Below the pieces are notes generated by a model. The model made no database searches. It had not been told where the DNA came from and was given only the letters and a program-made list of their open reading frames with translations. Shown here in pieces: positions 1 to 64,000 of a stretch of 64,000 nt of DNA (the first letter of the stretch is position 1; each line of letters starts with the position of its first letter). A program made the position numbers and the translations under genes. Source of the stretch: Blasia pusilla (Eukaryota); the NCBI GenBank assembly GCA_050084515.1, contig CM114271.1, positions 930,001 through 994,000 on the forward strand, written 5' to 3'.

Positions 1-1240
1 GCGACTGAGTTAGTGGTGTCTTCAACTTTTTTAGGGAGTTGGGCCACTGTAGCACCCCTCCTTTGCTCCCAATTTTTGGTTAGGGATAGACCGCTACTTT
101 TACGGTACGTTTCCCATGTTGAAGATGGTCCTTTCCCACTTCAGTCTTCACTCACAGCTTGTAGAGACTTCCTTCTTGTTGAGGCTAGAGCAATTCTTCC
201 TGCTTTCTCTTCCCTAGTTACCTCTGGATAGTCCGGGCTTCAATCTTCTTTGATGGAAGCCCACTTTGATGCATTATTTAGAGCTACTATGTCGGACGGG
301 AATATCCCCATGGAGGTTCAGGCCTGTATTCGCTCTTGCTCTGGAAAGGGGGCAGACTCATGGGTGGGGGCTTGTCCCCTCATCTCGGCTTTCCGCATCG
401 CACCACTTACCTACACTACAACGATGCGGTTCCGACTGGGATGCCCCAACCATCGGTAGTTGGTTCCACACATTGCGAGTGTCGCCGGAGTCTGGATCCA
501 CTTGGTGTGCATTTGGCACGGTGTCCAATTGGGGGTGAGAGGATGGCCACTTACGATGCAATGCGGGATATTATGTTCTCTATTGCTCGGGAGAGTGGAT
601 TCCATGTACACTCCTCCATACGGGATTCCCTTATCCGTGTTGATCTCAACATGACAAGGGAGTCTGAGGTGGTGGTAGCGGATGTTGTAGTGACGGATCC
701 TACGCGAGAGTCGGTGCAAGCCTAAGTGGTGGCACAAGGGAGATTGCTACAAGGAGCAGCCGCGGCGGTCAAGAAGACCCACATTTATAGTCGACTTCAT
801 GATGGACATCGATTTATCCCCCTAGCCATTGAGATGTACGGGGCTATGGGGGAGAGGTTTGACTTGTTCCTTATGGATTGCGCCCATCATCTCCAGTCGA
901 GAAATGGGTTGTCCTTAGCAATTGCGATACTTTATTGTAGGCAACGGGTCTCCATAGCTTTGAGCCGTGCCCAGGAAAATGGGCTTTTGTGGCGAGCTCA
1001 CGCGGTTGGAGACGCCAATGCTAGAGGCCCTCTTAGTAGTGGTCATAGTTCTCTAGGTGCTGCTGATATTGATTCTGCTGTTGGTGATTTTGGTCGTTAG
1101 GGGGAAGGCCCCCTTCTTTCTGCGCACGGCCGATTTTGACCCTCGAAGTATTTTTGGCTCTCTATGCCCCCTCATTTGTATGCTGATGGGTTTCCCATCC
1201 TATTTTCTATTTATTATTACACTTTTCTTCTCTATCAGGC
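1..1240 (+). mobile_element. 3' part of a degenerate non-LTR retrotransposon with restriction-like endonuclease (CRE-clade-like)
   Basis: Consecutive broken frames give a CCHC knuckle (CECRRSLDPLGVHLARC), RVD...VVADVVVTDP, KKTHIY, FIPLAIEMYG and the C-terminal RQRVSIALSRAQ typical of RLE-type non-LTR elements. Stops and frameshifts are present, and the element runs off the left edge. Confidence 0.75.
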
Positions 1241-1254
1241 CCAATGGGTAATAG

Positions 1255-2075
1255 ACGCCCAGAGGGATAACCATGAACGGTATCGTGTCATGCATCCCTC
1301 CTCCATAGGAATTCTCGACTGTGCACGATTCGCTTGTCACCCCCATCTTCAAAGTTTCAGAACCCGAGAAATTCATTCCTATTGTCCTCGAAGAGTTCTG
1401 GGAGGAGGTTTGCTCGTATTAAACCGGTGCTGGTGCTTGGTTTCAGCTTGTGCGATGTGAATAATGATTCAACGCCAAGACGGGGATTTTTTCACAATGT
1501 GAGAATTGCTCGCCATCATGTGAGAACATACATGAACACACAACGAATCGGTTGCCTAAACCTGTCGACGAGATTGGAAAGCTCTGTCTAAACGAGCTGA
1601 CTATGATGGGGATTTGTACTTTGAGGTTGGAAGAGCTCTGCACGCTCACGGGTCCGTTATCCTATTAGGTCCGGTTGCAACGAGTTCAACATTTCACAAG
1701 GTAATTGAGTTGTGCTTCTCGGACATTTGCACAACAGCTGAACAGATAGCACTTACTGGGTACTCAAAGGATTGTCATCTATGTCATCCTCACCCATTGT
1801 TTCTTCTCGAGCTGATGAAGAGCCCACAGTGCATTACGATGGGTCTCAGGGCTGCATTTTGTTAGCAGTAGTAACGAAGATCAAACTAGTGAGAGGTTGA
1901 AGATTCCAAGGGAGTTGCCGCCTTCTTACCAAATTTTGGTGGTCACTGCATCTGGGATCTGGAACCAACAAAATGACGAAGGAAGGAAGCAGACTTTTTT
2001 TCACTTGCACTTTAGAAGTGCCCCCATAACTCCATTCAGCCAATTTGATTGCGTCCTTGAGCAGATTCATTCGTA
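1255..2075 (+). repeat. Diverged inverted paralogue of 18040-18985 (apparently non-coding)
   Basis: The reverse complement shares colinear blocks with 18040-18985, e.g. gaatctgctc-agg-acgcaa, ctagtttgatcttcgt, catcagctcgagaag, ggtgaggatgacataga, ggcaaccgattcg, cacagtcgagaat. There are many indels. Confidence 0.8.
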
Positions 2076-4161
2076 AGCATTTGTTTCACGTCTACCTACA
2101 CACTTGGTGTCTCGGCTCTTGCTGGACTTGGAATTCCACGAATGTGCGAGCCTCGTGAAGAGTTCTCAACCTCAACTTTTGTCATACACATTAGCACGCA
2201 GCTCCTACAGACCCAAATCGGAGAAATCATAGGCTGTGATATCATAGCTGGCGAGTTAGAGTCGAGGAGTGGAACACTCACGGCAGAGGAAGCTGATGAA
2301 TGGTAGGGGGATCTAGGGAAGGCGACTTCCTTGAAAGGTGTGCACTTAATCATTTCCTATCATTGCATTTGTCCATTTTCACTACTTTGTTTCTGTTACC
2401 CTTCCAAGTTCCATGAGCCGTCAACTTGCTGTGAGCGGATAAGCTCCTCTTCTGGCCATGCAACAAACGTGTCACTGATCTGAAATTCACAATGCGCTCC
2501 CAATTCCACAAACACCGGTTGCAATGGCTGCTCCCACACTGCGGGTACAGAAGCAGAAAATAAGGGACGAATTCCGCTCTCTTGGACTACTCATCTCTCT
2601 CCTTTTTTAAATTACTTAAATTTATTTATTTATTTATTTCCAATTTTTTTTCCCCCTAGCCAGCAAGGTAGTTTTTCTTGGAAACCGTTTATTTCAGGCA
2701 GGTGGTTTAGGGTATCGGTCTAAGAGGGAATTTTTTTCTCCATTATTTTTTGAAAAAGTTCATTTCTAATCGATTTTTAGGCATGCCCAACAAATTTAGG
2801 TCGCATGGAAAACAAGCTGGCTAAAATTTTCCCAGCCTCGTTTGGACTTCAAAGCATGTTTGGAAGACAAAAAAAAGTTCAAAGAACTATTCGTAGTTTG
2901 GATTGTGGAATGTGACATACTTCTTTACCACCTTCAACCCCCTTCTCCTTAGAACGAATATTTGTAAACATCCTTTGCAAGATTTGAAAGTGAACCTGGT
3001 CAGGCCCCCCGCCTATTGGGAGAGAAGGATCCCTCCGCTTTAGAGATATTCAAGCTTCTAAAATGAAGCTTCAACGTATTAAAAGAGAAACCCTCCTTAC
3101 CTTGGCAAATTGCAAGGTTTCCTTTTGCAATGAAATATGCACTTTTGAACAAAGTCAAAAGAGCTAGGTAACAAGTTAGATTCATGCTAGCTACGGCCTT
3201 GGCCATAGATCTATTTCCAACTTTGGGTTAATAGATTGAGCAATAACAACCGGATTGCAGAGCACTAAGAGATTGAGCAGTAGCAAGAGATATCAGACTC
3301 CATAGACCAGAAATACAACGTCGGCCAACAATGAGCACATTGGGGTAGGGACTTGGCAACACGCAGGGCAACGCAGAAGCACATAGACTCATAGAGCAAT
3401 GCGGTAAAAGGTAGGGCAACTCCAACCCACATAGAAATGCTTAGATGCAAGCAATGCGGAAGAACATGGAGGCCAAGCTTACTCCAACTGCACAATGTCG
3501 AATCTCAAGGGCGGATTCAAACAAAGCCGTAAGGGCACAAGTTGAGACCAAAGTTGCATAATGTCACTGTCAAATCTCTAAGATGGAAGCAAAATGAGCC
3601 ACGGCGAGTTGAGACCTTGTGAGTCAGCGAGATTCGTTGATGATCTAGGATGTCGTGCAAATACACATCGCTGCCAACATACATCGATTGTCAAGCACAT
3701 GTATGTCTAAGATCCATCTATATACCTATGAATCCTAACATCTCTATACATGAACGACTGGAAAACCCCAATAAGTTGAATATGAATTGTAAACTTTGAT
3801 GAAATCTGCAATCAACTATGCTTCATCCAAACAGCCATATTCATGAATCAGATACACATTGTTGAAATAGCAAGGGAAAATGTACACAAGGACTCCCAAA
3901 ATATCTGTGTTCTTCGTGCAATCCTAGCCCACTCTTCAAGAGAGAATCCAGGCTCAATACATACAAGTTGCATTGTATCACAGATCCCAATACGGGTCTA
4001 ATCCTAAGGAAGACGAGCTCCAAATGAGCTTCATCCAAGGTATACCCCCTTGGGCACCTCCATGGGTGACTTGTACACACACATCAACTTCTTCCTAGCA
4101 AGTCACTACCAACTTGTAGTACATAGAGTACTAACTCCCTAACAACTACATATATGATCCC

Positions 4162-4912
4162 TGTCACATCTGAGTAGCCGATAGGCCGAGATCTATCGTG
4201 GATAGGGCATAAGAGCAAGAGGACTATCTTGAGTGTAACTTTGTCCCGCGGTGTCGGACGAGGTTGAGAATAAGTATGTTGTGTCAGGAAAATCGTTTTT
4301 GACAACTTTCTTGTTGAGGTCTTTCATAGTTAGGTGACTTGTTGAAGAGGTCACGCGCCCCTGGTAACCTGTGCGCACATGTTACCAAGAGGATAACTAT
4401 TTTTAGCAAAAAGCCTTTTGGCTCTTCCCAACCATATATAAGGGAGGAAGATACGCACGACAACTCTCACATCTAAGTAGTCAATAGGCCGATCTATGGT
4501 GGATAGGGCATAGGAGCCAGCGAAGTGTCTTGTGTGTAACTTTGTCCCACGGTGTTGGAGGAGGTTGAGGATAGGTCCATTGTGTCAGGAACATCGTTTC
4601 TGACAACTTTCCTATTGAGGTCTTTCATAGTCGGGTGACTTGTTGAGCATGTCACCCGCCCCTGGTAACCTATGCGCGCACGTTACTAGGAGGATAGCTA
4701 TTTTTAGGGGAAGAGCTTTTTGCCTCTTCCCAACACTATATAAGGGAGGAAGATGGCTTTCCCAAGCCATATTTCTCATGTTGGGCCATTGGAGTATCTC
4801 TCTTGTGTGTGTGTGAGCTAGCGCAGGGTGGATAAGGCTTGATATGCCGATGTAGATTGAGGAGTGGAGTTTTAGGCCGGGTGTGCCATTTTTAATAGTG
4901 TTTATTTTTACA
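4162..4912 (+). repeat. E1 left end: A' (4162-4452), B' end remnant (4453-4462), AC, complete A' (4465-4912)
   Basis: A ~290-bp segment is duplicated. The junction reads gcacgaca-ac-tctcacatc. A TATATAAG lies at ~4737, and A' is followed by the putative PBS taagaaagatg. Confidence 0.8.
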
Positions 4913-5894
4913 TAAGAAAGATGTCAAGGGGCTGATGGTAATTTGTTGTTTGTTGGCACGCAAACAAGTTGCCTTGATGAGGAGCCCCTGGAGACGCTGG
5001 ATGGCATTTTGTTGTTATTTTTTTGTTCGAAAGACTATGGACGGAAACGCTGTCCGTTTTCTCAGGTTTTTGTTGGTGCAAACTGACTAGAGGCAACAAC
5101 ATAGTACAATGCTCGGATAACATGAAGAGGGACAACGACGGTCGCAAGTGAGTAGCGGAAAGTGTCGGGAGAGAGGAAGAGAAGCATTTTTAGAGCAAGT
5201 CTCCATAGCCACCGTGAGGGCGACTAGGTCAGGTCTAGGCCCTAGGGTTAGGGCAGAGCCGGGAGCCAGAGCCGAAGCCAGGGGGCGGCGAGCTAAGGAG
5301 CCACGGCCCTTGGCCACGACCCTTCCCATCAGTACCTCCCGTCGAACCTCCCGTCAATAGCAGCACGGCCAAGGGCCGTGCTGCTATTGATGGGAGGTTC
5401 GACGTGTTGGTCGAGGAGGGTGTCACGTTGCGGAGGTTGTCATATCACATGGAGGAGTGGATGTTGACGGTGGTGTAGGTTGGAGGGCGTGATTAGGTTA
5501 CCCATTCGAGTCCCCTTTCCCACACTTATCTTATGTGATTGAGAGTGCTTGGTGTCGGATAGTTGATGGGGCTACATGGGTGTAGCAATGGTGACGAGGA
5601 TAGCCTCCATGCATCTGTAGCATGTTTGTGGATATATGGCGGTTTCCGAGTAGGGATCACATGTATGACCCAAGAGTATTAGTGGTTTAGGTGAGTTAGT
5701 TGGGAGGCTCATGGTGAGCCCGAGTGTTGAGTGTTGAGTGTGCGTGAGGCCGGGTGTGTCGTCACGGAATTACCATAAGCGTTGGTGAGCTAGTGAGGAG
5801 TGTGGGAGACTCTTGGTGAGTCTGAGTGCGTGAGCGGGTGAGACAGGGTTGTCATCATGGTGTTCTTCTTGAGTTCGGAAGAACGGGGTAGTGC

Positions 5895-5927
<33 letters not shown>

Positions 5928-5959
5928 GGTGACACCCATTGGAGTGAGATACCGAGCGG

Positions 5960-8900
5960 TTATGAGTGAGGAGCTACCCCGACATCCATTCTTGGCTGGA
6001 TTGTCATTACTAGACATTGGGTCTGGTGAAGAGATCGCAGACGGAGGCAGTGTCACTTGGCAGGAGATGGACAAGATGGGCCATTGGGGCATGCGTTGTT
6101 TCTCGAGTGCAGTGGGCACCATCGACTAAGATGATTTTATCCAGGAGTTCGACACGTGGTGCGACTTCCAGGAGATACGGACCCCAAGACGGTTCAACCC
6201 TTTCATGGCATGGAAGGGGTTGTTCTAGCACTTGGAGGTTCCTCCGATGGATGATTATATGGAGTTTCGATCACTATATTCAGTAGAGATCGATGCTTGG
6301 AGGATGTATTGAGCTCTAGGGTATGTGTCCACTAGTGGTCGTGAGGTATATCATGGGATCGTGAGAGGAGAGAAATCCACCCAATCAGCCCAGAGACTAG
6401 ATGGGGAGGAGGGCAGTGAGATAGGCGATGTGGCAAAGACCTCTGGTGGTAGAGGGCTACCAAGATTTCATCCCAAAGTGGAGTTCTTCCGACAGTTGGG
6501 GAAGAGCTACCAGGGCGTATGCACCGACAAGCTGAAGAGTCTAAAGGATTTTCAGCGACCATTGAGTGAGAGTCTGAGAGAGGAATTCACGCGCATGAGG
6601 AGGCTGATCATTGCTAATTATGGAGTGACTGAGGCGTAGTCAGTCCAGTATTAGTACGGGGTTTTGGACCGAGAACTACGGAGGAGAGTCCAAGATGCCG
6701 TACTTATTTACACAGCAAAGCCCACATTGAAGGTGGTCTTCAAGTTGTCTGAGCGTATTGAGCTCAACATGAGTGAGGAGCAGGTAGTGATCGCAGGATT
6801 TTCTCGAGAGTCGATGGATCCACGAGCGACGGTGACCCCACATGTGCCACAGCAAGCACCAGTACCACTGGAGCGGACAAGTGTGCCCAGAGAGTAGGGC
6901 GGGTACCGTGAGTCTATGAGGCAACGACCCATACCTACATATGTTGCCAAGCAAGGACCGATGTTGTCTTGTTGGATGTGTGGAGGGGCCCATAGGCAGA
7001 GAGATTGCACATAGTATGGGAGAGGACCACGAGCGGCTTCGATTGCTCAGGAGCCATAGAGGATGGCACCACCATAGTACAAGTGTGACTATTGCCACAG
7101 ATATGGTCACACTTGGGATAGATGTTTTGACCTTCGTCAAGAGGCACGTCCAGAGGTAGACCGAGGGCTTGGGGGCGATTGTCTTGGAGGAGGTCGGAGA
7201 GTTGTTCCTAGACATGGTGGTAGAGGACCACCACCAGCCAAAGGAGATGGAGCAGGAGCACCAGAGCCGGCACTTCTCTCACGCATCGATCAATTGGAGT
7301 AGAGGATTGCTCCCATGACGATGATGCAGCTCAGGGAAGGCACGGAGCCGCGAGCAGCTAGTGTGGCTCCACCTTCTATCTCTTACCCTGACCCGGGTGA
7401 GGATCTCGCTAGTATGGGATTTATGTGTAGTGCAGCTCAGGTTGAGGCTGCTGCAATGGTGATTGGGGGTGTTGCGAGAGGCATTGAGGTCATAACCTAG
7501 GGTCATTCATCAACTGGCCGAGGGTTTGGATGTCAGGATCCCAGGTCAAGAATGTTTTGGGAGATGCTGCGAGTAGTATGATACTTGCAGGAGAGTCAAA
7601 CATGTTCTCCGGCGTACATTTTGGAGAACGTGCCATTGTTGGAAGACGCTCGTGCACGTGTGATGACGAGTTGCATCAGGTGAGGTCTTGGTTGGAATCT
7701 GCTGTGTTGTTAGATGCAGCGAGAGTTGGATTATGCGCTCATCGTCCATGACTATGGTGGACGAACCTGATACCATCATAGGTACTAAGTCGAGCATACG
7801 ATGGAGTCCAAAGAGCACCACATCTCACAATGGATGCTATTTTGGGCTCAGGGCGTCGATCTCAGGTGGTGACGCGGGATGATAGACCACCGTTGGCGAT
7901 GTCCAATAGGGTGGGGGAGTTGAGGGCAACCTTACCTACATTGGTGAGCTTCCCAACATCCCACGCCTTTCGTTAGGGAGGTCTAGGCATGATTTGGGAT
8001 GAGGTGACCCGAGCATTGGAGGAGCCTACAACAGATGAGAATGAGCGTGCCATGGGGTTCGCTAAGGGTACTACGGCGGTGCCAGGTATGACTGAGGCAT
8101 CTCGAAGGCAGGTGTTGGGGCAGGCGATGGACCTCAACTGTCTCACATGGATAGTATGCCTAGGTATGGTTGAGCAGAGACGGATGCAAGTATCATCCAT
8201 GCCGTCACGTCCATGTCTTGGAGCATTGCCTACAGGGTCTGTACAAGCTTTGGCTGGGGGTGGGATGAGGAGAGATAGGCACCCATGTACTTCTAGGGAC
8301 GTTGTTCGAGTGGAGAGTGCGAAGGCGGCCAGAGCAGCACATGTTGATTTTTTGGATGTGGAGCATGGTGTAGGAGGTCAGAGTGGAGTGGCTGTTGCAG
8401 AGGTTGCTACATACCAACCAAAGGTTGCGTCCTCTCCGAGTGAGGTCACGATGGAGACTTGGGAGCATGTGATAGGTCTCAAGTTGATAAGAGGAGAGCG
8501 ACGATGAGTTCATAGGCACGTCAATTATTTTGCCTTCATTATGAGAGACTTGGGTATGTTGAAGGGTCATGGGATACGGATTGAGTTGGCTAGTGATACG
8601 TCAATCTTTCGTCGACCCTACAGGTATTGTGATATGGAGCGAGCCTTGATTCAGAGCAGGAGTCAGGACTTGTTGGAGGCAGGACTTGTGGAGTTATCAC
8701 ATGGGGAGTACTCATCTGCCACAGTCATGCCAATGAAGAAGGATATGTATAGCAATTGGACGGATAGGCGGATGTGTGGAGATTACCGTCCTATCAACCA
8801 ACAGACAAGGTCAGATCGGTACTCCATGCCTACTTCTGAGGAGATCTTTGATGCGGCAGGGCATGCAAAGATCTTGAGTACTTTAGATCTCCATGCTGGC

Positions 8901-11520
8901 TATCATCAGCTTCCTATTAGGTTGGAGGACAGGAAGAAGACATCATTATGGGGGATAGATCGGTTTGGGAGAGATTGCTTGTATCAATAGCGCTTCTTAC
9001 CATTTGGATTGAAGAACGCGCCTGCAGAGTTTCAGAGAGTGATGGATAGGATTTTGGCTGGATTGGATTTTGTACGATGTTACATAGATGATATTCTTAT
9101 CTTCAATTCCACGGTTGAGGAGCATGAGCAACCCTGGAGGAGGTGTTTTGGCGATTGCAGTTACATGGAATGAAGTTACATCCGGGCAAGTACAGATTCT
9201 TTCAGGAGTAGATTGAGTATTTGGGACACACCATATATCCGAGTGGGTTAGGTGTTTAGAAGACGAAGGTGGAGGCTATTGGGCAGATTCCACGCCCTAC
9301 AGATGTGAGTAGAGTCCGAGCGTTTCTTCGACTGGCGAACTTCTATCGACGGTATATCAAGGGTTTTAGTGCGATCACAAAGTCTTTGACCTTGTTGAAG
9401 AGACTTGATCAGGTTTGGTTGTGGGGAGATGATCAAGAGCGGGCATTTCAGGAGCTCAAGGACAGGTAGACGTCCTCACCCATTTTACAGAGACCGGTTA
9501 GGGGTCGCCCATTCCAGTTACATACGGATTGGAGTTTGTTGGGTCTAGGAGCAGTGCTTACTTAGAGGGATGAAAAGGAGAGGGAAATCATTGTGGCTTA
9601 CGCGAGCCGATCAAACAACATTGAAGAGGCAAAGTACAATTCCTACGAGGGAGAGTGCTTGGTTGTAGTGTGGGCTATGGTACATTTCAAGTGCTATTTA
9701 TTCGACAACCCTTTCACACTTATCACTGATCATCAGTCGTTGAGGTGGTTGATGGAGTCCGAAACGCTTATGGGAAAGCTTTCTAGGTGGGCTCTATTAC
9801 TACAAGATTATGAGTTTGAGGTGGTTCACACGCCAGGTCAGCTGAACGAGGATGCGGATGGGTTGAGTTGTAACCCATGTCTGAGTCAGAGAGACGACAC
9901 AAGAGCTCGATGGCACGGAGAGAGTGATGAGGAGATGGTGCCTGGTTGGCATGCATTTGCCTATCTTTGTTGGTTGACTATGGTAGGTCAGCCGTAGGTG
10001 ATGACTCTAGTGGTGGGGTCGGATGATGAGTCTTTGGATCTAGAGGTTAGTGAGGAGGCGACAGGTGGTCGTGATATCCATGACGACGTGGAGGTTGTGG
10101 AGTTCTTGCGCATTGGCATCACATCAAGCATAATGAGTGCTAGGGAGCGGGATCGGATCCTACAGAAAGCCATGAGGTTCAGGTGGGAGGGGACTCATAT
10201 TTTGCGGGTATGGGGAGATGGTAGGATATGAGTGGTACCTCACCCTTCCCAGCAAGCACGTGTAGTGCGACATTCCCATGAGGAGTTGGAGCATTTTGGA
10301 GTAAAACGTACTTACAGCTTACTCCAGGTTCAGTATTGGTGGCGCGGCATGCATACTAGGGTACAACATTTTGTGGGCAGATGTATGGTATGTGACAGAG
10401 TGCAAGCATCCTTCAATGCTCTCACTCCACTGTTACATCCTTTTCCGATTATGGGTTTAGGTTATCGGTGGAGTTTAGACTTTACGGGACCTTTGCCGTT
10501 GACGGGGCGTCATCACAAGTACGTGTTGGTCATGGTGGAGCATTTCTCCAAGTGGATAGAGTTAGTGGCACTACCGGATAAGGCGAGCAAGGTAGCAACT
10601 TATGCATTTCTATATCGTTTGCTTAGTCACTTTGGTGCACCATTGGAGGTGTTGACTGACCAAGGTATCGAGTTCAGGGGAGAGTTTCAGGCCTTGTGTG
10701 ATCATGCGCTGATAGATCACCGCACCACGTCCAGAGATCATCTTGAGGCGGATGGGTTGGCGGAGAGAGTAGTACAGACGATGAAGAGAGGGTTGCGCAA
10801 ATATGGCTTGCAACGGGGACAATTGAGGGAGTAGGACCTACAGTTGCCGTGGTTGGCTATGGATTATCGCTTTAGTCGGCAGGTATCCTTGGCGTCATTT
10901 TCACCGTACTTTTTGTTCTTTGGGAGAGAGCCAGATTTACTTGCACCTATTCGAGGTAATATGGCGGAGGTGTTAGATCTTGATGATCCAGATGTGTGGG
11001 TATAAGCGTGTTCTCAGAGGGTGGAGATTTTTTGTAGAGTTATGCCTACGACCTTTGAAAACTTAGCTATTGCTCAACATAGAGATACATTGAGGTACGC
11101 AACCATTCATGGAGGAGTTTATCATCCAGGGATTAGGAGGTTTCATCTTGGAGATTACGTGTATTTACAGTAGGCAGCACCCACGACGCTAGATGTTAGT
11201 GCAGGGGGCACCATCCTATGTGTGCGCAAGGTATTATCGACCGGAGTCCTCATATTGGAGGGACGGGGTGGTATAATTTGGAAGGATCATGTGCGAAATT
11301 GTGCGCCATGTCATCTTTTGAACATGGACGGGACAGTGGATCCGAGCTTGGCAATGGTACCTACATGCTTGAGGTGTATGTTGTGCGGATCTACGAGAGA
11401 TGCAACCACCATGTTGGTATGTGATGGTTGTTCTCGAGGGTGGCATATGTCATGTCTGACCCCCCTTCCCCCCCTCTTGATGTAGTTTCCACGGGACGAT
11501 GGATGTGTCCAAGATGTGTA
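5960..11520 (+). pseudogene. E1 gag-pol (gag, MTase C-half, RT, RNase H, integrase, PHD), many stops
   Basis: Motifs seen: FIQEFDTWCD (capsid); YILENVP and ENERAMGF/LGQAMD (MTase VI, IX, X); RMCGDYRPIN, PFGLKNAP and YIDD (RT); AYASRS/YEGECL (RNase H); HxxLxH...CxxC, SLDFTGP, LTDQG and DGLAER (DDE integrase); CMLC...CDGC...WHMSC...CPRC (PHD). Protease and the MTase N-half are deleted at ~7500. Confidence 0.9.
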
Positions 11521-11590
11521 TAGGGTAGTAGGTCATGTCAGGGAGATGTGACATTTTCTATCTGGAGTTAGGGGGATCCAAGTGCCAGCT

Positions 11591-11737
11591 AGGGGGGCGT
11601 TTGTGTGATCTCCATGTATATGTATGAGTTGATTTCTGTACATGTGTGCATCTACCCGTGTGTGGGGACGATCGATGTTGTATGGTGTGGATGTGACCAA
11701 CGATGTATGTTATATGGCGATGTGTATGGGCACGACA
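11591..11737 (+). repeat. E1 polypurine tract (agggggg) and right-end segment B' (11602-11737)
   Basis: The PPT is followed by TT and then tgtgtg...gatgtgtatgggcacgaca. No copy of A' follows. Confidence 0.8.
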
Positions 11738-13854
11738 TCCCCTCATGAGACCAACAACCAACTAACCCACGATCCTATAGGTCCAAGTGGAGCCATACAT
11801 GGCTAGGAAGGTCAACCTCTCTAAGGTTGTCACTCCTCATAAAGGGATGGATGACTTACACTCGTAGGTCATCTCCTAAGAATAGGTCACATATGACCTC
11901 TCGAAATAGGGAAGTACAAGACCTCTCTAAGGCCTCGATACTATCTCACCCTACACCTCATCTACCATGACAAGGGCAACAACACTCAACAAGGCAAAAA
12001 GGTTTGAGTGAGAGCATGGAAATGCACGCCTAAGTTAGCATGATTGTGCCGTCATTGGTCTAGTGCTACACTTCCTTAACTTTAGATTAGGTTGCACCCC
12101 TTCCCCACCTTAGAATTCGACTACCCAACATGAATGGTCTGAATTCCTTGAGTACCCATACTTGACACATGGCACCGGATCACATGTCTTTGGTTCTATC
12201 ATCTATGGCAACCACAAATTGGCCCAAAGCCCAAAGGTATTCCAATTCACTGCAGATACTCCTCTACCGTGAACTGGCACCGACAAACTTGAGCTTCCAT
12301 TTCCCGACACAAATTCCCCTAAAACCTATGTTTTCCTAGTGTCAACCTTTCCGAGCAGTCACTTGTCGAAAACTTATTTCACTCACTCGAAAACTCGGCC
12401 AGAAATCGTAAACAAAGGGCACTAATTCTAGAAATCTTTTGGCTGCGGATACTCGTAGCACCAATTTTGTGCGGACGTTGTGAATTGACACTTAGTGTGT
12501 TTCTCTTGACCTTAGACTTAGTTTTGTGTTTTGAGATTCGTTCTTTCCCCATAGGTTAAGGTAATACGTGTGTATCAATTGTCTCTTATTCGATTCTGTT
12601 AATCCATCTTCTCTCCTTCCCAAAAGCTATAATAGCCCGATTGTTGGCTCTTCTCGTGCATCAAGCATAGCCCAATTCATGCGCCAGAATGACTAAAACC
12701 AATAATTAAACTAGTATGTGGCCCTTTGAGAGGGATGGGGAGAGAAAATGACTAATAGGCATGTGTAGAGGACACGTGGATAGCCTAGATGATGAGGAAA
12801 AACAAAGGGAGAACTTATAGGGATCGTTAACAAGAATTGCAATCTCAAGCGCGAAAATATGTATACTCGGAACGCACCAAGAGCACAGGCGAGCCACATA
12901 CCACAACTCCTACTCCATTGCCAAAAAAAAACAAAATGACCACTGACTTCCCAACGTCTAACCGACGAACGAATGCAAGGGGAGGGAGGATCGGAGCTTT
13001 CTCTGCTGTGAACGAGTGGGAACAGAAGTTACGAAACGGCACTGAAATGGACTGGATTGAGTGCTCAAAAATAGAACGCGTCAGGCCCGCTTGAGATCTG
13101 AGCTCTTTACCGACCGACGCTCCAAGGCGGCAGGACCCGTGGGACTAGCGCTAGGAAAGCATATGGGATAATGGGACGTACATGTCAATGGCTAGCATAT
13201 TGTACTAGTGAGCTACTTATGGATTTAGGAGAAGATAACGAATCTCTCGTCGGCCAAAGTCGCTATTAAGGTCTCACAAATCTCACTAGTACTAATCACA
13301 CGAACCTAAGATCACACGAATCTCACTAATACTAATCACACGAACCTAAGGTCATACGAACCTTATTAAGTAGACCTGAATTCAATCCAATCACACAAAC
13401 CAAAGTGATGTGATGGATAGCCTACCCAACGAAACATACATGTACGGGTTATAATACTAATTTTGAAGTGAAAAAAACCTATTTTTAATATGCAAAATGC
13501 GTCCTAAAATGACACTACTCTTCATAAAGTGGTCCAAAAGATCTTACAACACGCATGTGACACATAACCGCTATTTCCCTCCATTAATGAAAATTAAAAC
13601 TCAGTTTTTTCAAACCTTGAAAATCTCTAAATTTTGGAGACTAACAAAACCCTAATTAAACCTGTGGTTAGTCAACGGTTAAGTGGAGCATGCTGTTCGG
13701 TCAGCGAGCTTCACATTCCACTTTTCAACAATCGCAAGACGGACGAAACTCGAACATTTGCTTGGAGAGCACTTGTTGCTATGGCCACTATTGGAACAAA
13801 GTGCTCTCCAAACAAGTGTTCCGAAACTCCATTTATGCAAAATGGACATTACCT

Positions 13855-14117
13855 GATCTTGAAAAGGAACTGGCAGAATCCAAAACCATGAACAAGGATG
13901 AAATCGGGATCCGTTGGCGATGGCGCTGAGTTCGGGGGAGCTCTTGCAAAGGAACTGGTAGAATCCAGGACCATGAAACAAGGCTGAAGTCGGGATCCGT
14001 TAGCGACGGCGGTGAGTTCGGGGAAGATCTTTGAAAGGAACTGGTAAAATCCAGGACCCTGAAACAATGATGAAATCGAGATCCATTGGCGCTTGCGCCG
14101 AGTTCGGAGGGATCTTG
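13855..14117. repeat. Three tandem 85-86 bp units
   Basis: ggaactgg-a-aatcca-gacc...gatcc-tt-gcg...gagttcgg recurs at 13866, 13951 and 14037. Confidence 0.9.
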
Positions 14118-16582
14118 GAGTTTCGCATATATAGAGAAGGTAAGTCAAATTATGATATCATGTCTACCTTGTCTGATTCTGTGCCATGAAGATGTGCACA
14201 ACCTACTGATATGATGCCTGGTCTGGAACCGCCTACTTCCCAGGGTATGGGACTGGATAGGTATGTATTCTAAGCTTCAGAGATGGAGAGAAACGTCGAG
14301 AGGAAGGAGTAGAAGATGTCGGAGACGGTGTCAATCAACTAAAATGATGTAGCTGTCGTTCAGATGAAAGAAATGATTGGAATGTTGATTAGAAGTTTGT
14401 TGCCACCTTTGGAGGTATGAGCAGTGAGAAGACGACGACTCCTGTTCACCGGTATGATGGCAATCATTATGGTTCAGATTTGGATTGTCTGATTCAAAAT
14501 CGAAAAATGCGAATGGAGTGAAGAGAATGAACGGAAAGAAGCTCGAGATTGGAATCCCACCCCACATTGCTTGGAGTGAGAAGTTTGTCTCAATCATGGT
14601 ATTATGTATTTGTTAAATCAGCTGCGGAGCATGAGGTGTCCACATGACACTGCACATGGACCACTAGACACAAGAGGAGAGGTAAAGGAGAGAGGACAAC
14701 AAAAAGTAGTTTTCTTCCAGTTGAGAGAAACGCTCACCAGCCTCAAAATTACCGTCCGAAGTAGAACTGCCTGCAGTGGGAAGAATACTGCACACGTTTA
14801 TCTCAATCATGGCGGTTACTTGTTCCATCCGCTGTGATCCCAGTCATCATGGCTAGTATAAAAACTACATTGTACTAAGAGAAATCACAGATGCCTACAG
14901 ACTCCCATGACCCACAACCTCCCAATGGGGACCGAGACTTGAAAGCTCATGAACTGGGAAAGGCAAGGCTGTGCTCAAATACCAACATCCCGAGAAGCTG
15001 ATGGTTCTACAGTGGCACAACCTGAGGAGAAGAGAATCAAAAGGTCAGTGTGAAAGATATCCAGAAAAGTTTGGCTGAGACTGCTCTATGATTGAGCACT
15101 CCTGGGAGCATGCTCTATGATTGAGAACTCCTGGGCGCATGCAAGCATCTGCTATTACTTCGGCATTTTGTTTGAGCTTTTGATTTGAACAATCTCTGCT
15201 CTGGTGCTCACCTCCAGTTCATGGCAACGCTAGCCCAGTGCAAATTCCCAAGAATCCATCTCAAAAGTAAAAGCCAATGAACCTTTGAATAGATGCTGCA
15301 GAGGCTCAAAACCACTCTATTCTGTCTGAAGCATCATGGCTACCTGCAACTAAACTCAAGCAGCATGTTCATTTGAACCTTGGACTGGATGTTGCAGATT
15401 CTTCAATATCAGCTGAAGCGCAACTTAGTTTTTGAATCAATCTTATACTTCCAAACTAATGGTAGACTTCATGGTAACATGTAGTCAGCCAGCATAGACC
15501 CATGTGCTGACAGTCATTGAAGCGACAAGATGCTAACATTTGTTTGCAATTCATAACAAGTTATCCAAGCTCACCCCGCAATTTCTACAGATGAAAAAAT
15601 TGTTGCAAACCAGTGATCAGTGCACAGAAAGTACACTTGGTAAACATACTCTCTCCTTCATTTCAGAGTCAAATTCCAACTCCCCTTGTTACTCAAAACA
15701 AACTCACCTAGTTTTTACAGCTAGCCGTAGTAAAGCATTCTCCACATTACAACTGATCCAAAGTACTATACAAAGCCCAACTCTTAGATTGCACTGATGG
15801 CGCTCGGCGCTGTTTAGTGAACTAAACTCACCCATTTTGCATCCGTTCAACTGCTTCAGATAATAGAGCAACTTCCCAAAAGCTGCCTTCGAAAGATCCC
15901 TTCAGGATGGTGGTGGCTAATCAACCACCAACTCTCACCAACTGCGAGGCAAATACAGTCCTAACGAGGTATATGTATCACCTGCTTGCCTGCTGTAGAT
16001 TCTAAAGCTGTACAAGCTCTGCAAAGAGTATGGTGAAATCTGCAGCCTACTGCATAAGTACAAGGGCTCTCTCGCATTCCAAACTCCCAGATTGGGCCCC
16101 TCAAGAATGAAATACCTCTCTCAGCTCACAACACGGACATAAGCAACAAACCTTGCATCTACACAGAGTTGCCATAGATCAAACAGCTACTTTGAACTGT
16201 TAGGATCATATGATGAAGATGCAACTCTGTACCCAACCTGGCAAAGAGGAGTTCAAGAGTGAATCCTCAATTAAGGCACTGGGGGAATGTTTGTGTTAGA
16301 TGACGGAAACCAGTAGTACATACTGTGTGGAATTGTCAAGTGGGAGCAATGTCGAGCCGATAAAAAGGAAAGACCAGGACCTGGTTCCTGTCGGAAGAAA
16401 CTCATGTTCAGACTCGTCGGAGGTGGCTCGGATGGTGGCCCAGCAAGAAGAGTGGCAAGAATTTCCTCAACTGGGAAGGAGATGAACACAACATGTTCAC
16501 GGTGAGAAAGAAGGCCCCAACTTAGACATGGAAAGACCCGGCTACGTGCGATTACTGCATCGACTGAATGTTTTTGTGTAGA

Positions 16583-17085
16583 GTGATGGAGAGAAAGAGA
16601 TACACTACATATCCAATGGATTTGTCAAGTGAGCAATCTCCAATTGACAAAAACAAAGACCTATCCGGAAACACAGCGATCCTCCATAGGCCTTGCTCCT
16701 CAGAAAGTAAAGACATGTGAGTGGATATCCCTGAGTGAAGTAGACGAATCACATATCATGTGGATTTGTCAGTGGGTACTTCTGTGTGAAGTGATGGACA
16801 TGAGCACTTCCTATTCCACGAATTTGTGAAGAGAGAGGACAATCTCTAATCGAAACGAAGGGGAGGCCTCTCAAGAGGACACAGTGATCATCAATAGGCC
16901 TTGCTCCTCAGACCGGAGACATGTGAGTGGATATTCAAGTTTGAAGTGATGGAAAGAAGCCCTACGTATTCCATGGATTCATCAAGTGAGATAGAACCAT
17001 CTTTAATCGACATCAACGAAAGACCTCTCAAGAAAACGCAGTGATCCTCCATAAGCATTGCTCCCCAAACGAAAACATGTGACTA
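16583..17085. repeat. Three degenerate tandem units (~155-210 bp) directly downstream of the 17098-17478 gene
   Basis: gtgatgga...cag(c/t)gatc-tc-ata-g-c-ttgctcc...acatgtga recurs from 16583, 16791 and 16946. Confidence 0.8.
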
Positions 17086-17097
17086 TCAACACCGATC

Positions 17098-17478
17098 TTA
17101 ATAACCTGGAGGTGGTGCCCAAGGTGCGTGGAGATATCTATGATAGGGTATAGCGATCAGCAGCCCAACGATGACTACGAAGAGCAAGAAGGAGGTGGCA
17201 GGGTCTTGCATCATCGACTCTATCAGAGGAGAGTAGGAGATTCGAGATGTGGGCGGGTTCACTTGAGGAATGCCGACCGCTTGCACAATCAACGCAACGC
17301 ATAGGGGAATCAGCAGCGCCCCCAAGAAGAAATGCGTCTGGATCGATTGCATGGCGTCTTGGACATACTGAGGGTCCACTTCAAGGTACGTCGAGAAACT
17401 CAACAGCATCCCCACCACGATAAGAACGATGATGGGTATTGTCGGTGATGGCCCTTCTGGGTTTTGATTCATAGCCAT
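17098..17478 (-). CDS. Small intronless three-transmembrane plant protein (126 aa), paralogue 1
   Basis: ATG start (MAMNQNP), three hydrophobic helices, and a C-terminal IPYHRYLHAPW. Colinear similarity with 20792-21217 (PSP-IP---L, YL, IPL---VQ--G-PQ, YSP-IE, IP-H-Y-H--W). Confidence 0.8.
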   Translation of the reverse strand: MAMNQNPEGPSPTIPIIVLIVVGMLLSFSTYLEVDPQYVQDAMQSIQTHFFLGALLIPLCVALIVQAVGIPQVNPPTSRISYSPLIESMMQDPATSFLLFVVIVGLLIAIPYHRYLHAPWAPPPGY

Positions 17479-18039
17479 GTTTTGATTCCTTCTTCTTGAT
17501 CCAAGCTCGCTCACCCTTCCTCCTCCTCCTCCTCCTCCTACTTTAACACTGATAGAAGAGAACACACGATAACCCAAGAGTCCCGGCACAATACTCCAAC
17601 GCCTCCCCACCAACGAGAAGAAATGAAGCAGCAACCCCTCCAGATCTTCTACAGTCTGCTCACACAGCGGCAGCACCACAGACCCTCTGCTCCTCAGCTG
17701 CTGCTCGTCTCAACGGCAGAAATCCACAGAAGAAATAAAAGGAACTTGTGCCACTTCATAACACTGTACTCACTCCGGCGCAATCTCCTCCTCTACTCCT
17801 CTCCTCCCGGAGCGACGGAATCCGAGGAACTGAAGCCCAGTACGCAGATCCCGGAAGGAATGGAATTCCACAACAGCAACAGCACCAGAACGGCCGGCTC
17901 GGAAGGAGGACCCAGTCAAGAAACAAAGAGCATGCAACACGGACACACTCGGACGGCACCCACAAACAGACAGGGGACCCTTCTTATCCTCTTCGTCGGT
18001 CAACTTCGGAATCCGACCTAGATGGCAAAACCCAACGAC

Positions 18040-18985
18040 TGAATCTGCTCGAGGGACGCAACGAAATCGGCTGGCGAGATCTTGGTGCCAGTCCTTGAAC
18101 CTCCGGTGATGCAGGTAGGTGGGTAGGGCCGTGAAACAAATGTCTACTTCCTTCCTTCCTTCCTTCCTACCTTCCTTCCTTCCTTCGTACTGTCGTTTGT
18201 TCCCAGATCCAAGATACAGTGGCCACCTAAAAAGCAGCACCTCTCTCTCGGAATCTTCCACCACCTCTTACTAGTTTGATCTTCGTAACCAGCAAAAATT
18301 AAAAATATATTTAATTTCCACCGCCTGCACAATCCAGCCTTCAGTCCTATCGTACTGCGATGTGTACTCTCCAAGTCTCCATCAGCTCGAGAAGCAGCAG
18401 CAGGTGAGGATGACATAGACTGGGAGACGAAATCCTTTAAATACCCAGTGAGTGCTTTTCAGCTGTCGTGCACCGAAAGGGGACATGTCCACGAACACCC
18501 ACACCGCAATTATCTCGTGAGAAGCTAAATTTGATGCAACCAGACCTAAAAGAAGGACTACGGACTCGTGAGCTGGGCAGGCATGCAGAAGGACCAGAAC
18601 TGTAACCTCGAGGTACACATCCCCACCATAGCTAGCTGGCTGGCTAACCAGCCAGCTAGCCTAGACAGAGTACCACTCTCGTCTCCAGGGTTGGGCAACC
18701 GATTCGATGTGTATCCATGGCTCTACTCACAGGAAGCTGAGCGATGTCACTGTCTCCTGGCGTTGAACCATTCTTCGGATCCCACAAGCTGAAACCAAGC
18801 AGCAGCACCGGTAAATTCCCACCAATCCTCAGGTCAGAACTCTTCATAGACAATGGGTGTGTGCCTTTCTCAGATACTGACAATTCGAAGGTGGGGTCAC
18901 AAACGAATCGTACACAGTCGAGAATCCATGTGGAAAAGTGATGCACGACACAAAACCCTTTATGGTTACCTCTCTGGGGCTGATA
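18040..18985 (-). repeat. Diverged inverted paralogue of 1255-2075; contains (CCTT)n at ~18146-18187
   Basis: Colinear nucleotide blocks are shared with the reverse complement of 1255-2075. Confidence 0.8.
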
Positions 18986-20791
18986 CACACCCTTCCACAA
19001 GTACTTCCAAACCTAAGAGGTGATGGTAGAAATTATCTACCTTTCTCACAAGGTGCACAGTTCTCCGGTGTAAAAGGAGATGGACCTCTTTGGAGCCATT
19101 AATACGATCATGAGGACTAATAAAAGTACCAGTAGGGAGTGGAATACGATTCACTTCACCTTCGATCACAGACAGAAGAAAATCCTTGGCTACAACCAAA
19201 TAGGGGATGATCATATTGACGACGACTGACCACTAACACACAGAAGACCAACAATGACTACAACCACACAAGAAGTGTTCATTTTGCATTCATCACTGAT
19301 TGCAGATGTGCTTCTATGCTAGCCAAGCCTTCGCTACCTCAAAACAGCCAGTCGCTAACATCCACAAGCATTCTCCGTAGGAACCAGGACACCACCGCTT
19401 GAACAAACTCCTTCATGAGGGAACTCGACACACTTTACATGTAGAATACTCAAATCTTGCTGGCTAGACGACACCTGCGAATGACGGAAGGCCACCTCCA
19501 CTGCTTGGAACTTTCGAAGGGAAACGAAAGGGTGGGTATGAAAGGGATCAACAGGAGATCTTCCAAACGACACGGCTTTCCACTGAAAATAAAACCTTAC
19601 TCTTCAATGACCTATACCTTTGACCCTGTGGATTTCATGATGCAAGTCACACCAATCAGGGAGAGAGCTAATTCACACATGACCCAACTACTCGACGACG
19701 ACGGCCATGAGACGCAACCATGGCTACACGAAAAATAGAGGCCAATAATTTTACATCAGGGAAAATTACAAATCAGTGTCCTCACTGAAAACGGCAACTA
19801 ACTAGTCTCTTTTCTCTCCTAGACCAAGTACAGTGGGTTCTTGCTCTTGTTCTAGGCGAAGTAAGCAGCCTCTTGCACAAGACATATCGTATCCTACCCT
19901 CAATTTCGGAAGCTGAAGAACAGACCGTGCACTCTACAATCAAAGCCCCACTGCTATCCATACTCTAGAGGCAGCTGCAGAGTTCATCGGGTTCAGAAGA
20001 GCAGGCGCACAGTTATGGCAGTAGCACAAGCCTCCTGAGGATGTTTGTAAACCGCTCTTGCAGCGTTCTTGTTTGAAGTTCGAGTCATTGATTCCCTTCC
20101 TCTCCACTTTCCAAAACGACCACGAGCATTTCCACCCATTTGTAGACAATATCGCCAGTAGCTTGAGTGACGTGACACAGAAGCTGATCCAAAATTTTCA
20201 TAAGAGAAAAGGTCGCCCTGAAAACAGTTGCAGCCAGTCCTTGGACGATTCTAGCTATCTGCCAGATTCATCGCCGGCAAGGGCGAAAGAGACCTAAGCC
20301 TCGGTTATGTAGATGCGCGGTATGGAGAATCAAACCCGCACTACAGCTTCATCCAGCACATGACAGATCCATAACACTTGGATTCCGAAAAGTGTTTCAC
20401 TCCAGGTGACTGATTCTTAAACCCTCAGAGCCATGAAGCTAGCTAGCTGCCCCGGTGTCTGCGAAGAAGGGCCACAGTTGAGAAAGGTGGTGACAGGCCC
20501 ATGGGTTTCGACGCACATATTCGCGGATGGCATCCTTCCGACTTTCAAACTCGAAACGGTAATAGAAGGGCATAAGGGTGAACCGAACGCGCAAAACCGC
20601 CGCTAACTGAAACCTCGTGGCATGAAGGATTTGAGAATTCGCTCCTCATCGGATCAGAAATATTTACAGGGTTTAAGAAGCAGCTTCTGGAGCCTCCAGT
20701 GGAAACTGGGCAGAGCAACTACAATCCGTAGATGGAGGCTCAGAGAAGGCACAAGGGAAATTGAATTCACCACAGCCCTCCGAATTCGACC

Positions 20792-21217
20792 TCAGAACCA
20801 GCTGGATTTGCGGTAGTAGCGGCCACTGGTCATCATGAAAGGGCTGGTGTGTGCTTGCCAGGAAGAGTGCACGTATGAGTGAAGGGGTATGAGGATCAGC
20901 AACAGTAAGATCAACATGAAGAGAAATATGGACATGGAAGCGTTTCGAGTGAATGTCTCGATGACAGGCGAGTAGCGGTTGCGAACATTGGCAACCGGTA
21001 CCGTGACTGCTTGAGGCAACCCAAACACTTGCACAACCAGCAGCAACATTAGTGGAATCACCACTGTCACCGCACCCAATGTTGCGCTACTCTTCACGCT
21101 GCTAACTTGTGGCGCTGGAGGCTCGTTGTGCAGGTAGCTGGGAAAAGCCATCATAGATCCAATCAGTACCAGTAGCACCACTGGCACCACTGGTGAAGGA
21201 GCATCAGGGTCTGCCAT
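20792..21217 (-). CDS. Small intronless three-transmembrane plant protein (141 aa), paralogue 2
   Basis: ATG start (MADPDAPSP). It has the same three-helix layout and motifs as 17098-17478. Confidence 0.8.
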   Translation of the reverse strand: MADPDAPSPVVPVVLLVLIGSMMAFPSYLHNEPPAPQVSSVKSSATLGAVTVVIPLMLLLVVQVFGLPQAVTVPVANVRNRYSPVIETFTRNASMSIFLFMLILLLLILIPLHSYVHSSWQAHTSPFMMTSGRYYRKSSWF

Positions 21218-21760
21218 GGAGATACCCACGCAATTCCAAGAGGAATTTGGAATCCCCAGAAAACCAAAATGACCCTCTCAAACCAAACGAATCCGAGCTT
21301 CCACAGAATTCCTCGAGTTCCCTTGATCCAATTCAACCAAAGAGCTCGAAAACTCCTCCCGAATCTCCCCCACCTTCACATGCAACTGTTGCAGACGTCC
21401 TCACACTTGCCACCAGTTTCAAGTCACAGCGGCAGCAACGACAAGCTCGTAACAATCCACACTTCTCTTCCACACACGAGAGTGTGAAGGAACTCAGCAC
21501 TCGAACCACAGCTTCGGTGTGGTCGACACTCGTTACCACAGCATCTTCTCAAAAATGGCAATCCACGACATCCAAAATGACCCCAAAGCCTCCGAAAAGA
21601 GTGAGAAACATCGAACACATAGATCCAACGGCGCCAATTCACTGCACTGCAGGATCTCCTGCAACGAGGAAAAAGTGCAGGGCAGTCAGCCACCGCAGCT
21701 TCCAACAGGAGAGGACAAGTAAGTAGATTCAAAGCCCAGAGTGACAGACAGGAGTCACAG

Positions 21761-22159
21761 GAGCTCTGCAATTCGGTATATTCAATGCGGTGCACTACTG
21801 TAGTATTCTACCGTGAATCAGTAGTAGAATAATCATATAATGTAGACCAGAGACTGACAGTGACGACACCATTTCAGTTGTGCATCTATAAGATTCTATG
21901 TCTCTACTAAACCTTCTCTTCCTCTGTCCCCCTATCCTTCTCGCATTCTTTTTCTTTTTCTCTCTCTCTCACTTCTCTCTCACTCTTTGTGTCGTTGCCT
22001 GTGGTCTAATCTGGGATTCGGGAAAATCAACAAGAGCTCTGCAATTTCAGTTTATACTATGCGGTACGCTACTGTAGTATTATACCTTCACACAGTAATA
22101 GTCGAATCATCGTAGTTTAAAGACCAGACTGACAGTGGCTGCACGATTGCGGTTGTGCA
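21761..22159. repeat. Direct repeat of ~125 bp (21761-21884 and 22034-22159) separated by a CT-rich spacer
   Basis: Both copies share gagctctgcaatt, tgcggt-c-ctactgtagtatt, agactgacagtg and gttgtgca. Confidence 0.8.
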
Positions 22160-22770
22160 CATATACCTCTGCATAATCCTTTATTCTCTTCTTTTCGTTC
22201 TGTGTCATCTCATGATTCCGATCTGAGGAATCGGAGCGAATGGGAAAGAAGAAAAACAAAGACATTAGTGAAAGTGGATGCACATTGCACAACCTGCCAT
22301 GCCCAGCTATAAATCCAGCCTGCCCTGCGATCCCTGCCCTCCCGCGGTAACCCCGAAATCACGCACCTCCGGCATTAAATGCTGGGCGTGGGACTGGGCG
22401 AGCGGGAATGGAAACCGGACGAATTGTGAATTTCACCTCACCCCCATTTTGCGCTCGTTTATTCATTAAGACGCTCGGCACGCAGTAAGTGGTGGGCGTG
22501 GGCGTAGCCTCGTAGGCACTTGGCTGCATAGGCAGACACCAGTGGTCTTGAGATCGAGGTCTCTCTGTAGAGTCAGTATTGAACCAGACTCGAATGTGCA
22601 TGAGAGCCGGCATTGAATGCCAGGGCTATGGTGGATCCTTCCCCTGCCATCGTCGCACTTGTGGTGGTGGTTGGTGCTGTGCCATAGCCAGATTGGGGTT
22701 AGAGGGTTTCAGGGTTTGGAGACGGAGACGGCGACGGCGACGGGCGACCTAACGATGGCGAGGGTTCCAC

Positions 22771-23072
22771 GGGATTCTTTTCCATCCCTTCGACGCGACG
22801 CAAGGCTGTCCGTCGCGTCGCCGTTTTCCCTCTTTTGTACTTCCGATGGGTTTTCCATCACTCGTTTTTATCGAAGTGCATCTTTCTTCGACGCGACGCG
22901 ACGCAAGGCTGTCCGTCGCGGCGTCATCGCGATGACGACAACGGCGGCGGCGGCAGAGTTCCGTCCGTTTGACACCATTGTACTTTCTTGTCTTCTTGCA
23001 CGTCGCGGAGTCCGGTGCTACGCGTCGCGGTCTCTCCAGACGCGACGCGACGAAGGTATGGAAAAGAATCCC
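22771..23072. mobile_element. MITE-like element with ~22-bp terminal inverted repeats and internal cgacgcgacg repeats
   Basis: gggattcttttccatcccttcg versus cgaaggtatggaaaagaatccc (one mismatch). No clear TSD. Confidence 0.65.
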
Positions 23073-23084
23073 ACATACGGCCCT

Positions 23085-24770
23085 TGAGCCGGTCCCATGC
23101 GGCCGGCTCCTTGCACGGTCGCAGTCGGGGTCGGCGCGACCAAGGCTCGGACAGTTTCCTTTAGCCCGTCAGTTTTTTACCGGATACATATAAGCCTATT
23201 CGGGTTTTTTAAATGTGAGCCTGTCCTGTTCCTATAGAGATTCGTAGTGTCCAGTTTGTTTCCGGTGGATCAAATGTGTGTGCAGCGGATAATAGGTCTC
23301 GGGGTTAGTTTTCCATACGTATATTGACCAAATTGACCTAAAGTCCTACAAAACCTTTACTAATCTTTAGTAATTCCCATTATAACCCCTCCTAATTCCT
23401 TCTACACTCTAAAAAATTTCGATGGCTTTTATTACCAATCGTAAAAACTATTATCAATCGTCAAAACTACTGGCGGATATTAATAGGGTCGGATGACTTC
23501 CGATACTCTGTTTTTCATGGCCGGTGACCCCTCTGTGAAAATAATTTCCAGATTGGTAAAACACGTTTAGGAACCGGCACCTTTGACAAAGAATTCCGGT
23601 TCTGTCCGAGCCTTTGGCGCGACCGTGCAAGGAGCCGGTTGGAAATAGTGGTAATAGGGTCGCAAATTTCGCGCCTTGTGTATTTCTGGGCGCAAATTTT
23701 ATTGAGGTCCTCGCAATTTCAACTGTTAGATAACAAGCATCCGAACAAACATCCGCGACCCCAAGGTCGGGTCCTGACGACCTCGGCCGCATGGGATCGG
23801 GTCCTGAGACGGGACGTTTCGGAGCCTATCCCGACTCTCGTAGGTTGAAACGGATTCCGGCCCCGCGAGCTCTGAAAGTAGAATTTACATGTTCAAACTT
23901 TTCGCTACACAATCCCGATCCCATGGACACACTTCATTTTTTTAGCGACCCTATAAGAAAAATAGTGGAAAAGTAAGACTAAGGAGCCGGTCCCATGCGG
24001 TCGGTTCCTTGCACAGTTGGGGTCGGCGCAACCCTGCAAGGAGCCGGTTGGAAATAGTGGTAATAGGGTCGCCAACTTCGCACCCCGTGTATTCTCGGCG
24101 AGAATTTTATTGAGGTCCTAGTAATTTCAACCGTTAGATAACAACCATCCGTGACCCTTGGGCTGGGTCCTACCGACCTCTGCCGCATGGGATTGGGTCC
24201 TTAGGACCCGATCCCATGAGGTCGTAAGGAAGTGGCTAGGACCCAACCCCATGGTTCCGGATCTTTGTTGATCCGACGGATGAGATTCATGCGACTTAAA
24301 CAGAATTCGTGATGTTAGAACATAAGGCGCAAATATCTGCAATTTTGTTACACTTGCTAGAAGAAAGTAACGAAGGGCTTTACGAAGGTCGTAGTGACCC
24401 TACTAGACTGGGCAGGGAGCCGGCCCCATGGGACTGGGTCCTAAATAACCATTGTGCGGCCTTGAGAGGGGGAAATTTGAGAGTTAGGACCTGGTCCCAT
24501 GTGGCAGAAGTCAGCAATACCCGGCCCAAAGTCCTGGATCAACCAGATCCCACGAATGGGCTATAAGCACGTTCAAGGACCCTCGACCAGATTCGCATCG
24601 TTAGAAAGCAAGGCGCAAGCTTTTGTGACCTTGTCACCACCCATTTCCTGTTATTAGGATTGGCGAAGAGGGAATAAAAATTGAGAGATTCTTGTGGTTG
24701 CTGTACTTGTCCGACAACGACCCTACAGTTGCGACTAGGCAGGGAAAGGGCTCCATGGGACCGGGTCAGT
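23085..24770. mobile_element. Cluster of about four Tourist/PIF-Harbinger-like MITEs (~220-280 bp each)
   Basis: A recurrent imperfect TIR gga(c/g)c(c/t)g(g/a)tcccatg bounds units 23085-23805 (interrupted), 23983-24200, 24204-24440 and 24487-24768. TAA/TTA flanks occur at several ends. Confidence 0.65.
23141..23615. mobile_element. hAT-type MITE nested in a Tourist-like MITE
   Basis: TIR caaggctcggacag / ctgtccgagccttt with a perfect 8-bp TSD GGCGCGAC (23133-23140, 23616-23623). The sister host copy at 23983 lacks the insert. Confidence 0.88.
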
Positions 24771-25499
24771 GTGAAAGACACATGGATAGGTTAGATATTG
24801 AGAAAAAAAAAACAGCCATTGCATGTAGTGGTCGTAAAAAATTAATTACATGTTTGAATTTTTTAATCTATTTTGAATTGATAGAAAAAATAAATACGAA
24901 TGGAAACAAAAAATTAATTAATTAATATTTTATATCAAAATGGGTGATCTTAGATGTACAATAAGAAAAAAATTTGGTATAATGGAAAAGGAACAAAAAT
25001 TTACAGATTTTTTTACTTAGTTCATATCTGATGGGGATGGAAGATGAATTTTAATCCAAAAGGAATAAAAATTGTTTAAATTTTCGGAAGGTGGAGTTAT
25101 TTAGGGGAGTGGGATATCATTTAAATTTTAATTGGGGTGTGGAATTACTCATAAGAGTGGAATATTATTACTCTTCTAAAATTTAATAAAATTTAATTAA
25201 TTCTAAAATAAAATAAAATATATGATCATTTTATAAAATAATCATGTTAATTCATATTTGATATTTAGGGAAAGGAAAATAAATTTTCATGGAAAAGGGA
25301 AAATATTTCATTAATTAAAATTAACGAAGAATTTAGGTATTGGATGTTATTTTGGAGAGTTGGATATTATTTAAAATTTTATTGAAAAGTAGAATTATTT
25401 TAAAATTTCAATGTTATTACTCTTTTAAGATTTCAGAAAGTGGAAATTATATTCAAATTTTGAAATGAAAAATAATTGTAATTTATTAAAAAAACATTT

Positions 25500-25803
25500 T
25501 CGTGTGCAAGCACGGGCATGCTAACTAGTAGATTACTAATCTATATCTATGTTATTAACGAAGAATGGGTATATCTATCTATATTCTTAACGCACGATGG
25601 GTTGAGAGAATCCTTCCTTCTCCTATCGACACCGATCCTTTGAAGGCTTCTCTGCCGTTGACACATATTAATACAAGGGAATTAAAGAAAAGGTGAAGAA
25701 GAGAAAAGTAAATTGAATGAGGAGAAAAAAGGAAGACGAGTAGAAGAATTTTTTTTTCCAGATTTCAATGTCACTCGTGCAAAGCACAAACAACACTCTA
25801 GTA
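25500..25803 (+). mobile_element. Non-autonomous Helitron-like 3' ends
   Basis: A short hairpin followed by CTAG-T occurs at 25501-25529 (cgtgtgcaagcacg...ctagt) and 25776-25803 (cgtgcaaagcac...ctagt). TCTATA-type starts lie at ~25540 and ~25574. Confidence 0.5.
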
Positions 25804-27287
25804 TTATTATTAAGAGAGGATGGGGTTAGGGAACAATCCTCCTATGTTGATATTTGTCCTTTCAAAGCTCTTCTATTGTTGACATGTATTTGAGGAGTAC
25901 TTAAATTAAAAGGACCAAAAATTAACATGTGCAAAGAAAATTCCCCCCTCAATGGTGCATAGCACGGGCATCATACCATTGGATAATATGACAAATCACA
26001 CCGATCCCTAGTAACTACTTCCGATCATAACCAAATTGAGGAAGTTGGGCCATTTCTGCACCCAAAAGTTTTGGGCATAGAATATTGGCAATCCTTTATG
26101 GTCGCCATTTCCTAGCATGCATGGAATGTGGCCCATAGAGATAAAAGAAACCTGAAAAAATGGTGATAGGGAACCCATCAAATGTACAAAAGAAGGGGAC
26201 TAGAAGAGTAGAAGTTCATGCCTATCCTAAATGTAGAAGTCCACATGTGTGCTTTATAATTTTTGATGATTTTCTTCTTTAAAAATATTTATAGGATTAT
26301 GGCCTTGAGACGCAAGAGTTAATTTCCCTTTGCTTATGGGAAATTTCAAGATTTTTCAAAGAAACTTTGATTTAGTTTGATCTTGATTTTGATTTTAATT
26401 GCCTGAAAAAAATTCTAATTTAAGTGGTCGGCTTAATAAAGAATGTTGCCACTAGGGGAATTATGGCCTTGTCTCCATGCGTGATGGTTCTCCCACTCTT
26501 GGTTAGAGATGTAAATATAACCCATTAATGCTTTATGAGGGCCACTCAAATCAATCTTTAGAGTGATTTTTGTGGATGTTATAAAAACTATTGTTAAGAG
26601 ACTTACAAGTGGATCCTTCATTTCTTTCAAAAATAGGAAAAAAAAAGGGTAAATAAAACTTGTATGATTGCATGGGAGCAATCATCATGCTTCCCATACA
26701 TTCAAAAAATATGCATGTGCTATCAAAACATTTTCTTGTTACGCCATTCTCATGTGTCAATTAGAGAGATGTTCGCCAATCGAGAAACTATCCTCCTTTA
26801 ATAGTATAGACGTTTTCAAGAAATTCCATGTATCCTCCGACAATCCTTAGCGATTTTCAAAGGTTGCCAAAGGCAGAAACACACAATGGCGGTATGGTCC
26901 ATTCCTACTCACACCTTACATCTCATACAAATGGTGATTTTTAATTGATCAATCTTCATTGATATTTCATCTCTAGACCTTTCTATCAAGACAACACTCT
27001 CACTCCCTTGGAATGGGGATATCTTAAACTCTTGGTTTCAAAAATTCTAGCTTGAATATTTTTGGATTTCTATGAGATATTTCTTCAGGTTTTACAAAGC
27101 ATTTATTCCCTTTTCTTTATGAAACTTGTCATGACCATACGGATTATGTCGTAGAGTATAGTGTGCTAGTAGAGGCCATACCTTATGTAGGGCCGTAGTG
27201 TCTAGGTAGAGATGCGGTTTCATACATAGGGCTGGGGGTTACTCAGTTGAGTGTGACTTTTCCAATAGGGCCCGCTCTTAGGTTGGA

Positions 27288-27506
27288 GGATATAGTGTGG
27301 AGTGCACTCAAAGAACAGTTAGTTCTTTGAGTTGATCCTGTTGCGTTGGGAGTTAGCCTTGGTAGTGAGTAGAGCTCTTGGCTATGGTGGTTCCCGCAAG
27401 CTTCCACTCGAATTCTCCCATCGTGGAGTGGGTTTGGCTCGATTGTATGTGATTCTATACGTGTTTTATGACAATAGTTCTTTCACGGATTTCACTCAAA
27501 GAACTA
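27288..27506 (+). promoter_or_regulatory. E2 TATA-like box, putative transcript 5' end and self-complementary primer-binding site
   Basis: ggatatag lies at ~27288. tagttctttgag (27320-27331) is the exact reverse complement of ctcaaagaacta (27495-27506), which immediately follows the ...ggatttCA end of A. Confidence 0.7.
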
Positions 27507-27617
27507 GAGTAGATCGAGGGTAGCTTCGATCGTGGATCAGTAGGATCTGGTTAGGGCTGATTGTGTACTCAACCGTGGATGTTCGTGGCTTGTGGCCTAT
27601 GTTGGATTTGGAATCTG

Positions 27618-30600
27618 TGTCGTGCGAATCCACATCGTCATACAACATACATCGCTGACATACCATACGCACATACATACATAACATAGACGAGAGTATC
27701 CACAAACGCAAGTGTACCACAACTCGCCCCCCTAACTGGCGGTTAGGTCCCTCTAACTCCCAGGTAGCCCTATACATCTACTACATGCTATACACCTTCT
27801 TGGGTGCCCGAAGCAGAAGGCCGGGTGCTAGGTTGCCCCATCGTTAGTCGCACATCTGTAATCCATATCATGCAAAGATCAAGTCATCTACCTCTCCTAA
27901 GTACATCGAGGACAAACCCACCTTCCAGTAGGAACAACATCCAAACGTGGAGTCAAACACATCATGTGCCAACCCCTAGAACACGGATCACACACCAACA
28001 TACGGGCACGTTACCGCAGACCACACAACATGCACCTCAAGCTAGCACGTATCATGGCTAAGCTTGGGTCAACAAGACCATCCACATTTGGAAGATGACA
28101 TGGCGCACAATTACGCACATGGTCCTTCCAAACAACTCCATCACGACCCTCCGACATGAGAACTCCGAAGCTAACACCTCACGCACTCGAAAAATAGTGC
28201 GCCTGCCGTCACATCCAACGCGTTGTCGGGCAATCTGCTACAAATAGACATAGTCCCCACATGGAACCTACGAATCGATGGTCGATAACCTCCACCGAAT
28301 GGTTGCATACCGCAACGTATCCCTGCGTGTTGAGCAATGGCAAGATTCTCAAAGGTCGTTGGCATAACTCTCCAAAGAGCTCCGCCCACGAGAACACACC
28401 CTCATCCACATCTCGGGTCATCAAGGTTCACCACCTCACTAGACTCTCGGCAATTCCGCCGGCAAGTCCGGATCTCGGCCGTATAATGTAGAAAATAAGG
28501 TGAGAAGGAAGCCAAGGATGCTTGGCGATCGAACCTATACCCCATGGCTAACCATGGCAATTCAATATCCCAGTCTCCAAGATGCCCCTTCAGAGGCCAT
28601 ACTTGCGCAATGCCCTCTTCACCGTCTCGAACCACACGCTCAGCCAAACCATCCGCCTGGATGATCTCGAGACGTGGTCCGATGATCAATCAACGCCTTG
28701 TCACACAAGACCTGAAACTCACCTGAAACTCAGATCCTGGTCGGGTCAAGACTTCGGTGGTGCACCAAAATGACTAAGCACTCTATCCGAAACGCATACG
28801 CCGTTCCCTCACTTGCCTTGTCCGGTAATGCCACCAACTCAATCCACTTGGAGAAGTGCTCCACCATCACCAACACATATCGATGATGTCGTACAGTCAA
28901 CGGTAATGGTCCCGCAAAGTCCGCACTCCAACGGTAACCCCAACCCATAATAGGCAAGGGGTGTAACTGTGGTGTAGGGGCATTGAATGATGCCCTCACC
29001 CGGTCACAAACCATACAACATGACACCAACTGCTGCACCTGAGTATGCATGCCACGCCACCAATACTGGCCAAGGAGTAAGCTATACGTACGCTTTACCC
29101 CAAAATGTCCCAACTCTTTATGGGCATGTCGCACAATGCGCTCTCTCTAAGCCAAATGTGGCACTACTCGTACTCTACCATCCTCCCACATGCGGAGAAT
29201 ATGTGTTCCCTCCAATCGATACCTCTTAGCACGTTGAAGAACACGGTCTCGCTCCTTGGCACTCACTTGCCTGGCACCCTACTGGTCCGTAGGAACTCCA
29301 ACACCAACGCATCATCATGAATATCACGCTGATCCGTACCACCATCTCCAACCTTAGGATCTCAAGGTGGCCATCTACCCCTCGACTAGAGTAAGATATC
29401 ATGTGGTCCTCCATACTAGAGTCCACCCCTAACCAACATAAAAGGCGGATGCATGCCAACCTGGCACCATCTCCTCATCAACCTCGCCATGCCATCTAGC
29501 CCCGCTTGTATCCTCTTGGCTAGTACATGGGTTCCTACTCAACCCATCAAAGATCAAGGTTGGCAACTCCATGTCTATGTACCACCCGGAAGTCATACTC
29601 TCTGTAAGATAAGAGCCCACCGTGCAAGCTTCCCCTGTAAGCTTGTCCGACTCCATCAACCACTTGAGCGGTGGTGATCAGAACAAGGGTAAATCGTGTG
29701 CCAAACAAGTAACACCTAAAGTGTGCCACAACCCACACTCTTGCCAAGCACTCTCCCTCATATGAACTATAGCGCGACTCGCTGCATTATTCGAACGACT
29801 TGCATAGGCCACCACAAACTCCATGTGCTCATCATCATGTTGTGTCAACACCGCTCCAAGTCCCAACCTACTCCAATCAGTGTGTAACTGAAATGGGCGC
29901 CCTCTGATAGGTCTCCTCAAGATAGGCGCCGCCACCAACTGGGCCTTAAGCTCCACAAAAGCTCTCTCCTGATCATCTCCCCAGTGCCACTCTTGATCTG
30001 ATTTCAGCAATTGGTTCAAAGGCTTTGCCATAGCACTAAATCCCTTCACATACCTCCGATAGTAGTTCGCCAATCCCATGAATGCTCGAACTCTACTCAC
30101 ATCTATCGGACGCGGAATAAGTGCAATAGCCTCCACCTTTGCTTGCTGAACTCCCAAACCACATGGATAGATCACATGACCCAAGTACTCAACATCCTCA
30201 TGGAAGAACTTACACTTTCCTGGATGCAAACGTAGACCATGAGCTTTCAACCGCTCAAACACCATCTGCAAATGTATCTGATGAACCTCCACGGTGTTAC
30301 TGAACACCAAGATATCATCAATGTAACACCGAACAAAATCCAACCCTGCAAGGATCCTGTCCATCACTCTTTGAAACTCGGCAGGTGCATTCTTCAACCC
30401 AAAGGGTAAGAATTTCCACTGGTACAAACAATCCTTGCCATGAGAGTTGACACCCCAAAATGCTGTCTTGGCCTTGTCACTCTCCCGAATCGGCAATTGA
30501 TGGTATCCTGCCTGAAGATCCAAAGTACTGAAAATCTTTGCCTCTCCCACCACATCAAAGATCTCCTCAGGTGTAGGCATGGCATACCTATCGGCCTTGG

Positions 30601-33600
30601 TTTGCCGATTGATAGGACGGTAATCTCCACACATCCGCCTATCCGTATAGTTGCCATGCATATCCTTTTAGCAGCATGACAAGTGGCGATGCATACTCTC
30701 CATGCGACAACTCCACTAATCCAGCCTCCAAAAGTTCCAACTTCCTACTCTGAATCAGGTCCCTCTCCATATCACTATATCGGTAGGGACGACAGAAGAT
30801 TGGTGTATCACTAGCCAAATCAATCCGTATACCGGGTCCAACCAGAGAACCCAACTCCTTCATGCTAAAGGCAAAACAACTCCTATAAGCACGTAGGAAG
30901 GCGTGTCAGCGTCGTTTCTCACCTCCCGTAAGCTTGGGCCCAAGTAATGGCTCCCAAGTCTCCTCCTTTGGCATACTAGAGGGAGAGGCGATGCCATTGG
31001 TCGCTACATAACCCCCTCACAAGATGATACACCCTTAGCTACACCATCATCTCGAGCAAATAACTCCTCCACCAAAGCATGAGCAACCAACTCCACATGC
31101 CCAGCCATTACATCCCATTTACTCCAAGGATGCAAAATACTACTCTCTTCACCCCCGATGCCTCTACCGTCCTGGTAGCCATCGAGCTCATTACAAGGGT
31201 GGAAGACCCACGGACATGGTCCGAAGTCGATATTTGCTCGGCCATACCAAGACTCAAAATCCAAGTCAAACAATTCAGGTCCATGGCCTGACCCAACACA
31301 TGACGTCGTGAAGCCTCAAAAATAGAAGCAACCGGCCACGCCGAGAGTAAATCCCATCGCACGCTCTCTCTCATCAGTGTTAGGCTCCACCAACTGTCGC
31401 ACATGAGAATCCCATACAAGCCCCGGACCACCTTCCCTCGTAGGCATGTGACGGGAAAACTCACAAATGTGGGTAGTGCCATCCTAGGTGGCCCACACGG
31501 TTCACCACCGCCATGGGTGACCGATCAATAACCCTCACCACTTGAGAAAGTCGCCAAGATTCAAGATACTATCCATTGTAAAGGCGAGGATCCCGCCATC
31601 GCATCATCCGCTTTCGACGTAGGACCTCCTAGGCAACAAGTTTGTCCACCACAAGCGTGGACGATCTGCACACGAGCCAACTCGCGCTGCATCCAACAAC
31701 ACCGCTGGTCCAATCCAAGACCGCACCTCGTGAACAATCGCCATCATCCGGGTCCTTACATTCTCATGGATCATCAGGCATGTGCTCTAGCTTACATTGG
31801 AACATTTCCGAATGTAAGCTAGAGCACATGCTGATGAACTCAAGATGTCGTAACACCCGTAACATCTCCCAAAACAATCGAGACCTAGGGTCATGTAATC
31901 CCTCACCACGACCAAAGAGACGTATGACTTCGACATGGCCATCCAAAGAATCACCAAATCCACAGACCAACCCTCTCAAGGTCGTGGCGCCCCAACAATG
32001 CAATGTGTGATGGTAAAGCACGCCGGTACCTACGAATAGCCGATGGCGGCAACAACTCAGATATCTCCGCATCAATCGACCAATATGTCGGGATGAGACT
32101 CTCTGGTCGTCTCATCTCGCTCCACATACACGTATCTCCACAGAATACCGGCCTCCAACATCGCCGCCAAACCGGTGCTAATCCCACCAAAGAGATCTAA
32201 CACACAAATGCCCTCCGGCGGATACGCCATACAATGGGTGTAGTATCCAAAGGGGATAACCTAATGGGCAGGAAGTAGGAGTCCGCCGTGGGGCCTCCTC
32301 TTCCTCGTGAGGTATATGACCTCACACCAAGCCTCTGCACTAGGCGTCGCCTCCGCCGTAGTGCACCGCTGAACTCCAAAGTGGCACATCCAACGATGAG
32401 GATGCCACTTGCTGCAAAAATAGGGACCTCCTCTTCCTCCTCATGCGCAGGAGAATCCATAGCGTAAAACATTACCCTCCAAAAAGTCTCCGGCCAAGTG
32501 ACTACTCCACTAAAACTAGCCACAGATGCTAACTTTGTTGGGGAAGACCCTCCTGGTCGAGCCCAGTAAATAAATCTCACAGAACTTGGCTCATACGTCC
32601 ATCCCGGACTGCCAACCTGGTCTATAAGACGTATTTGTCCGCCTAGTAATCCATCTGAAAACCCATCGGGTACACATCGCTCCTCCTACTAGTACATCAT
32701 ACGACTCGGGATGTGACTACATGCAGATACTCCCAACCGGGAGCTATCGTCGCATGATCTGGTCTCAACTAGACAGAAAACTTCTCCCGTGTCATGAATT
32801 GAGACCTATCATTGGCTCCTCCAAGTGATGTTTGAATCTGGAATGGGCAAGGCTCAAGCTCGACCTCCGAATACCCAAACCAATACATGCCGCCTTTCCC
32901 AACATCAAAGGTTGGGCACCGAGTCTAACAAGACTCTATCCGGTCTATACACTGCCCTCTGTAGGACTCACCAATCGGAAGATCCCACCGGTTGTCCAAC
33001 ATACTTACACCAGGTGTAAGCCTCTCACGATCAATGGTGGCCGGGCTCGTAATGCATCCATCTTCGCCGCCGCCGCTAAGTAGCATGGTACTCAATGCTA
33101 CTCCTCGACATAGAGGGTCGCTCCACCGCAACATCCTCATCCACCTCAACACGTGTAGCAAGAATAACACCCCACGTTCACACAATGTGGTCGCTAGCTG
33201 AAATACAGAGCTAAGTCAACTCCTAAAGCCATCGGCTCCGTGGCGAAAACAATGGGGATCCTAACACCGGTTGCCATCCGCACTTAATCGACCTTTGGAT
33301 GTTGTATCCGTGTCTACTACATGCGATGTAGATGCCTCGGTCCCCACTGTCGGCTCAATAGGTCGTGTAGGAACCATGGATGGAGTCCTAAGCACCTCAG
33401 ACAACAAGAATGATGGGAAGCCTAGCTCGCCTCCCAGCCTCACCCCTATGTGGGTCCAACTCACAAGAGCACCACGTAGCTCGACGCCGAGTGGCTCTCT
33501 CTAAGTAATCGCAGGTGATGCCTCAACTTTGTCTTTGCACTCGCCATATAAGAGAGATCATCCCCTCCATAAGAGGTGGAAGTCCTCGCTCCCGAACCCG

Positions 33601-36600
33601 ATCTATCTTTGGATACCGACCATAGTAGCCAATAACCGCTCCAATCTGCTCAATCTCGGCAGCCATAGCGACTCTGTTGTAGTGGTAGGGGTAGCCACCG
33701 TAGGCTCTCCAACCACCTGGTCCACCTCTACCACCCCTACCACCTCGGCCTCTCGGAGCTACTCCACGCGGCCGCGGCCGATCTCAACTCGGATGAAGAT
33801 CAAAGCAACGCTCTCGAGGATGACCGGGTCTCCCGCAATGATCACACCTGAAGTTGGGGCCGATTGAGGCCCATCCTCCAAAGTCCGTCTCCCATCCTCT
33901 TGGGGACAAAACTTCCTAACATGATCACCTCCATATGTCCAACATGATCGCCCTTGCTGGGGGCAGCAAATGAAGGCAATGGTCTCTGCACAAGTGTCCT
34001 CTAGGACTTGACTCGAGGTCGCGTGTACCCCCACGACTCTCACTACTACTACCACCACCACTACTACGAGATTGTGAGGTGGGCGGTGAACACGAGAAGT
34101 AGTAGTTGTATCCCTACATGAATGCGGATGTCACCACTCTCTCCTTCATCATGTTAAGCTCAATCTTCTCGAGATAGAGCAAACACATGGGTCAATGTGG
34201 GTGAATCATCACTCATAAGAGTAGCATCACGCACCCTACGGCGCAAATCTCTGTCCAAGATCCCATACCAAAATCGATGCTCGATCCTCAGTCACCCCTT
34301 GGGTAATCGAAATCAAGCGTCGCATACGCGCGTGTATGCCTCACGAAGACTCTCACCGTCTTTTGCTCAAAGTCCTGAAGATTCCTCAACTTCTCCGTCT
34401 TCACTCCTTGATAGTTCTTCTTCAACCTCTTGAAGAACTCTGCAACCGGGCTAAACGATGGTGGGGCACTAGTACCTCCACTAGTACCTCCACTGGTACC
34501 CCCACTCCGGCTCGTACTCGTACCACTTAGCATCGGGTCGGGCCGGGCATAGTAGGAGCACTACTACCAATACCACCATGGGTGATAGACACATAGCCTG
34601 GAGACCTATATTGTCTCCATGCCTCAATCTAAACAACATGGTCCTTCCTAAACTCATGGTAATCATCCATGGGTGGTCCTTCCAAATCTTTGAAACAACC
34701 CTTCCAAGCCAAGAAGGGTGTAAACAACGTGCGTTCGCAACATCTACATATCACACCACGTATCAAACTCCTGCATGAAGTCCTCCAACTCAATGGTACC
34801 CACAGCACCCAAGTATCGTCGTGGGCCCTTCATGGCCCCATATCCACCGTCCATGTCCCAAATCAATGGAGCGCAACACTCGATAACAACGAGAAGACTC
34901 GGTGTTTGGAACACCTCGTCCTCCTCTTCATCAACCGTCGGAAGTGGAAAAGGTAGCCGATACCTAAATCCACTCCGTGTGAAACCACCATCGTCCGCAC
35001 CACGGTCCCCAACCAGACCACCCGATGACTCGTGATGACCAACGCCGATGCCGCACCACCACCAAATTACCAAGTGACGTCGATGTCGCTATACTATTCT
35101 AGCTCTACTAGCTATGGGTGTAGGCAACCTAACTTGTCATCACCACAAGAAGTCTCCCACAATCTACTCGTCATCCTTCCAGCCTCAGTACCGGTAGCAC
35201 ACAGGAGTAACACTACTCTGGAAATCAGCGTCAACCCTAACAATGGGCACGCAAGCAAGAAGCACGATGGAGGGGATCCAAACACAGGAAATCTAACGAC
35301 AACCCTCCAATCGCAAATGGAAATCAAGGTAACACAATCCACCAAACGTGGTGCCCTCTGAATTCACAAAACCCACCACACAATTCTAACGCAATAGCTA
35401 CTCCTCCGCGGGTCGATGACGTGCTAGTCGAACGCGCAGCATCTGAAAATATCACCTGCATGGAGAGGCTACACCGTACTATGCGCTAGAGGTACATCAA
35501 CCAAAAACCTGAGATGCATAAAGTGCCTAACACATCTCCGAACAGCACCAAATGAGCTACAACAGTATGTACACTGGCATAGTTAAGAACTCGGCAGTTA
35601 AGCGTCCTCCAGGCAGAATAGCCCAAAGATGGGTGACTAGTTATGCAAAACTCAAATCCCAAATCCTGCAAAAATTGCCTCACGCCAAGCAAGCTTGCTT
35701 GCTTGCTCCTTGCTCCTTACTCCGCCTCTCACGCCCACTCGCCCCGAGCTACCACGAGTTGCCTCGAAGCCTCGAAGCCTCGAACCGTCGAGACATGCCC
35801 CGTTCGCCCCGTTCGCCACGCTTCGCCATGCTTCGCTATGGAGAGAGGTCCAACTAGGGCGCCCCCAACGGGATAGGCATCTCCAAAAATGAATGAGTCA
35901 CCAACCAACCAGCCCCTCCGATCCGCTGTCCACCATAGCCAGACCTTGAGCTAGTCCGCGAAATTTCGATCAGAAATTACTTCACAAATACGTGACCAAA
36001 ATCAAATCTGTTTTGATCAGAATTCAATTGACCACCATAGCTATCTCCCCACAAAAACTCACCTACAACCAAGCTCCGTACTCCGAGCTAAAAATCAGAC
36101 AAACTTGCTGTCCATACACCTCTAGAACCGCAAATCCGACAGCGCTTCCGCCAAGTTTCATGCACGCAGAAATCCGCAACGCTCCACGCACTCGAGCAGA
36201 TAGCTTCACATGAGATCACAATACAAGTAGCAATAGGAACCTCTCACCCGATCTGGATGAACTTCAACAGAGCTTCCGCACTCCAAGCTCTCCACATCAA
36301 AAAACTGTCGAACACGAACCAGAATCTTCAATGCTTGATAACTTCCAACTCCCTTGACGAAATCCGGCGATCTATAGCGCGTTGGAAAGCTCTCAGCAAG
36401 GCGCTTCTTTCCCAACCAACCACGCACCTGATTCACACCTCCAACATAGGCAACAAGCCACGAACATCCACGGCTGAGTACACAATAAGCCCTAACCAGA
36501 TCCTACTGATCTACAATCGAAGCTACCATCGATCTACTCCAATTCTTTGAGTGAAATCCGTGGAAGACCTACTGTCATGAAACACGTTTACAATCACATA

Positions 36601-36919
36601 CAATCGAGCCAAACCCACTCCACGATGGGAGAATCTAGGTCGAAGCTTGCGGGAAACACCATAGCCAAGAGCTCTACTCACTACCAAGGCTAACTCTCAA
36701 CGCAATAGGCTCAACTCAAAGAACTGACTGTTCTTTGAGGGCAAGCCACCTTATATCCTTCAACCTAAGAGCGGGCCCTACTGGGAAAGTCACCCCCAAG
36801 TGAGTAACCCCCAACCCTATGTATGGAACCGCATCTCTACCAAGCCACTCCAGTCCTACATAAGGAATGGCCTCTACCAGCACACCATACTCTACGACAT
36901 AATCCGTATGGTTATGACA
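27618..36919 (-). mobile_element. E3: Ty3/Gypsy-DNMT retroelement (family 2), structure A-int-B with no terminal direct repeat
   Basis: TCTG/TCTG TSD (27614-27617, 36920-36923). The host leader of E2 rejoins seamlessly across it. A = 36552-36919, B = 27618-27721. Confidence 0.95.
27900..35030 (-). pseudogene. E3 gag-pol (gag, protease, MTase ~31250-32215, RT, RNase H, integrase, PHD)
   Basis: A 327-aa RT/RNase H ORF (29678-30661) contains YIDD, and an integrase HHCC ORF lies at 28730-29134. The rest is broken by many small indels. Confidence 0.9.
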
Positions 36920-38288
36920 TCTGGTGCGTGGTTGGTTGGGAAAGAAGCGCCTTGCTGAGAACTTTCCAACACGCTTTAGATCGCCGGATTTTGTTAAGGG
37001 AGCTGGAAGTTATCAAGGATTGAAGATTCTGGTTCGTGTTCGACGGTTTTCTGATGTGGAGAGCTTGGAGTGCGGAAGTTGTGTTGAAGTTCATCCAGAT
37101 TGGATGAAAGGTTCTTGTTGCTACTTGTATTGTGATTTCACGTGAAGCTATCTGCTTGAGTGTGTGGAGCGTTGTGGATTTCTGCGTGCATGAATCTGGG
37201 CGGAAGCACTGTCGGATTTGCGATTCTGGAGGTGTATGGACAGCAAGTTTGTCTGATTTGTAGCTCAAAGTACAGAGCTTGGTTGTAGCTGATTTTTTGT
37301 GGGGAGATAGCTATGGTGGTCAATTGAATTTTGGTTGAAACAGATTCAATTTTGGTCAAGGGTTTGTGGAGTAATTGCTGATCGAAATTTCACGGACTAG
37401 CTTAAGGTCTGGCTAAGGTGGACAGCAGATCAGAGGGGCTGGTTGGTTGGTGAATCGTTCGTTGTTGGAGACGCCTATCCCATTGGGGGCGCCCTGGTTG
37501 GGCCTCTCTCCATAGCAAAGCATGGCGAACGGGGCATGTCTCGGCGTTTTGAGGCTTTGAGGCAACTCGTGGTAGTTCGGGGCGAGTGGGCATGAGAGGC
37601 GGAGCAAGGAGCAAACAAGCAAGCTTGCTTGCTTGAGCATGAGGCAATTTTTGCAGGATTTGTGATTTGAGTGTTGCATAACTCGTCATCCATCTTTGGG
37701 CTATTCTGCCTGGAAGACGCTTAACTGTTGAGTTCTTAACTATGCTAGTGTACACAATGGTGTAGCTCATTTGGTTTTGTTTGGAGATTCGTTAAGCACT
37801 TTATGCATCTCAAGTTTTTGGTTGATGGACCTCTAGCGCATAGTATGGTGTAGCCTCTCCATGCAGGTGATATTTTCAGGTGCTGCGAGTCCGACTAGCA
37901 CGTCATCGACCCACAGCGGAGTAGCTATTGCGTTAGAATTGTGTGGTGGGTTCTATGGATTCCGGGGGCGCCACGTTTGGTGGATTGTGTTACCTTGATT
38001 TCCATTTGCGATTGGAGGGTTGTCGTTGGACTTCCTGTGTTTGGATCCCCTCCATCGTTGCTTCTTGCTTGCGCGCCCATTGTTAGGGTTGAAGCTGATT
38101 TCCAGAGTAGTGTTACTCCTGTGTGCTATCGGTAGTGAGGCTGGAGTGATGACCAGTAGACCGTGGGAGGCTTCTTGTGGTGTTGACAGATTAGGTTGCC
38201 TACACCCATAGCTCGTAGAGCTAGAGTAGTACAACGACATCAACGTCACTTGGTTACTTAGTGGTGGTAATTTGGTGGTGGTGCGGCA

Positions 38289-39680
38289 TTGGCTTTGGTC
38301 ATTACGGAGCTGTCTGGTGGTCTGGTTGGGGACCGTGGTGCAGACAATGGTGGTTTCATACGGAGTGGATTGAGGTATCGGCTACCTTTTCCACTTCCGA
38401 AGGTTGATGAAGAGGAAGACGAGAGTGTTCCAAACACCGAGTTTTCTACGTTGTTATCGAGTGTTGCAGCTCCATTGATTTGGGACATGGACGGGATATA
38501 TGGGGCCATGAAGGGCCCACGAAAATACTCGGGTGCAGTGGGCACCACTGAGTTGGAGGACTTCATGCAGGAGTTTGATACGTGGTGTGATATGCAGATG
38601 TTGCGGAACGCCACGTTGTTTACACCCTTCTTGGCTTGGAAGGGGTTGTTTCAAAGACTTGAGGGACCACCCATGGATGATTACCATGATTTTAGGAAGG
38701 ACCATGTTGCTGAGATTGAGGCATGGAGACAATATTGGTCTCTAGGCTATGTGTCTGTCACCCATGGTGGTATTGGTAGTAGTGCTCCTACTATGCCAGC
38801 CAGCCCGACGTTGAGTGGTACGAGTACGAGCCGGAGTGGGGGTACTAGTGGAGGTACCCATGGAGGTACCAGTGGGAACTCCCACTGGTACCTCTTATGA
38901 GTGATGATTCACCCACATTGACCCATGTGTTTGCTCTATCTGAGAAGATTGAGCTTACCATGGTGAAGGAGAGAGTGGTGACATCCGCATTCAGTAGGGA
39001 TACAACTACTACTTCTCGTGTTCAGCAGCCCACCTCACAATCTCATAGTAGTGGTGGTGGTAGTAGTAGTGGGAGTCGTGGGGGGTACACACGACCTCAG
39101 TCATGTCCTAGAGGAACACTTGCGTAGAGACCATTGCCTTCATTTGCTGCCCCGCAGCAAGGACAGTCATGTTGGACATGTGGAGGTGATCATGTTAGGA
39201 GTTTTTATCCCCAAGAGGATGGGAGACGGACTTTGGAGGATGGGCCTCAATCGGCCCCAACTCAGTGTGATCATTGCGGGAGACCCGGTCATCCTCGAGA
39301 GCGTTGCTTTGATCTTCATCCAGAGTTGAGATCAGGCCGCGGCCGCGGTGGAGTAGCTCCAAGAGGCCGAGGTGGTAGGGGTGGTAGAGGTGGACCAGTG
39401 GTTGGAGAGCCTACGGTGGCTACCCCTACCACTACGACAGAGTCAGCTATGGCTGCCAAGATTGAGCGATTGGAGCGGTTGGCTTCTATGGCTGGTATCC
39501 AGCATAGATCAGGTTCGGGAGCAGGGGCTTCCACCTCTTATGGAGAGGATGATCTCTCTTATATGGCGAGTGCAGCACAGATTGAGGCATCACCTGCAGT
39601 TACGAGAGGAGCCACTCGAGCGTCAGAGCAACGTGGTGCTACAGTGGAGTTGGACCCACAGAGGAGTGAGGCTGGGAGTT
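38289..39680 (+). pseudogene. E2 gag (capsid, two zinc knuckles, RGG tract), internally deleted at ~38880
   Basis: ELEDFMQEFDTWCD; CWTCGGDH; CDHCGRPGHPRERC; GRGRGGVAPRGRGGRGGRGG. Confidence 0.85.
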
Positions 39681-40119
39681 AGGCTAGGCTTCCCCAGTCA
39701 TTCTTGTTGTCTGAGGTGCTTAGGATTCTATCCATGGTTCCTACGCAGCCTATTGAGCCGACACTGGGGACTGAGGCATCTACATCGTTTGAAATAGACA
39801 CGGATGCAGCATCTACTGCAGTATTGCGGATGGCAACTTCACTGTTGGGATCCCCATTATTTTCGGCCACGGAGCTGATGGCTTTAGGAGTTGACTTAGC
39901 TCATGTATTTCAGCTAGCAGCCACGTTGTGTGAACGTGGGGGTGTTACTCCTACACCTACTGAGGTGGATGAGGGTGTTGCGGTGGAGCGACCCTCTAGG
40001 TCAGGTGTAGCATTGAGTACCAGTGCTACTTGGCAGGCAGCAGCGGCGAAGATGGATGCATTACCAGCCCGGCCAGCCATTGATCGTGAGAGGCTTACAC
40101 CTGGTGTATGTATGTTGGA

Positions 40120-40380
40120 CAACCGGAGTGGGATGTTCCGATTGGTGAGTCCTACAGGACAAGTGTATAGACCAGATATAGTCTTGTTAGACTCAGGTGC
40201 CCAACCTTTGATGTTGGGAAAGGCGGCATGTATTGGTTTGGGTATTCGGAGGTTAGAGCTTGAGCCTTGCCCATTCCAGATTCAAACATCACGTGGAGGA
40301 GCCAATGATAGGTCTCAATTCATGACACTGGAGAAGTTTTATGTACAGTTGAGACCAGATCATGCGATTGATAGCTCCCG
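40120..40380 (+). pseudogene. E2 aspartic protease (N-terminal part; C-terminus deleted)
   Basis: VLLDSGAQP active-site motif at ~40180-40206. Confidence 0.85.
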
Positions 40381-40775
40381 GTATGAGCCAAGTTCCTGTG
40401 AGATTTATTTATGGGGCTCGACCAGGAGGGTCTTCCCCAACGATATTAGCATTTATGGCTGGTTTTAGTGGAGTAGTCACTTGGCCAAGAGATTTTTTGG
40501 AGGGTAATGTTTCTGCTATGGATTTTCCTATGGATGAGGAGGTAGAGGAGGTCCCTAGTTTTGCAGCAGTGGCATCCTCATCGTTGGATGTGCCACTTTG
40601 GAGTTCAGGCGGTGCACTACGGCACGAGGCTGATTGCCTAGTGCAGGAGGCTTGGTGTGAGGCTATTATACCTCACGAGGAAGAGGAGGCCCCACGGCGG
40701 ACTCCTACTTCTGGTCTAGTTGGGTTATCCCCTTTGGATACTAAACCCATTGTATGGCAGTATCCGCCGGATGGC

Positions 40776-41670
40776 ATTTGTGTGTTAGATCTCTTTGGTG
40801 GGATAAGCACTGGTTTGGCTGTAGTGTTGCAGGCCGGTATTCCTGTGTGGAGATATGTCTATGTGGAGCGAGATGAGACAGCCCAGAGAGTCTCATCCCG
40901 ACATATTGGTCAGTTGATGCGGAGATATCCTCATTTTTTTCCGCCATCAGCTATTCGTGGGTACCAGCGTGTTTTGCCGTCACACATTGCATTGTTGGGG
41001 GCGCAGGACCTTGAGAGGGTTGGTCCTGTGGATTTGGTGATTTCTGGATGGCCATGTCATGGTCATACAAGTGCTGGTCGTGGAGAGGGTTACACGACCC
41101 TAGGTCTCAATTATTTTGGGAGATGTTACGGGTGTTACGACATCTTCAGGTTCATAAGGCACATGCTCCAGCTTACATTCTGGAGAATGTTCCATTGTTG
41201 GGTGACACTCGGACCAGGATGATGGCGAGTGTTCATGAGGTGCAGTCTTGGATTGGACCAGCGGTGTTGTTGGATGTAGCGCGAGTTAGCTCGCGTGCAC
41301 ATTGTCCACGCTTGTGGTGGACAAACTTGTTGCCTAGGGAGGTTCTACGTCGAGCATATGATGCAGTGCAGCGGGATCCTTGCCTTACAGTGGATAGTAT
41401 CTTGGATACTGGGCGACTTTCTCAGGTGGTGAGGGTTATTGATCGGTCACCCATGGTAGTGGTGAACGGTGTGGGCCAGCCTAGGATGGCACTACCCATA
41501 TTTGTGAGTTTTCCCTCGTCACATGCCTACAGGGAAGGTGGTCCCGGGCTTGTATGGGATTCTCATGTGCGACAGTTGGTGGAGCCTAACGTTGATGTTA
41601 GAGAGCGTGCGATGGGATTTCCTACTGGCGTGACAGCGGTTGCTTCCATTTCTGAGGCTTCACGACGTCA
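40776..41670 (+). pseudogene. E2 DNMT3-like C5 cytosine methyltransferase domain within pol
   Basis: Motif I VLDLFGGI, II YVERD, IV DLVISGWPC, VI YILENV, VIII AHCPRLWWTNL and IX RERAMGFP occur in canonical order. There is one frameshift at ~41088. Motif X (LGQAMD) is deleted here but present in E1, E3 and E4. Confidence 0.92.
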
Positions 41671-41975
41671 TGGGTCTTCTACCCCTTGTGATGAGCTCGA
41701 TGGCTACCGGGACGGTAGAGGCATCGGCTGGGGGCGAGGAGAGATGTATTTTGCATCCTTGGAGTAAATGGGATGTAATGGCTGGGCATGTGGAGTTGGT
41801 TGCTCATGTTGGTGAAGGAGTTATTTGCTCAGATGATGGTGTAGCTAAGGGTGTACCATCTTGTGAGGGGGTTGCGTAGCAGCCAATGGTATCGTCCTCT
41901 CCCTCTAGTGTGCCAGTGGAGGAGACTTAGGAGCCATTACTTGGGCCCAAGCTTACGGGAGGTGAGAAACGATGC

Positions 41976-44853
41976 TTGACACAGTTCCTACGTCCTTATA
42001 GGAGTTTTTTTGCCTTTAGCATGAAGGAGTTGGGTGCTCTGGTTGGACCTGGTATACGGATTGATTTGGCTAGTGATACGCCAATCTTCCGTCGTCCCTA
42101 CCGATATAGTGATATGGAGAGGGACCTGATTCAGAGTAGGACGTTGGACCTTTTGGAGGCTGGATTAGTGGAGTTATCGCATGGAGAGTATGCATCAGCC
42201 ACTATCATGCCTGCTAAAAAGGATATGCATGGCAACTACACGGATATGCGGATGTGTGGAGATTACCGTCCTATCAATCGGCAAACCAAGGCCGATAGGT
42301 ATGCCATGCCTACACTTGAGGAGTTCTTTGATGTGGTGGGATAGGCAAAGATTTTCAGTATTTTGGATCTTCGAGCAGGATACCATCAATTTCCGATTCG
42401 GGAGAGTGACAAGGCCAAGACAGTATTTTGGGGTGTCAACTCTCATGGCAAGGATTTTTTGTACCAGTGGAAATTCTTACCCTTTGGGTTGAAGAATGCA
42501 CCTGCCGAGTTTCAGAGAGTGATGGACAGGATCCTAGCAGGGTTGGATTTTGTTCGGTGTTACATTGATGATATCTTGGTGTTCAGTAACACAGTGGAGA
42601 AGCATCAGATACATTTGCAGATTGTGTTTGAGCGGTTGAAAGCTCATGGTCTACGTTTGCATCCAGGAAAGTGTAAGTTCTTCCATGAGGATGTTGAGTA
42701 CTTGGGTCATGTGATCTATCTAGGTGGTTTGGGAGTTCAACAAGCAAAGGTGGAGGCTATTGCACTTATTCCGCGTCCGGTAGATATGAGTAGAGTTCAG
42801 GCATTCATGGGATTGGCAAACTACTATCGGAGGTATGTGAAGGGATTTAGTGCTATGGCAAAGCCTTTGAACCAATTGCTGAAATCAGATCAATAGTGGC
42901 ACTGGGGAGATGATCAGGAGAGAGCTTTTGAAGAGCTCAAGGCCCAGTTGGTGGCGGCGCCTATCTTGAGGAGACCTATCAGAGGGCGCCCATTTCAGTT
43001 ACACACTGATTGGAGTAGGTTGGGACTTGGAGCGGTGTTGACACAACATGATGATGAGCACATGGAGTTTCTGGTGGCCTATGCAAGTCGTTCGAATAAT
43101 GCAACGGAGTCGCGCTATAGTTCATATGAGGGAGAGTGCTTGGCAGTAGTGTGGGCTGTGGCACACTTTAGGTGTTACTTGTTTGGCAAACAGTTTACCC
43201 TTGTTACTGATCTCTAGCCGCTCAAGTGGTTGATGGAGTCTGACAAGCTTACAGGGAAGCTTGCACGGTGGGCTCTTATCTTACAAGAGTATGACTTCCA
43301 GGTGGTACATAGACATGGAGTTGCCAACCTTGATGCTGATGGGTTGAGTAGGAACTCATGTACTAGCCAAGAGGATACAACTGGGGCTATATGGCATGGC
43401 GAGGTTGATGAGGAGATGGTTCTAGGTTGGCATGCATCCGCCTTTTTATGTTGGTTAGGGGTGGACTCTAGTATGGAGGACCACATGATATCTTACTCTA
43501 GATGGCCAACCTTCAAATCCTAAGGTTGGAGATGGTGGTACGGATCAGCGTGATATTCATGATGATGCGTTGGTGTTGGAGTTCCTACGGACCAGTAGGG
43601 TGCCAGGCATAGTGAGTGCCAAGGAGCGAGACCGTGTTCTTCAACGTGCTAAGAGGTATCGATTGGAGGGAACACATATTCTCCGTGTGTGGGAGGATGG
43701 TAGAGTACGAGTAGTGCCGCATTTGGCTGAGAGAGAGCGCATTGTGCGATATGCCCATGAGGAGTTGGGACATTTTGGGGTAAAGCGTACGTATAGCTTA
43801 CTCCTTGGTCACTATTGGAGTGTGGACTTTGCGGGACCGTTACCGTTGAGTGTACGACATCATCGATATGTGTTGGTGATGGTGGAGCACTTCTCCAAGT
43901 GGATTAAGTTGGTGGCATTTCCTGACAAGGCAAGTGAGGGAACGGCATATGCATTTCTTGATAGAGTGCTTAGTCATTTTGGTGCACGAGCTGAAGTGCT
44001 GACCGACGAGGGTACAAAGTTTCAGGGTGAGTTTAAGGTCTTGTGTAACAAGGCGTTGATTGATCATCGGACCACGTCTCGAGATCATCCAGAGGCGGAT
44101 GGTTTGGCTGAGCGTGTGGTTCAGACGGTGAAGAGAGCATTGCGCAAGTATGGCCTACAGAAGGGGCATCTTGGAGACTGGGATATTCAGTTGCCATGGT
44201 TAGCCATGAGGTATAGGTTCAGTCGCCAAGCATCCTTGGCTTCCTTCTCACCTTATTTCCTGTTATATGGCCGAGATCTAGACTTTCCAGCAACAATTCG
44301 TCGGGAGTCTAGTAAGGTGGTGAACCTTGATGACCCAGAGATGTGGATGAGAGTGTGTTCTCAGCGGGCAGAGCTCTTTCGGAGAGTTATGCCAACCGCC
44401 TCGGAGAATCTTGCCATTGCTCAACACAGGGATACGTTGCGGTATGCAACTATTCGGGGTGGAGGTTATCAACCATTGATTCGTAGGTTCCATGTGGGGG
44501 ACTATGTCTATTTGCAGCAGATTGCACCGACAATGTTGGATGTAACGGCAGGCCGCACTATTTTAAGAGTGCGCGAGGTGATAGCTTCTGGAGTTCTCAT
44601 GTTGGAGGGTCCTGATGGAGTTGTTTGGAAGGACCGTGTGCGTAATTATGCGCCATGTCATCTTCCAAATGTGGATGATACTATTGACCCAAGCTTAGCC
44701 ATGATACGTGCTAGCTTGAGGTGCATGTTGTGTGGTAACGGAGCCCGTATGTTGGTGTGTGATCGATATTCTAGGGGTTGGCACATGATGTGTTTGATTC
44801 CATGTATGGATGTTGTTCCTACTGGAAGGTGGGTTTGTCCTCGATGTACTTAG
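41976..44853 (+). pseudogene. E2 RT, RNase H, DDE integrase and C-terminal PHD finger
   Basis: RMCGDYRPIN, LPFGLKNAPAEFQR, YIDD; HTDWS and YEGECLAVVWA; VDFAGP, LTDEG and DGLAER; CMLC...CDR...WHMMC...WVCPRC-stop. A few in-frame stops and a deletion in the HHCC region. Confidence 0.93.
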
Positions 44854-47800
44854 GAGAGGTAGATGACTTGATCTTTGCATGATATGGATTACAGATGTGC
44901 GACTAACGATAGAGCAACCAAGCACCCGACCTTCTGATTCGTGCACCCACGAAGGTGTATAGCATGTAGTAGATGTATAGGGCTACCTGGGAGTTAGAGG
45001 GACGTAACCGCCAGTTAGGGGGGCGAGTTGTGGTACACTTGTATTTTTGGATGCTCTCGTCTATGTTATGTAGGTATGTGAGTATGGTATGTCAGCGATG
45101 TATGTTGTATGACGATGTGGATTCCCACGACAATTATCATGACCATACAGATTATGTTGTAGAGTATAGTGTGCTAGTAGAGGCCATACCTTATGTAGGG
45201 CCGTAGTGTCTAGGTAGAGATGCGGTTTCATACATAGGGCTGGGGGTTACTCAGTTGAGCGTGACTTTTCCAGTAGGGCCCGCTCTTAGGTTGGAGGATA
45301 TAGTGTGGAGTGCACTCAAAGAACAGTTAGTTCTTTGAGTTGAGCCTGTTGCGTTGGGAGTTAGCCTTGGTAGTGAGTAGAGCTCTTGGCTATGGTGGTT
45401 CCCGCAAGCTTCCACCCGGATTCTCCCATCGTGGAGTGGGTTTGGCTCGATTGTATGTGATTCTATACCTGTTTTATGACATTAGATCTTTCACGGATTT
45501 TAGTTGTGGTACACTTGTGTTTGTGCATGCTCTCGTCTATGTTATGTAGGTATGTGAGTATGGTATGTCAACGATGTATGTTGTATGACGATGTGGATTC
45601 GCACGACAAACTAAATTCTAATCTTTTGGGATCCAATTGAAAATATCTAAAAACGAGTTTAATGGCCTGTGTGATGCCAAAAAAAAAAGTTCTTTAAAGA
45701 CAAAGTTGAAATGAAATGGTACTTTTTAATGCATATATAGCTAATGGAAGTTTTATAATCCTCGAACGAGGAGTTAGTGAAGAATTGTCGAATGACATTT
45801 GCATTAGAGAGCATTTAGCCACTCTAAGGCATAGAATAATGGCCTCAATCGGATATTGCACCCACTGGATGCCGTATGAGATCGGGCTGTAGCAACCTTA
45901 TCAGACCAACTACTAGTAGTGGCTAGACGTACATGAGCGATGGTGATGTCCATTTGGTTGCTTTTTGGCTCTGGACCTTCGACAAGTCCAACGTAGCCCC
46001 CCATGTATGGCACATTAGGTGCACACCAATGAAGTAAGTAGGATTCGTGACATGAGCATCAATTTTGTACAAAATTTTATCCGCATATATAGAGATTTTT
46101 CTTCTTGCATCATTTGGCTCGTGTCATTGGTGTGTTGAATAAATTAAATGAGATTTTAATAAATTTCTATAAGGTTTTTGGTAAATTATAAGCTGAGGAA
46201 AAAATGTTGGGGCTCAATTCTAAATCACACTGGCAATGCTTCCATAGATTGCAAGATCTTTGCGGCTCCATTGCGAGCCAACGACAAGTCATCGCGACTA
46301 CTTGTAATAAAATGGAACTTTGTAGCCGCAAACTATGAGTCAGATTCACATTCTTTGCGAGTCAGCTGGGAGTGCAACACTTGCAACGTTGTGGCTGCAT
46401 TGTGACTATGATGCACCATAAAATTAAAATTTTATGTCACAAAATTGAAGGGAAAAAAGAAAAGATGGCAATAAAGTGATAATAAGACTTCATAATAAGT
46501 CTTGGAAGATTTTGAACCCCTCAAATTACATAACATTCATTACCATATCTCTATTTTAGAATTTTGAAAATGAACAGAATTTCTATTATCATTTATAATA
46601 TTCATTATCTACAAGAATTCTAATATATTTACTTCTTCCCAAATAAAGGAGAAATATTCACTTAAAAAAACCTTTAAAAAGTCGTTCTAGAACACATGAG
46701 AGGAACGCAGTCACCTACTCAACGAACACGTGTCCAACAGTGAAGCTCCCGCGGTTCCCCGAAAACCACGTAGTACAGATATCACAGTCATATTGTGACA
46801 ACTGCCACATGTCAGGACGATCTCATCTCAACCGCACTGGCACCGGCACCTGTCACATGTCCACGTTCGTGCAAAGACGTGCCAACCTACCCCTGCATGT
46901 CCCTACAGGTGGCCCGATCCTGCCGGCTCTCAAATAGTAGGTGAGATCTGTGCCGTTGGTGAAACGAACGTGGGAGACAGGGGTTCTTACCCCGTTGGGC
47001 GTGTAAACTTTGGACTTTGGAGGGAAAGGTACGTACTCGTGGGTAATTAAAAGCACCACCTTGTGGATAAATAACTATTACCAACTTACCAGCATCGGTA
47101 AGCCGTATGTGTCTAGGCCCTAAAAACACCGACAAAAGAAAAAAAATATCTAATAAAAATAATTAATAATTACGAGAGTAATTGATTCCATTTAATGCAT
47201 TCAACTCATGTACTCGTAAGTGTGACCACTAAGTCACTCGTTACGTTTCAGCACTAAACACGTTTCTAATTAAGATGATTGGTACCTTTAAATCATAATA
47301 AATAATTGTTGTTTGTCTCTCGTATCCTCTTAGGTCACATTAGGTTTTCATGATAAGCATTCATCAGGAATTATATCACACGATTACAACCTCTACTTAT
47401 AATTGTTTTTCTTTTATTTCTTTATTTCTTGGAGCGTATTTATGTGGATTCCATTCACCATTTCTTTTCACATATGTGAAAATTTTCCCCTCTCAAGGGT
47501 TACATACGGTTTCATATTTGATGGACATCACAAGTTCATTCATGTAGGAGTAGGTAGATGGATATGCCGTCCTATTATTTTAGAATTATATTTTAATGTA
47601 AAATTTATAAACCATTTTAAATCTTAATTGTAGATGGTGTGCAAGACATGAAAAATATCCATGAATTAATTTTTTACCTAAAATATCTTTCCAAAATTTT
47701 TGGATTATTTATTTTCATATTTTTATCAAGTATTTATTTACAACAAATTTCACAAATTCAACTCCAAAATTAGAACATGTCCAATGTTTTACACATGATG

Positions 47801-48018
47801 AGGCCTTGGGACAAGTGGGGAAGTATATCTCAAGGAGAGACAAGCTTGGAGGTCATTATTTTATTGTTGAGCTTTCGTGTGTAACCAAAGCCTCTTAACT
47901 TCAAGAGATCATGAGAGAGTTCATTTGAAGCCCAAGAGTGAAGACTGAAGTGGGAAAGAGCCATCCTCGACCCGGGAGACGAGTGTAGAAGGAGCGGTCT
48001 CCGGGAGCAAAGGATTTT

Positions 48019-51000
48019 TGTCGTGCTTAATCCACATCATCATACAACATACATCGTTGACATACCATATTCACATACATACATAACATAAACGAGAGCA
48101 TCCACAAACACAAGTGTACCACAACTGAAATCCGTGAAAGACCTACTGTCATAAAACACATATAGAATCACATACAATCGAGCCAAACCCACTCCACGAT
48201 GGGAGAATCTAGATCGAAGCTTGAGGGAAACACCATAGCCAAGAGCTCTACTCACTACCAAGGCTAACTCCCAACGCAATAGGCTCAACTCAAAGAACTG
48301 ACTGTTCTTTGAGTGCACTCCACCTTATATCCTCCAACCTAAGAGCGGGCCCTACTGAAAAGTCACCTTCAATTGAGTAACCCCCAACCCTATGTATGAA
48401 ATCGCATCTCTACCTAGAAACCACGACCCTACATAAGGTATGGCCTCTACTAGCACACTATACTCTACGACATAATCCGTATGGTCATGACATACCGTCT
48501 GTCACGTTAAAAGCCGGAATGTCATCGAATCCACATCATCATACAACATACATCGCTGACATACCATACTCACATACCTACATAACATAGACGAGAGCAA
48601 CCAAAAACACAAGTGTACCACAACTCGCCCCCCTAATTGGCGGTTAGGTCCCTCTAACTCCCAGGTAGCCCTATACATCTACTACATGCTATACACCTTC
48701 TTGGGTGCACGAATCAGAAGGCCGAGTGCTAGGTTGCCCCATCGTTAGTCGCACATCTGTAATCCATATCATGCAAAGATCAAGTCATCTATCCCTCCCA
48801 AGTACATCGAGGACAAACCCACCTTCCAGTAGGAACAACATCCATACGTGGAGTCAAATACATCATGTGCCAATCCCTAGAACATCGATCACACACCAAC
48901 ATACAGGCTGCGTTACCAGCAGACCCACACAACATACACCTCAAGCTAGCACGTATCATGGCTAAGCTTGGGTCAACAATACCATCCACATTTGGAAGAT
49001 GATATGGCGCACAATTACGCACATGGTCCTTCCAAAAAACTCCATCACGACCCTCCAACATGAGAACTCTAGAAGCTAACACTCGCAAGCGACTCGTAAA
49101 ATAGTGCGGCATGCCGTCACATCCAACGTTGTCGGGCAATCGCTGCAAATAGACATAGTCCCCACATGGAACCTACGAATCGATGGTCGATAACCTCCAC
49201 CCGAATGGTTGCATACCGCAACGTATCCCCTGTGTTGAGCAATGGCAAGATTCTCAAAGGTCAGTTGGCATAACTCTCCGAAAGAGCTCGCCCTCGAGAA
49301 CACACTCTCATCCATATCTCTCGGGTCATCAAGGTTCACCACCTCACTAGACTCGACTTAATTGCGCCGGCAAGTCCGGATCTCGGCCGTATAACAGTAA
49401 AAATAAGGTGAGAAGGAAGCCAAGGATGCTTGGCGATCGAACCTATACCCCATGACTAACCATGGCAATTGAATATCCCGGTCTCCAAGATGCCCCTTCA
49501 GAGGCCGGACTTGCGCAATGCCCTCTTCACCAAAATCCGAACCACACGCTCAGCAACCCAAACCATCGCCTCTGGATGATCTCGAGACGTGGTCCGATGA
49601 TCAATCAACGCCTTGTCACACAAGACCTGAAACTCACCCAAACTCTCTACCCTGGTCGGTCGCCAGCTTCACCTGGTGCACCAAAATGACTAAGCACTCT
49701 ATCAAGAAACGCATACGCCGTTCCTCACTTGCCTTGTCCGTAATGCCACCAACTCAATCCACTTGGAGAAGTGCTCCACCATCACCAACACATATCGATG
49801 ATGTCGCATAAACCAACGGTAATGGTCCCGCAAAGTCCGCACTCCAACGGTAACCCAACCCCATAATAGGCAAGGGGTGTAACTGTGGTGTAGGGGCATT
49901 GAATGATGCCCTCACCCGGTCACAAACCATACAACATGACACCAATCGCCTGCACTGAGTATGCATGCCACGCCACCAATACTGACCAAGGAGTAAGCTA
50001 TACGTACGCTTTACCCCAAAATGTCCCAACTCCTCATGGGCATATCGCACAATGTGCTCTCTCTGAGCCAAATGCAGCACTACTCGTACTCTACCACCCT
50101 CCCACATACGGAGAATATGTGTTCCCTCCAATCGTTACCTCTTAGCACGTTGAAGAACACGGTCTCGCTCCTTGGCACTCACTATGCTTGGCACCCTACT
50201 GGTCCGTAGGAACTCCATTACCAAGGCATCATCATGAATATCACGCTGATCCGTACCACCATCTCCAACCTTAGGATCTGAAGGCTGGCCATCTACCCTC
50301 TGACTAGAGTAAGATATTATGTGGTCCTCCATACTAGAGTCCACCCCTAACCAATATAAAAAGGCGGATGCATGCCAACCTGGAACTGTCTCCTCATCAA
50401 CCTTGCCATGCCATATAGCCCCAGTTGTATCCTCTTGGCTAGTACATGGGTTCCTACTCAACCCATCAGCATCAAGGTTGGCAACTCCATGTCTATGTAC
50501 CACCTGGAAGTCATACTCCTGTAAGATAAGAGCCCACCGTGCAAGCTTCCCTGTAAGCTTGTCAGACTCCATCAACCACTTGAGCGGCTGGTGATCAGTA
50601 ACAAGGGTAAAATGTGTGCCAAACAAGTAACATCTAAAGTGTGCCACAGCCCACACTACTGCCAAGCACTCTCCCTCATATGAACTATAGCGCGACTCCG
50701 TTGCATTATTCGAACGACTTGCATAGGCCACCTGAAACTCCATGTGCTCATCATCATGTTGTGTCAACACCGCTCCAAGTCCCAACCTACTCCAATCAGT
50801 GTGTAACTGAAATGGGCACCCTCTGATAGGTCTCCTCAAGATAGGCTCCGCCACCAACTGGGCCTTGAGCTCTACAAAAGCTCTCTCCTGATCATCTCCC
50901 CAGTGCCACTCTTGATCTGATTTCAGCAATTGGTTCAAAGGCTTTGCCATAGCACTAAATCCCTTCACATACCTCCGATAGTAGTTCGCCAATCCCATGA

Positions 51001-54000
51001 ATGCCTGAACTCTACTCACATCTACCGGACGCGGAATAAGTGCAATAGCCTCCACCTTTGCTTGTTGAACTCCCAACCACCTGGATAGATCACATGACCC
51101 GAGTACTCAACATCCTCATGGAAGAACTTACACTTTCTTGGATGCAAACGTAGACCATGAGCTTTCAACCGCTCAAACACCATCTGCAAATGTATCTGAT
51201 GCTCCTCCACGGTGTTACTGAACACCAAGATGTCATCAATGTAACACCGAACAAAATCCAACCCTGCAAGAATCCTGTCCATCACTCTCTGAAACTCGGC
51301 AGGAGCATTCTTCAACCCAAAGAGTAAGAATTTCCACTGGTACAAACAATCCTTGCCATGAGAGTTGACACCCCAAAATGTTGTCTTGGCCTTGTCACTC
51401 TCCCGAATCGGCAATTTATGGTATCCTGCCCGAAGATCCAAAGTACTGAAAATCTTTGCCTGTCTCACCACATCAATGATCTCCTTAGGTGTAGCCATGG
51501 CATACCTATCGGCCTTGGTTTGCCGATTGATAGGACGATAATCTCCACACATCCGCATATCCGTGTAGTTGCCATGCATATCTGTTTTAGCAGGCATGAT
51601 AGTGGCTGATGCATACTCTCCATGCGATAACTCCACTAATCCACCCTCCAAAGGGTCCAACGTCCTACTCTGAATCAGGTCCCTATCCATATTATTATAT
51701 CGGTAGGGATAACGGAAGATTGGCGTATCACTAGCCAAATCAATCCATATACCGGTTCCAACCAGAGAACCCAACTCCTTCATGCTAAAGGCAAAAAAAC
51801 TCCTATTAGCACGTAGGAACTGTGTCAAGTGTCGTTTCTCACCTCCCGTAAGCTTGGGCCCAAGTAATGGCTCCTAAGTCTCCTCCACTGGCACACTAGA
51901 GGGAGAGAACGATGCCATTGGCTGCTACGCAACCCCCTCACAAGATGATACACCCTTAGCTACACCATCATCTGAGCAAATAACTCCTCCACCAGCATGA
52001 GCAACCAACTCCACATGCCCAGCGATTACATCCCATTTACTCCAAAATACTACTCTCCTCGCCCTCAGCCAATGCCTCTACCATCCCGGGAGCCATCGAG
52101 CTCATTACAAGGGGTGGAAGATCCAGAGACATAGTCCGAAGTCGACGATGCTTGGCCATACCAAGACTCAAAATCCAAGTCAAACAATTCAGGTCCATGG
52201 CCTGACCCAACACCTGACGTCGTGAAGCCTAAGAAATGGAAGCAACCGTTGTCACACCAGTAGCAAAATCCCATCGCACGCTCTCTCTCATCAGCGTTAG
52301 GCTCCACCAACTGTCGCACATGAGAATCCCATACAAGCCTGGAACCACCTTCCCTATATGCATGTGACGAGGGAAAACTCATAAATGTGGGTAGTGCCAT
52401 CCTAGGCTGGCCCACACGGTTCACCACTGCCATGGATGACCGATCAATAACCCTCACCACCGAGAAAGTCGCCCAAAGATATCAAGATACTATCCACTGT
52501 AAGGCAAGGATCCCGCTGCACTGCATCATATGCTCGACATAGAACCTCCCTAGGCAACAAGTTTGTCCACCACAAGCGTGGACAATGTGCACGCGAGCCA
52601 ACTCGTGCTGCATCCAACAACACCGCTGGTGCAATCCAAGACCGCACCTCATGAACACTCGCCATCATCCGGGTCCGAGTGTCACCCAACAATGGAACAT
52701 TCTCCAGAATGTAAGCTAGAGCACGTGCCTGATGAATCTGAAGATGTCGTAACATCCGTAACATCTCCCAAAACAATCGAGACCTAGGGTCGTGTAATCC
52801 CTCACCACGACGAGCACGTGTATGACCCTGACATGGCCATCTAGCAATCACCAAATCCACAGGACCAACCCTCTCAAGGTCCTGCGCCCCCAACAATGCA
52901 ATGTGTGATGGCAAAGCATGCTGGTACCCACGAATAGCTGATGGCGGCAACAACTCAAGATATCTCCGCATCAACTGACCAATATGTCGGGATGAGACTC
53001 TCTGGGCCGTCTCATCTCGCTCCACATACACGTATCTTTGCACAGAATACCGCCCGCATAACACTCTGACCAAACCAAAGTGCTAATCCCACCAAAGAGA
53101 TCTAACACACAAATGCCCTCCGCGGATATCGCCATATAATGGGTGTAGTATCCAAAGGGTATAACCTAATGGACCAGAAGTAGGAGTCCGTGGGGCCTCC
53201 TCTTCCTCGTGAGGTATAATGACCTCACACCAAGCCTCTGCACTAGGCGATCAGCCTCCTGCCGTAGTGCACCGCATGAACTCCAAAGTGGCACATCCAA
53301 CGATGAGGATGCCACTGCTGCAAAAATAGGGACCTCCTCTACCTCCTCATGCACAGGAGAATCCATAGTAGAAACATTACCCTCCAAAAAATCTGCTGGC
53401 CAAGTGACTACTCCACTAAAACTAGCCACAGATGCTAACACTGTTGGGGAAGACCCTCTTGGTCGAGCCCCATAAATAAATCTCACAGGAACTTGGCTCA
53501 TACGTTCATCCCTGGACTGCAAACCAGGTCTATAAGACGTTGTCTCAGTCTAGTAATCCATCTGAAAACCCATCGGGTACAATACTGCTCCTCCAACTAG
53601 TACATCATACGACTCGACTCCGATGTGACTACGCAGAGATACTCCCAACCGGAGCTATCGATCGCATGAGCTGGTCTCAACTGTACAGAAAACTTCTCTC
53701 GTGTCATGAATCGAGACCTATCATTGGCTCCTCCAAGTGATGTTTGAATCTGGAATGGGCAAGGCTCAAGCTCTGACCTCCGAATACCCAAACCAATACA
53801 TGCCGCCTTTCCCAACATCAAAGGTTGGGCACTTGAGTCTAACAAGACTCTATCTGGTCTATACACCTGTCCTGTAGGACTCACCAATTGGAATATCCCA
53901 CTCCGGTTGTCCAACATACATACACCAGGTGTAAGCCTCTCACGATCAATGGCTGGCCGGGCTCGTAATACATCCATCTTCGCCGCTGCTGCCTGCCAAG

Positions 54001-57000
54001 TAGCACTGGTACTCAATGCTATACCTGACATAGAGGGTCGCTCCACCGCAACACCCTCATCCATCTCAGCACGTGTAGCAGTAACACCCCCACGTTCACA
54101 CAACGTGGCTGCTAGCTGAAATACAGAAGCTAAGTCAACTCCCAAAGCCATCAGCTCCGTGGCCGAAAACAATGGGGATCCCAACACTGAAGTTGCCATC
54201 CGCAATACTGCACTGGATGCTCCATCCGTGTCTACTACACGCAATGTAGATGCCTCAGTCCCCACTTTTGGCTCAATAGGTTGCGTAGGAACCATGGATG
54301 GAGTTCTAATTACCTCAGACAACAAGAATAATTGGGGAAGCCTAGCCTGCCTCCCAGCCTCACTCCTCTGTGGGTCCAACTCCACAGTAGCACCACGTGG
54401 CTTTGACGCTCGAGTGGCTCCTCTCGTAACTGCAATTGATGCCTCAACCTATGCTGCACTCGCCATATAAGAGAGATCATCCCCTCCATAAGAGGTGGAA
54501 GTCCGTGCTCCCGAACTCGAACTATTTGGATACCACCATAGTAGCCAACTCGCTCCAATCTGCTCAATCCTGGCACCATAGCCGACTCAGAGTGGTAGGG
54601 GTGGCCACCGTAGGCTCTCCAACCATTGGTCCACCTCTACCACCCCTACCACCTCTACCACCTCGGCCTCTCGGAGCTACTCCACCACTGCCGCGGCCTG
54701 ATCTCAACTCTGGATAAAGATCAAAGCAACGTTCTCGAGGATGACCTGGTCTCCCGCAATGATCACACTGAGTTTGGGCAGACTGAGGCCCATCCTCCAA
54801 AGTCCGTCTCCCATCCTCTTAGGGACAAAACTTCCTAACATGATCACCTCCACATATCCAACATCACTGTCCTTGCTGCGGGGCAGCAAATGAAGGCAAT
54901 GGTCTCTGCACAAGTGTCCCTCTAGGACCTGACTGAGGTCGAGTGTACCCCCCATGACTCCCACTACTACTACCACCACCACTACTACGAGACTGTGAGG
55001 TGGGCCGCTAAACACGAAGTAGTAGTTGTATCCCATCTTGAATGCGGATGTCACCACTCTCTCTTTCACCATGTTAAGCTCAATCTTCTTAGAAAGAGCA
55101 AACACATGGGTCAATGTGGGTGAATCATCACTCATAAGAGTAGCATCACGCACCTGTGGCGCAACTCTTGTCCAAGATCCCATACCAAAATCGGATCGCT
55201 TGAGCCTCGTCACACCTTGGCTCCGGCCCGGCTCGCACTGCATTACCACTCAACGTCAGCCGGGCCGGGCATAGTAGGAGCACTACTACCAATACCACCA
55301 TGGGTGATAGATACATAGCCACGAGACCAATATTGTCTCCATGCCTCAATCTCAACAACATGGTCCTTCCTAAACTCATGGTAATCATCCATGGGTGGTC
55401 CCTCCAAGTCTTTGAAACAACCCCTTCCAAGCCAAGAAGGGTGTAAACAACGCATGTTCCGCAACATCGCATATCACACCACGTATCAAACTCCTGCATG
55501 AAGTCCTCCAACTCAATGGTGCCCACTGTACCCGAGTATCGTCGTGAGCCCTTCATGGCCCCATATATCCCGTCCATGTCCCAAATCAATGGAGCTGCAA
55601 CACTCGATAACAACGTAGAAGACTCGAAGTTTGGAACACCCTCGTCCTCTTCTTCATCAACCGTCGGAAGTGGAAAAGGTAACCGATACCTAAATCCACT
55701 CTGTGTGAAACCACCACTGTCCGCACCACGGTCCCCAACTAGACCACCCGACAGCTCCGTGATGACCAACGCCGATGCCGCACCACCACCAAATTATCAC
55801 CACTAAGTAACCAAGTAACGTCGATGTCGCTATATTATTCTAGCTCTACTAGCTATGGGTGTAGGCAACCTAACCTGTCATCACCACAAGAAGCCTCCCA
55901 CGGTCATCACTCCAGCCTCACTACCGGTAGCACACAGGAGTAACTCTACTCTGGAAATGAGGGTCAACCCTAACAATGGGCGCGCAAGCAAGAAGCAACG
56001 ATGGAGGGGATCCAAACACAGGAAGTCCAACGACAACCCTCCAATCGCAAATGGAAATCAAGGTAACACAATCCACCAAACGTGGCGCCCCCTGAATCCA
56101 CAGAACCCACCACACAATTCTAACGCAATAGTTACTCCGCCGCGGGTCAATGACGTGCTAGTCGAACTTGCAGCACCTGAAAATATCACCTGCATGGAGA
56201 GGCTACACCGTACTATGCGCTAGAGGTCCATCAACCAAAAACCTGAGATGCATAAAGCGCCTAACATCTCTCCGAACAACACCAAATTAGCTATAACAGT
56301 GTGTACACTGGCATAGTTAAGAACTCAACTGTTAAGCGTCTTCCAGGTAGAATAGCCCAAAGATGGGTGACCAGTTATGCAACACTCAAATCACAATTAC
56401 TCAGCAAATCCTTGACCAAAATTGAATCTGTTTCGACCAGAATTCAATTGACCACCATAGCTATCTCTCCACAAAAAATTAGCTACAACCAAACTCTGTA
56501 CTCCGAGCTAAAAATCAGACAAACTTGCTGTCCATACACCTCAAGAATCGCAAATCCGACAGTGCTTCCGCCCAGTTTCATGCACGTAGAAATCTGCAAC
56601 GCTCCACACACTCGAGCAGATAGCTTCACATGAGATCACAATACAAGTAGCAACAGGAACCTCTCACCTGATCTGGATGAACTTCAACAGAGCTTCCGCA
56701 CTCCAAGCTCTCCACATCAAAAAACCGTCGAACACGAACCAGAATCTTCAATCCTTGATAACTTCCAACTCCCTTGACGAAAACCAGCGATCTAAAGCAT
56801 GTTGGAAAGCTCTCAGCAAGGCGCTTCTTTCCCAACCAACCACGCACTAGATTCACACCTCCAACATAGGCCACAAGCCATGAACATCCACGGCTGAGTA
56901 TACAATCAACCCTAACCAGATCTTACTGATCCACAATTGAAGCCACCATCGATCTACGTCAGTTCTTTGAGTGAAATCTGTGAAAGACCTACTATCATAA

Positions 57001-57338
57001 AACACGTATAGAATCACATACAATCGAGCCAAACCCACTCCACGATGGGAGAATCTAGGTCGAAGCTTGCGGGAAACACCATAGCCAAGAGCTCTACTCA
57101 CTACCAAGGCTAACTCCCAACGCAACAGGCTCAACTCAATGAACTGACTGTTCTTTGAGTGCACTCCACCTTATATCCTCCAACCTAAGAGCGGGCCCTA
57201 CTGAAAAGTCACCCTCAATTGAGTAACCCCCAACCCTATGTATGAAATCGCATCTCTACCTAGAAACTACGACCCTACATAAGGTATGGCCTCTACTAGC
57301 ACACTATACTCTACGACATAATCCGTATGGTCATGACA
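48019..57338 (-). mobile_element. E4: Ty3/Gypsy-DNMT retroelement (family 2), structure A-int-B-27bp-A-GT-B
   Basis: A = 56972-57338 and 48126-48492; B = 48520-48622 and 48019-48123; PPT at ~48625-48635; PBS at 56958-56971. The flanks ATTT(T)/ATTT fit a 4-bp TSD if one extra T is allowed. Confidence 0.9.
48795..55770 (-). pseudogene. E4 gag-pol (gag, protease, MTase ~52160-53115, RT, RNase H, integrase, PHD)
   Basis: ORFs: 53597-54385 (VLLDSSAQP); 52444-53073 (WPCQG, YILENV, AHCPRLWWTNL); 51022-51828 (YIDD); 50135-51076 (RNase H); 48789-49148 (complete C4HC3 PHD). Confidence 0.92.
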
Positions 57339-57455
57339 ATTTACACAAAATCATTTTCAGATATGATCACATGTGTGTATATTATTAATGATGAGAGTAG
57401 TTTTCAAAATTATGAGTTTTGTAGATGAAAATAAGAATATATGTTTTGTGGCGAT

Positions 57456-58106
57456 TGTCGTGCGCATACACATCGCTACACAACATACATCGTTGTTATC
57501 GAACACACACACAAACAGGCACAATCCCATGCTAACTCATGGCGTCCAAACAACGAGACAAGAAGTATTACAATATCTCCAATAAAGTAAGATCTAATCT
57601 CTCTCAACATCTTACACCATAGCTCTCAAAGGTGTGCACTGTCACGTGTCTCTCTCAATGTCAAACCAAACCCACTCTCCTAATGAGAGGCTTGGGTTAC
57701 ACACACAAGAAAATCAAGACCATAACTACGCCGCCTCATGCCAAGAGGTTCAACAAAGAGAGAATGAGCTCTCAAGCTCTCTCTCCTTGAGGTATACCCC
57801 TCCCCTCTCCCAAGCTCTCTCCATGGTAACCTATTCTCCCAAGTTACCTCCTTGGCTTTTGACCTCATGTAGGAGGTCAAGGACCACTTACAAAAAATAG
57901 AAAGTCGATCATATACTAAAAAATGGTACTTGCCTAAAATTGTAAGTTACTCAATATGGATCCGAATGAGCCGAAACGAAGGGGAAACCTGCTCTCTCAG
58001 GTTTCTCGGGGCCTCAGCAGGTCATCCTCGACCTACTGAGCCTATCCTCCACTATTCATAAAGGTGCTCTACTACATCTCACCAATCTATCCTAAAAGAC
58101 GTGACA
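57456..58106 (-). mobile_element. Short A-B type (solo-LTR-like) element of a related family
   Basis: On the minus strand it runs tgtcacgtc...gatgtgtatgcgcacgaca, with a CGAT/CGAT 4-bp TSD (57452-57455, 58107-58110). Confidence 0.75.
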
Positions 58107-58158
58107 CGATCTATCTTGTATAACAATATGTTTTCATGGCACAAAATTATCCCTACTT

Positions 58159-58770
58159 TGTCGTGCGCATACACATCACTACATAACCCACATCACTGGT
58201 CACGTCTACACACCACTCAACACCGATCTGCCCCAACATACGGGTAGATCCACACATAAACGAAATACACTCATGCATATACAGCGAGACCCCACAAAAA
58301 AATTAAGAGTTGTAAAAATGACTCACCCAGCCTAAAAGTCCACTCATAAATCTACATCGGCATATCGAATCACATCCACCCTCTACTATGAGGGAATCCG
58401 AATCCTAGCACCCTAACTCCTACACATCCACACACGTCTATGCAAGATAGGCACTCCTCAGGCTCAACATGAGAAAGATGGCTTGGGAAAGCCATCTTTC
58501 TCACTCTTATATCCTTGGGAAGATCCAAAAGGCTCTTTCCCCAAAATAGCCCTACCAACGGTAACCTGCGTGCATAGATTACCGGATCAACGGGTCACCT
58601 CATAGCCTAAAACCAAAATAGGAAAATTGCCATAAGCGACGTTCCCGACACAACAGACTCATCGCCAACCTCATCCAACATCGCATGATGAAGTTACACC
58701 CAAACAACCCCTTGACTTCCTATGCCGTCGACGCGATAGAACTCTACCTACGTCGAAATAAGATGTGAAA
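58159..58770 (-). mobile_element. Short A'-B' element of family 1 (E1 relative)
   Basis: 58770-~58300 aligns with E1 A' (4465-4910) and ~58295-58159 aligns with E1 B' (11602-11737). The two are directly joined. The TSD is not clear. Confidence 0.8.
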
Positions 58771-59287
58771 AATTTCTCCATCCCTCTACCTTGCTTTATA
58801 CTACATCACATAGGAATAGGATCTAGTGTGTTTTAATTGGGTTTGTGTATCATGAGATCGATTTAAGATATTATATGCACTAATACCAATTGGTTGCACT
58901 TATCATCTAAACTTTCCAAAAATCTTAGGAATCCTTGAAATGAATGATATGTGTAAGCTATTATTTTGAAATCAAGCTAGTATCTTTCTCAATATTACCA
59001 AGAGCTTAAATCTTTGGTTTATCACTTTAAATATTAATGAAGAACTAGTCTATTAATTAGAAAAATAGTCTTTTGTATATGCATGTAGATCATTGTTATC
59101 ATCCATACAACATGATGACAAAAAACCATAATCATACCCATAATATCCTTCGCTATAAACTAGAAAATGAATATCACATGCACTCTCGATAGCTTTTCCC
59201 TCATGTCAAACCAAACCAAATCTCATATTGAGAGACACTTTCAATCGTAACTTCACCACCTAAAGGAAGATGGTTGAACAAAGTGAG

Positions 59288-59289
<2 letters not shown>

Positions 59290-59340
<51 letters not shown>
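59290..59340. repeat. (CT)n microsatellite
   Basis: About 25 perfect CT units. Confidence 0.97.
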
Positions 59341-59343
<3 letters not shown>

Positions 59344-61732
59344 TGGGAGAGAATCCATGGTTGCAAGGCTTAATAAGTATAATCTCTCCCTTGTGACATA
59401 TGCTTACATATAACTTATGTAATCCTATCTTGCACATGATAGTGAGTTAATGAAGACTTTATCAATTAAGAAGTCTACCATATTCTAAATAGGTCATTGC
59501 TTTTAAGTTCCATAACTACCGTAAATCCTTAAAAAAAGAGTAAAAGATATGGCTCTCAAAATTCCACAAGGTAAAAAAATACGAAAAAGATGCTCAAGAA
59601 TTCACTTTCCTACAAATAATGTAGGTCTAAATGTTGTTTGGACATCAAATTTAGCTTGTCCTAAAGTACTTCTATAATACATGGAATTCTTAACATTATG
59701 TATTATAGGACTACCTTAAGAGTATCCTATACACGTAGGGTCCCCATCATCCCAATGAGTTAGACTTGACCTACAAATGTTAGTTCATGACCTCTTTGAG
59801 TCTCTAGGTACACCATGTTGATACTAACACAAATGAGAAGACAACTTGAATAATAATTAAGTTTTGAATATGTTGATGTCACTTCAATTTTTTTTGTACA
59901 TACTAAACTCAATATCATTATATGTGTATAAAAATTCTTGCCTTATTGATATGCATGGTTTTATTTTGTGCTTTATTGTATATTTAAGATTACTTATACA
60001 TTTCAGATTTCTTGTGTAAATGTGTGACCACAAATAGGTTTTAAGTTAACAAATAAAATGATGTGGGTGAAAATTTATGGCAAAAATAATAAGGAAATTT
60101 TGAAGTAGTATAGATTAATATATAGGGTACTCCTATAATACATGGAACTTTTAAAATCACTTTCACTTTTGAGGAAAGAGGAAACTACAAATTTTCTTAT
60201 CTTATGGAAGGAGGTTCTCAAGGCATTGACACATCACGATCATGTCTTCTATTGATAATATATAATTAATTGATGATGAATTAAGAACCTAAAAAAATTT
60301 GTAAATAAAATGAAACCCTGACATGAGATTTCTCATGTACTACTTTCTTATGGTCTATCTTGTATGTTAACTTTAACTTGTGTGTTAACTATTACTTTTG
60401 ACGAGAAATGAATTTTCCAAAATATCTTTTCAACTACATGAGAATGATCCACAAAGGCGAGGCTAATATATGATATGCCTTGCCATAGGGTGCATAGAAG
60501 GGAAGACTATTAGTGACCTATATAATTGGGCAATTAAAGTTTTATAGGTTAACACTCTTATTGGAGAATGACTTCTCAATTTGAAAATATCTTCATACTT
60601 GACCCATGGTATGGGACTCCAAAACAATGTTCATATGGGATTAACAACAAAAACAAAGTCTCTCTTTAACCTACTTCTACTCTTCCATCCTTCCTCTGAA
60701 AAGTTAGGTGGACCCCAAAACCATAGGAATACGGGAGTATACCTCTCCGCGTCAATGTTTTGGGAGGCAATTGTCACGGTTGAAGTGCGAAGGGGAGACC
60801 CTTGGAGTAACCAATTTAGATCTGTGTCTCTTAATAATAAATAAATAAAACACCGCACGAGGCGCAAAGTCAAAGTGTTGTAAGCCACTTTCCTTTCATG
60901 TATGCTTCCTTGCAAAGATACTCATGTACTGAAAAGAGCCCTATACATGCACCACTTCAAATGTCTTTCCATTGCATGATAGGGAAACCCTAAATTGAAA
61001 GCCCAATCAAAATAGAGCCCTATGGAAGCACCATTTCAACTTTGCTCATCCTTTCTTTTGCATGATAGGCCACAAAACCCTAAAGATAATACTAAAAAAT
61101 AGCCGTATGAAGCTGATAAAATTGCCACTTCAACCTCCATCCGTCTTTTGCACAAAAGGATAGACCTTGACCCAAAACCCGAAGAGGGCCAAGTGGAGTC
61201 ACCACTTTCACATCAAATATCTTTTCTAAGATGGAAATGACCCTTAGACCATACACCAAAAACCCCAAGGTTGGCCTAGTATGTGCCACATTGTTATAGA
61301 AGGGAGTGGGTTCATTTCATTCCAAGAGACACCGTACATACGCAACGACCTCTGAAGAAATTTTACATGCACTAGTGACTTATCTTCGTGTCTAGAAAAA
61401 GGGAATTTACAAAGTGGGCATGATTTCTTTGGAAGAGAATTCAACTTCCATGACTGAACCCTTAACCACTACGGTCATCTTTCCTGCTTATGAAGAGGTC
61501 ATAAGCATACTCAATGGAAGCAGCCACGAATTCATTGCCCGAGCTAACATGCTCTTAGTTTTCTAGATATGGAACTGATTTTGACAAAGAGGAGTGCGAG
61601 AAGTTAAAAATGGCTAAAATCGGAAGTTGCACTAAAGTAGCCATGTTCATGTCTACTTGTGTGAAGGAGAGCCATTTGAAACGAGTAGTAAAGGCTGTGA
61701 GAAAACAGAATTAGTTTACTTTTCCTCTCAAT

Positions 61733-63858
61733 TTAAAATGGACAATTTCCGTGCTTTTTTGATGGAGTTTGCACAACCTGCACACACATTGAAGAAAAAA
61801 TAGGATGGGAAAATACCATCAAGAAATAAACTCCAAAAGGGAAACTGCAAAAGCTAAGCACCAACATGATCCAACGACCAGGGAGAAATGAGGAAACCAC
61901 CACTCTGAAATCCAAAATCGATTCCCAAAAGCCCATGAACCCCATGACCACACATCATCGACTCATGCTTTAGATGATAGGGAACTTGTGGGGCCTCATT
62001 CATCCAAGATCTAGCACGAGTGGCAAGATATGGCGCACCTTTCCACGAAGAACTTTGAGCTCTGCGCATAGGCGAGATCGAGTATCTTGAGGTTTGATGA
62101 TATCGTCAATGTAACCGAGACTCGCTGCAACATATGGGTTGTTGAATTTTTCTTCATACTGCCGGATTTGCTGGTCTATGTTGTCTATCCCTCTGTATAA
62201 AATCTCTGACGCACCCTGAGTGACAAAACAAGAGCAGCCTCATCAACAACGTTTAAGCAGAAAATTATTAAAATGTAAGAGAGAACCATCCTTGTCATGG
62301 AAAGTAGCAAAAAACTAGCACCGTAAAAGCAAGAACCACAAGCTCATTGCTCCATGCAAAGGTACCCTGCTCAACCTTTACAGAAGTGGGAGGAAGACAC
62401 CGTTGTCCTAAACCTGTAAAAGCAACTAAAGGAATTTGGGATGTATCAAGGTTGTATATTTCGATTGGACACCACTAGTTAAGGATTTAGGAAGTAAAAT
62501 ATATGGTGCCTTGTGGGGGCAGCTCCTGGCAAATTTTGACACATCCTAATCCGACGGACTATCACAAGTCAGATTCATACAGCACCAACCAACATGGTAC
62601 AATCCAATTGCCTCTTTCCTATCGTCTAACAAACCTCACTAACTTAATGATGTGCTGATCCTACTTAATGCATGTCCTGAAGGAGCAAGTTGAATGAAGA
62701 AGAGTGAGGAGGTGCACTAGATGACGCACCTTTGCTCCCATTACTGCAATTTCTGCACTAGGCCAGGCAAAATTGGCATCGCCTTTGAGATGTTGTGAAC
62801 TCATCACTGCCAACCAATAAACCGACCAGGATATTGTCACACTGATGAGGAGACTACACCAGTTCCAAGACAAGGATACAAAGCGAAGTTGAAGTCAATA
62901 GTACATCAATTTTGAAGTCAACTCCTTCGTGAGAGAAAGAAGCAATAAAATATACCTACTCTTGTTTCAAGGGGAATGGCATCCATATGGAGAAGTAGGA
63001 AAACTCTCTAAGATTCAAAAAAGGCAACTGGACACATAATATCAGCTAAACCTAAAGAAGCTAAGTTCAGCAGGTGAACATGTACCATCATAGGCACCGC
63101 CATATGCCTTGCGAGTTATGACAGTCACTTTCGGAACAGTTGCTTCAGCATATGCGTACAGAAGTTTGGCACCGTGTCTGATGATACCCCCATGCTCTTG
63201 TGCCACACCTATTGAGAAGCAATCGTTGTGTTAAGTGTGCTTGAAGCCAACCCGATAAACTCTGGGTATGTACCAAAGTTGCACATGAACATGTGTACGA
63301 AGGATTTCTTCAATCATAGTTACCTGGAAGAAAGCCAGGGACGTCCACAAAGGTGATGATAGGAATATTGAAGCAGTCACAAAAGCGCACAAATCTGGCT
63401 GCCTTGACAGATGCATCGATATCAAGGCACCCAGCTCCAACTAATGGTTGATTGGCAACCAGCCCAACTGTTTCTCCACCCATTCTCTGCAAGAAATATC
63501 CAGAACTTCAGTGAAAGTGGTATAGTCAATTCTTACTGGCTACCATTCAAACTGACAAATAATGCAGTTCTGCACTTCTTATGAGTCAAATTGATGGAGA
63601 CGGTCGAATTTAAGTAGGCTGGGATTCCTTGTGGCGGTGAATGACGAGACTGCCACATCGAACTACCCCAAAGAATTCTTGACTGCCACAAAGAGTTCTT
63701 GGAATTTTTCATATGATGAGTAAGACGAGAACCCTTTTTCACTTACTGAAACACATCCCATAACAAAGCTTTATCGAGGGACCACTTACCGCAAAACCAA
63801 CAATGATGTTTTGAGCATAATCAGTCATTATCTCAAAAATTTCAGTATCATCAACTAT
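61733..63858 (-). CDS. PCCB: Propionyl-CoA carboxylase beta chain-like carboxyltransferase, last six exons: 63858-63790, 63486-63324, 63208-63086, 62806-62730, 62215-62039, 61777-61733; 5' part is beyond the window
   Basis: GT-AG introns splice in frame to ...[21 protein letters not shown]...[37 protein letters not shown]...[43 protein letters not shown]...[14 protein letters not shown]...GYIDDII...KKHGNCPF-stop. Confidence 0.9.
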
Positions 63859-64000
63859 CTGCAGCCCCAAGCATATAGGTCAGTTCTTGAGATTTTTAGT
63901 TACAGTAAGCATCTATGTGAGCTTTCCTCACCTTTACCATTAGCTTCAAAAGTTCTTTGTTTCTTTAGCACCCTTAGTTTTTCATCTACTCTCTGGTTGA

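Follow-up and report, generated by a model that had tools for sequence, protein, structure and literature searches.

Four full retroelements (E1 to E4) and two solo units, all of one superfamily, are present in the 64,000-nucleotide stretch of Blasia pusilla DNA analysed here (the window; contig CM114271.1, positions 930,001 to 994,000, forward strand). Three of the full elements begin with a terminal segment, A, that runs directly into the internal region (int), and a second terminal segment, B, lies downstream of it. In E1, an incomplete copy of A is joined to the last bases of B, and only then does a complete A-int-B follow. The question that this locus raises is how such an arrangement, written here as A-b-A-int-B, came to lie in the chromosome. 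LTR retroelements are held to integrate as linear cDNA by means of the outer LTR ends, and their circles are regarded as dead ends; a circle-joint pathway was once proposed for retroviruses and later abandoned. The initial annotation of the window had explained E1 as a 2-LTR circle opened at its other att site, with a later deletion across the A-B joint.

Anatomy of E1

The whole of E1 occupies 4162-11737, with all parts on the forward strand, and one TCCC target-site duplication (TSD) surrounds it, the left copy (4158-4161) being identical to the right copy (11738-11741) as read in the sequence. The element starts with the first 291 nt of its A segment (A'1, 4162-4452, start TGTCACATC). This runs into a remnant of the B' 3' end, acgcacgaca (4453-4462), which matches the conserved B-end motif CGCACGACA in the alignment, and then into a spacer of 2 nt, AC, read in the sequence at 4463-4464. 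A full A' of 448 nt (A'2, 4465-4912, tctcacatc ... tttttaca), identified from the sequence and from alignments, comes next, and a predicted self-primed primer-binding site, acataagaaagatg (4910-4923), overlaps its last bases. The internal region (4913-11590), recognized by Pfam matches and nucleotide homology to E2-E4, contains many stops, as do all copies in the window. It is followed by the polypurine tract core aggggggcg (11591-11599), a motif found immediately 5' of B also in E2-E4 and in metagenome relatives, and directly after it by B' (138 nt, 11600-11737), which ends in gcacgaca. The order of parts and the single TCCC duplication given in the initial annotation therefore agree with sequence and alignments; its end of B' (11737) was also correct, and its start of B' (11602) was placed 2 nt late.

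In a pairwise alignment of A'1 (4162-4452) with the corresponding part of A'2 (4465-4755), 246 of 289 aligned bases are the same (85%), and the differences comprise 27 transitions, 16 transversions and 4 gap columns. Other pairs show the same transition to transversion ratio (27:16), which therefore does not discriminate an origin of both copies in the same event. The A copies within E3 and within E4 are 96.7% and 97.5% identical, respectively, and those of different elements 92-94%. Because the A' copies are 15% apart, as against 2.5-3.3% between the A copies in E3 and E4, E1 is old, and it is a dead, degraded Ty3/gypsy copy. Past the shared sequence ...ggaggaagat, A'1 continues as acgcacgaca, whereas A'2 and a related solo unit (A''-B'', see below) continue as ggctttcccaagcc; acgcacgaca is missing at the equivalent place in both. 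At the A|B joint of E1, 157 nt of A' are missing, together with about 128 nt of B'. A'1 retains a TATA-like tatataa (4435-4441) and ends about 14 nt short of the predicted transcript start. This loss need not have come later, as had been proposed; the gap may be an imprecise joint from circle formation. Imprecise joints are a known class among retroviral 2-LTR joints.

A plain tandem duplication of 303 nt at the 5' end of E1 was excluded, as the ends of both copies mismatch. A TSD belonging to 4162-4462 alone, which the initial annotation had named as evidence against its reading, was not found: this part is flanked by tccc/actc and the remainder (4465-11737) by caac/tccc, and TCCC/TCCC surrounds only the whole. 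Because neither part has a duplication of its own, separate insertions are excluded. Elements of this group do nest and cluster (E2 lies in E3, and the solo units are 52 nt apart), and this could favour an origin of the 5' extra sequence unrelated to integration, either as one of two adjacent insertions or as a local duplication with B-like filler. We consider this highly improbable, since, besides the lack of separate TSDs, the supposed filler matches the 9-mer CGCACGACA exactly 2 nt before an A start, as in E3 and in hundreds of reads.

An assembly artefact at 4440-4470 would be another explanation. The E1 joint was read in the assembled sequence, and the read depth of this kind of internal region is about 1000-1600, as against about 0.3-1.2 in single-copy flanks (values for about 1% of a run), that is, roughly a thousand-fold, and such DNA is mishandled by assemblers. 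However, the A' copies are 15% apart with indels, so that no identical repeat was collapsed or duplicated, and the joint carries the geometry of the family itself; an artefact is thus extremely improbable. Even taken together, coincidence and artefact have only a slight probability.

As for the coding content, Pfam matches on the forward strand of E1 were found for RVT_1 (8508-9170), RT_RNaseH (9566-9994), rve with Integrase_H2C2 (10232-10831) and a PHD finger (11174-11482, E 4e-7). Reverse transcriptase, RNase H, a DDE integrase with an H2C2 zinc finger and a PHD finger were likewise matched by Pfam in E3 and E4, although the PHD match of E3 (43489-44853; E 1.2e-4, 22.5 bits) lies under the 24-bit cut-off. 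In all three elements, the reverse transcriptase, RNase H and integrase are in Gypsy order. A C5 cytosine-methylase domain was matched upstream of the reverse transcriptase in E3 and E4. The match of E4 (52444-53082; PF00145, E 5.9e-7, 29.7 bits) is above the 22-bit cut-off, and that of E3 (PF00145, 16.1 bits) is under it. No Pfam methylase match was obtained in 20 of the 22 E1 open reading frames of at least 60 amino acids, and the methylase-homologous stretch of E1 (7528-8169, forward strand) was recognized by its 67% nucleotide homology to that of E4. The methylase open reading frame of E4 is 64-75% identical to proteins of Marchantia polymorpha, Calypogeia fissa and Sphagnum; among the 40 relatives listed for it, 36 have PF00145 in precomputed Pfam annotation, and several named relatives also have reverse transcriptase and RNase H domains. 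A tyrosine recombinase (Phage_integrase) was not matched in the 48 open reading frames scanned (13 + 35), the integrase being of the rve type instead.

Related elements in the window and in metagenome contigs

E3 (27127-45608, forward strand) has the order A-int-B-AT-A-B and the TSD AACT (27123-27126 and 45609-45612). It is interrupted by E2, so that its sequence proper comprises 27127-27617 and 36920-45608. E2 (27618-36919, reverse strand) consists of A-int-B only and has its own TSD, TCTG (27614-27617 and 36920-36923), within E3; a reading of E2 as a neighbour of E3 was therefore rejected. E4 (48019-57338, reverse strand, flanks aaat/aaaa), used as a comparison element, has the order A-int-B-(27 nt)-A-B. 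Both solo units are on the reverse strand. One of them, A*-B* (57456-58106), belongs to a very abundant relative and has ATCG on both sides; the other, A''-B'' (58159-58770, flanks aatt/aagt), has an undeleted A|B joint in alignments and is the nearest relative of A' and B' of E1 within the window.

The internal region of E1 is 67-72% identical to those of E2-E4, and the B ends are 82-87% identical. Nucleotide similarity between the A parts of E1 and those of E2-E4 was not detectable. The initial annotation took the joint geometry of E1 as independent support for the mechanism on account of strongly different A and B sequences; this holds for the A parts, but the identities of the internal regions and B ends show related lineages, and the independence was overstated. 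There was also no detectable similarity between A and B, and in no element do the two ends carry the same repeat.

In metagenome contigs, a protein-guided scan detected a sister family at 35 loci, which show 84-91% identity to each other and have the same polypurine tract, B, A and primer-site motifs as the window elements. The three complete copies (L067, L075 and L080) are all A-int-B. At the six independent 3' ends (L067, L068, L074, L075, L076 and L080), B is always followed by the flank, and at the four regular independent 5' ends (L067, L075, L078 and L080), the flank is always followed by A-int. Large internal deletions with an end at B were seen in L074 and L076, and two other loci (L071 and L064) are aberrant. 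Pooling window and metagenome, we counted seven 5' ends of the type flank|A-int and one of the type flank|A-b-A-int (E1), and eight 3' ends of the type B|flank and two of the type B-A-B|flank. Four arrangements are thus present: A-int-B (E2, L067, L075 and L080), A-B (the two solo units), A-int-B-A-B (E3 and E4) and A-b-A-int-B (E1). Only in E1 is B covalently joined to A upstream of the internal region within a single TSD; in elements of the usual permutation this never occurs. An A-int-B-A-B arrangement of the kind that would be competent did not occur at the six independent metagenome 3' ends, a form that short-read assembly may disfavour.

In the viral_contigs set, the joint motif was found at 60 loci, about as many as, or fewer than, the number estimated to occur by chance, and none of them had a BLAST match to six queries from A, B and the 5' internal region; relatives of the methylase open reading frame were not found in this set. 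A palindrome, TGATAGCTATCA, in a more distant relative (L094) was dismissed as a chance occurrence in AT-rich DNA.

Joints, target-site duplications and priming signals

All integrated units have the termini TGTC(A/G)TG...CA(C/T)GACA, which face each other at the B|A boundary as GACA-NN-TGTC. GACA forms the last four bases in eight of nine aligned B ends, the exception being B1 of E4 (TGACA), and the full 9-mer CGCACGACA is present in four of the nine. With up to two mismatches allowed, the joint motif CGCACGACANNTGTCA occurs three times in the window, as against 0.37 expected, and 1 of 100 shuffles reached three; two of the three matches correspond to B|A joints, those of E1 and E3. The spacer of the B|A joint is 2 nt in both E1 (AC) and E3 (AT), and 27 nt in E4.

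Raw reads under the same species label (runs X11 and X12) were mapped to 44900-58900 of the window. The read numbers of X11 and X12 are near-identical, and the two are probably not independent. Among the loose ends listed at 57456, the commonest sequence past this kind of B end was GC followed by TGTCACATCTGAGTAG (agreement 0.37), and TGTCACATCTGAGTAG is identical to the first 16 nt of E1 A'. B|A joints are abundant in run X11: the spacer could be resolved in 466 of 613 joint reads and was always 2 nt (AC 213, GC 92, GT 83 and AT 78). The geometry of a B end, 2 nt and an A start, which the initial annotation had described, therefore recurs in E3 and in the reads. The four spacer variants differ from each other by transitions, and the changes in the reads are mostly transitions (of about 2200 places listed, 646 are C>T and 544 are G>A). 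A variable spacer of 1-4 letters at the read joints had also been considered; it was dropped, since all five listed classes give 2 nt when the matched flank bases are counted.

Compared with B|A, the A|B joint is variable. It is precise in E4, in both solo units and in E3, where T replaces the C of E4; in L071 it has gained 14 nt of primer-site sequence, and in E1 part of it is deleted.

TSDs of 4 bp were found around all nine units examined. Six are perfect (TCCC in E1, TCTG in E2, AACT in E3, ATCG in solo A*-B*, TGTT in L067 and TTCA in L080), and in three, three of the four bases match (aaat/aaaa in E4, aatt/aagt in solo A''-B'' and ggta/agta in L075). In the window and among the metagenome relatives, the start of B was never the first base of a unit, nor the end of A its last.

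In the family of E2-E4 and the metagenome loci, an 11-mer at the boundary of A and the internal region is complementary, with zero or one mismatch, to a site in A in seven of seven copies, and this site lies about 31 nt past a TATA-like box. E1 has the same layout in different letters: catatttctcatgt (4768-4781), the predicted self-primer, 31 nt downstream of the TATA-like box of A'2 (4737-4743), faces acataagaaagatg at 4910-4923. By eye, 12 of 14 positions of the predicted pair are complementary, and 13 of 14 with the copy of the site in the solo unit. In an 11-mer scan, the favoured site has two mismatches, which is weak alone, and the blind scan prefers position 137 of A' (one mismatch), a score that 7 of 300 shuffles reach. 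The predicted site in E1 was thus chosen for its place downstream of the TATA box and because the layout in the E2-E4 family is parallel. Judged by its sequence, the layout is apparently the signature of Tf1-type self-priming.

Proposed integration from circles and comparison with known systems

The most likely explanation of these arrangements is that, in this group, integration takes place at ends that are shifted in register relative to the repeat unit which reverse transcription makes. The minus-strand primer site, a putative Tf1-like self-primer, would abut the 3' end of A, and B begins directly after the polypurine tract; the repeat unit of the cDNA would therefore be B-A, present on both sides of the internal region after reverse transcription. 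With such a unit, a circle would be expected to close at A|B, and the palindrome at B|A would lie internally. Linear cDNA would run from the start of B to the end of A, and the integrase would make no use of these termini. The integrated units end at the palindrome inside the repeat unit, and their TSDs are ordinary for an integrase; the site on which this enzyme acts must therefore be internal, presumably the GACA-NN-TGTC palindrome where B meets A. If both strands were cut there after CA, the result would be two recessed CA-3'OH ends and 5' overhangs of 2 nt. Recessed ends of this kind would be a normal strand-transfer substrate, and their insertion would, from the geometry, give a 4-bp duplication.

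A circle with two tandem B-A units, in which the end of A is joined to the start of B, would contain two such palindromes. Opening one of them would produce A-int-B-A-B, opening the other A-B-A-int-B, and cutting both A-int-B and A-B. Only A-int-B-A-B would give a terminally redundant RNA, starting in the upstream A and ending in the downstream A, and insertions of any other form would be dead from the outset. The B|A joint would be passed on through the RNA and remain constant, and the A|B joint would be remade in each cycle and vary; that B|A is 2 nt nearly throughout and A|B variable is as expected from this. In E1, the ends could have been nibbled before closure of the circle, or the A|B gap could be a later deletion. 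In this scheme, we infer the circles, the activity of the integrase and its cleavage of the palindrome, as well as the start and ends of the transcript, the poly(A) site and the competent forms. The circle reading would account for all arrangements seen, and it is supported by the presence of all four predicted arrangements together with 4-bp TSDs on all of them, and by the closer likeness of the A copies inside E3 and inside E4 than of those in different elements.

For E1 itself, the reciprocal opening of a two-unit circle, giving A-B-A-int-B, is the most economical reading, though on one degraded copy, and we regard its chances as about even. The claim of the initial annotation that a circle was opened at its other att site is in agreement with the primer sites, the four products and the TSDs, but the example is single, and a dimer followed by a deletion also fits. 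Several observations speak against the circle model. It predicts A-B-A-int-B about as often as A-int-B-A-B, which was seen twice. However, A-B-A-int-B is represented by E1 only and by none of the seven other 5' ends, and the undeleted copies that the initial annotation suggested looking for elsewhere were absent both from the other three full elements of the window (E2, E3 and E4) and from the four independent metagenome 5' ends (L067, L075, L078 and L080). A lack of further copies so arranged is one of the outcomes that the initial annotation had named as counting against its reading. Short reads are blind to the difference between A-int-B-A-B and A-B-A-int-B, because both share six junction types. 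Furthermore, the B|A joint of E4 is 27 nt and not 2 nt, the A|B joint of E1 is not intact between position 291 of A' and the last 10 nt of B', and the 15% difference between A'1 and A'2 has no independent date.

An alternative possibility could be that E1 was formerly a head-to-tail dimer, A-int-B|A-int-B, within one TSD, and that a single deletion of about 7.4 kb, from position 291 of A' to the last 10 nt of the first unit's B', left A-b|A-int-B. Such a dimer could have formed when a one-unit free circle recombined homologously with an A-int-B already in the chromosome, or a dimeric molecule could itself have been integrated. One deletion is needed under either scenario and the present sequence would be identical under both; A-int-B, as the commonest integrated form (E2 and the three complete metagenome copies), would be a ready substrate, and large internal deletions ending at B are exemplified by L074 and L076. 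However, a dimer was not seen among the four full window elements or the 35 metagenome loci, and recombination would be an extra event besides integration and deletion. We consider this origin unlikely. It still calls for a free molecule in which B and A are covalently joined, and so would be one more version of the circle idea, with which it does not compete.

It is still less likely that E1 was integrated as A-int-B-A-B and rearranged later. Unequal crossing-over between A segments would give A-int-B-A-int-B-A-B, from which the first unit would be partly deleted and the terminal A-B lost by recombination between B segments. Unequal recombination between the repeats of LTR elements is common, and solo A-B units, which A x A recombination would be expected to produce, are present. 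However, three separate events within one TSD are less economical, and B is short (about 110-138 nt).

Returning to the circle model, we propose only tentatively, with a confidence somewhat below even, that a streptophyte Ty3/gypsy lineage integrates from circles by means of a single internal palindromic att site and not by linear cDNA ends. If true, this would be a natural and obligatory version of the retroviral circle-joint pathway. It would also explain the 'DIRS-like' split repeats reported in a Gypsy element in 2018, and split direct repeats would then follow from circle integration and be no marker of tyrosine recombinases. E1 is the sole observation that bears on the use of both palindromes of a two-unit circle; the family-level proposal, with an integrase acting at a palindrome inside the reverse-transcription unit and four kinds of insertion, would be more interesting than E1 alone. 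Annotation tools that search for paired LTRs will miss these elements or assign wrong boundaries to them, the A-int-B copies having no LTR pair at all.

The A-coding-B-A-B order of E3 and E4 is already in print, and was noted in 2018 without explanation in the accessible text. De Mendoza et al. (2018, PMC5890265) described KnitGypsy-Dnmt3 of Klebsormidium nitens as having a Gypsy-type pol and a Dnmt3-type C5 methylase in its polyprotein; the legend of their Fig. 4c gives DIRS-type repeats, A-coding-B-A-B, with the domains of Gypsy, and SymbioDIRS is described there with the same order. In the accessible parts of that article, no mention was found of A-int-B, solo A-B or A-B-A-int-B arrangements or of a PHD finger, and these parts, including three supplementary files, contained nothing on TSDs, joints, primer sites or mechanism. 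'Streptophytes (Gypsy-DNMT3)' are mentioned in passing in a 2026 preprint (10.64898/2026.05.21.726589), as seen in its accessible part, and no further literature on KnitGypsy/Gypsy-DNMT3, or on split direct repeats with an integrase, was found in a search whose scope was sources other than subscription journals and Repbase. E3 and E4 share the exact order of KnitGypsy-Dnmt3, and E1, E3 and E4 share its pol with reverse transcriptase, RNase H and DDE integrase in Gypsy order. In contrast, E1 is A-b-A-int-B, and E2 and the three complete metagenome copies are A-int-B. If A-int-B-A-B is the only competent form, this fits the order drawn for KnitGypsy-Dnmt3. The nearest named relatives here are from Marchantia, Calypogeia and Sphagnum, and the likeness to the Klebsormidium element is by description only. 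E1-E4 thus resemble KnitGypsy-Dnmt3, and their sequences suggest bryophyte-type Ty3/gypsy elements that have a Dnmt3-like methylase and, downstream of the integrase, a PHD finger.

For the split repeats of DIRS-type elements, the usual explanation is a circular intermediate that recombines within the repeat unit; such elements have a tyrosine recombinase gene, and their insertion is not known to produce a TSD. E3 and E4 have the same order, A1-int-B1-A2-B2, as DIRS-type elements (PAT-like, Ngaro and TOC1 of Chlamydomonas). However, the group of E1-E4 has a DDE integrase with a zinc finger and 4-bp TSDs, and no tyrosine recombinase in the open reading frames scanned. Because of this absence and the presence of TSDs, these elements are not members of DIRS.

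The retroviral circle palindrome is the joint between two LTRs, with 4 nt between CA and TG, and belongs to a side path. The palindrome described here differs from it in lying inside the reverse-transcription unit, in having 2 nt between CA and TG and in being seemingly the only site used. Cleavage of the palindromic LTR-LTR joint in circles by integrase has been reported for foamy virus and HIV-1 (PMC1180852, PMC1905944), and cutting of the CA...TG palindrome on both strands of retroviral circles is reported to give back integration-competent ends (PMC1180852, PMC1905944, PMC4372172).

For the Tcn1 elements of mosses and club mosses, which are chromoviruses with ordinary LTRs, self-priming has been predicted (Neumann et al. 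2019, PMC6317226). Like Tf1 and Sushi-Tcn1 elements, the elements described here have no tRNA-type primer site, and beside the 5' repeat lies a complement of the sequence with which the transcript is predicted to begin; they differ in having a PHD finger in place of the chromodomain and in their permuted ends. With canonical Ty3/gypsy elements they share TGTC(A/G)TG, inverted at both ends, 4-bp TSDs, a predicted primer site after A and a polypurine tract before B, but two complete direct LTRs at the ends are lacking. Thus, E1-E4 may be LTR retrotransposon-like elements with a shifted register of integration, whose topology is like that of split-direct-repeat elements.

B|A joints in E4, the solo units and the reads

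The end repeats of the degraded Ty3/gypsy elements of the window (E1 to E4) consist of two parts, A and B, and in E4 (48019-57338, minus strand) the joint between the first B and the second A occupies 27 nt (48493-48519, minus strand; ttccggcttttaacgtgacagacggta), whereas the corresponding B|A joint is 2 nt long in E1, in E3 and in most of the reads. The 27-nt joint includes a second gtgacag; the palindrome (GACA-NN-TGTC) at the boundary may have been duplicated in part. Reads of two runs under the same species label (X11 and X12) were compared with positions 44900-58900, and many single-base indels specific to the reference copy of E4 were corrected in more than 80% of them; thus, this element has a large number of private frameshifts. 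Among the roughly 2200 places listed over the same interval at which reads and reference differ, C>T (646) and G>A (544) predominated; methylated repeats are expected to show this bias.

Two solo A-B units, both on the minus strand and 52 nt apart, were also found; the one at 57456-58106 is flanked by a perfect target-site duplication (TSD), ATCG, and the one at 58159-58770 belongs to a different subfamily. Reads covered the former about 3600-fold, three times as deeply as the internal regions, and about half of its B ends in the reads continued into the start of an A. Thus, units with a B|A joint, or arrays of A-B, are common genome-wide. Pieces of the A of this unit lie at 47789-47870 and 59197-59307. 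A 42-nt stretch of a B 3' end (3651-3693, minus strand), with 88% identity to the B of the same unit, stands alone 470 nt upstream of E1.

Nested insertion and other features of the window

E2 (27618-36919) is inserted in the 5' internal region of E3 (27127-45608) and has its own TSD, TCTG (27614-27617 and 36920-36923); therefore, the apparent head-to-head pair of E2 and E3 is one element inside another. The arrangement of E2 is A-internal region-B, and a second A or B is absent. In E1 (4162-11737), the truncated first copy of A' retains a TATA-like box (4435-4441). The start predicted from this box by the usual 31-nt spacing, at about 4466, falls on the first bases of the second, full copy, probably by coincidence. 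Unrelated to the family of E1 to E4 are an inverted repeat pair with 66% identity (1258-1989 and 18175-18978) and several short tandem arrays (13855-14119, 16572-17082, 21757-22165, 23616-24204 and 25017-25439).

Aberrant relatives in metagenomes

Several metagenome loci of the sister family, that is, relatives of E2 to E4, are rearranged or carry deletions (positions are those of each locus). In L071 (4923-5819), the internal region breaks at 4923; an inverted piece of A comes next, and then an inverted internal copy (5021-5488, 92% match to 956-1423). After this copy come A, from approximately the transcript start that is predicted, and then a 14-nt part of the primer site (CTCAAAGAATTGCT), B and the flank. 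This locus looks like an aberrant product of reverse transcription or joining. The 5' end of L064 (6167-6410; the locus is shared with L063) is an inverted-terminal arrangement, in which inverted B, the polypurine tract and 3' internal sequence (about 115 nt) abut the final 12 nt of A and the primer site; its 3' end lies beyond the contig. In two independent copies, L074 (at about 4600) and L076 (at about 5767), a deletion begins within the PHD-coding sequence and reaches precisely to the first base of B; the polypurine tract is lost, and a short G-rich microhomology is present at the joint in both.

Follow-up and report, generated by a model that had tools for sequence, protein, structure and literature searches.

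The window analyzed here, a 64,000-nt stretch of Blasia pusilla DNA (GCA_050084515.1 CM114271.1:930001-994000), contains three copies of one Ty3/gypsy family (E2, E3, and E4) with split, permuted repeats, which raises the question of how an element of this type comes to be inserted in such a form. The permuted-repeat observation itself is confirmed with respect to anatomy, target-site duplications (TSDs), conserved ends and spacer, and a variable joint between the second A and B segments (A2|B2). From these genomic products, which are all that the mechanism is read from, we infer where transcription begins, that the element primes itself, that the integrase does the cutting, and that the intermediate is circular or end-joined. 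The reading that we favor, with a probability of roughly 0.55, is that the window elements belong to a Ty3/gypsy-type clade of streptophytes in which the replication-competent form would be A1-internal-B1-NN-A2-B2 and the integrase would open an internal palindrome.

The three copies were delineated by self-BLAST and direct reading (table 1). E2 and E4 have the long form A1-internal-B1-A2-B2, E3 has the short form A-internal-B and is nested inside E2, and all three have TG..CA ends; E2 lies in the plus sense and E3 and E4 in the minus sense. The anatomy given in an earlier sequence-only reading is thereby borne out with small coordinate corrections. The B segments that it described are present, but the GT that it set apart from them is not separate: it is the dinucleotide with which the B repeat opens, after the purine tract in B1 and after A2 in B2. 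From 36924 onward, the E2 leader aligns to its counterparts in E3 and E4, and the internal region of E2 contains frameshifts and in-frame stops.

Table 1. Positions in the window of the three family copies, their parts, and an older relative
Feature	Position	Strand	Remarks
E2, whole	27127-45608	+	Long form
E2 5' TSD, AACT	27123-27126	+	Matches 45609-45612
E2 A1	27127-27494	+	368 bp; starts TGTCATG; 97.0% identical to A2 (self-BLAST)
TATA-like motif in E2 A1	near 27288-27296	+
Segment TAGTTCTTTGAGT in E2 A1	27320-27332	+
E2 primer-binding-like site, ACTCAAAGAACTA	27494-27506	+	Complementary to 27320-27332, 13 nt
E2 leader, first part	27495-27617	+	Interrupted by E3; remainder from 36924
E3	27618-36919	-	A-internal-B without A2-B2; self-BLAST, reading, TSD
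E3 B	27618-27723	-
E3 purine tract	27724-27733	-
E3 A	36552-36919	-
E3 TSD, TCTG	27614-27617 and 36920-36923		Perfect pair
E2 internal region	36924-45016	+	ORFs, motifs, Pfam
E2 leader	to about 38270	+
E2 gag	38271-39682	+	Zinc knuckles
E2 protease	39683-40468	+
E2 C5-DNA-methyltransferase-like	40353-41767	+
E2 RT	41931-42896	+
E2 RNase H	42897-43523	+
E2 integrase-PHD	43489-44853	+
E2 polypurine tract, AGGGGGGCGA	45017-45026	+	Direct reading
E2 B1	45027-45132	+	106 bp including leading GT; ends CACGACA
E2 B1|A2 junction	45126-45141	+	CACGACA-AT-TATCATG, near-palindrome; site where insertion ends lie
E2 spacer, AT	45133-45134	+	Between B1 and A2
E2 A2	45135-45502	+	Starts TATCATG
E2 B2	45503-45608	+	A2|B2 joint is 45502/45503
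E2 3' TSD, AACT	45609-45612	+	Directly after B2
E4, whole	48019-57338	-	Long form
E4 B2	48019-48125	-
E4 A2	48126-48492	-
E4 insert	48493-48519	-	27 bp at B1|A2 junction in place of 2 nt
E4 B1	48520-48624	-
E4 purine tract	48625-48634	-
E4 A1	56972-57338	-
E4 flanks, TTTT / ATTT			3/4 positions match
Older relative of same clade	8570-11736	+	About 72% identical over RT-IN; self-BLAST
Purine tract of older relative	near 11589-11603	+
B-like segment of older relative	ends at 11736	+	Ends CACGACA

A purine tract before B1 and a primer site after A1 define B+A as the unit set by reverse-transcription signals, as had been proposed, and the polypurine tract of the E2 type also lies 5' of B1 in E3, E4, and 25 of the related loci described below. 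None of the three window copies has the normal BA-internal-BA form or a B segment upstream of A1, and in the older relative no A2-B2 was found 3' of the B-like segment, nor was its 5' end found. Identity between the A1 and A2 segments is 97.0% for E2 and 97.5% for E4 as against 89.8–93.8% between elements, and within each element the divergence of A1 from A2 is similar to that of B1 from B2 (95.4% identity in E2, 93.9% in E4), which is what a single event would be expected to leave.

The coding region identifies the family as Ty3/gypsy-type with a DDE integrase, in agreement with the sequence-only reading. The domain order is gag-PR-Dnmt-RT-RNaseH-DDE integrase-PHD, and the Pfam matches of E2 include RVT_1 (1.5e-30), RT_RNaseH_2 (3.8e-34), rve (2e-10), Integrase_H2C2 (3.4e-6), and PHD; no Pfam family scored above cut-off in the leader ORFs of E2. 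The integrase residues D113, D173, and E208 (D, D-35-E) are invariant across 12 sequences. The Ty3/gypsy traits present are the PR-RT-RNase H-IN order, a DDE integrase with an N-terminal zinc-binding domain, and TG..CA termini with a 4–5-bp TSD; two complete direct LTRs around the internal region are absent. The C-terminal domain of the integrase is a PHD finger rather than a chromodomain. The DNA_methylase match of the window copy is weak (E value 0.0077, with a broken frame); the relative L029 scores 28.4 bits for this domain with a Pfam cut-off of 22, and relatives bearing PF00145 are present in Sphagnum, Calypogeia, and Marchantia. The closest named relatives of the window integrase-PHD are liverwort proteins, at most 81% identical over part of the query.

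A census covered 80 related loci on metagenome contigs, which possibly represent few host genomes; all copies examined, in the window and at these loci, are degenerate. The 80 loci comprise 27 long forms, 24 short forms, 24 loci without a B match, 3 undetermined loci, and 2 that are cut after B-A. Distinct flanks resolve 41 independent places, 20 with long and 21 with short forms, and an ordinary LTR-internal-LTR arrangement occurs in none of these 41 places or the three window copies. Comparing 27 of the 80 loci with themselves likewise revealed no ordinary LTR pair, and none of the eight loci with at least 1.9 kb of upstream sequence has B upstream of A1. The 5' end is visible in seven long forms; all of these are A-internal-B-A-B, and none is A-B-A-internal-B. 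These counts concern the places covered, and ordinary ends may occur elsewhere in the source species. Because the window copies are old (about 90–95% alike), one of them is nested, and they were read from the assembly alone, the permutation might be thought to be mimicked by chimeric assembly, by fragments nested in one another, or by ordinary LTRs that have decayed. However, the layout, ends, and TSDs recur at the 41 places in independently assembled contigs, the passage from B to A is spanned in public runs by both DNA contigs and RNA reads, and the layout has been reported in Klebsormidium too (PMC5890265), which leaves an artefact hardly credible.

The sequence-only reading had placed the 4-bp TSDs at the B|A junction ends, and the insertions are indeed bounded there by TG..CA ends with 4-bp TSDs. 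Among 12 elements with both ends readable (the three window copies and nine loci), the TSD is perfect in eight, matches at three of four positions in three, and is missing in one (L033). One tetranucleotide further out, none of the 12 elements has a perfect match, and flanks paired across different elements match perfectly in 1 of 132; the rate at the insertion ends compared with both controls excludes chance. The TGTCATG and CACGACA ends and the 2-nt spacer are conserved across clades, between which the A bodies have no significant similarity (best E value 0.13) and the B bodies either do not match (one pair) or share only the 7-nt end word (the other pair). The ends defined by reverse transcription vary between clades and in the distant clade are not TG..CA. 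Of the 22 long-form copies read, 21 have a B1|A2 spacer of 2 nt, and its variants GC, AC, AT, and GT are interrelated by transitions; AA, in L029, is not.

A conserved palindrome could also be an att site for a tyrosine or host recombinase, the flanking repeats being a crossover core rather than a TSD, and elements that encode tyrosine recombinases do share the repeat layout. Yet the flanking 4-mers differ (AACT, TCTG, CATA, ATGT, CCTT, TACA, ACTA, TTTT) and mismatch the spacer, so there is no shared core. The TG..CA ends and the encoded DDE integrase with its invariant catalytic residues also speak against this explanation, and a Pfam scan of 28 ORFs found no tyrosine recombinase (Phage_integrase, PF00589). 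We regard site-specific recombination as close to refuted.

The site following A, which the sequence-only reading called a PBS, is not of the tRNA type and is instead complementary to a segment inside A in seven of eight copies. The complementarity extends over 13 nt in E2, 15 nt in L033, L049, and L076, and only 8 nt in E4; L021 has no exact complement of at least 8 nt. The distant clade has a different primer-site sequence and keeps the pairing with the A segment, revealing covariation between clades. This pairing forms the closing stem of the minimum-energy fold of E2 (z -2.75), in part by construction, because fold starts were set at the complementary segment. To judge from its sequence, the E2 site probably serves self-priming of the Tf1 kind. 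Two RNA runs contain sense-strand reads of related copies, some of them spanning B-A, and sense-strand reads of related copies align on E4; none of the RNA reads has a 5' end at the predicted start. RNA fragment ends piled up at 57178 in one run only.

Under the favored reading, transcription would start within A from the TATA-like promoter, and the 5' end of the RNA would pair with the site just after A1 and self-prime the minus strand, while the plus strand would be primed at the G-rich purine tract just 5' of B1. Because these priming sites flank B and A, reverse transcription is predicted to yield ordinary cDNA with an LTR of B.A at both ends. The DDE integrase would not use these cDNA ends; rather, the conserved palindrome (..CACGACA NN TGTCATG..) would be opened with a 2-nt stagger, giving TG..CA ends that the integrase would insert with a 4-bp duplication. 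The true cDNA termini, the end of A and the start of B, would be joined together and remain as the A2|B2 joint, so that the resulting layout would be a 2-LTR circle opened inside one LTR.

The A2|B2 joint varies in length by 0–3 nt among copies. In the distant clade it reads TTCA, either alone or followed by A, T, AT, or ATT, or else carries a deletion. The joint types are scattered on a star-like tree, and one well-supported clade of three loci carries three of them. By its sequence, the joint looks as if made anew at each insertion, like a joint of cDNA ends. Alternatively, reverse transcription itself could make a linear A-internal-B-A-B molecule if it switched template from one split repeat to another, a route put forward for PAT, Ngaro, and DIRS-type elements, which have the same layout (PMC4157794, PMC6681497). 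The integrase would then act on true DNA ends alone, with no internal cut, and such directed copying would account for the single permutation in 7/7 cases. We nevertheless consider this route unlikely. In all copies the purine tract lies 5' of B1 and the primer site 3' of A1, positions from which priming predicts cDNA that starts with B and finishes with A; there is no purine-rich tract 5' of A2 and nothing primer-like 3' of B2; and a templated joint should not vary as A2|B2 does, with deletions, among close relatives.

Opening of a 2-LTR circle, as suggested in the sequence-only reading, agrees with the A2|B2 joint, which resembles a fresh joint of cDNA ends, but not with the symmetry of such a circle. 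Since the B|A junction occurs twice, in identical form, in such a circle, a symmetric cut would be expected to give A-B-A-internal-B as often as A-internal-B-A-B, and the absence of the former implies that an extra asymmetry is needed.

The short form could arise by cutting at both LTR junctions, from a one-LTR intermediate, or by later B1×B2 deletion. The origin of E3 from a 1-LTR circle, proposed earlier, is not required, because B1×B2 deletion yields the same product with the same TSD. It is quite possible, if a little short of an even chance, that E3 and its like are long forms that lost A2 and one B by B1×B2 recombination or slippage, comparable to solo LTRs. B1 and B2 are direct repeats of 104–184 bp that lie 300–480 bp apart, and the product would retain its ends and TSD, as is the case in E3, L001, L018, and L072. 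Having no 3' copy of A, a short form should fail to replicate on established LTR logic and would be a dead end either way. Against this origin, short forms are about as frequent as long forms (21 vs. 20 independent places), which is many for deletions, yet possible, and an identical product would result in one step if linear cDNA were cut at the junctions of both its LTRs; for short forms, deletion and direct insertion have the same sequence outcome.

Although the sequence-only reading treated its finding as undescribed, a split-repeat Gypsy layout is already published. The legend of Fig. 4c of de Mendoza et al. 2018 (PMC5890265) presents KnitGypsy-Dnmt3 of Klebsormidium nitens with a DIRS-like repeat structure and Gypsy domains. 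The account of this element in the text of that article gives no mechanism, TSDs, junction palindrome, or short form, and the origin of the layout is without earlier explanation there. In both elements a cytosine methyltransferase domain is inserted into a Pol of Gypsy type, and the window family likewise combines DIRS-arranged repeats (A-coding-B-A-B) with Gypsy domains. The window integrase-PHD is 47–53% identical to three K. nitens proteins, which are not necessarily KnitGypsy-Dnmt3, and no K. nitens entry is among the matches listed for the Dnmt domain; the window family differs in being nearest to liverwort proteins, that is, another host lineage.

PAT, Toc, Kangaroo, Ngaro, and VIPER begin with A1 and close with B1-A2-B2 at their 3' end (PMC4157794, PMC6681497), and a legend shows the split direct repeats A1 ... 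B1-A2-B2 in SymbioDIRS (PMC5890265). The window family shares this arrangement with the DIRS order but has a DDE integrase, TG..CA ends, and 4-bp TSDs in place of a tyrosine recombinase. DIRS-order elements are not known to make a TSD. SIRE of T. cruzi is described as a derivative with A2-B2 only (PMC6681497), and by analogy a solo A.B unit would be predicted for the window family. Cleavage of the palindromic LTR-LTR junction has been reported for retroviral integrases acting on 2-LTR circles, those of HIV-1 (PMC1905944) and foamy virus (PMC1180852). Common to these viruses and, by our reading, the window family would be a DDE integrase cut at an internal CA-NN..-TG palindrome to give processed ends. 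In the viruses, the joint of the circle is itself the palindrome, whose use is a side route or debated; in the window family, the palindrome lies inside the LTR unit, the genomic copies retain an uncut joint of the circle type, and the palindrome route appears to be the sole one. Self-priming is described for Tf1/Sushi and Tcn1 (PMC6317226), with which the window family shares an LTR-adjacent site complementary to the element's own RNA rather than to a tRNA, the A segment being the putative 5' end of the RNA. In Tf1/Sushi and Tcn1, however, the LTRs are ordinary and a chromodomain is present, whereas the window family has split repeats and a PHD finger.

More tentatively, and at slightly less than even odds, integration through an att-like palindrome inside the LTR may be obligatory throughout a clade of DDE-integrase Ty3/gypsy elements with Dnmt and PHD domains in bryophytes and charophytes, the cDNA termini being joined and the active copy being an opened 2-LTR circle. 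If true, this would be the first natural case of a retroviral-type integrase routinely using cDNA that is circular or joined at its ends. A tyrosine recombinase would then not be needed for the split repeats known from DIRS, Ngaro, and PAT, and the clade may represent an intermediate stage between LTR elements and the DIRS order.

The three Ty3/gypsy copies of the window, E2, E3, and E4, belong to one family and are about 90–95% alike, as judged from self-comparison of the window and direct inspection of the junctions. The LTR unit delimited by the reverse-transcription signals consists of two parts in the order B.A, and an ordinary element would have the form B.A-int-B.A. E2 and E4 have the order A1-int-B1-A2-B2 (long form, in which A1/A2 and B1/B2 are the copies within one element), and E3 has the order A-int-B (short form). 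The same inspection upheld the anatomy assigned to these copies in an earlier reading of the sequence alone (hereafter the sequence-only reading), save for one-base shifts; the "GT" that it had set apart in front of B in fact belongs to the B repeat, of which it forms the first two bases. In the window self-comparison, A1 and A2 are 97.0% identical in E2 and 97.5% identical in E4, and identity between elements is 89.8–93.8%. The flanking duplications are AACT for E2, TCTG for E3, and TTTT/ATTT for E4.

Coordinates of the window copies, of the methyltransferase domain, and of tandem repeats in the window
Feature	Position	Strand	Remarks
E2	27127-45608	+	interrupted at 27617/27618 by E3, continues from 36924
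E2 A1	27127-27494	+	followed by leader and internal region
E2 TATA-like motif	27288-27296	+	about 30 nt upstream of self-complementary segment
E2 pairing	27320-27332 with 27494-27506	+	
E2 purine tract	45017-45026	+	
E2 B1	45027-45132	+	followed by spacer AT
E2 A2	45135-45502	+	
E2 B2	45503-45608	+	
E3	27618-36919	-	A 36552-36919, B 27618-27723; no further repeats
E4	48019-57338	-	order as E2
E4 insert	48493-48519		27 bp between A2 and B1, replaces 2-nt spacer
E4 TATA-like motif	57170-57179	-	about 30 nt upstream of self-complementary segment
C5-cytosine methyltransferase domain	40353-41767		between protease and RT
Same domain, locus L029	7021-7581		between protease and RT
Same domain, locus L021	6730-8130		between protease and RT
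Tandem repeat outside elements	4161-4754		two units of about 300 bp
Tandem repeat outside elements	13855-14119		units of about 85 bp
Tandem repeat outside elements	16572-17082		units of about 170 bp

Along the frames of E2 lie gag zinc knuckles, then a protease motif, C5-DNA-methyltransferase motifs in one block, RT, RNase H, and finally an integrase with a terminal PHD finger. Pfam matches comprise RVT_1 (1.5e-30), RT_RNaseH_2 (3.8e-34), rve (2e-10), Integrase_H2C2, and PHD, and a weak match to DNA_methylase (E 0.0077) in a frame-broken domain. An alignment of the window copy with 11 relatives shows no variation at the catalytic D, D, and E; these residues and the Pfam domains bear out the earlier assignment to Ty3/gypsy-type elements with a DDE integrase. 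Ten further ORFs on both strands of the 1.3-kb leader gave no match above the cut-off and included no recombinase. Relatives of the integrase-PHD region were found in the liverworts Calypogeia (79% identity), Marchantia (70–81%), and Riccia, in Sphagnum (59%), in Klebsormidium nitens (47–53%), and in a chlorophyte (45%).

We collected 80 related loci (L001–L080) from metagenome contigs by means of a 12-sequence integrase alignment; integrase identity to the window copy is 41–85%, and the two main clades are referred to as the near clade, which is that of the window, and the distant clade. The Dnmt domain is found in both, above the cut-off in L029 (28.4 bits) and weak in L021, and relatives of the L021 ORF that bear PF00145 are common among the proteins of Sphagnum, Calypogeia, and Marchantia. 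Thus, the Dnmt-carrying Gypsy clade reaches well beyond Klebsormidium. A BLAST census of all 80 loci using the A and B segments of four reference copies identified 27 loci of the long form (integrase, purine tract, B1, A2, B2, and flank) and 24 of the short form (integrase, purine tract, B, and then at least 150 bp of unrelated flank); another 24 were without a B match, owing to an early contig end or too distant a family, two were cut after B-A, and the class of three was undetermined. Merging loci with the same flank left 41 independent places, 20 long and 21 short, and the short-form count takes in a deletion variant (L040) and a locus with a weak B match only (L080). Self-comparison of 27 of the 80 loci, picked for length, revealed no flanking ordinary LTR pair. 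Likewise, B does not precede A1 in any of the eight loci whose sequence extends 1.9 kb or more beyond it on the upstream side, or in the three window copies. L031, representing a third and more distant family, has the same order, with ends ..TTACA, spacer AC, and TGACATGA...

Both ends are readable in 12 elements (E2, E3, E4, L001, L005, L018, L021, L029, L033, L049, L072, and L076). The flanking 4-mers are perfect duplications in eight of these, match at three of four positions in three (E4, L049, and L005), and are unmatched in L033; as controls, the next four bases outward are perfect in 0 of 12 elements and cross-element flank pairs in 1 of 132. All begin with TGT(C/T)(A/G)TG and end with CA(C/T)(G/A/T)ACA, and these ends are common to clades whose A and B bodies are without significant similarity (for A, the best E value is 0.13; for B, one pair gave no hit and the other matched in the 7-nt end word only). 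Priming, by contrast, defines ends that depend on the clade: (A)GTTGTGG.. with ..TTTCA for the near clade, and ATACATGAG.. with ..TTCAAT for the distant clade. Because the TGT..ACA ends are conserved while the priming-defined ends differ by clade, it is the B|A junction, rather than the cDNA ends, that shows conservation of the integrase-recognition type.

At the end of B, a 15-nt unit that terminates in CACGACA occurs once or twice (L076 11664-11682 and 12154; L065 5107-5125 and 5599; L052 11654-11666 and 12108-12128). B1 and B2 of one element can differ by one such unit, and in L076 it is the shorter end that gives a perfect target-site duplication (TSD); each of the two CACGACA copies may be capable of acting as the element end.

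The B1|A2 spacer is 2 nt long in 21 of the 22 long-form copies read, the exception being E4. The spacers are GC, AC, AT, GT, and AA, and transitions connect all of them to GC except AA (L029). With a GC spacer, the core GACAGCTGTC is a perfect palindrome, and opening it 3' of each CA would give recessed CA-3' ends with 2-nt 5' overhangs similar to a processed retroviral end, a form that rests on established integrase chemistry. The A2|B2 joint is variable in length. Its A side in the distant clade is TTCA followed by nothing (L028, L030, L039/L079, and L071), A (L046), T (L045/L052), AT (L029, L036, L041, L054, and L076), or ATT (L065), the extra A, AT, and ATT being the bases with which the primer site begins. 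About 8 nt are missing from the joint of L049, which has also acquired a G; L057/L061 retain just 72 nt of A, and L007 of the near clade has three additional bases from the purine-tract side. These joint types are scattered on a tree of 16 copies, in which one well-supported clade of three has three different joints; therefore, B1|A2 looks inherited and constrained, and A2|B2 looks newly formed at each insertion from slightly ragged cDNA ends. DNA contigs from a public run link the end of B and the start of A across 1–4 letters, which are further variants of the junction (compare the 27 bp of E4).

Three other readings of the layout were ruled out. An A.B LTR with a truncated 5' LTR disagrees with the primer site after A1 and the purine tract before B1 in every copy. 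A later solo insertion adjacent to a short form disagrees with the similar divergence of the A and B pairs, the lack of a TSD at B1|A2, and the constant 2-nt spacer. Insertion of ordinary copies into other copies disagrees with flanks that consist of diverse host sequence.

The priming signals would specify an ordinary cDNA, B.A-int-B.A. The genomic product is A-int-B.A-B, with TG..CA ends and a 4-bp TSD on each side, and A2|B2 is where the predicted cDNA ends meet. Its simplest explanation is that of the sequence-only reading, in which the DDE integrase would act at the B|A palindrome of end-joined cDNA, and from the genomic products we consider this account somewhat better than an even bet (about 0.55). 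The cDNA ends would be joined either before integration, as in a 2-LTR circle, or after it. Precedents are reported, in vitro and in foamy virus, for cleavage of a palindromic LTR-LTR joint by integrase (PMC1905944, PMC1180852). There are two reservations about this account, concerning polarity and the short forms. Because a circle has two identical junctions, A-B.A-int-B is also expected; it was seen 0 times, and the opposite polarity is found in all seven long forms whose 5' end is visible. A possible cause is that the left LTR would become double-stranded long before the right one, so that its junction would be engaged first. Short forms may be direct products, in which both junctions would be used or the first double-stranded LTR cut, or they may be later B1xB2 deletions, and the sequence does not separate the two. 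By standard LTR logic, the first strand transfer has no acceptor at the 3' side of a short form, and such a copy should be a dead end.

The bases directly after A1 do not start with TGG; their complement is a segment within A itself. In the near clade, ACTCAAAGAACTA pairs with a segment at about position 193 of A (13 nt in E2, 10 in E3, and 8 in E4); in the distant clade, AATTCTAGAAAAACT pairs with a segment at about 163–183 (15 nt in L033, L049, and L076, and 10 in L029). No complement of at least 8 nt to the site after A1 was found in L021. Since the sequences differ between the two clades and pairing is kept, the site shows covariation. Folds begun at the complementary segment, where the start points were chosen, close with the pairing stem (z of -2.75, -4.58, and -4.12). 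Together, the pairing and a TATA-like motif in E2 and E4 suggest self-priming of the Tf1/sushi type rather than a tRNA primer, a mode predicted also for the plant Tcn1 clade (PMC6317226). Self-priming fits a transcription start inside A, so that A1 alone can act as the predicted promoter; the RNA reads of two runs on E4 did not confirm this start.

Two DNA and two RNA public runs were compared with E4. No run has more than 0.29 of the sampled words, and the indexed runs that share them include no RNA run. Loose ends on E4 were judged from the best supported rows, beyond which there are 2474 more, and ordinary ends may occur elsewhere. DNA run X1 yielded 204,793 contigs on E4, so the family is very abundant in the species label of that run. 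Reads of the two stranded RNA runs are nearly all in the sense-transcript orientation, with depth increasing 3'-ward and a few reads bridging B to A; most are 90–99% alike to E4, and the expressed copies are therefore others. One RNA run shows a large accumulation of fragment ends at 57178, adjoining the TATA-like motif of E4. Reads in both RNA runs (16 and 28) skip 1020 bases in the integrase/RNase H region of E4 (49260-50281) with the same 18 letters between, reflecting an expressed deletion derivative or sub-family. Changes between reads and window at 47900-57450 are mostly C>T and G>A (in X22, for example, at 304 and 244 places); this excess and the spacer variants GC, AC, GT, and AT fit the same pattern, consistent with decay of methylated cytosines.

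An older relative at 8570-11736, about 72% identical over RT-IN, has a purine tract and a B-like segment and ends in CACGACA at 11736, beyond which A2-B2 is absent; in reverse orientation, a B end is located at 3651 (3651-3693). Sensitive self-BLAST of this relative revealed no terminal repeats, and its 5' end was not located. No ORFs of at least 250 aa were found outside retroelements within the window.

The sequence-only reading knew of no earlier description; the layout has, however, been reported for KnitGypsy-Dnmt3 of K. nitens, a Gypsy element whose Pol includes a Dnmt3 domain and whose repeats are DIRS-like, the DIRS arrangement being given as A-coding region-B-A-B (de Mendoza et al. 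2018, PMC5890265). The main-text account of this element is without TSDs, junction analysis, or mechanism (PMC5890265). Within the open literature searched, no further description was found under the KnitGypsy name or for another DDE element with split direct repeats. The window elements match the main-text description in layout and domains and are thus classed with this known kind, in a bryophyte-like genome. They resemble PAT, Ngaro, and VIPER in layout, as far as the accounts of these go, but differ from that order in two defining features, having TSDs and no tyrosine recombinase. Elements of the PAT/Ngaro/VIPER order are not known to form a TSD on insertion. The window elements have the protein and end features of Ty3/gypsy but not its two complete LTRs. 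As far as the literature search reaches, the following are new: the evidence from TSDs, a conserved palindrome at the junction with a spacer fixed at 2 nt, variability where the cDNA ends are joined, a short form as abundant as the long one, covariation at the self-priming site, and the occurrence of the clade across mosses and liverworts.

In textbook LTR retrotransposition, integrase acts on both ends of linear cDNA, and LTR circles are dead ends. Here, a large and widespread clade shows no ordinary product among the copies examined, its insertions end within the LTR unit, at a palindrome that is conserved, and the cDNA ends are joined to each other. A connection to chromatin is added by the methyltransferase and PHD domains. 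If integrase does act at this palindrome, these elements would provide a natural system in which integrase acts on substrates that are internal or circular, and would explain mis-annotation by LTR-finding software in bryophyte and algal genomes; the split-repeat architecture would be uncoupled from tyrosine recombinases, which would bear on the origin of the DIRS order from LTR elements.

Follow-up and report, generated by a model that had tools for sequence, protein, structure and literature searches.

Retrotransposons that carry a methyltransferase of their own invert the usual view of methylation as host defence, and in the passages of the literature available to us such elements are described from dinoflagellates and a charophyte alga. 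The 64-kb stretch of Blasia pusilla DNA analysed here (contig CM114271.1, positions 930,001 to 994,000; hereafter the window) raises the question of whether the cytosine methyltransferase motifs lying among its Gypsy-type sequences belong to the elements themselves and, if they do, from where the domain came. The first-pass annotation stated that DNMT-carrying retrotransposons had been reported in Symbiodinium and Klebsormidium, which the available text of PMC5890265 bears out, and suggested that a DNMT3-like domain inside the Gypsy polyprotein might extend such elements to a land-plant genome.

Element structure and repeat layout

Stop-to-stop open reading frames (ORFs) and self-comparison resolved four related Gypsy-type retroelements, E1 to E4, in the window (Table 1). 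E2, E3 and E4 share 87-95% DNA identity with one another, and we treat E1 as a second family because it is only ~70% identical to these three. The polyprotein order is gag (CCHC), protease, DNMT3-like C5-methyltransferase, reverse transcriptase (RT), RNase H, integrase and PHD finger. In E2, the gag region is colinear with residues 1-702 of the Marchantia protein P0008 (tblastn), the RT-RNase H stretch scores 106.9 bits for RVT_1 and 117.2 bits for RT_RNaseH_2 in Pfam, and the integrase scores 41.3 bits for rve and 27.5 bits for Integrase_H2C2. The best solved RT for a second Marchantia relative, P0001, is that of Ty3 (4ol8, 7q5b; E 4e-48). A ~145-bp deletion at 40381 removed the C-terminal part of the E2 protease, and the H2C2 module of E2 is partly deleted at 43815. 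In E1, gag abuts the DNMT directly, since the protease is deleted along with the N-terminal DNMT half (residues 453-975 of P0008 have no counterpart).

Table 1 Coordinates of the elements and of their parts, counted from the first letter of the window.
Feature	Position	Strand	Remarks
E1	~4.1-11.7 kb	+	~70% nt identity to E2-E4
E1 DNMT C-terminal half, motifs VI-X with stops	7501..8369	+	motif scan, tblastn
E2 target duplication AACT	27123-27126, repeated at 45609-45612		4 bp, perfect
E2 5' end: repeat A1 and 5' leader piece X	27127..27617	+	begins TGTCATG
E2 repeat A1	27127-27492	+	97.0% identical to A2 (45134-45500)
E2 gag region, three reading frames	38271..39682	+	CCHC knuckle in ORF 39128-39682
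E2 protease (LLDSGA; DSGA motif)	39683..40468	+	motif aligned to Asp_protease_2 stretch of K. nitens P0118
E2 DNMT3-like C5-methyltransferase domain	40776..41670	+	ORFs, Pfam, tblastn, motif scan
E2 reverse transcriptase (YIDD, ORF 42345-42896) and RNase H	41931..43523	+	Pfam
E2 integrase: H2C2, rve core, C-terminal PHD finger (~44722-44850)	43489..44853	+	
E2 3' end B1/A2/B2	45026..45608	+	B1 45026-45133, A2 45134-45500, B2 45502-45608
E3	27618..36919	-	related element nested in E2, TCTG duplication on both flanks
E3 parts	A 36552-36919, X 36430-36552, coding region, single B 27618-27724	-	
E3 DNMT region	~32215-31250	-	motif scan, tblastn
E4, full-length copy	48019..57338	-	all repeat modules present
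E4 repeats	A1 56972-57338, B1 48526-48625, A2 48126-48492, B2 48019-48126	-	
E4 DNMT region	~53115-52160	-	six motifs, three frames, one stop
E4 PHD ORF	48789-49172	-	PHD 29.6 bits

Rather than lying beside E2, E3 is nested within it: TCTG is duplicated at 27614-27617 and 36920-36923, the insertion point falls between X and the remaining leader of E2, and the uninterrupted site is visible in E4. We rejected the alternative that E2 and E3 face each other and are bounded by inverted terminal repeats, since the target duplications place E3 inside E2. Elsewhere in the window, 13 ORFs measuring 110 aa or more lie in the interval 11800-27100.

The elements start with TGTCATG in repeat A (367 bp) and end with CACGACA in repeat B (108 bp). 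E2 and E4 are laid out as A1, leader X, coding region, purine run, B1, 2 nt, A2 and B2, and E3 as A..B only. The two B repeats of E2 are 95% identical, B2 terminates in CACGACA and the purine run stands immediately upstream of B1; in E4, A1 and A2 are 97.5% identical. Related metagenome loci extend this picture, as the A-coding-B-A-B layout was found in three of the ten long loci checked (L039, L066 and L014), the other seven not containing both element ends. Perfect 4-bp duplications (CATA, AAGG and TCTC) flank the elements at L039, L066 and L014, so that the target duplication is perfect in five of six elements, E4 matching in three of four bases (AAAT/AAAA), around repeats ordered A..B-A-B rather than LTR..LTR. 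No intact copy was found among 80 related metagenome loci, where plus-strand ORFs extend to 545 aa at most and so fall short of 600 aa.

The methyltransferase domain within pol

A three-frame scan of E2 recovered motif I (DLFGG) at 40788, motif IV (WPC, within GWPC) at 41049, motif VI (ENV) at 41183, motif VIII (WWTN) at 41312 and motif IX (ERAMGF) at 41603; ENV lies in a different frame, with a frameshift near 41090-41165, and motif X is missing at a ~87-bp deletion (41671/41672). E4 holds six of six motifs, from 53102 down to 52210, spread across three frames. In E3, motif I lies at 32197 and WPC, which is out of frame beside a stop, at 31941; motifs VIII, IX and X are also there amid many frameshifts, a deletion follows ENV, and the motif count is five or six. 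E1 retains only motifs VI, VIII, IX and X (7624-8115). Overall, motifs I, IV, VI, VIII, IX and X stand in standard order and are intact in relatives, and the PC motif and motif I are each readable in three of the four copies. Motif scan, tblastn and Pfam thus confirm the earlier placement of C5-methyltransferase motifs in all four elements. Of the catalytic PC and ENV also noted there, E2 and E4 show both; in E3, WPC is off frame, and E1 has no PC. The DNMT frame is broken in all four copies of the window and none is intact; therefore, none of them could make the enzyme.

The Pfam DNA_methylase check proposed with the annotation gave a score of 29.7 bits against PF00145 for the E4 ORF at 52444-53082 on the minus strand (E 5.9e-7; cut-off 22), and 16.1 bits, under the same cut-off, for the E2 ORF at 41015-41767. 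Six of the eight window ORFs scanned, the E4 ORF being one of the eight, were without any Pfam family match. PF00145 exceeded its cut-off in 10 of 12 relatives tested, with relatives scoring 27.7-58.4 bits, and the best relatives match the E4 ORF at E 1e-91. Judged by these scores, the methyltransferase match is far beyond chance.

The position of the domain was read from relatives. The Marchantia proteins P0008 (gag-PR-DNMT) and P0001 (PR-DNMT-RT-RH) are colinear on E2 and E4 in tblastn, P0001 and P0002 each join DNMT, RVT_1 and RNase H in that order in one protein, and the 2327-aa protein P0206 reads CCHC-PR-DNMT-RT-RH-INT. Colinearity on E2 and E4 and the single proteins of relatives uphold the placement between protease and RT. 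A frame continuous with the rest of pol is found in the single DNMT-RT proteins of the Marchantia relatives and in none of the window copies.

Resemblance to DNMT3 and the integrase PHD finger

A phmmer search of P0001 against all PDB chains returned 45 sequences at E≤0.01, in which the only methyltransferases were DNMT3A, DNMT3B and DNMT3C (best E 2.3e-6), the remainder being RTs. A family profile of 13 members ranked DNMT3A highest in the PDB (68.5 bits, E 4e-18), with DNMT3B at 58 and DNMT3C at 56 bits, against 33.7 bits for tobacco DRM, 26.8 for DRM2, 26 for M.HhaI and 21 for DNMT2; no DNMT1 or chromomethylase chain appeared in this search at E≤1. In the profile alignment, motifs I-VIII precede IX-X, which is the unpermuted order. 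For the relative P0009, an AlphaFold model based on a 40-sequence alignment (pLDDT 84.2, pTM 0.83) retrieved DNMT3A, DNMT3B and DNMT3C throughout the best 49 Foldseek ranks against the PDB (best E 4.6e-18), with a TM of ~0.8 on the target. The profile scores, the motif order and the Foldseek ranks agree with the first reading of the domain as DNMT3-like and unpermuted rather than DRM, MET1 or CMT. An ESM Atlas look-up of the P0008 domain gave generic DNA_methylase clusters only, and the K. nitens copies are placed in a divergent Dnmt3 clade in the text available of PMC5890265. The DNMT3-like assignment of the window domain, which we regard as supported, rests on the PDB ranking, together with the predicted fold, and on the 2018 paper (PMC5890265).

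The element domain appears to share the catalytic-domain fold and the unpermuted motif order with host DNMT3A and DNMT3B of animals and with plant DNMT3, and its motif VIII stretch aligns with that of DNMT3A. Unlike host DNMT3A and DNMT3B, it is embedded in a retrotransposon Pol and is only ~20% identical to the human enzymes. It also differs from them in its accessory domains, as Pfam found neither PWWP nor ADD in the window ORFs and relatives, where the sole reader domain is the PHD finger of the integrase. This finger scores 29.6 bits in E4 and 22.5 bits in E2, just below the cut-off of 24. Its best solved look-alikes are those of CHD4, KMT2C/D, ATXR5, KDM5A/B PHD1, PHF21A, BAZ2A, UHRF1 and AIRE, PHD fingers that mostly bind unmethylated H3K4 or the unmodified H3 tail. 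Chromoviruses likewise have a chromatin-reader domain fused at the integrase C-terminus; their reader is a chromodomain, whereas that of the window elements is a PHD finger, for which a targeting role may be proposed by analogy.

Relatives and domain order

The E4 ORF matched 40 longer proteins at E≤1e-3, the best being Marchantia polymorpha 'hypothetical proteins' (74% identity), with Calypogeia fissa and Sphagnum next. When 1.84 billion cluster representatives were scanned in full by HMMER with the 13-member family profile, 6346 matched at E≤1e-3, 1446 at E≤1e-10 and 392 at E≤1e-30, the last figure marking a large lineage. Among the 150 matches listed, every score was at least 203 bits, and many of these proteins are 1000-3456 aa long. 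A word-based profile search of longer proteins returned 17 matches, bryophyte wherever named; K. nitens was recovered through the representative scan and cluster look-ups and not through the word-based search.

DNMT and RT occur together in 86 of 202 family proteins, with RT before DNMT in 73 and DNMT before RT in 13; DNMT is followed by integrase in 24 and stands alone in 92. The order seen in the window, DNMT before RT, is found among land plants in Marchantia polymorpha, Riccia sorocarpa, Calypogeia fissa and four Sphagnum species, and among algae in four Closterium strains and Klebsormidium nitens (GAQ93235.1). These names, which cover three genera of liverworts besides the four Sphagnum species, support the suggested extension to land plants. 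No tracheophyte was found among the named matches, which is weak evidence because most matches carry no species name; the accessible part of PMC6338049 describes such transposons as absent from land plants 'such as tracheophytes'.

The opposite order, RT before DNMT, has one named member, the 'pol' of Scenedesmus sp. PABB004 (KAF8056149.1). In a Pfam scan of 20 long representatives, RVT_1 was present in 18 of 20 and a PHD finger after the integrase in 16 of 20, and RT and RNase H stood ahead of the DNMT in 17 of the 18 with RT. This chlorophyte-type sister group has in common with the window elements the DNMT (at least 203 bits), a Gypsy RT-RH and an H2C2-rve integrase with C-terminal PHD; it differs in placing the DNMT after RNase H and before the integrase, whereas the window elements have it before RT. 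Judged by these counts, the sister group is much larger than the window-type group, with Scenedesmus as its one named member.

A FastTree phylogeny of 170 DNMT domains has a branch with support of 99 that separates 121 rows, in which all 96 with known order are RT-first, and every DNMT-before-RT row lies on the opposite side. The window ORF falls in a clade of 16 rows (support 100) with Marchantia and Calypogeia, and the small K. nitens group, with the order protease-DNMT in Pfam, sits near the base of the tree with weak support (85-88). An RT-RH tree of 58 rows likewise splits the two domain orders at one branch (support 98). Both trees were built without DNMT-less Gypsy outgroups and do not by themselves establish monophyly of the whole group; a single domain-order change within one element lineage would fit both.

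Kinship with KnitGypsy-Dnmt3

Pfam finds a CCHC knuckle, an aspartyl protease and a DNMT in the K. nitens protein GAQ93235.1 (P0118). Its alignment to Marchantia P0008 spans 569 columns, begins at the active site of the protease, ends at motif X and shows 29% identity (E 1e-54). KnitGypsy-Dnmt3, the K. nitens element, has the same gag-protease-DNMT3-like order, a Gypsy pol and A-coding-B-A-B repeats; the closest named relatives of the window copies are liverworts and peat mosses rather than this charophyte, from which they stand apart at ~29% identity. In view of the colinearity between the K. nitens and Marchantia proteins and of the shared A-coding-B-A-B layout, we assign the window elements to the same lineage as KnitGypsy-Dnmt3, as neither a fresh capture nor a parallel case. 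The integrase PHD, the 4-bp duplications and the TG..CA ends of the window elements are absent from the passages available of PMC5890265, where the A-coding region-B-A-B layout is given in the figure legends, there for the DIRS case.

This lineage is known on the basis of K. nitens in the accessible parts of six sources (PMC5890265, PMC12344493, PMC6453930, PMC11982613, PMC6338049, 10.64898/2026.05.21.726589), the last of which, a 2026 preprint, names it 'streptophytes (Gypsy-DNMT3)'. We found no literature report of DNMT retrotransposons in liverworts or mosses, although the supplements of PMC5890265 and PMC12344493 may contain some. On the evidence of the relatives, a known lineage is now placed in bryophytes, including Marchantia polymorpha, and linked to a very large sister group, apparently green-algal, in which the domains are ordered differently. 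Also added are the recurrent integrase PHD and the integrase-type insertion of a split-repeat element. SymbioDIRS-Dnmt3 of Symbiodinium, as far as the text available of PMC5890265 goes, likewise has a DNMT3-like domain in Pol and A-coding-B-A-B repeats; it uses a tyrosine recombinase and a DIRS RT in place of the DDE integrase, Ty3-like RT and 4-bp duplications of the window elements.

Selection and transcription

We estimated dN/dS by the Nei-Gojobori method on codons mapped through tblastn pieces. Between E1 and E2/E3/E4, the ratio was 0.17-0.22 for DNMT (bootstrap CI 0.08-0.39), 0.14-0.18 for gag and 0.12-0.13 for RT-RH, values obtained at a dS of ~1.3-1.7, near saturation, and on codons first filtered for a local identity of 40% or more with the reference, a step that depresses dN in every domain. 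The DNMT of KnitGypsy-Dnmt3 has a comparable Ka/Ks of <0.2 in the available text of PMC5890265. Among E2, E3 and E4, the ratio was 0.58-0.90 for DNMT and 0.54-0.89 for RT-RH, as post-insertion decay would give. These ratios support the view that, between the two families, the DNMT has been under purifying selection similar to that on gag and RT. The first-pass argument that retention in two families implies selection stands at this level, and selection is not visible among the close copies.

Three raw RNA-seq runs labelled with the species of the best DNA match, taken to be the window's own, were mapped on 36000-46500, with ~1900-2300 reads per run. Nearly all reads are 95-99% alike to the window, and 38-55 of ~2000 per run reach 99%. 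In all three runs, sense reads reached a mean depth of 7-48 in the DNMT region and of 30-96 across the RT-to-integrase stretch, against a depth of 0 in 45828-46500, a flank outside the elements. Strand bias is strong, the reads being sense to E2 and to the 5' repeat of E3 if, as we assumed, the library is of the usual stranded type. Overhanging read ends at 40381, 41671/2 and 43815 continue as in E3 and E4, those at 41672 running into motif X. Because of the 95-99% identity and of the read ends that run into motif X, we conclude that close relatives with an undeleted DNMT are transcribed, and not the E2 copy. As a possible trace of methylation, CpG depletion was uninformative, showing no difference between the elements (obs/exp 0.60-0.77) and the rest of the window (0.47-0.77).

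Proposed function and alternative explanations

We consider it likely that the four window elements are dead members of the Gypsy-DNMT3 lineage, belonging to two families, and that in this lineage the methyltransferase would self-mark new DNA and the PHD finger would tether the integrase. The enzyme would be made as part of Pol and travel with RT and integrase, adding de novo 5-methylcytosine to the element's own new DNA, be it cDNA or a fresh insertion. The PHD finger may tie the integrase to histone H3 tails, probably those with unmethylated K4, by analogy with the chromodomain of chromoviruses. With self-methylation and tethering combined, a new copy would thus enter the genome pre-marked and arrive in chromatin where harm is small.

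A different function has to be weighed against self-marking, in which the domain was kept without methylating DNA, either to bind nucleic acids or serve as a scaffold in the manner of DNMT3L, or to methylate RNA in the manner of DNMT2. In yeast, no DNA methylation was obtained with the K. nitens domain, a result for which the authors' word is inconclusive, and the same authors raised RNA methylation for a LINE case (PMC5890265, from the passages available). This reading is weakened by the catalytic residues, as 90% or more of the rows in the 40-sequence alignment retain the Cys of PC and the E and N of ENV, the Gln after the motif IV Cys is present in all 40 sequences, and the 13-member family alignment shows no variation at the Trp, Pro and Gln of motif IV. 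Furthermore, the family profile scores DNMT2 at only 21 bits against 68.5 for DNMT3A, and purifying selection on the DNMT is like that on RT; we regard the loss of DNA methylation as improbable, while giving it some weight.

The origin of the domain could also be more recent than we propose, a bryophyte Gypsy element having taken up a host DNMT3 independently, in parallel to Klebsormidium. In the available text of PMC5890265, de Mendoza et al. (2018) stress independent and recurrent DNMT captures by retrotransposons, and host DNMT3 is kept in bryophytes. Such a capture is, however, hard to reconcile with the colinearity of the K. nitens protein and the Marchantia relative over protease, linker and DNMT, with the unusual repeat layout common to the K. 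nitens type and the window elements, or with Closterium proteins of the same domain order. The DNMT tree and the RT-RH tree split the two orders once each, and the 392 representatives at E≤1e-30 to the family profile tell against it as well; we consider this origin very improbable. Finally, the region is crowded with broken elements nested in one another, and no window ORF joins DNMT to RT, as might be seen if a fragment of a host methyltransferase lay in or beside retrotransposon debris through an assembly or nesting artefact and were no part of pol. The domain nevertheless holds the same position in four copies of two families, and single predicted DNMT-RT proteins in Marchantia and others, with both domains in 86 family proteins, refute this account, to which we attach practically no credence. 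Self-marking by an inherited enzyme, with integrase tethering, is the reading that we retain, and members in Marchantia polymorpha would make the role of the enzyme testable in a tractable land plant.

A broader reading, which we put forward tentatively and hold to be rather doubtful, is that the lineage is an ancient 'epigenetic toolkit' retroelement of green plants and algae that inserts, maybe, from circular cDNA. The toolkit would pair a writer of the DNMT3 type with a PHD reader borne by the integrase. On this model, the classical LTR would correspond to B+A, and the integrase would cut a near-palindromic B-end/A-start site within it; a 2-LTR circle opened at the B/A site would yield A-coding-B-A-B, as in E2, E4, L039, L066 and L014, and a 1-LTR circle opened at the same site would yield A-coding-B, as in E3. 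Opening of a circle at the B/A junction would explain how DIRS-like split repeats come to flank a Gypsy element with a DDE integrase. Two observations bear on the B+A reading of the LTR, namely the purine run just before B1 and the TG..CA ends on both the A and the B modules.

Repeat organization of the elements

We show that the Gypsy-type copy E3 lies nested within the leader of a second copy, E2, flanked by a perfect 4-bp duplication, TCTG. E2 and E4 are organized as A-coding-B-A-B, where A and B denote the terminal repeat modules, and E3 is organized as A-coding-B, with a single A and a single B. Either E3 lost A2-B through recombination between B1 and B2, or its layout represents a second integrated form. 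Junctions between the modules were examined in the window and in three long metagenome loci holding both ends of related elements (L039, L066 and L014). The internal junction of B end and A start reads CACGACA, two nucleotides, TGTCATG, a near-palindrome resembling two element ends joined together. The junction of A end and B start reads CA-GT-TG, and a purine run, AGGGGGG, immediately precedes B1 on its 5' side. Relative to E3, E4 and transcribed relatives, E2 carries four internal deletions.

Coordinates of element features in the window
Feature	Position	Size or detail
E3, nested insertion	27618-36919	within leader of E2 (27127-45608)
Junction sites examined	45100-45140, 45495-45510, 48490-48530	
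E2 deletion, gag	38892	~228 bp
E2 deletion, protease	40381	~145 bp
E2 deletion, DNMT motif X	41671	~87 bp
E2 deletion, integrase zinc finger	43815	~120 bp
PHD finger, integrase C-terminus, E2	44722-44850	
PHD finger, integrase C-terminus, E4	48789-49172	
PHD finger, integrase C-terminus, E1	11174-11485	
Short pieces resembling repeat B end and E1 terminal region	3651-3691, 11698-11737, 57455-57495, 58158-58703	
Tandem pair, 5' side of E1	4161-4754	~290-bp units, 84% identical

Integrase PHD finger and related proteins

The PHD finger at the integrase C-terminus is present in both families of the window and in 16 of the 20 distant relatives scanned; its top look-alikes among solved structures are CHD4, KMT2C/D, ATXR5, KDM5A/B PHD1 and PHF21A. 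Among related proteins, P0093, one of the relatives with RT before DNMT, has a G-patch domain between DNMT and integrase. For P0004/P0225, the family member P0004 shares 94% identity with a Sphagnum troendelagicum protein across 55% of its length.

Surrounding sequence

On sequence likeness, the short pieces around E1 and beyond E4 appear to be additional fragments of the same superfamily; in the terminal region of E1, the stretch 4530-4909 matches 58298-58703 in inverted orientation at ~67% identity. In the non-Gypsy stretch, two minus-strand ORFs (17098-17709 and 20792-21277) have similar, hydrophobic, membrane-like translations. Positions 1258-1989 and 18175-18978 form an inverted repeat of 66% identity.
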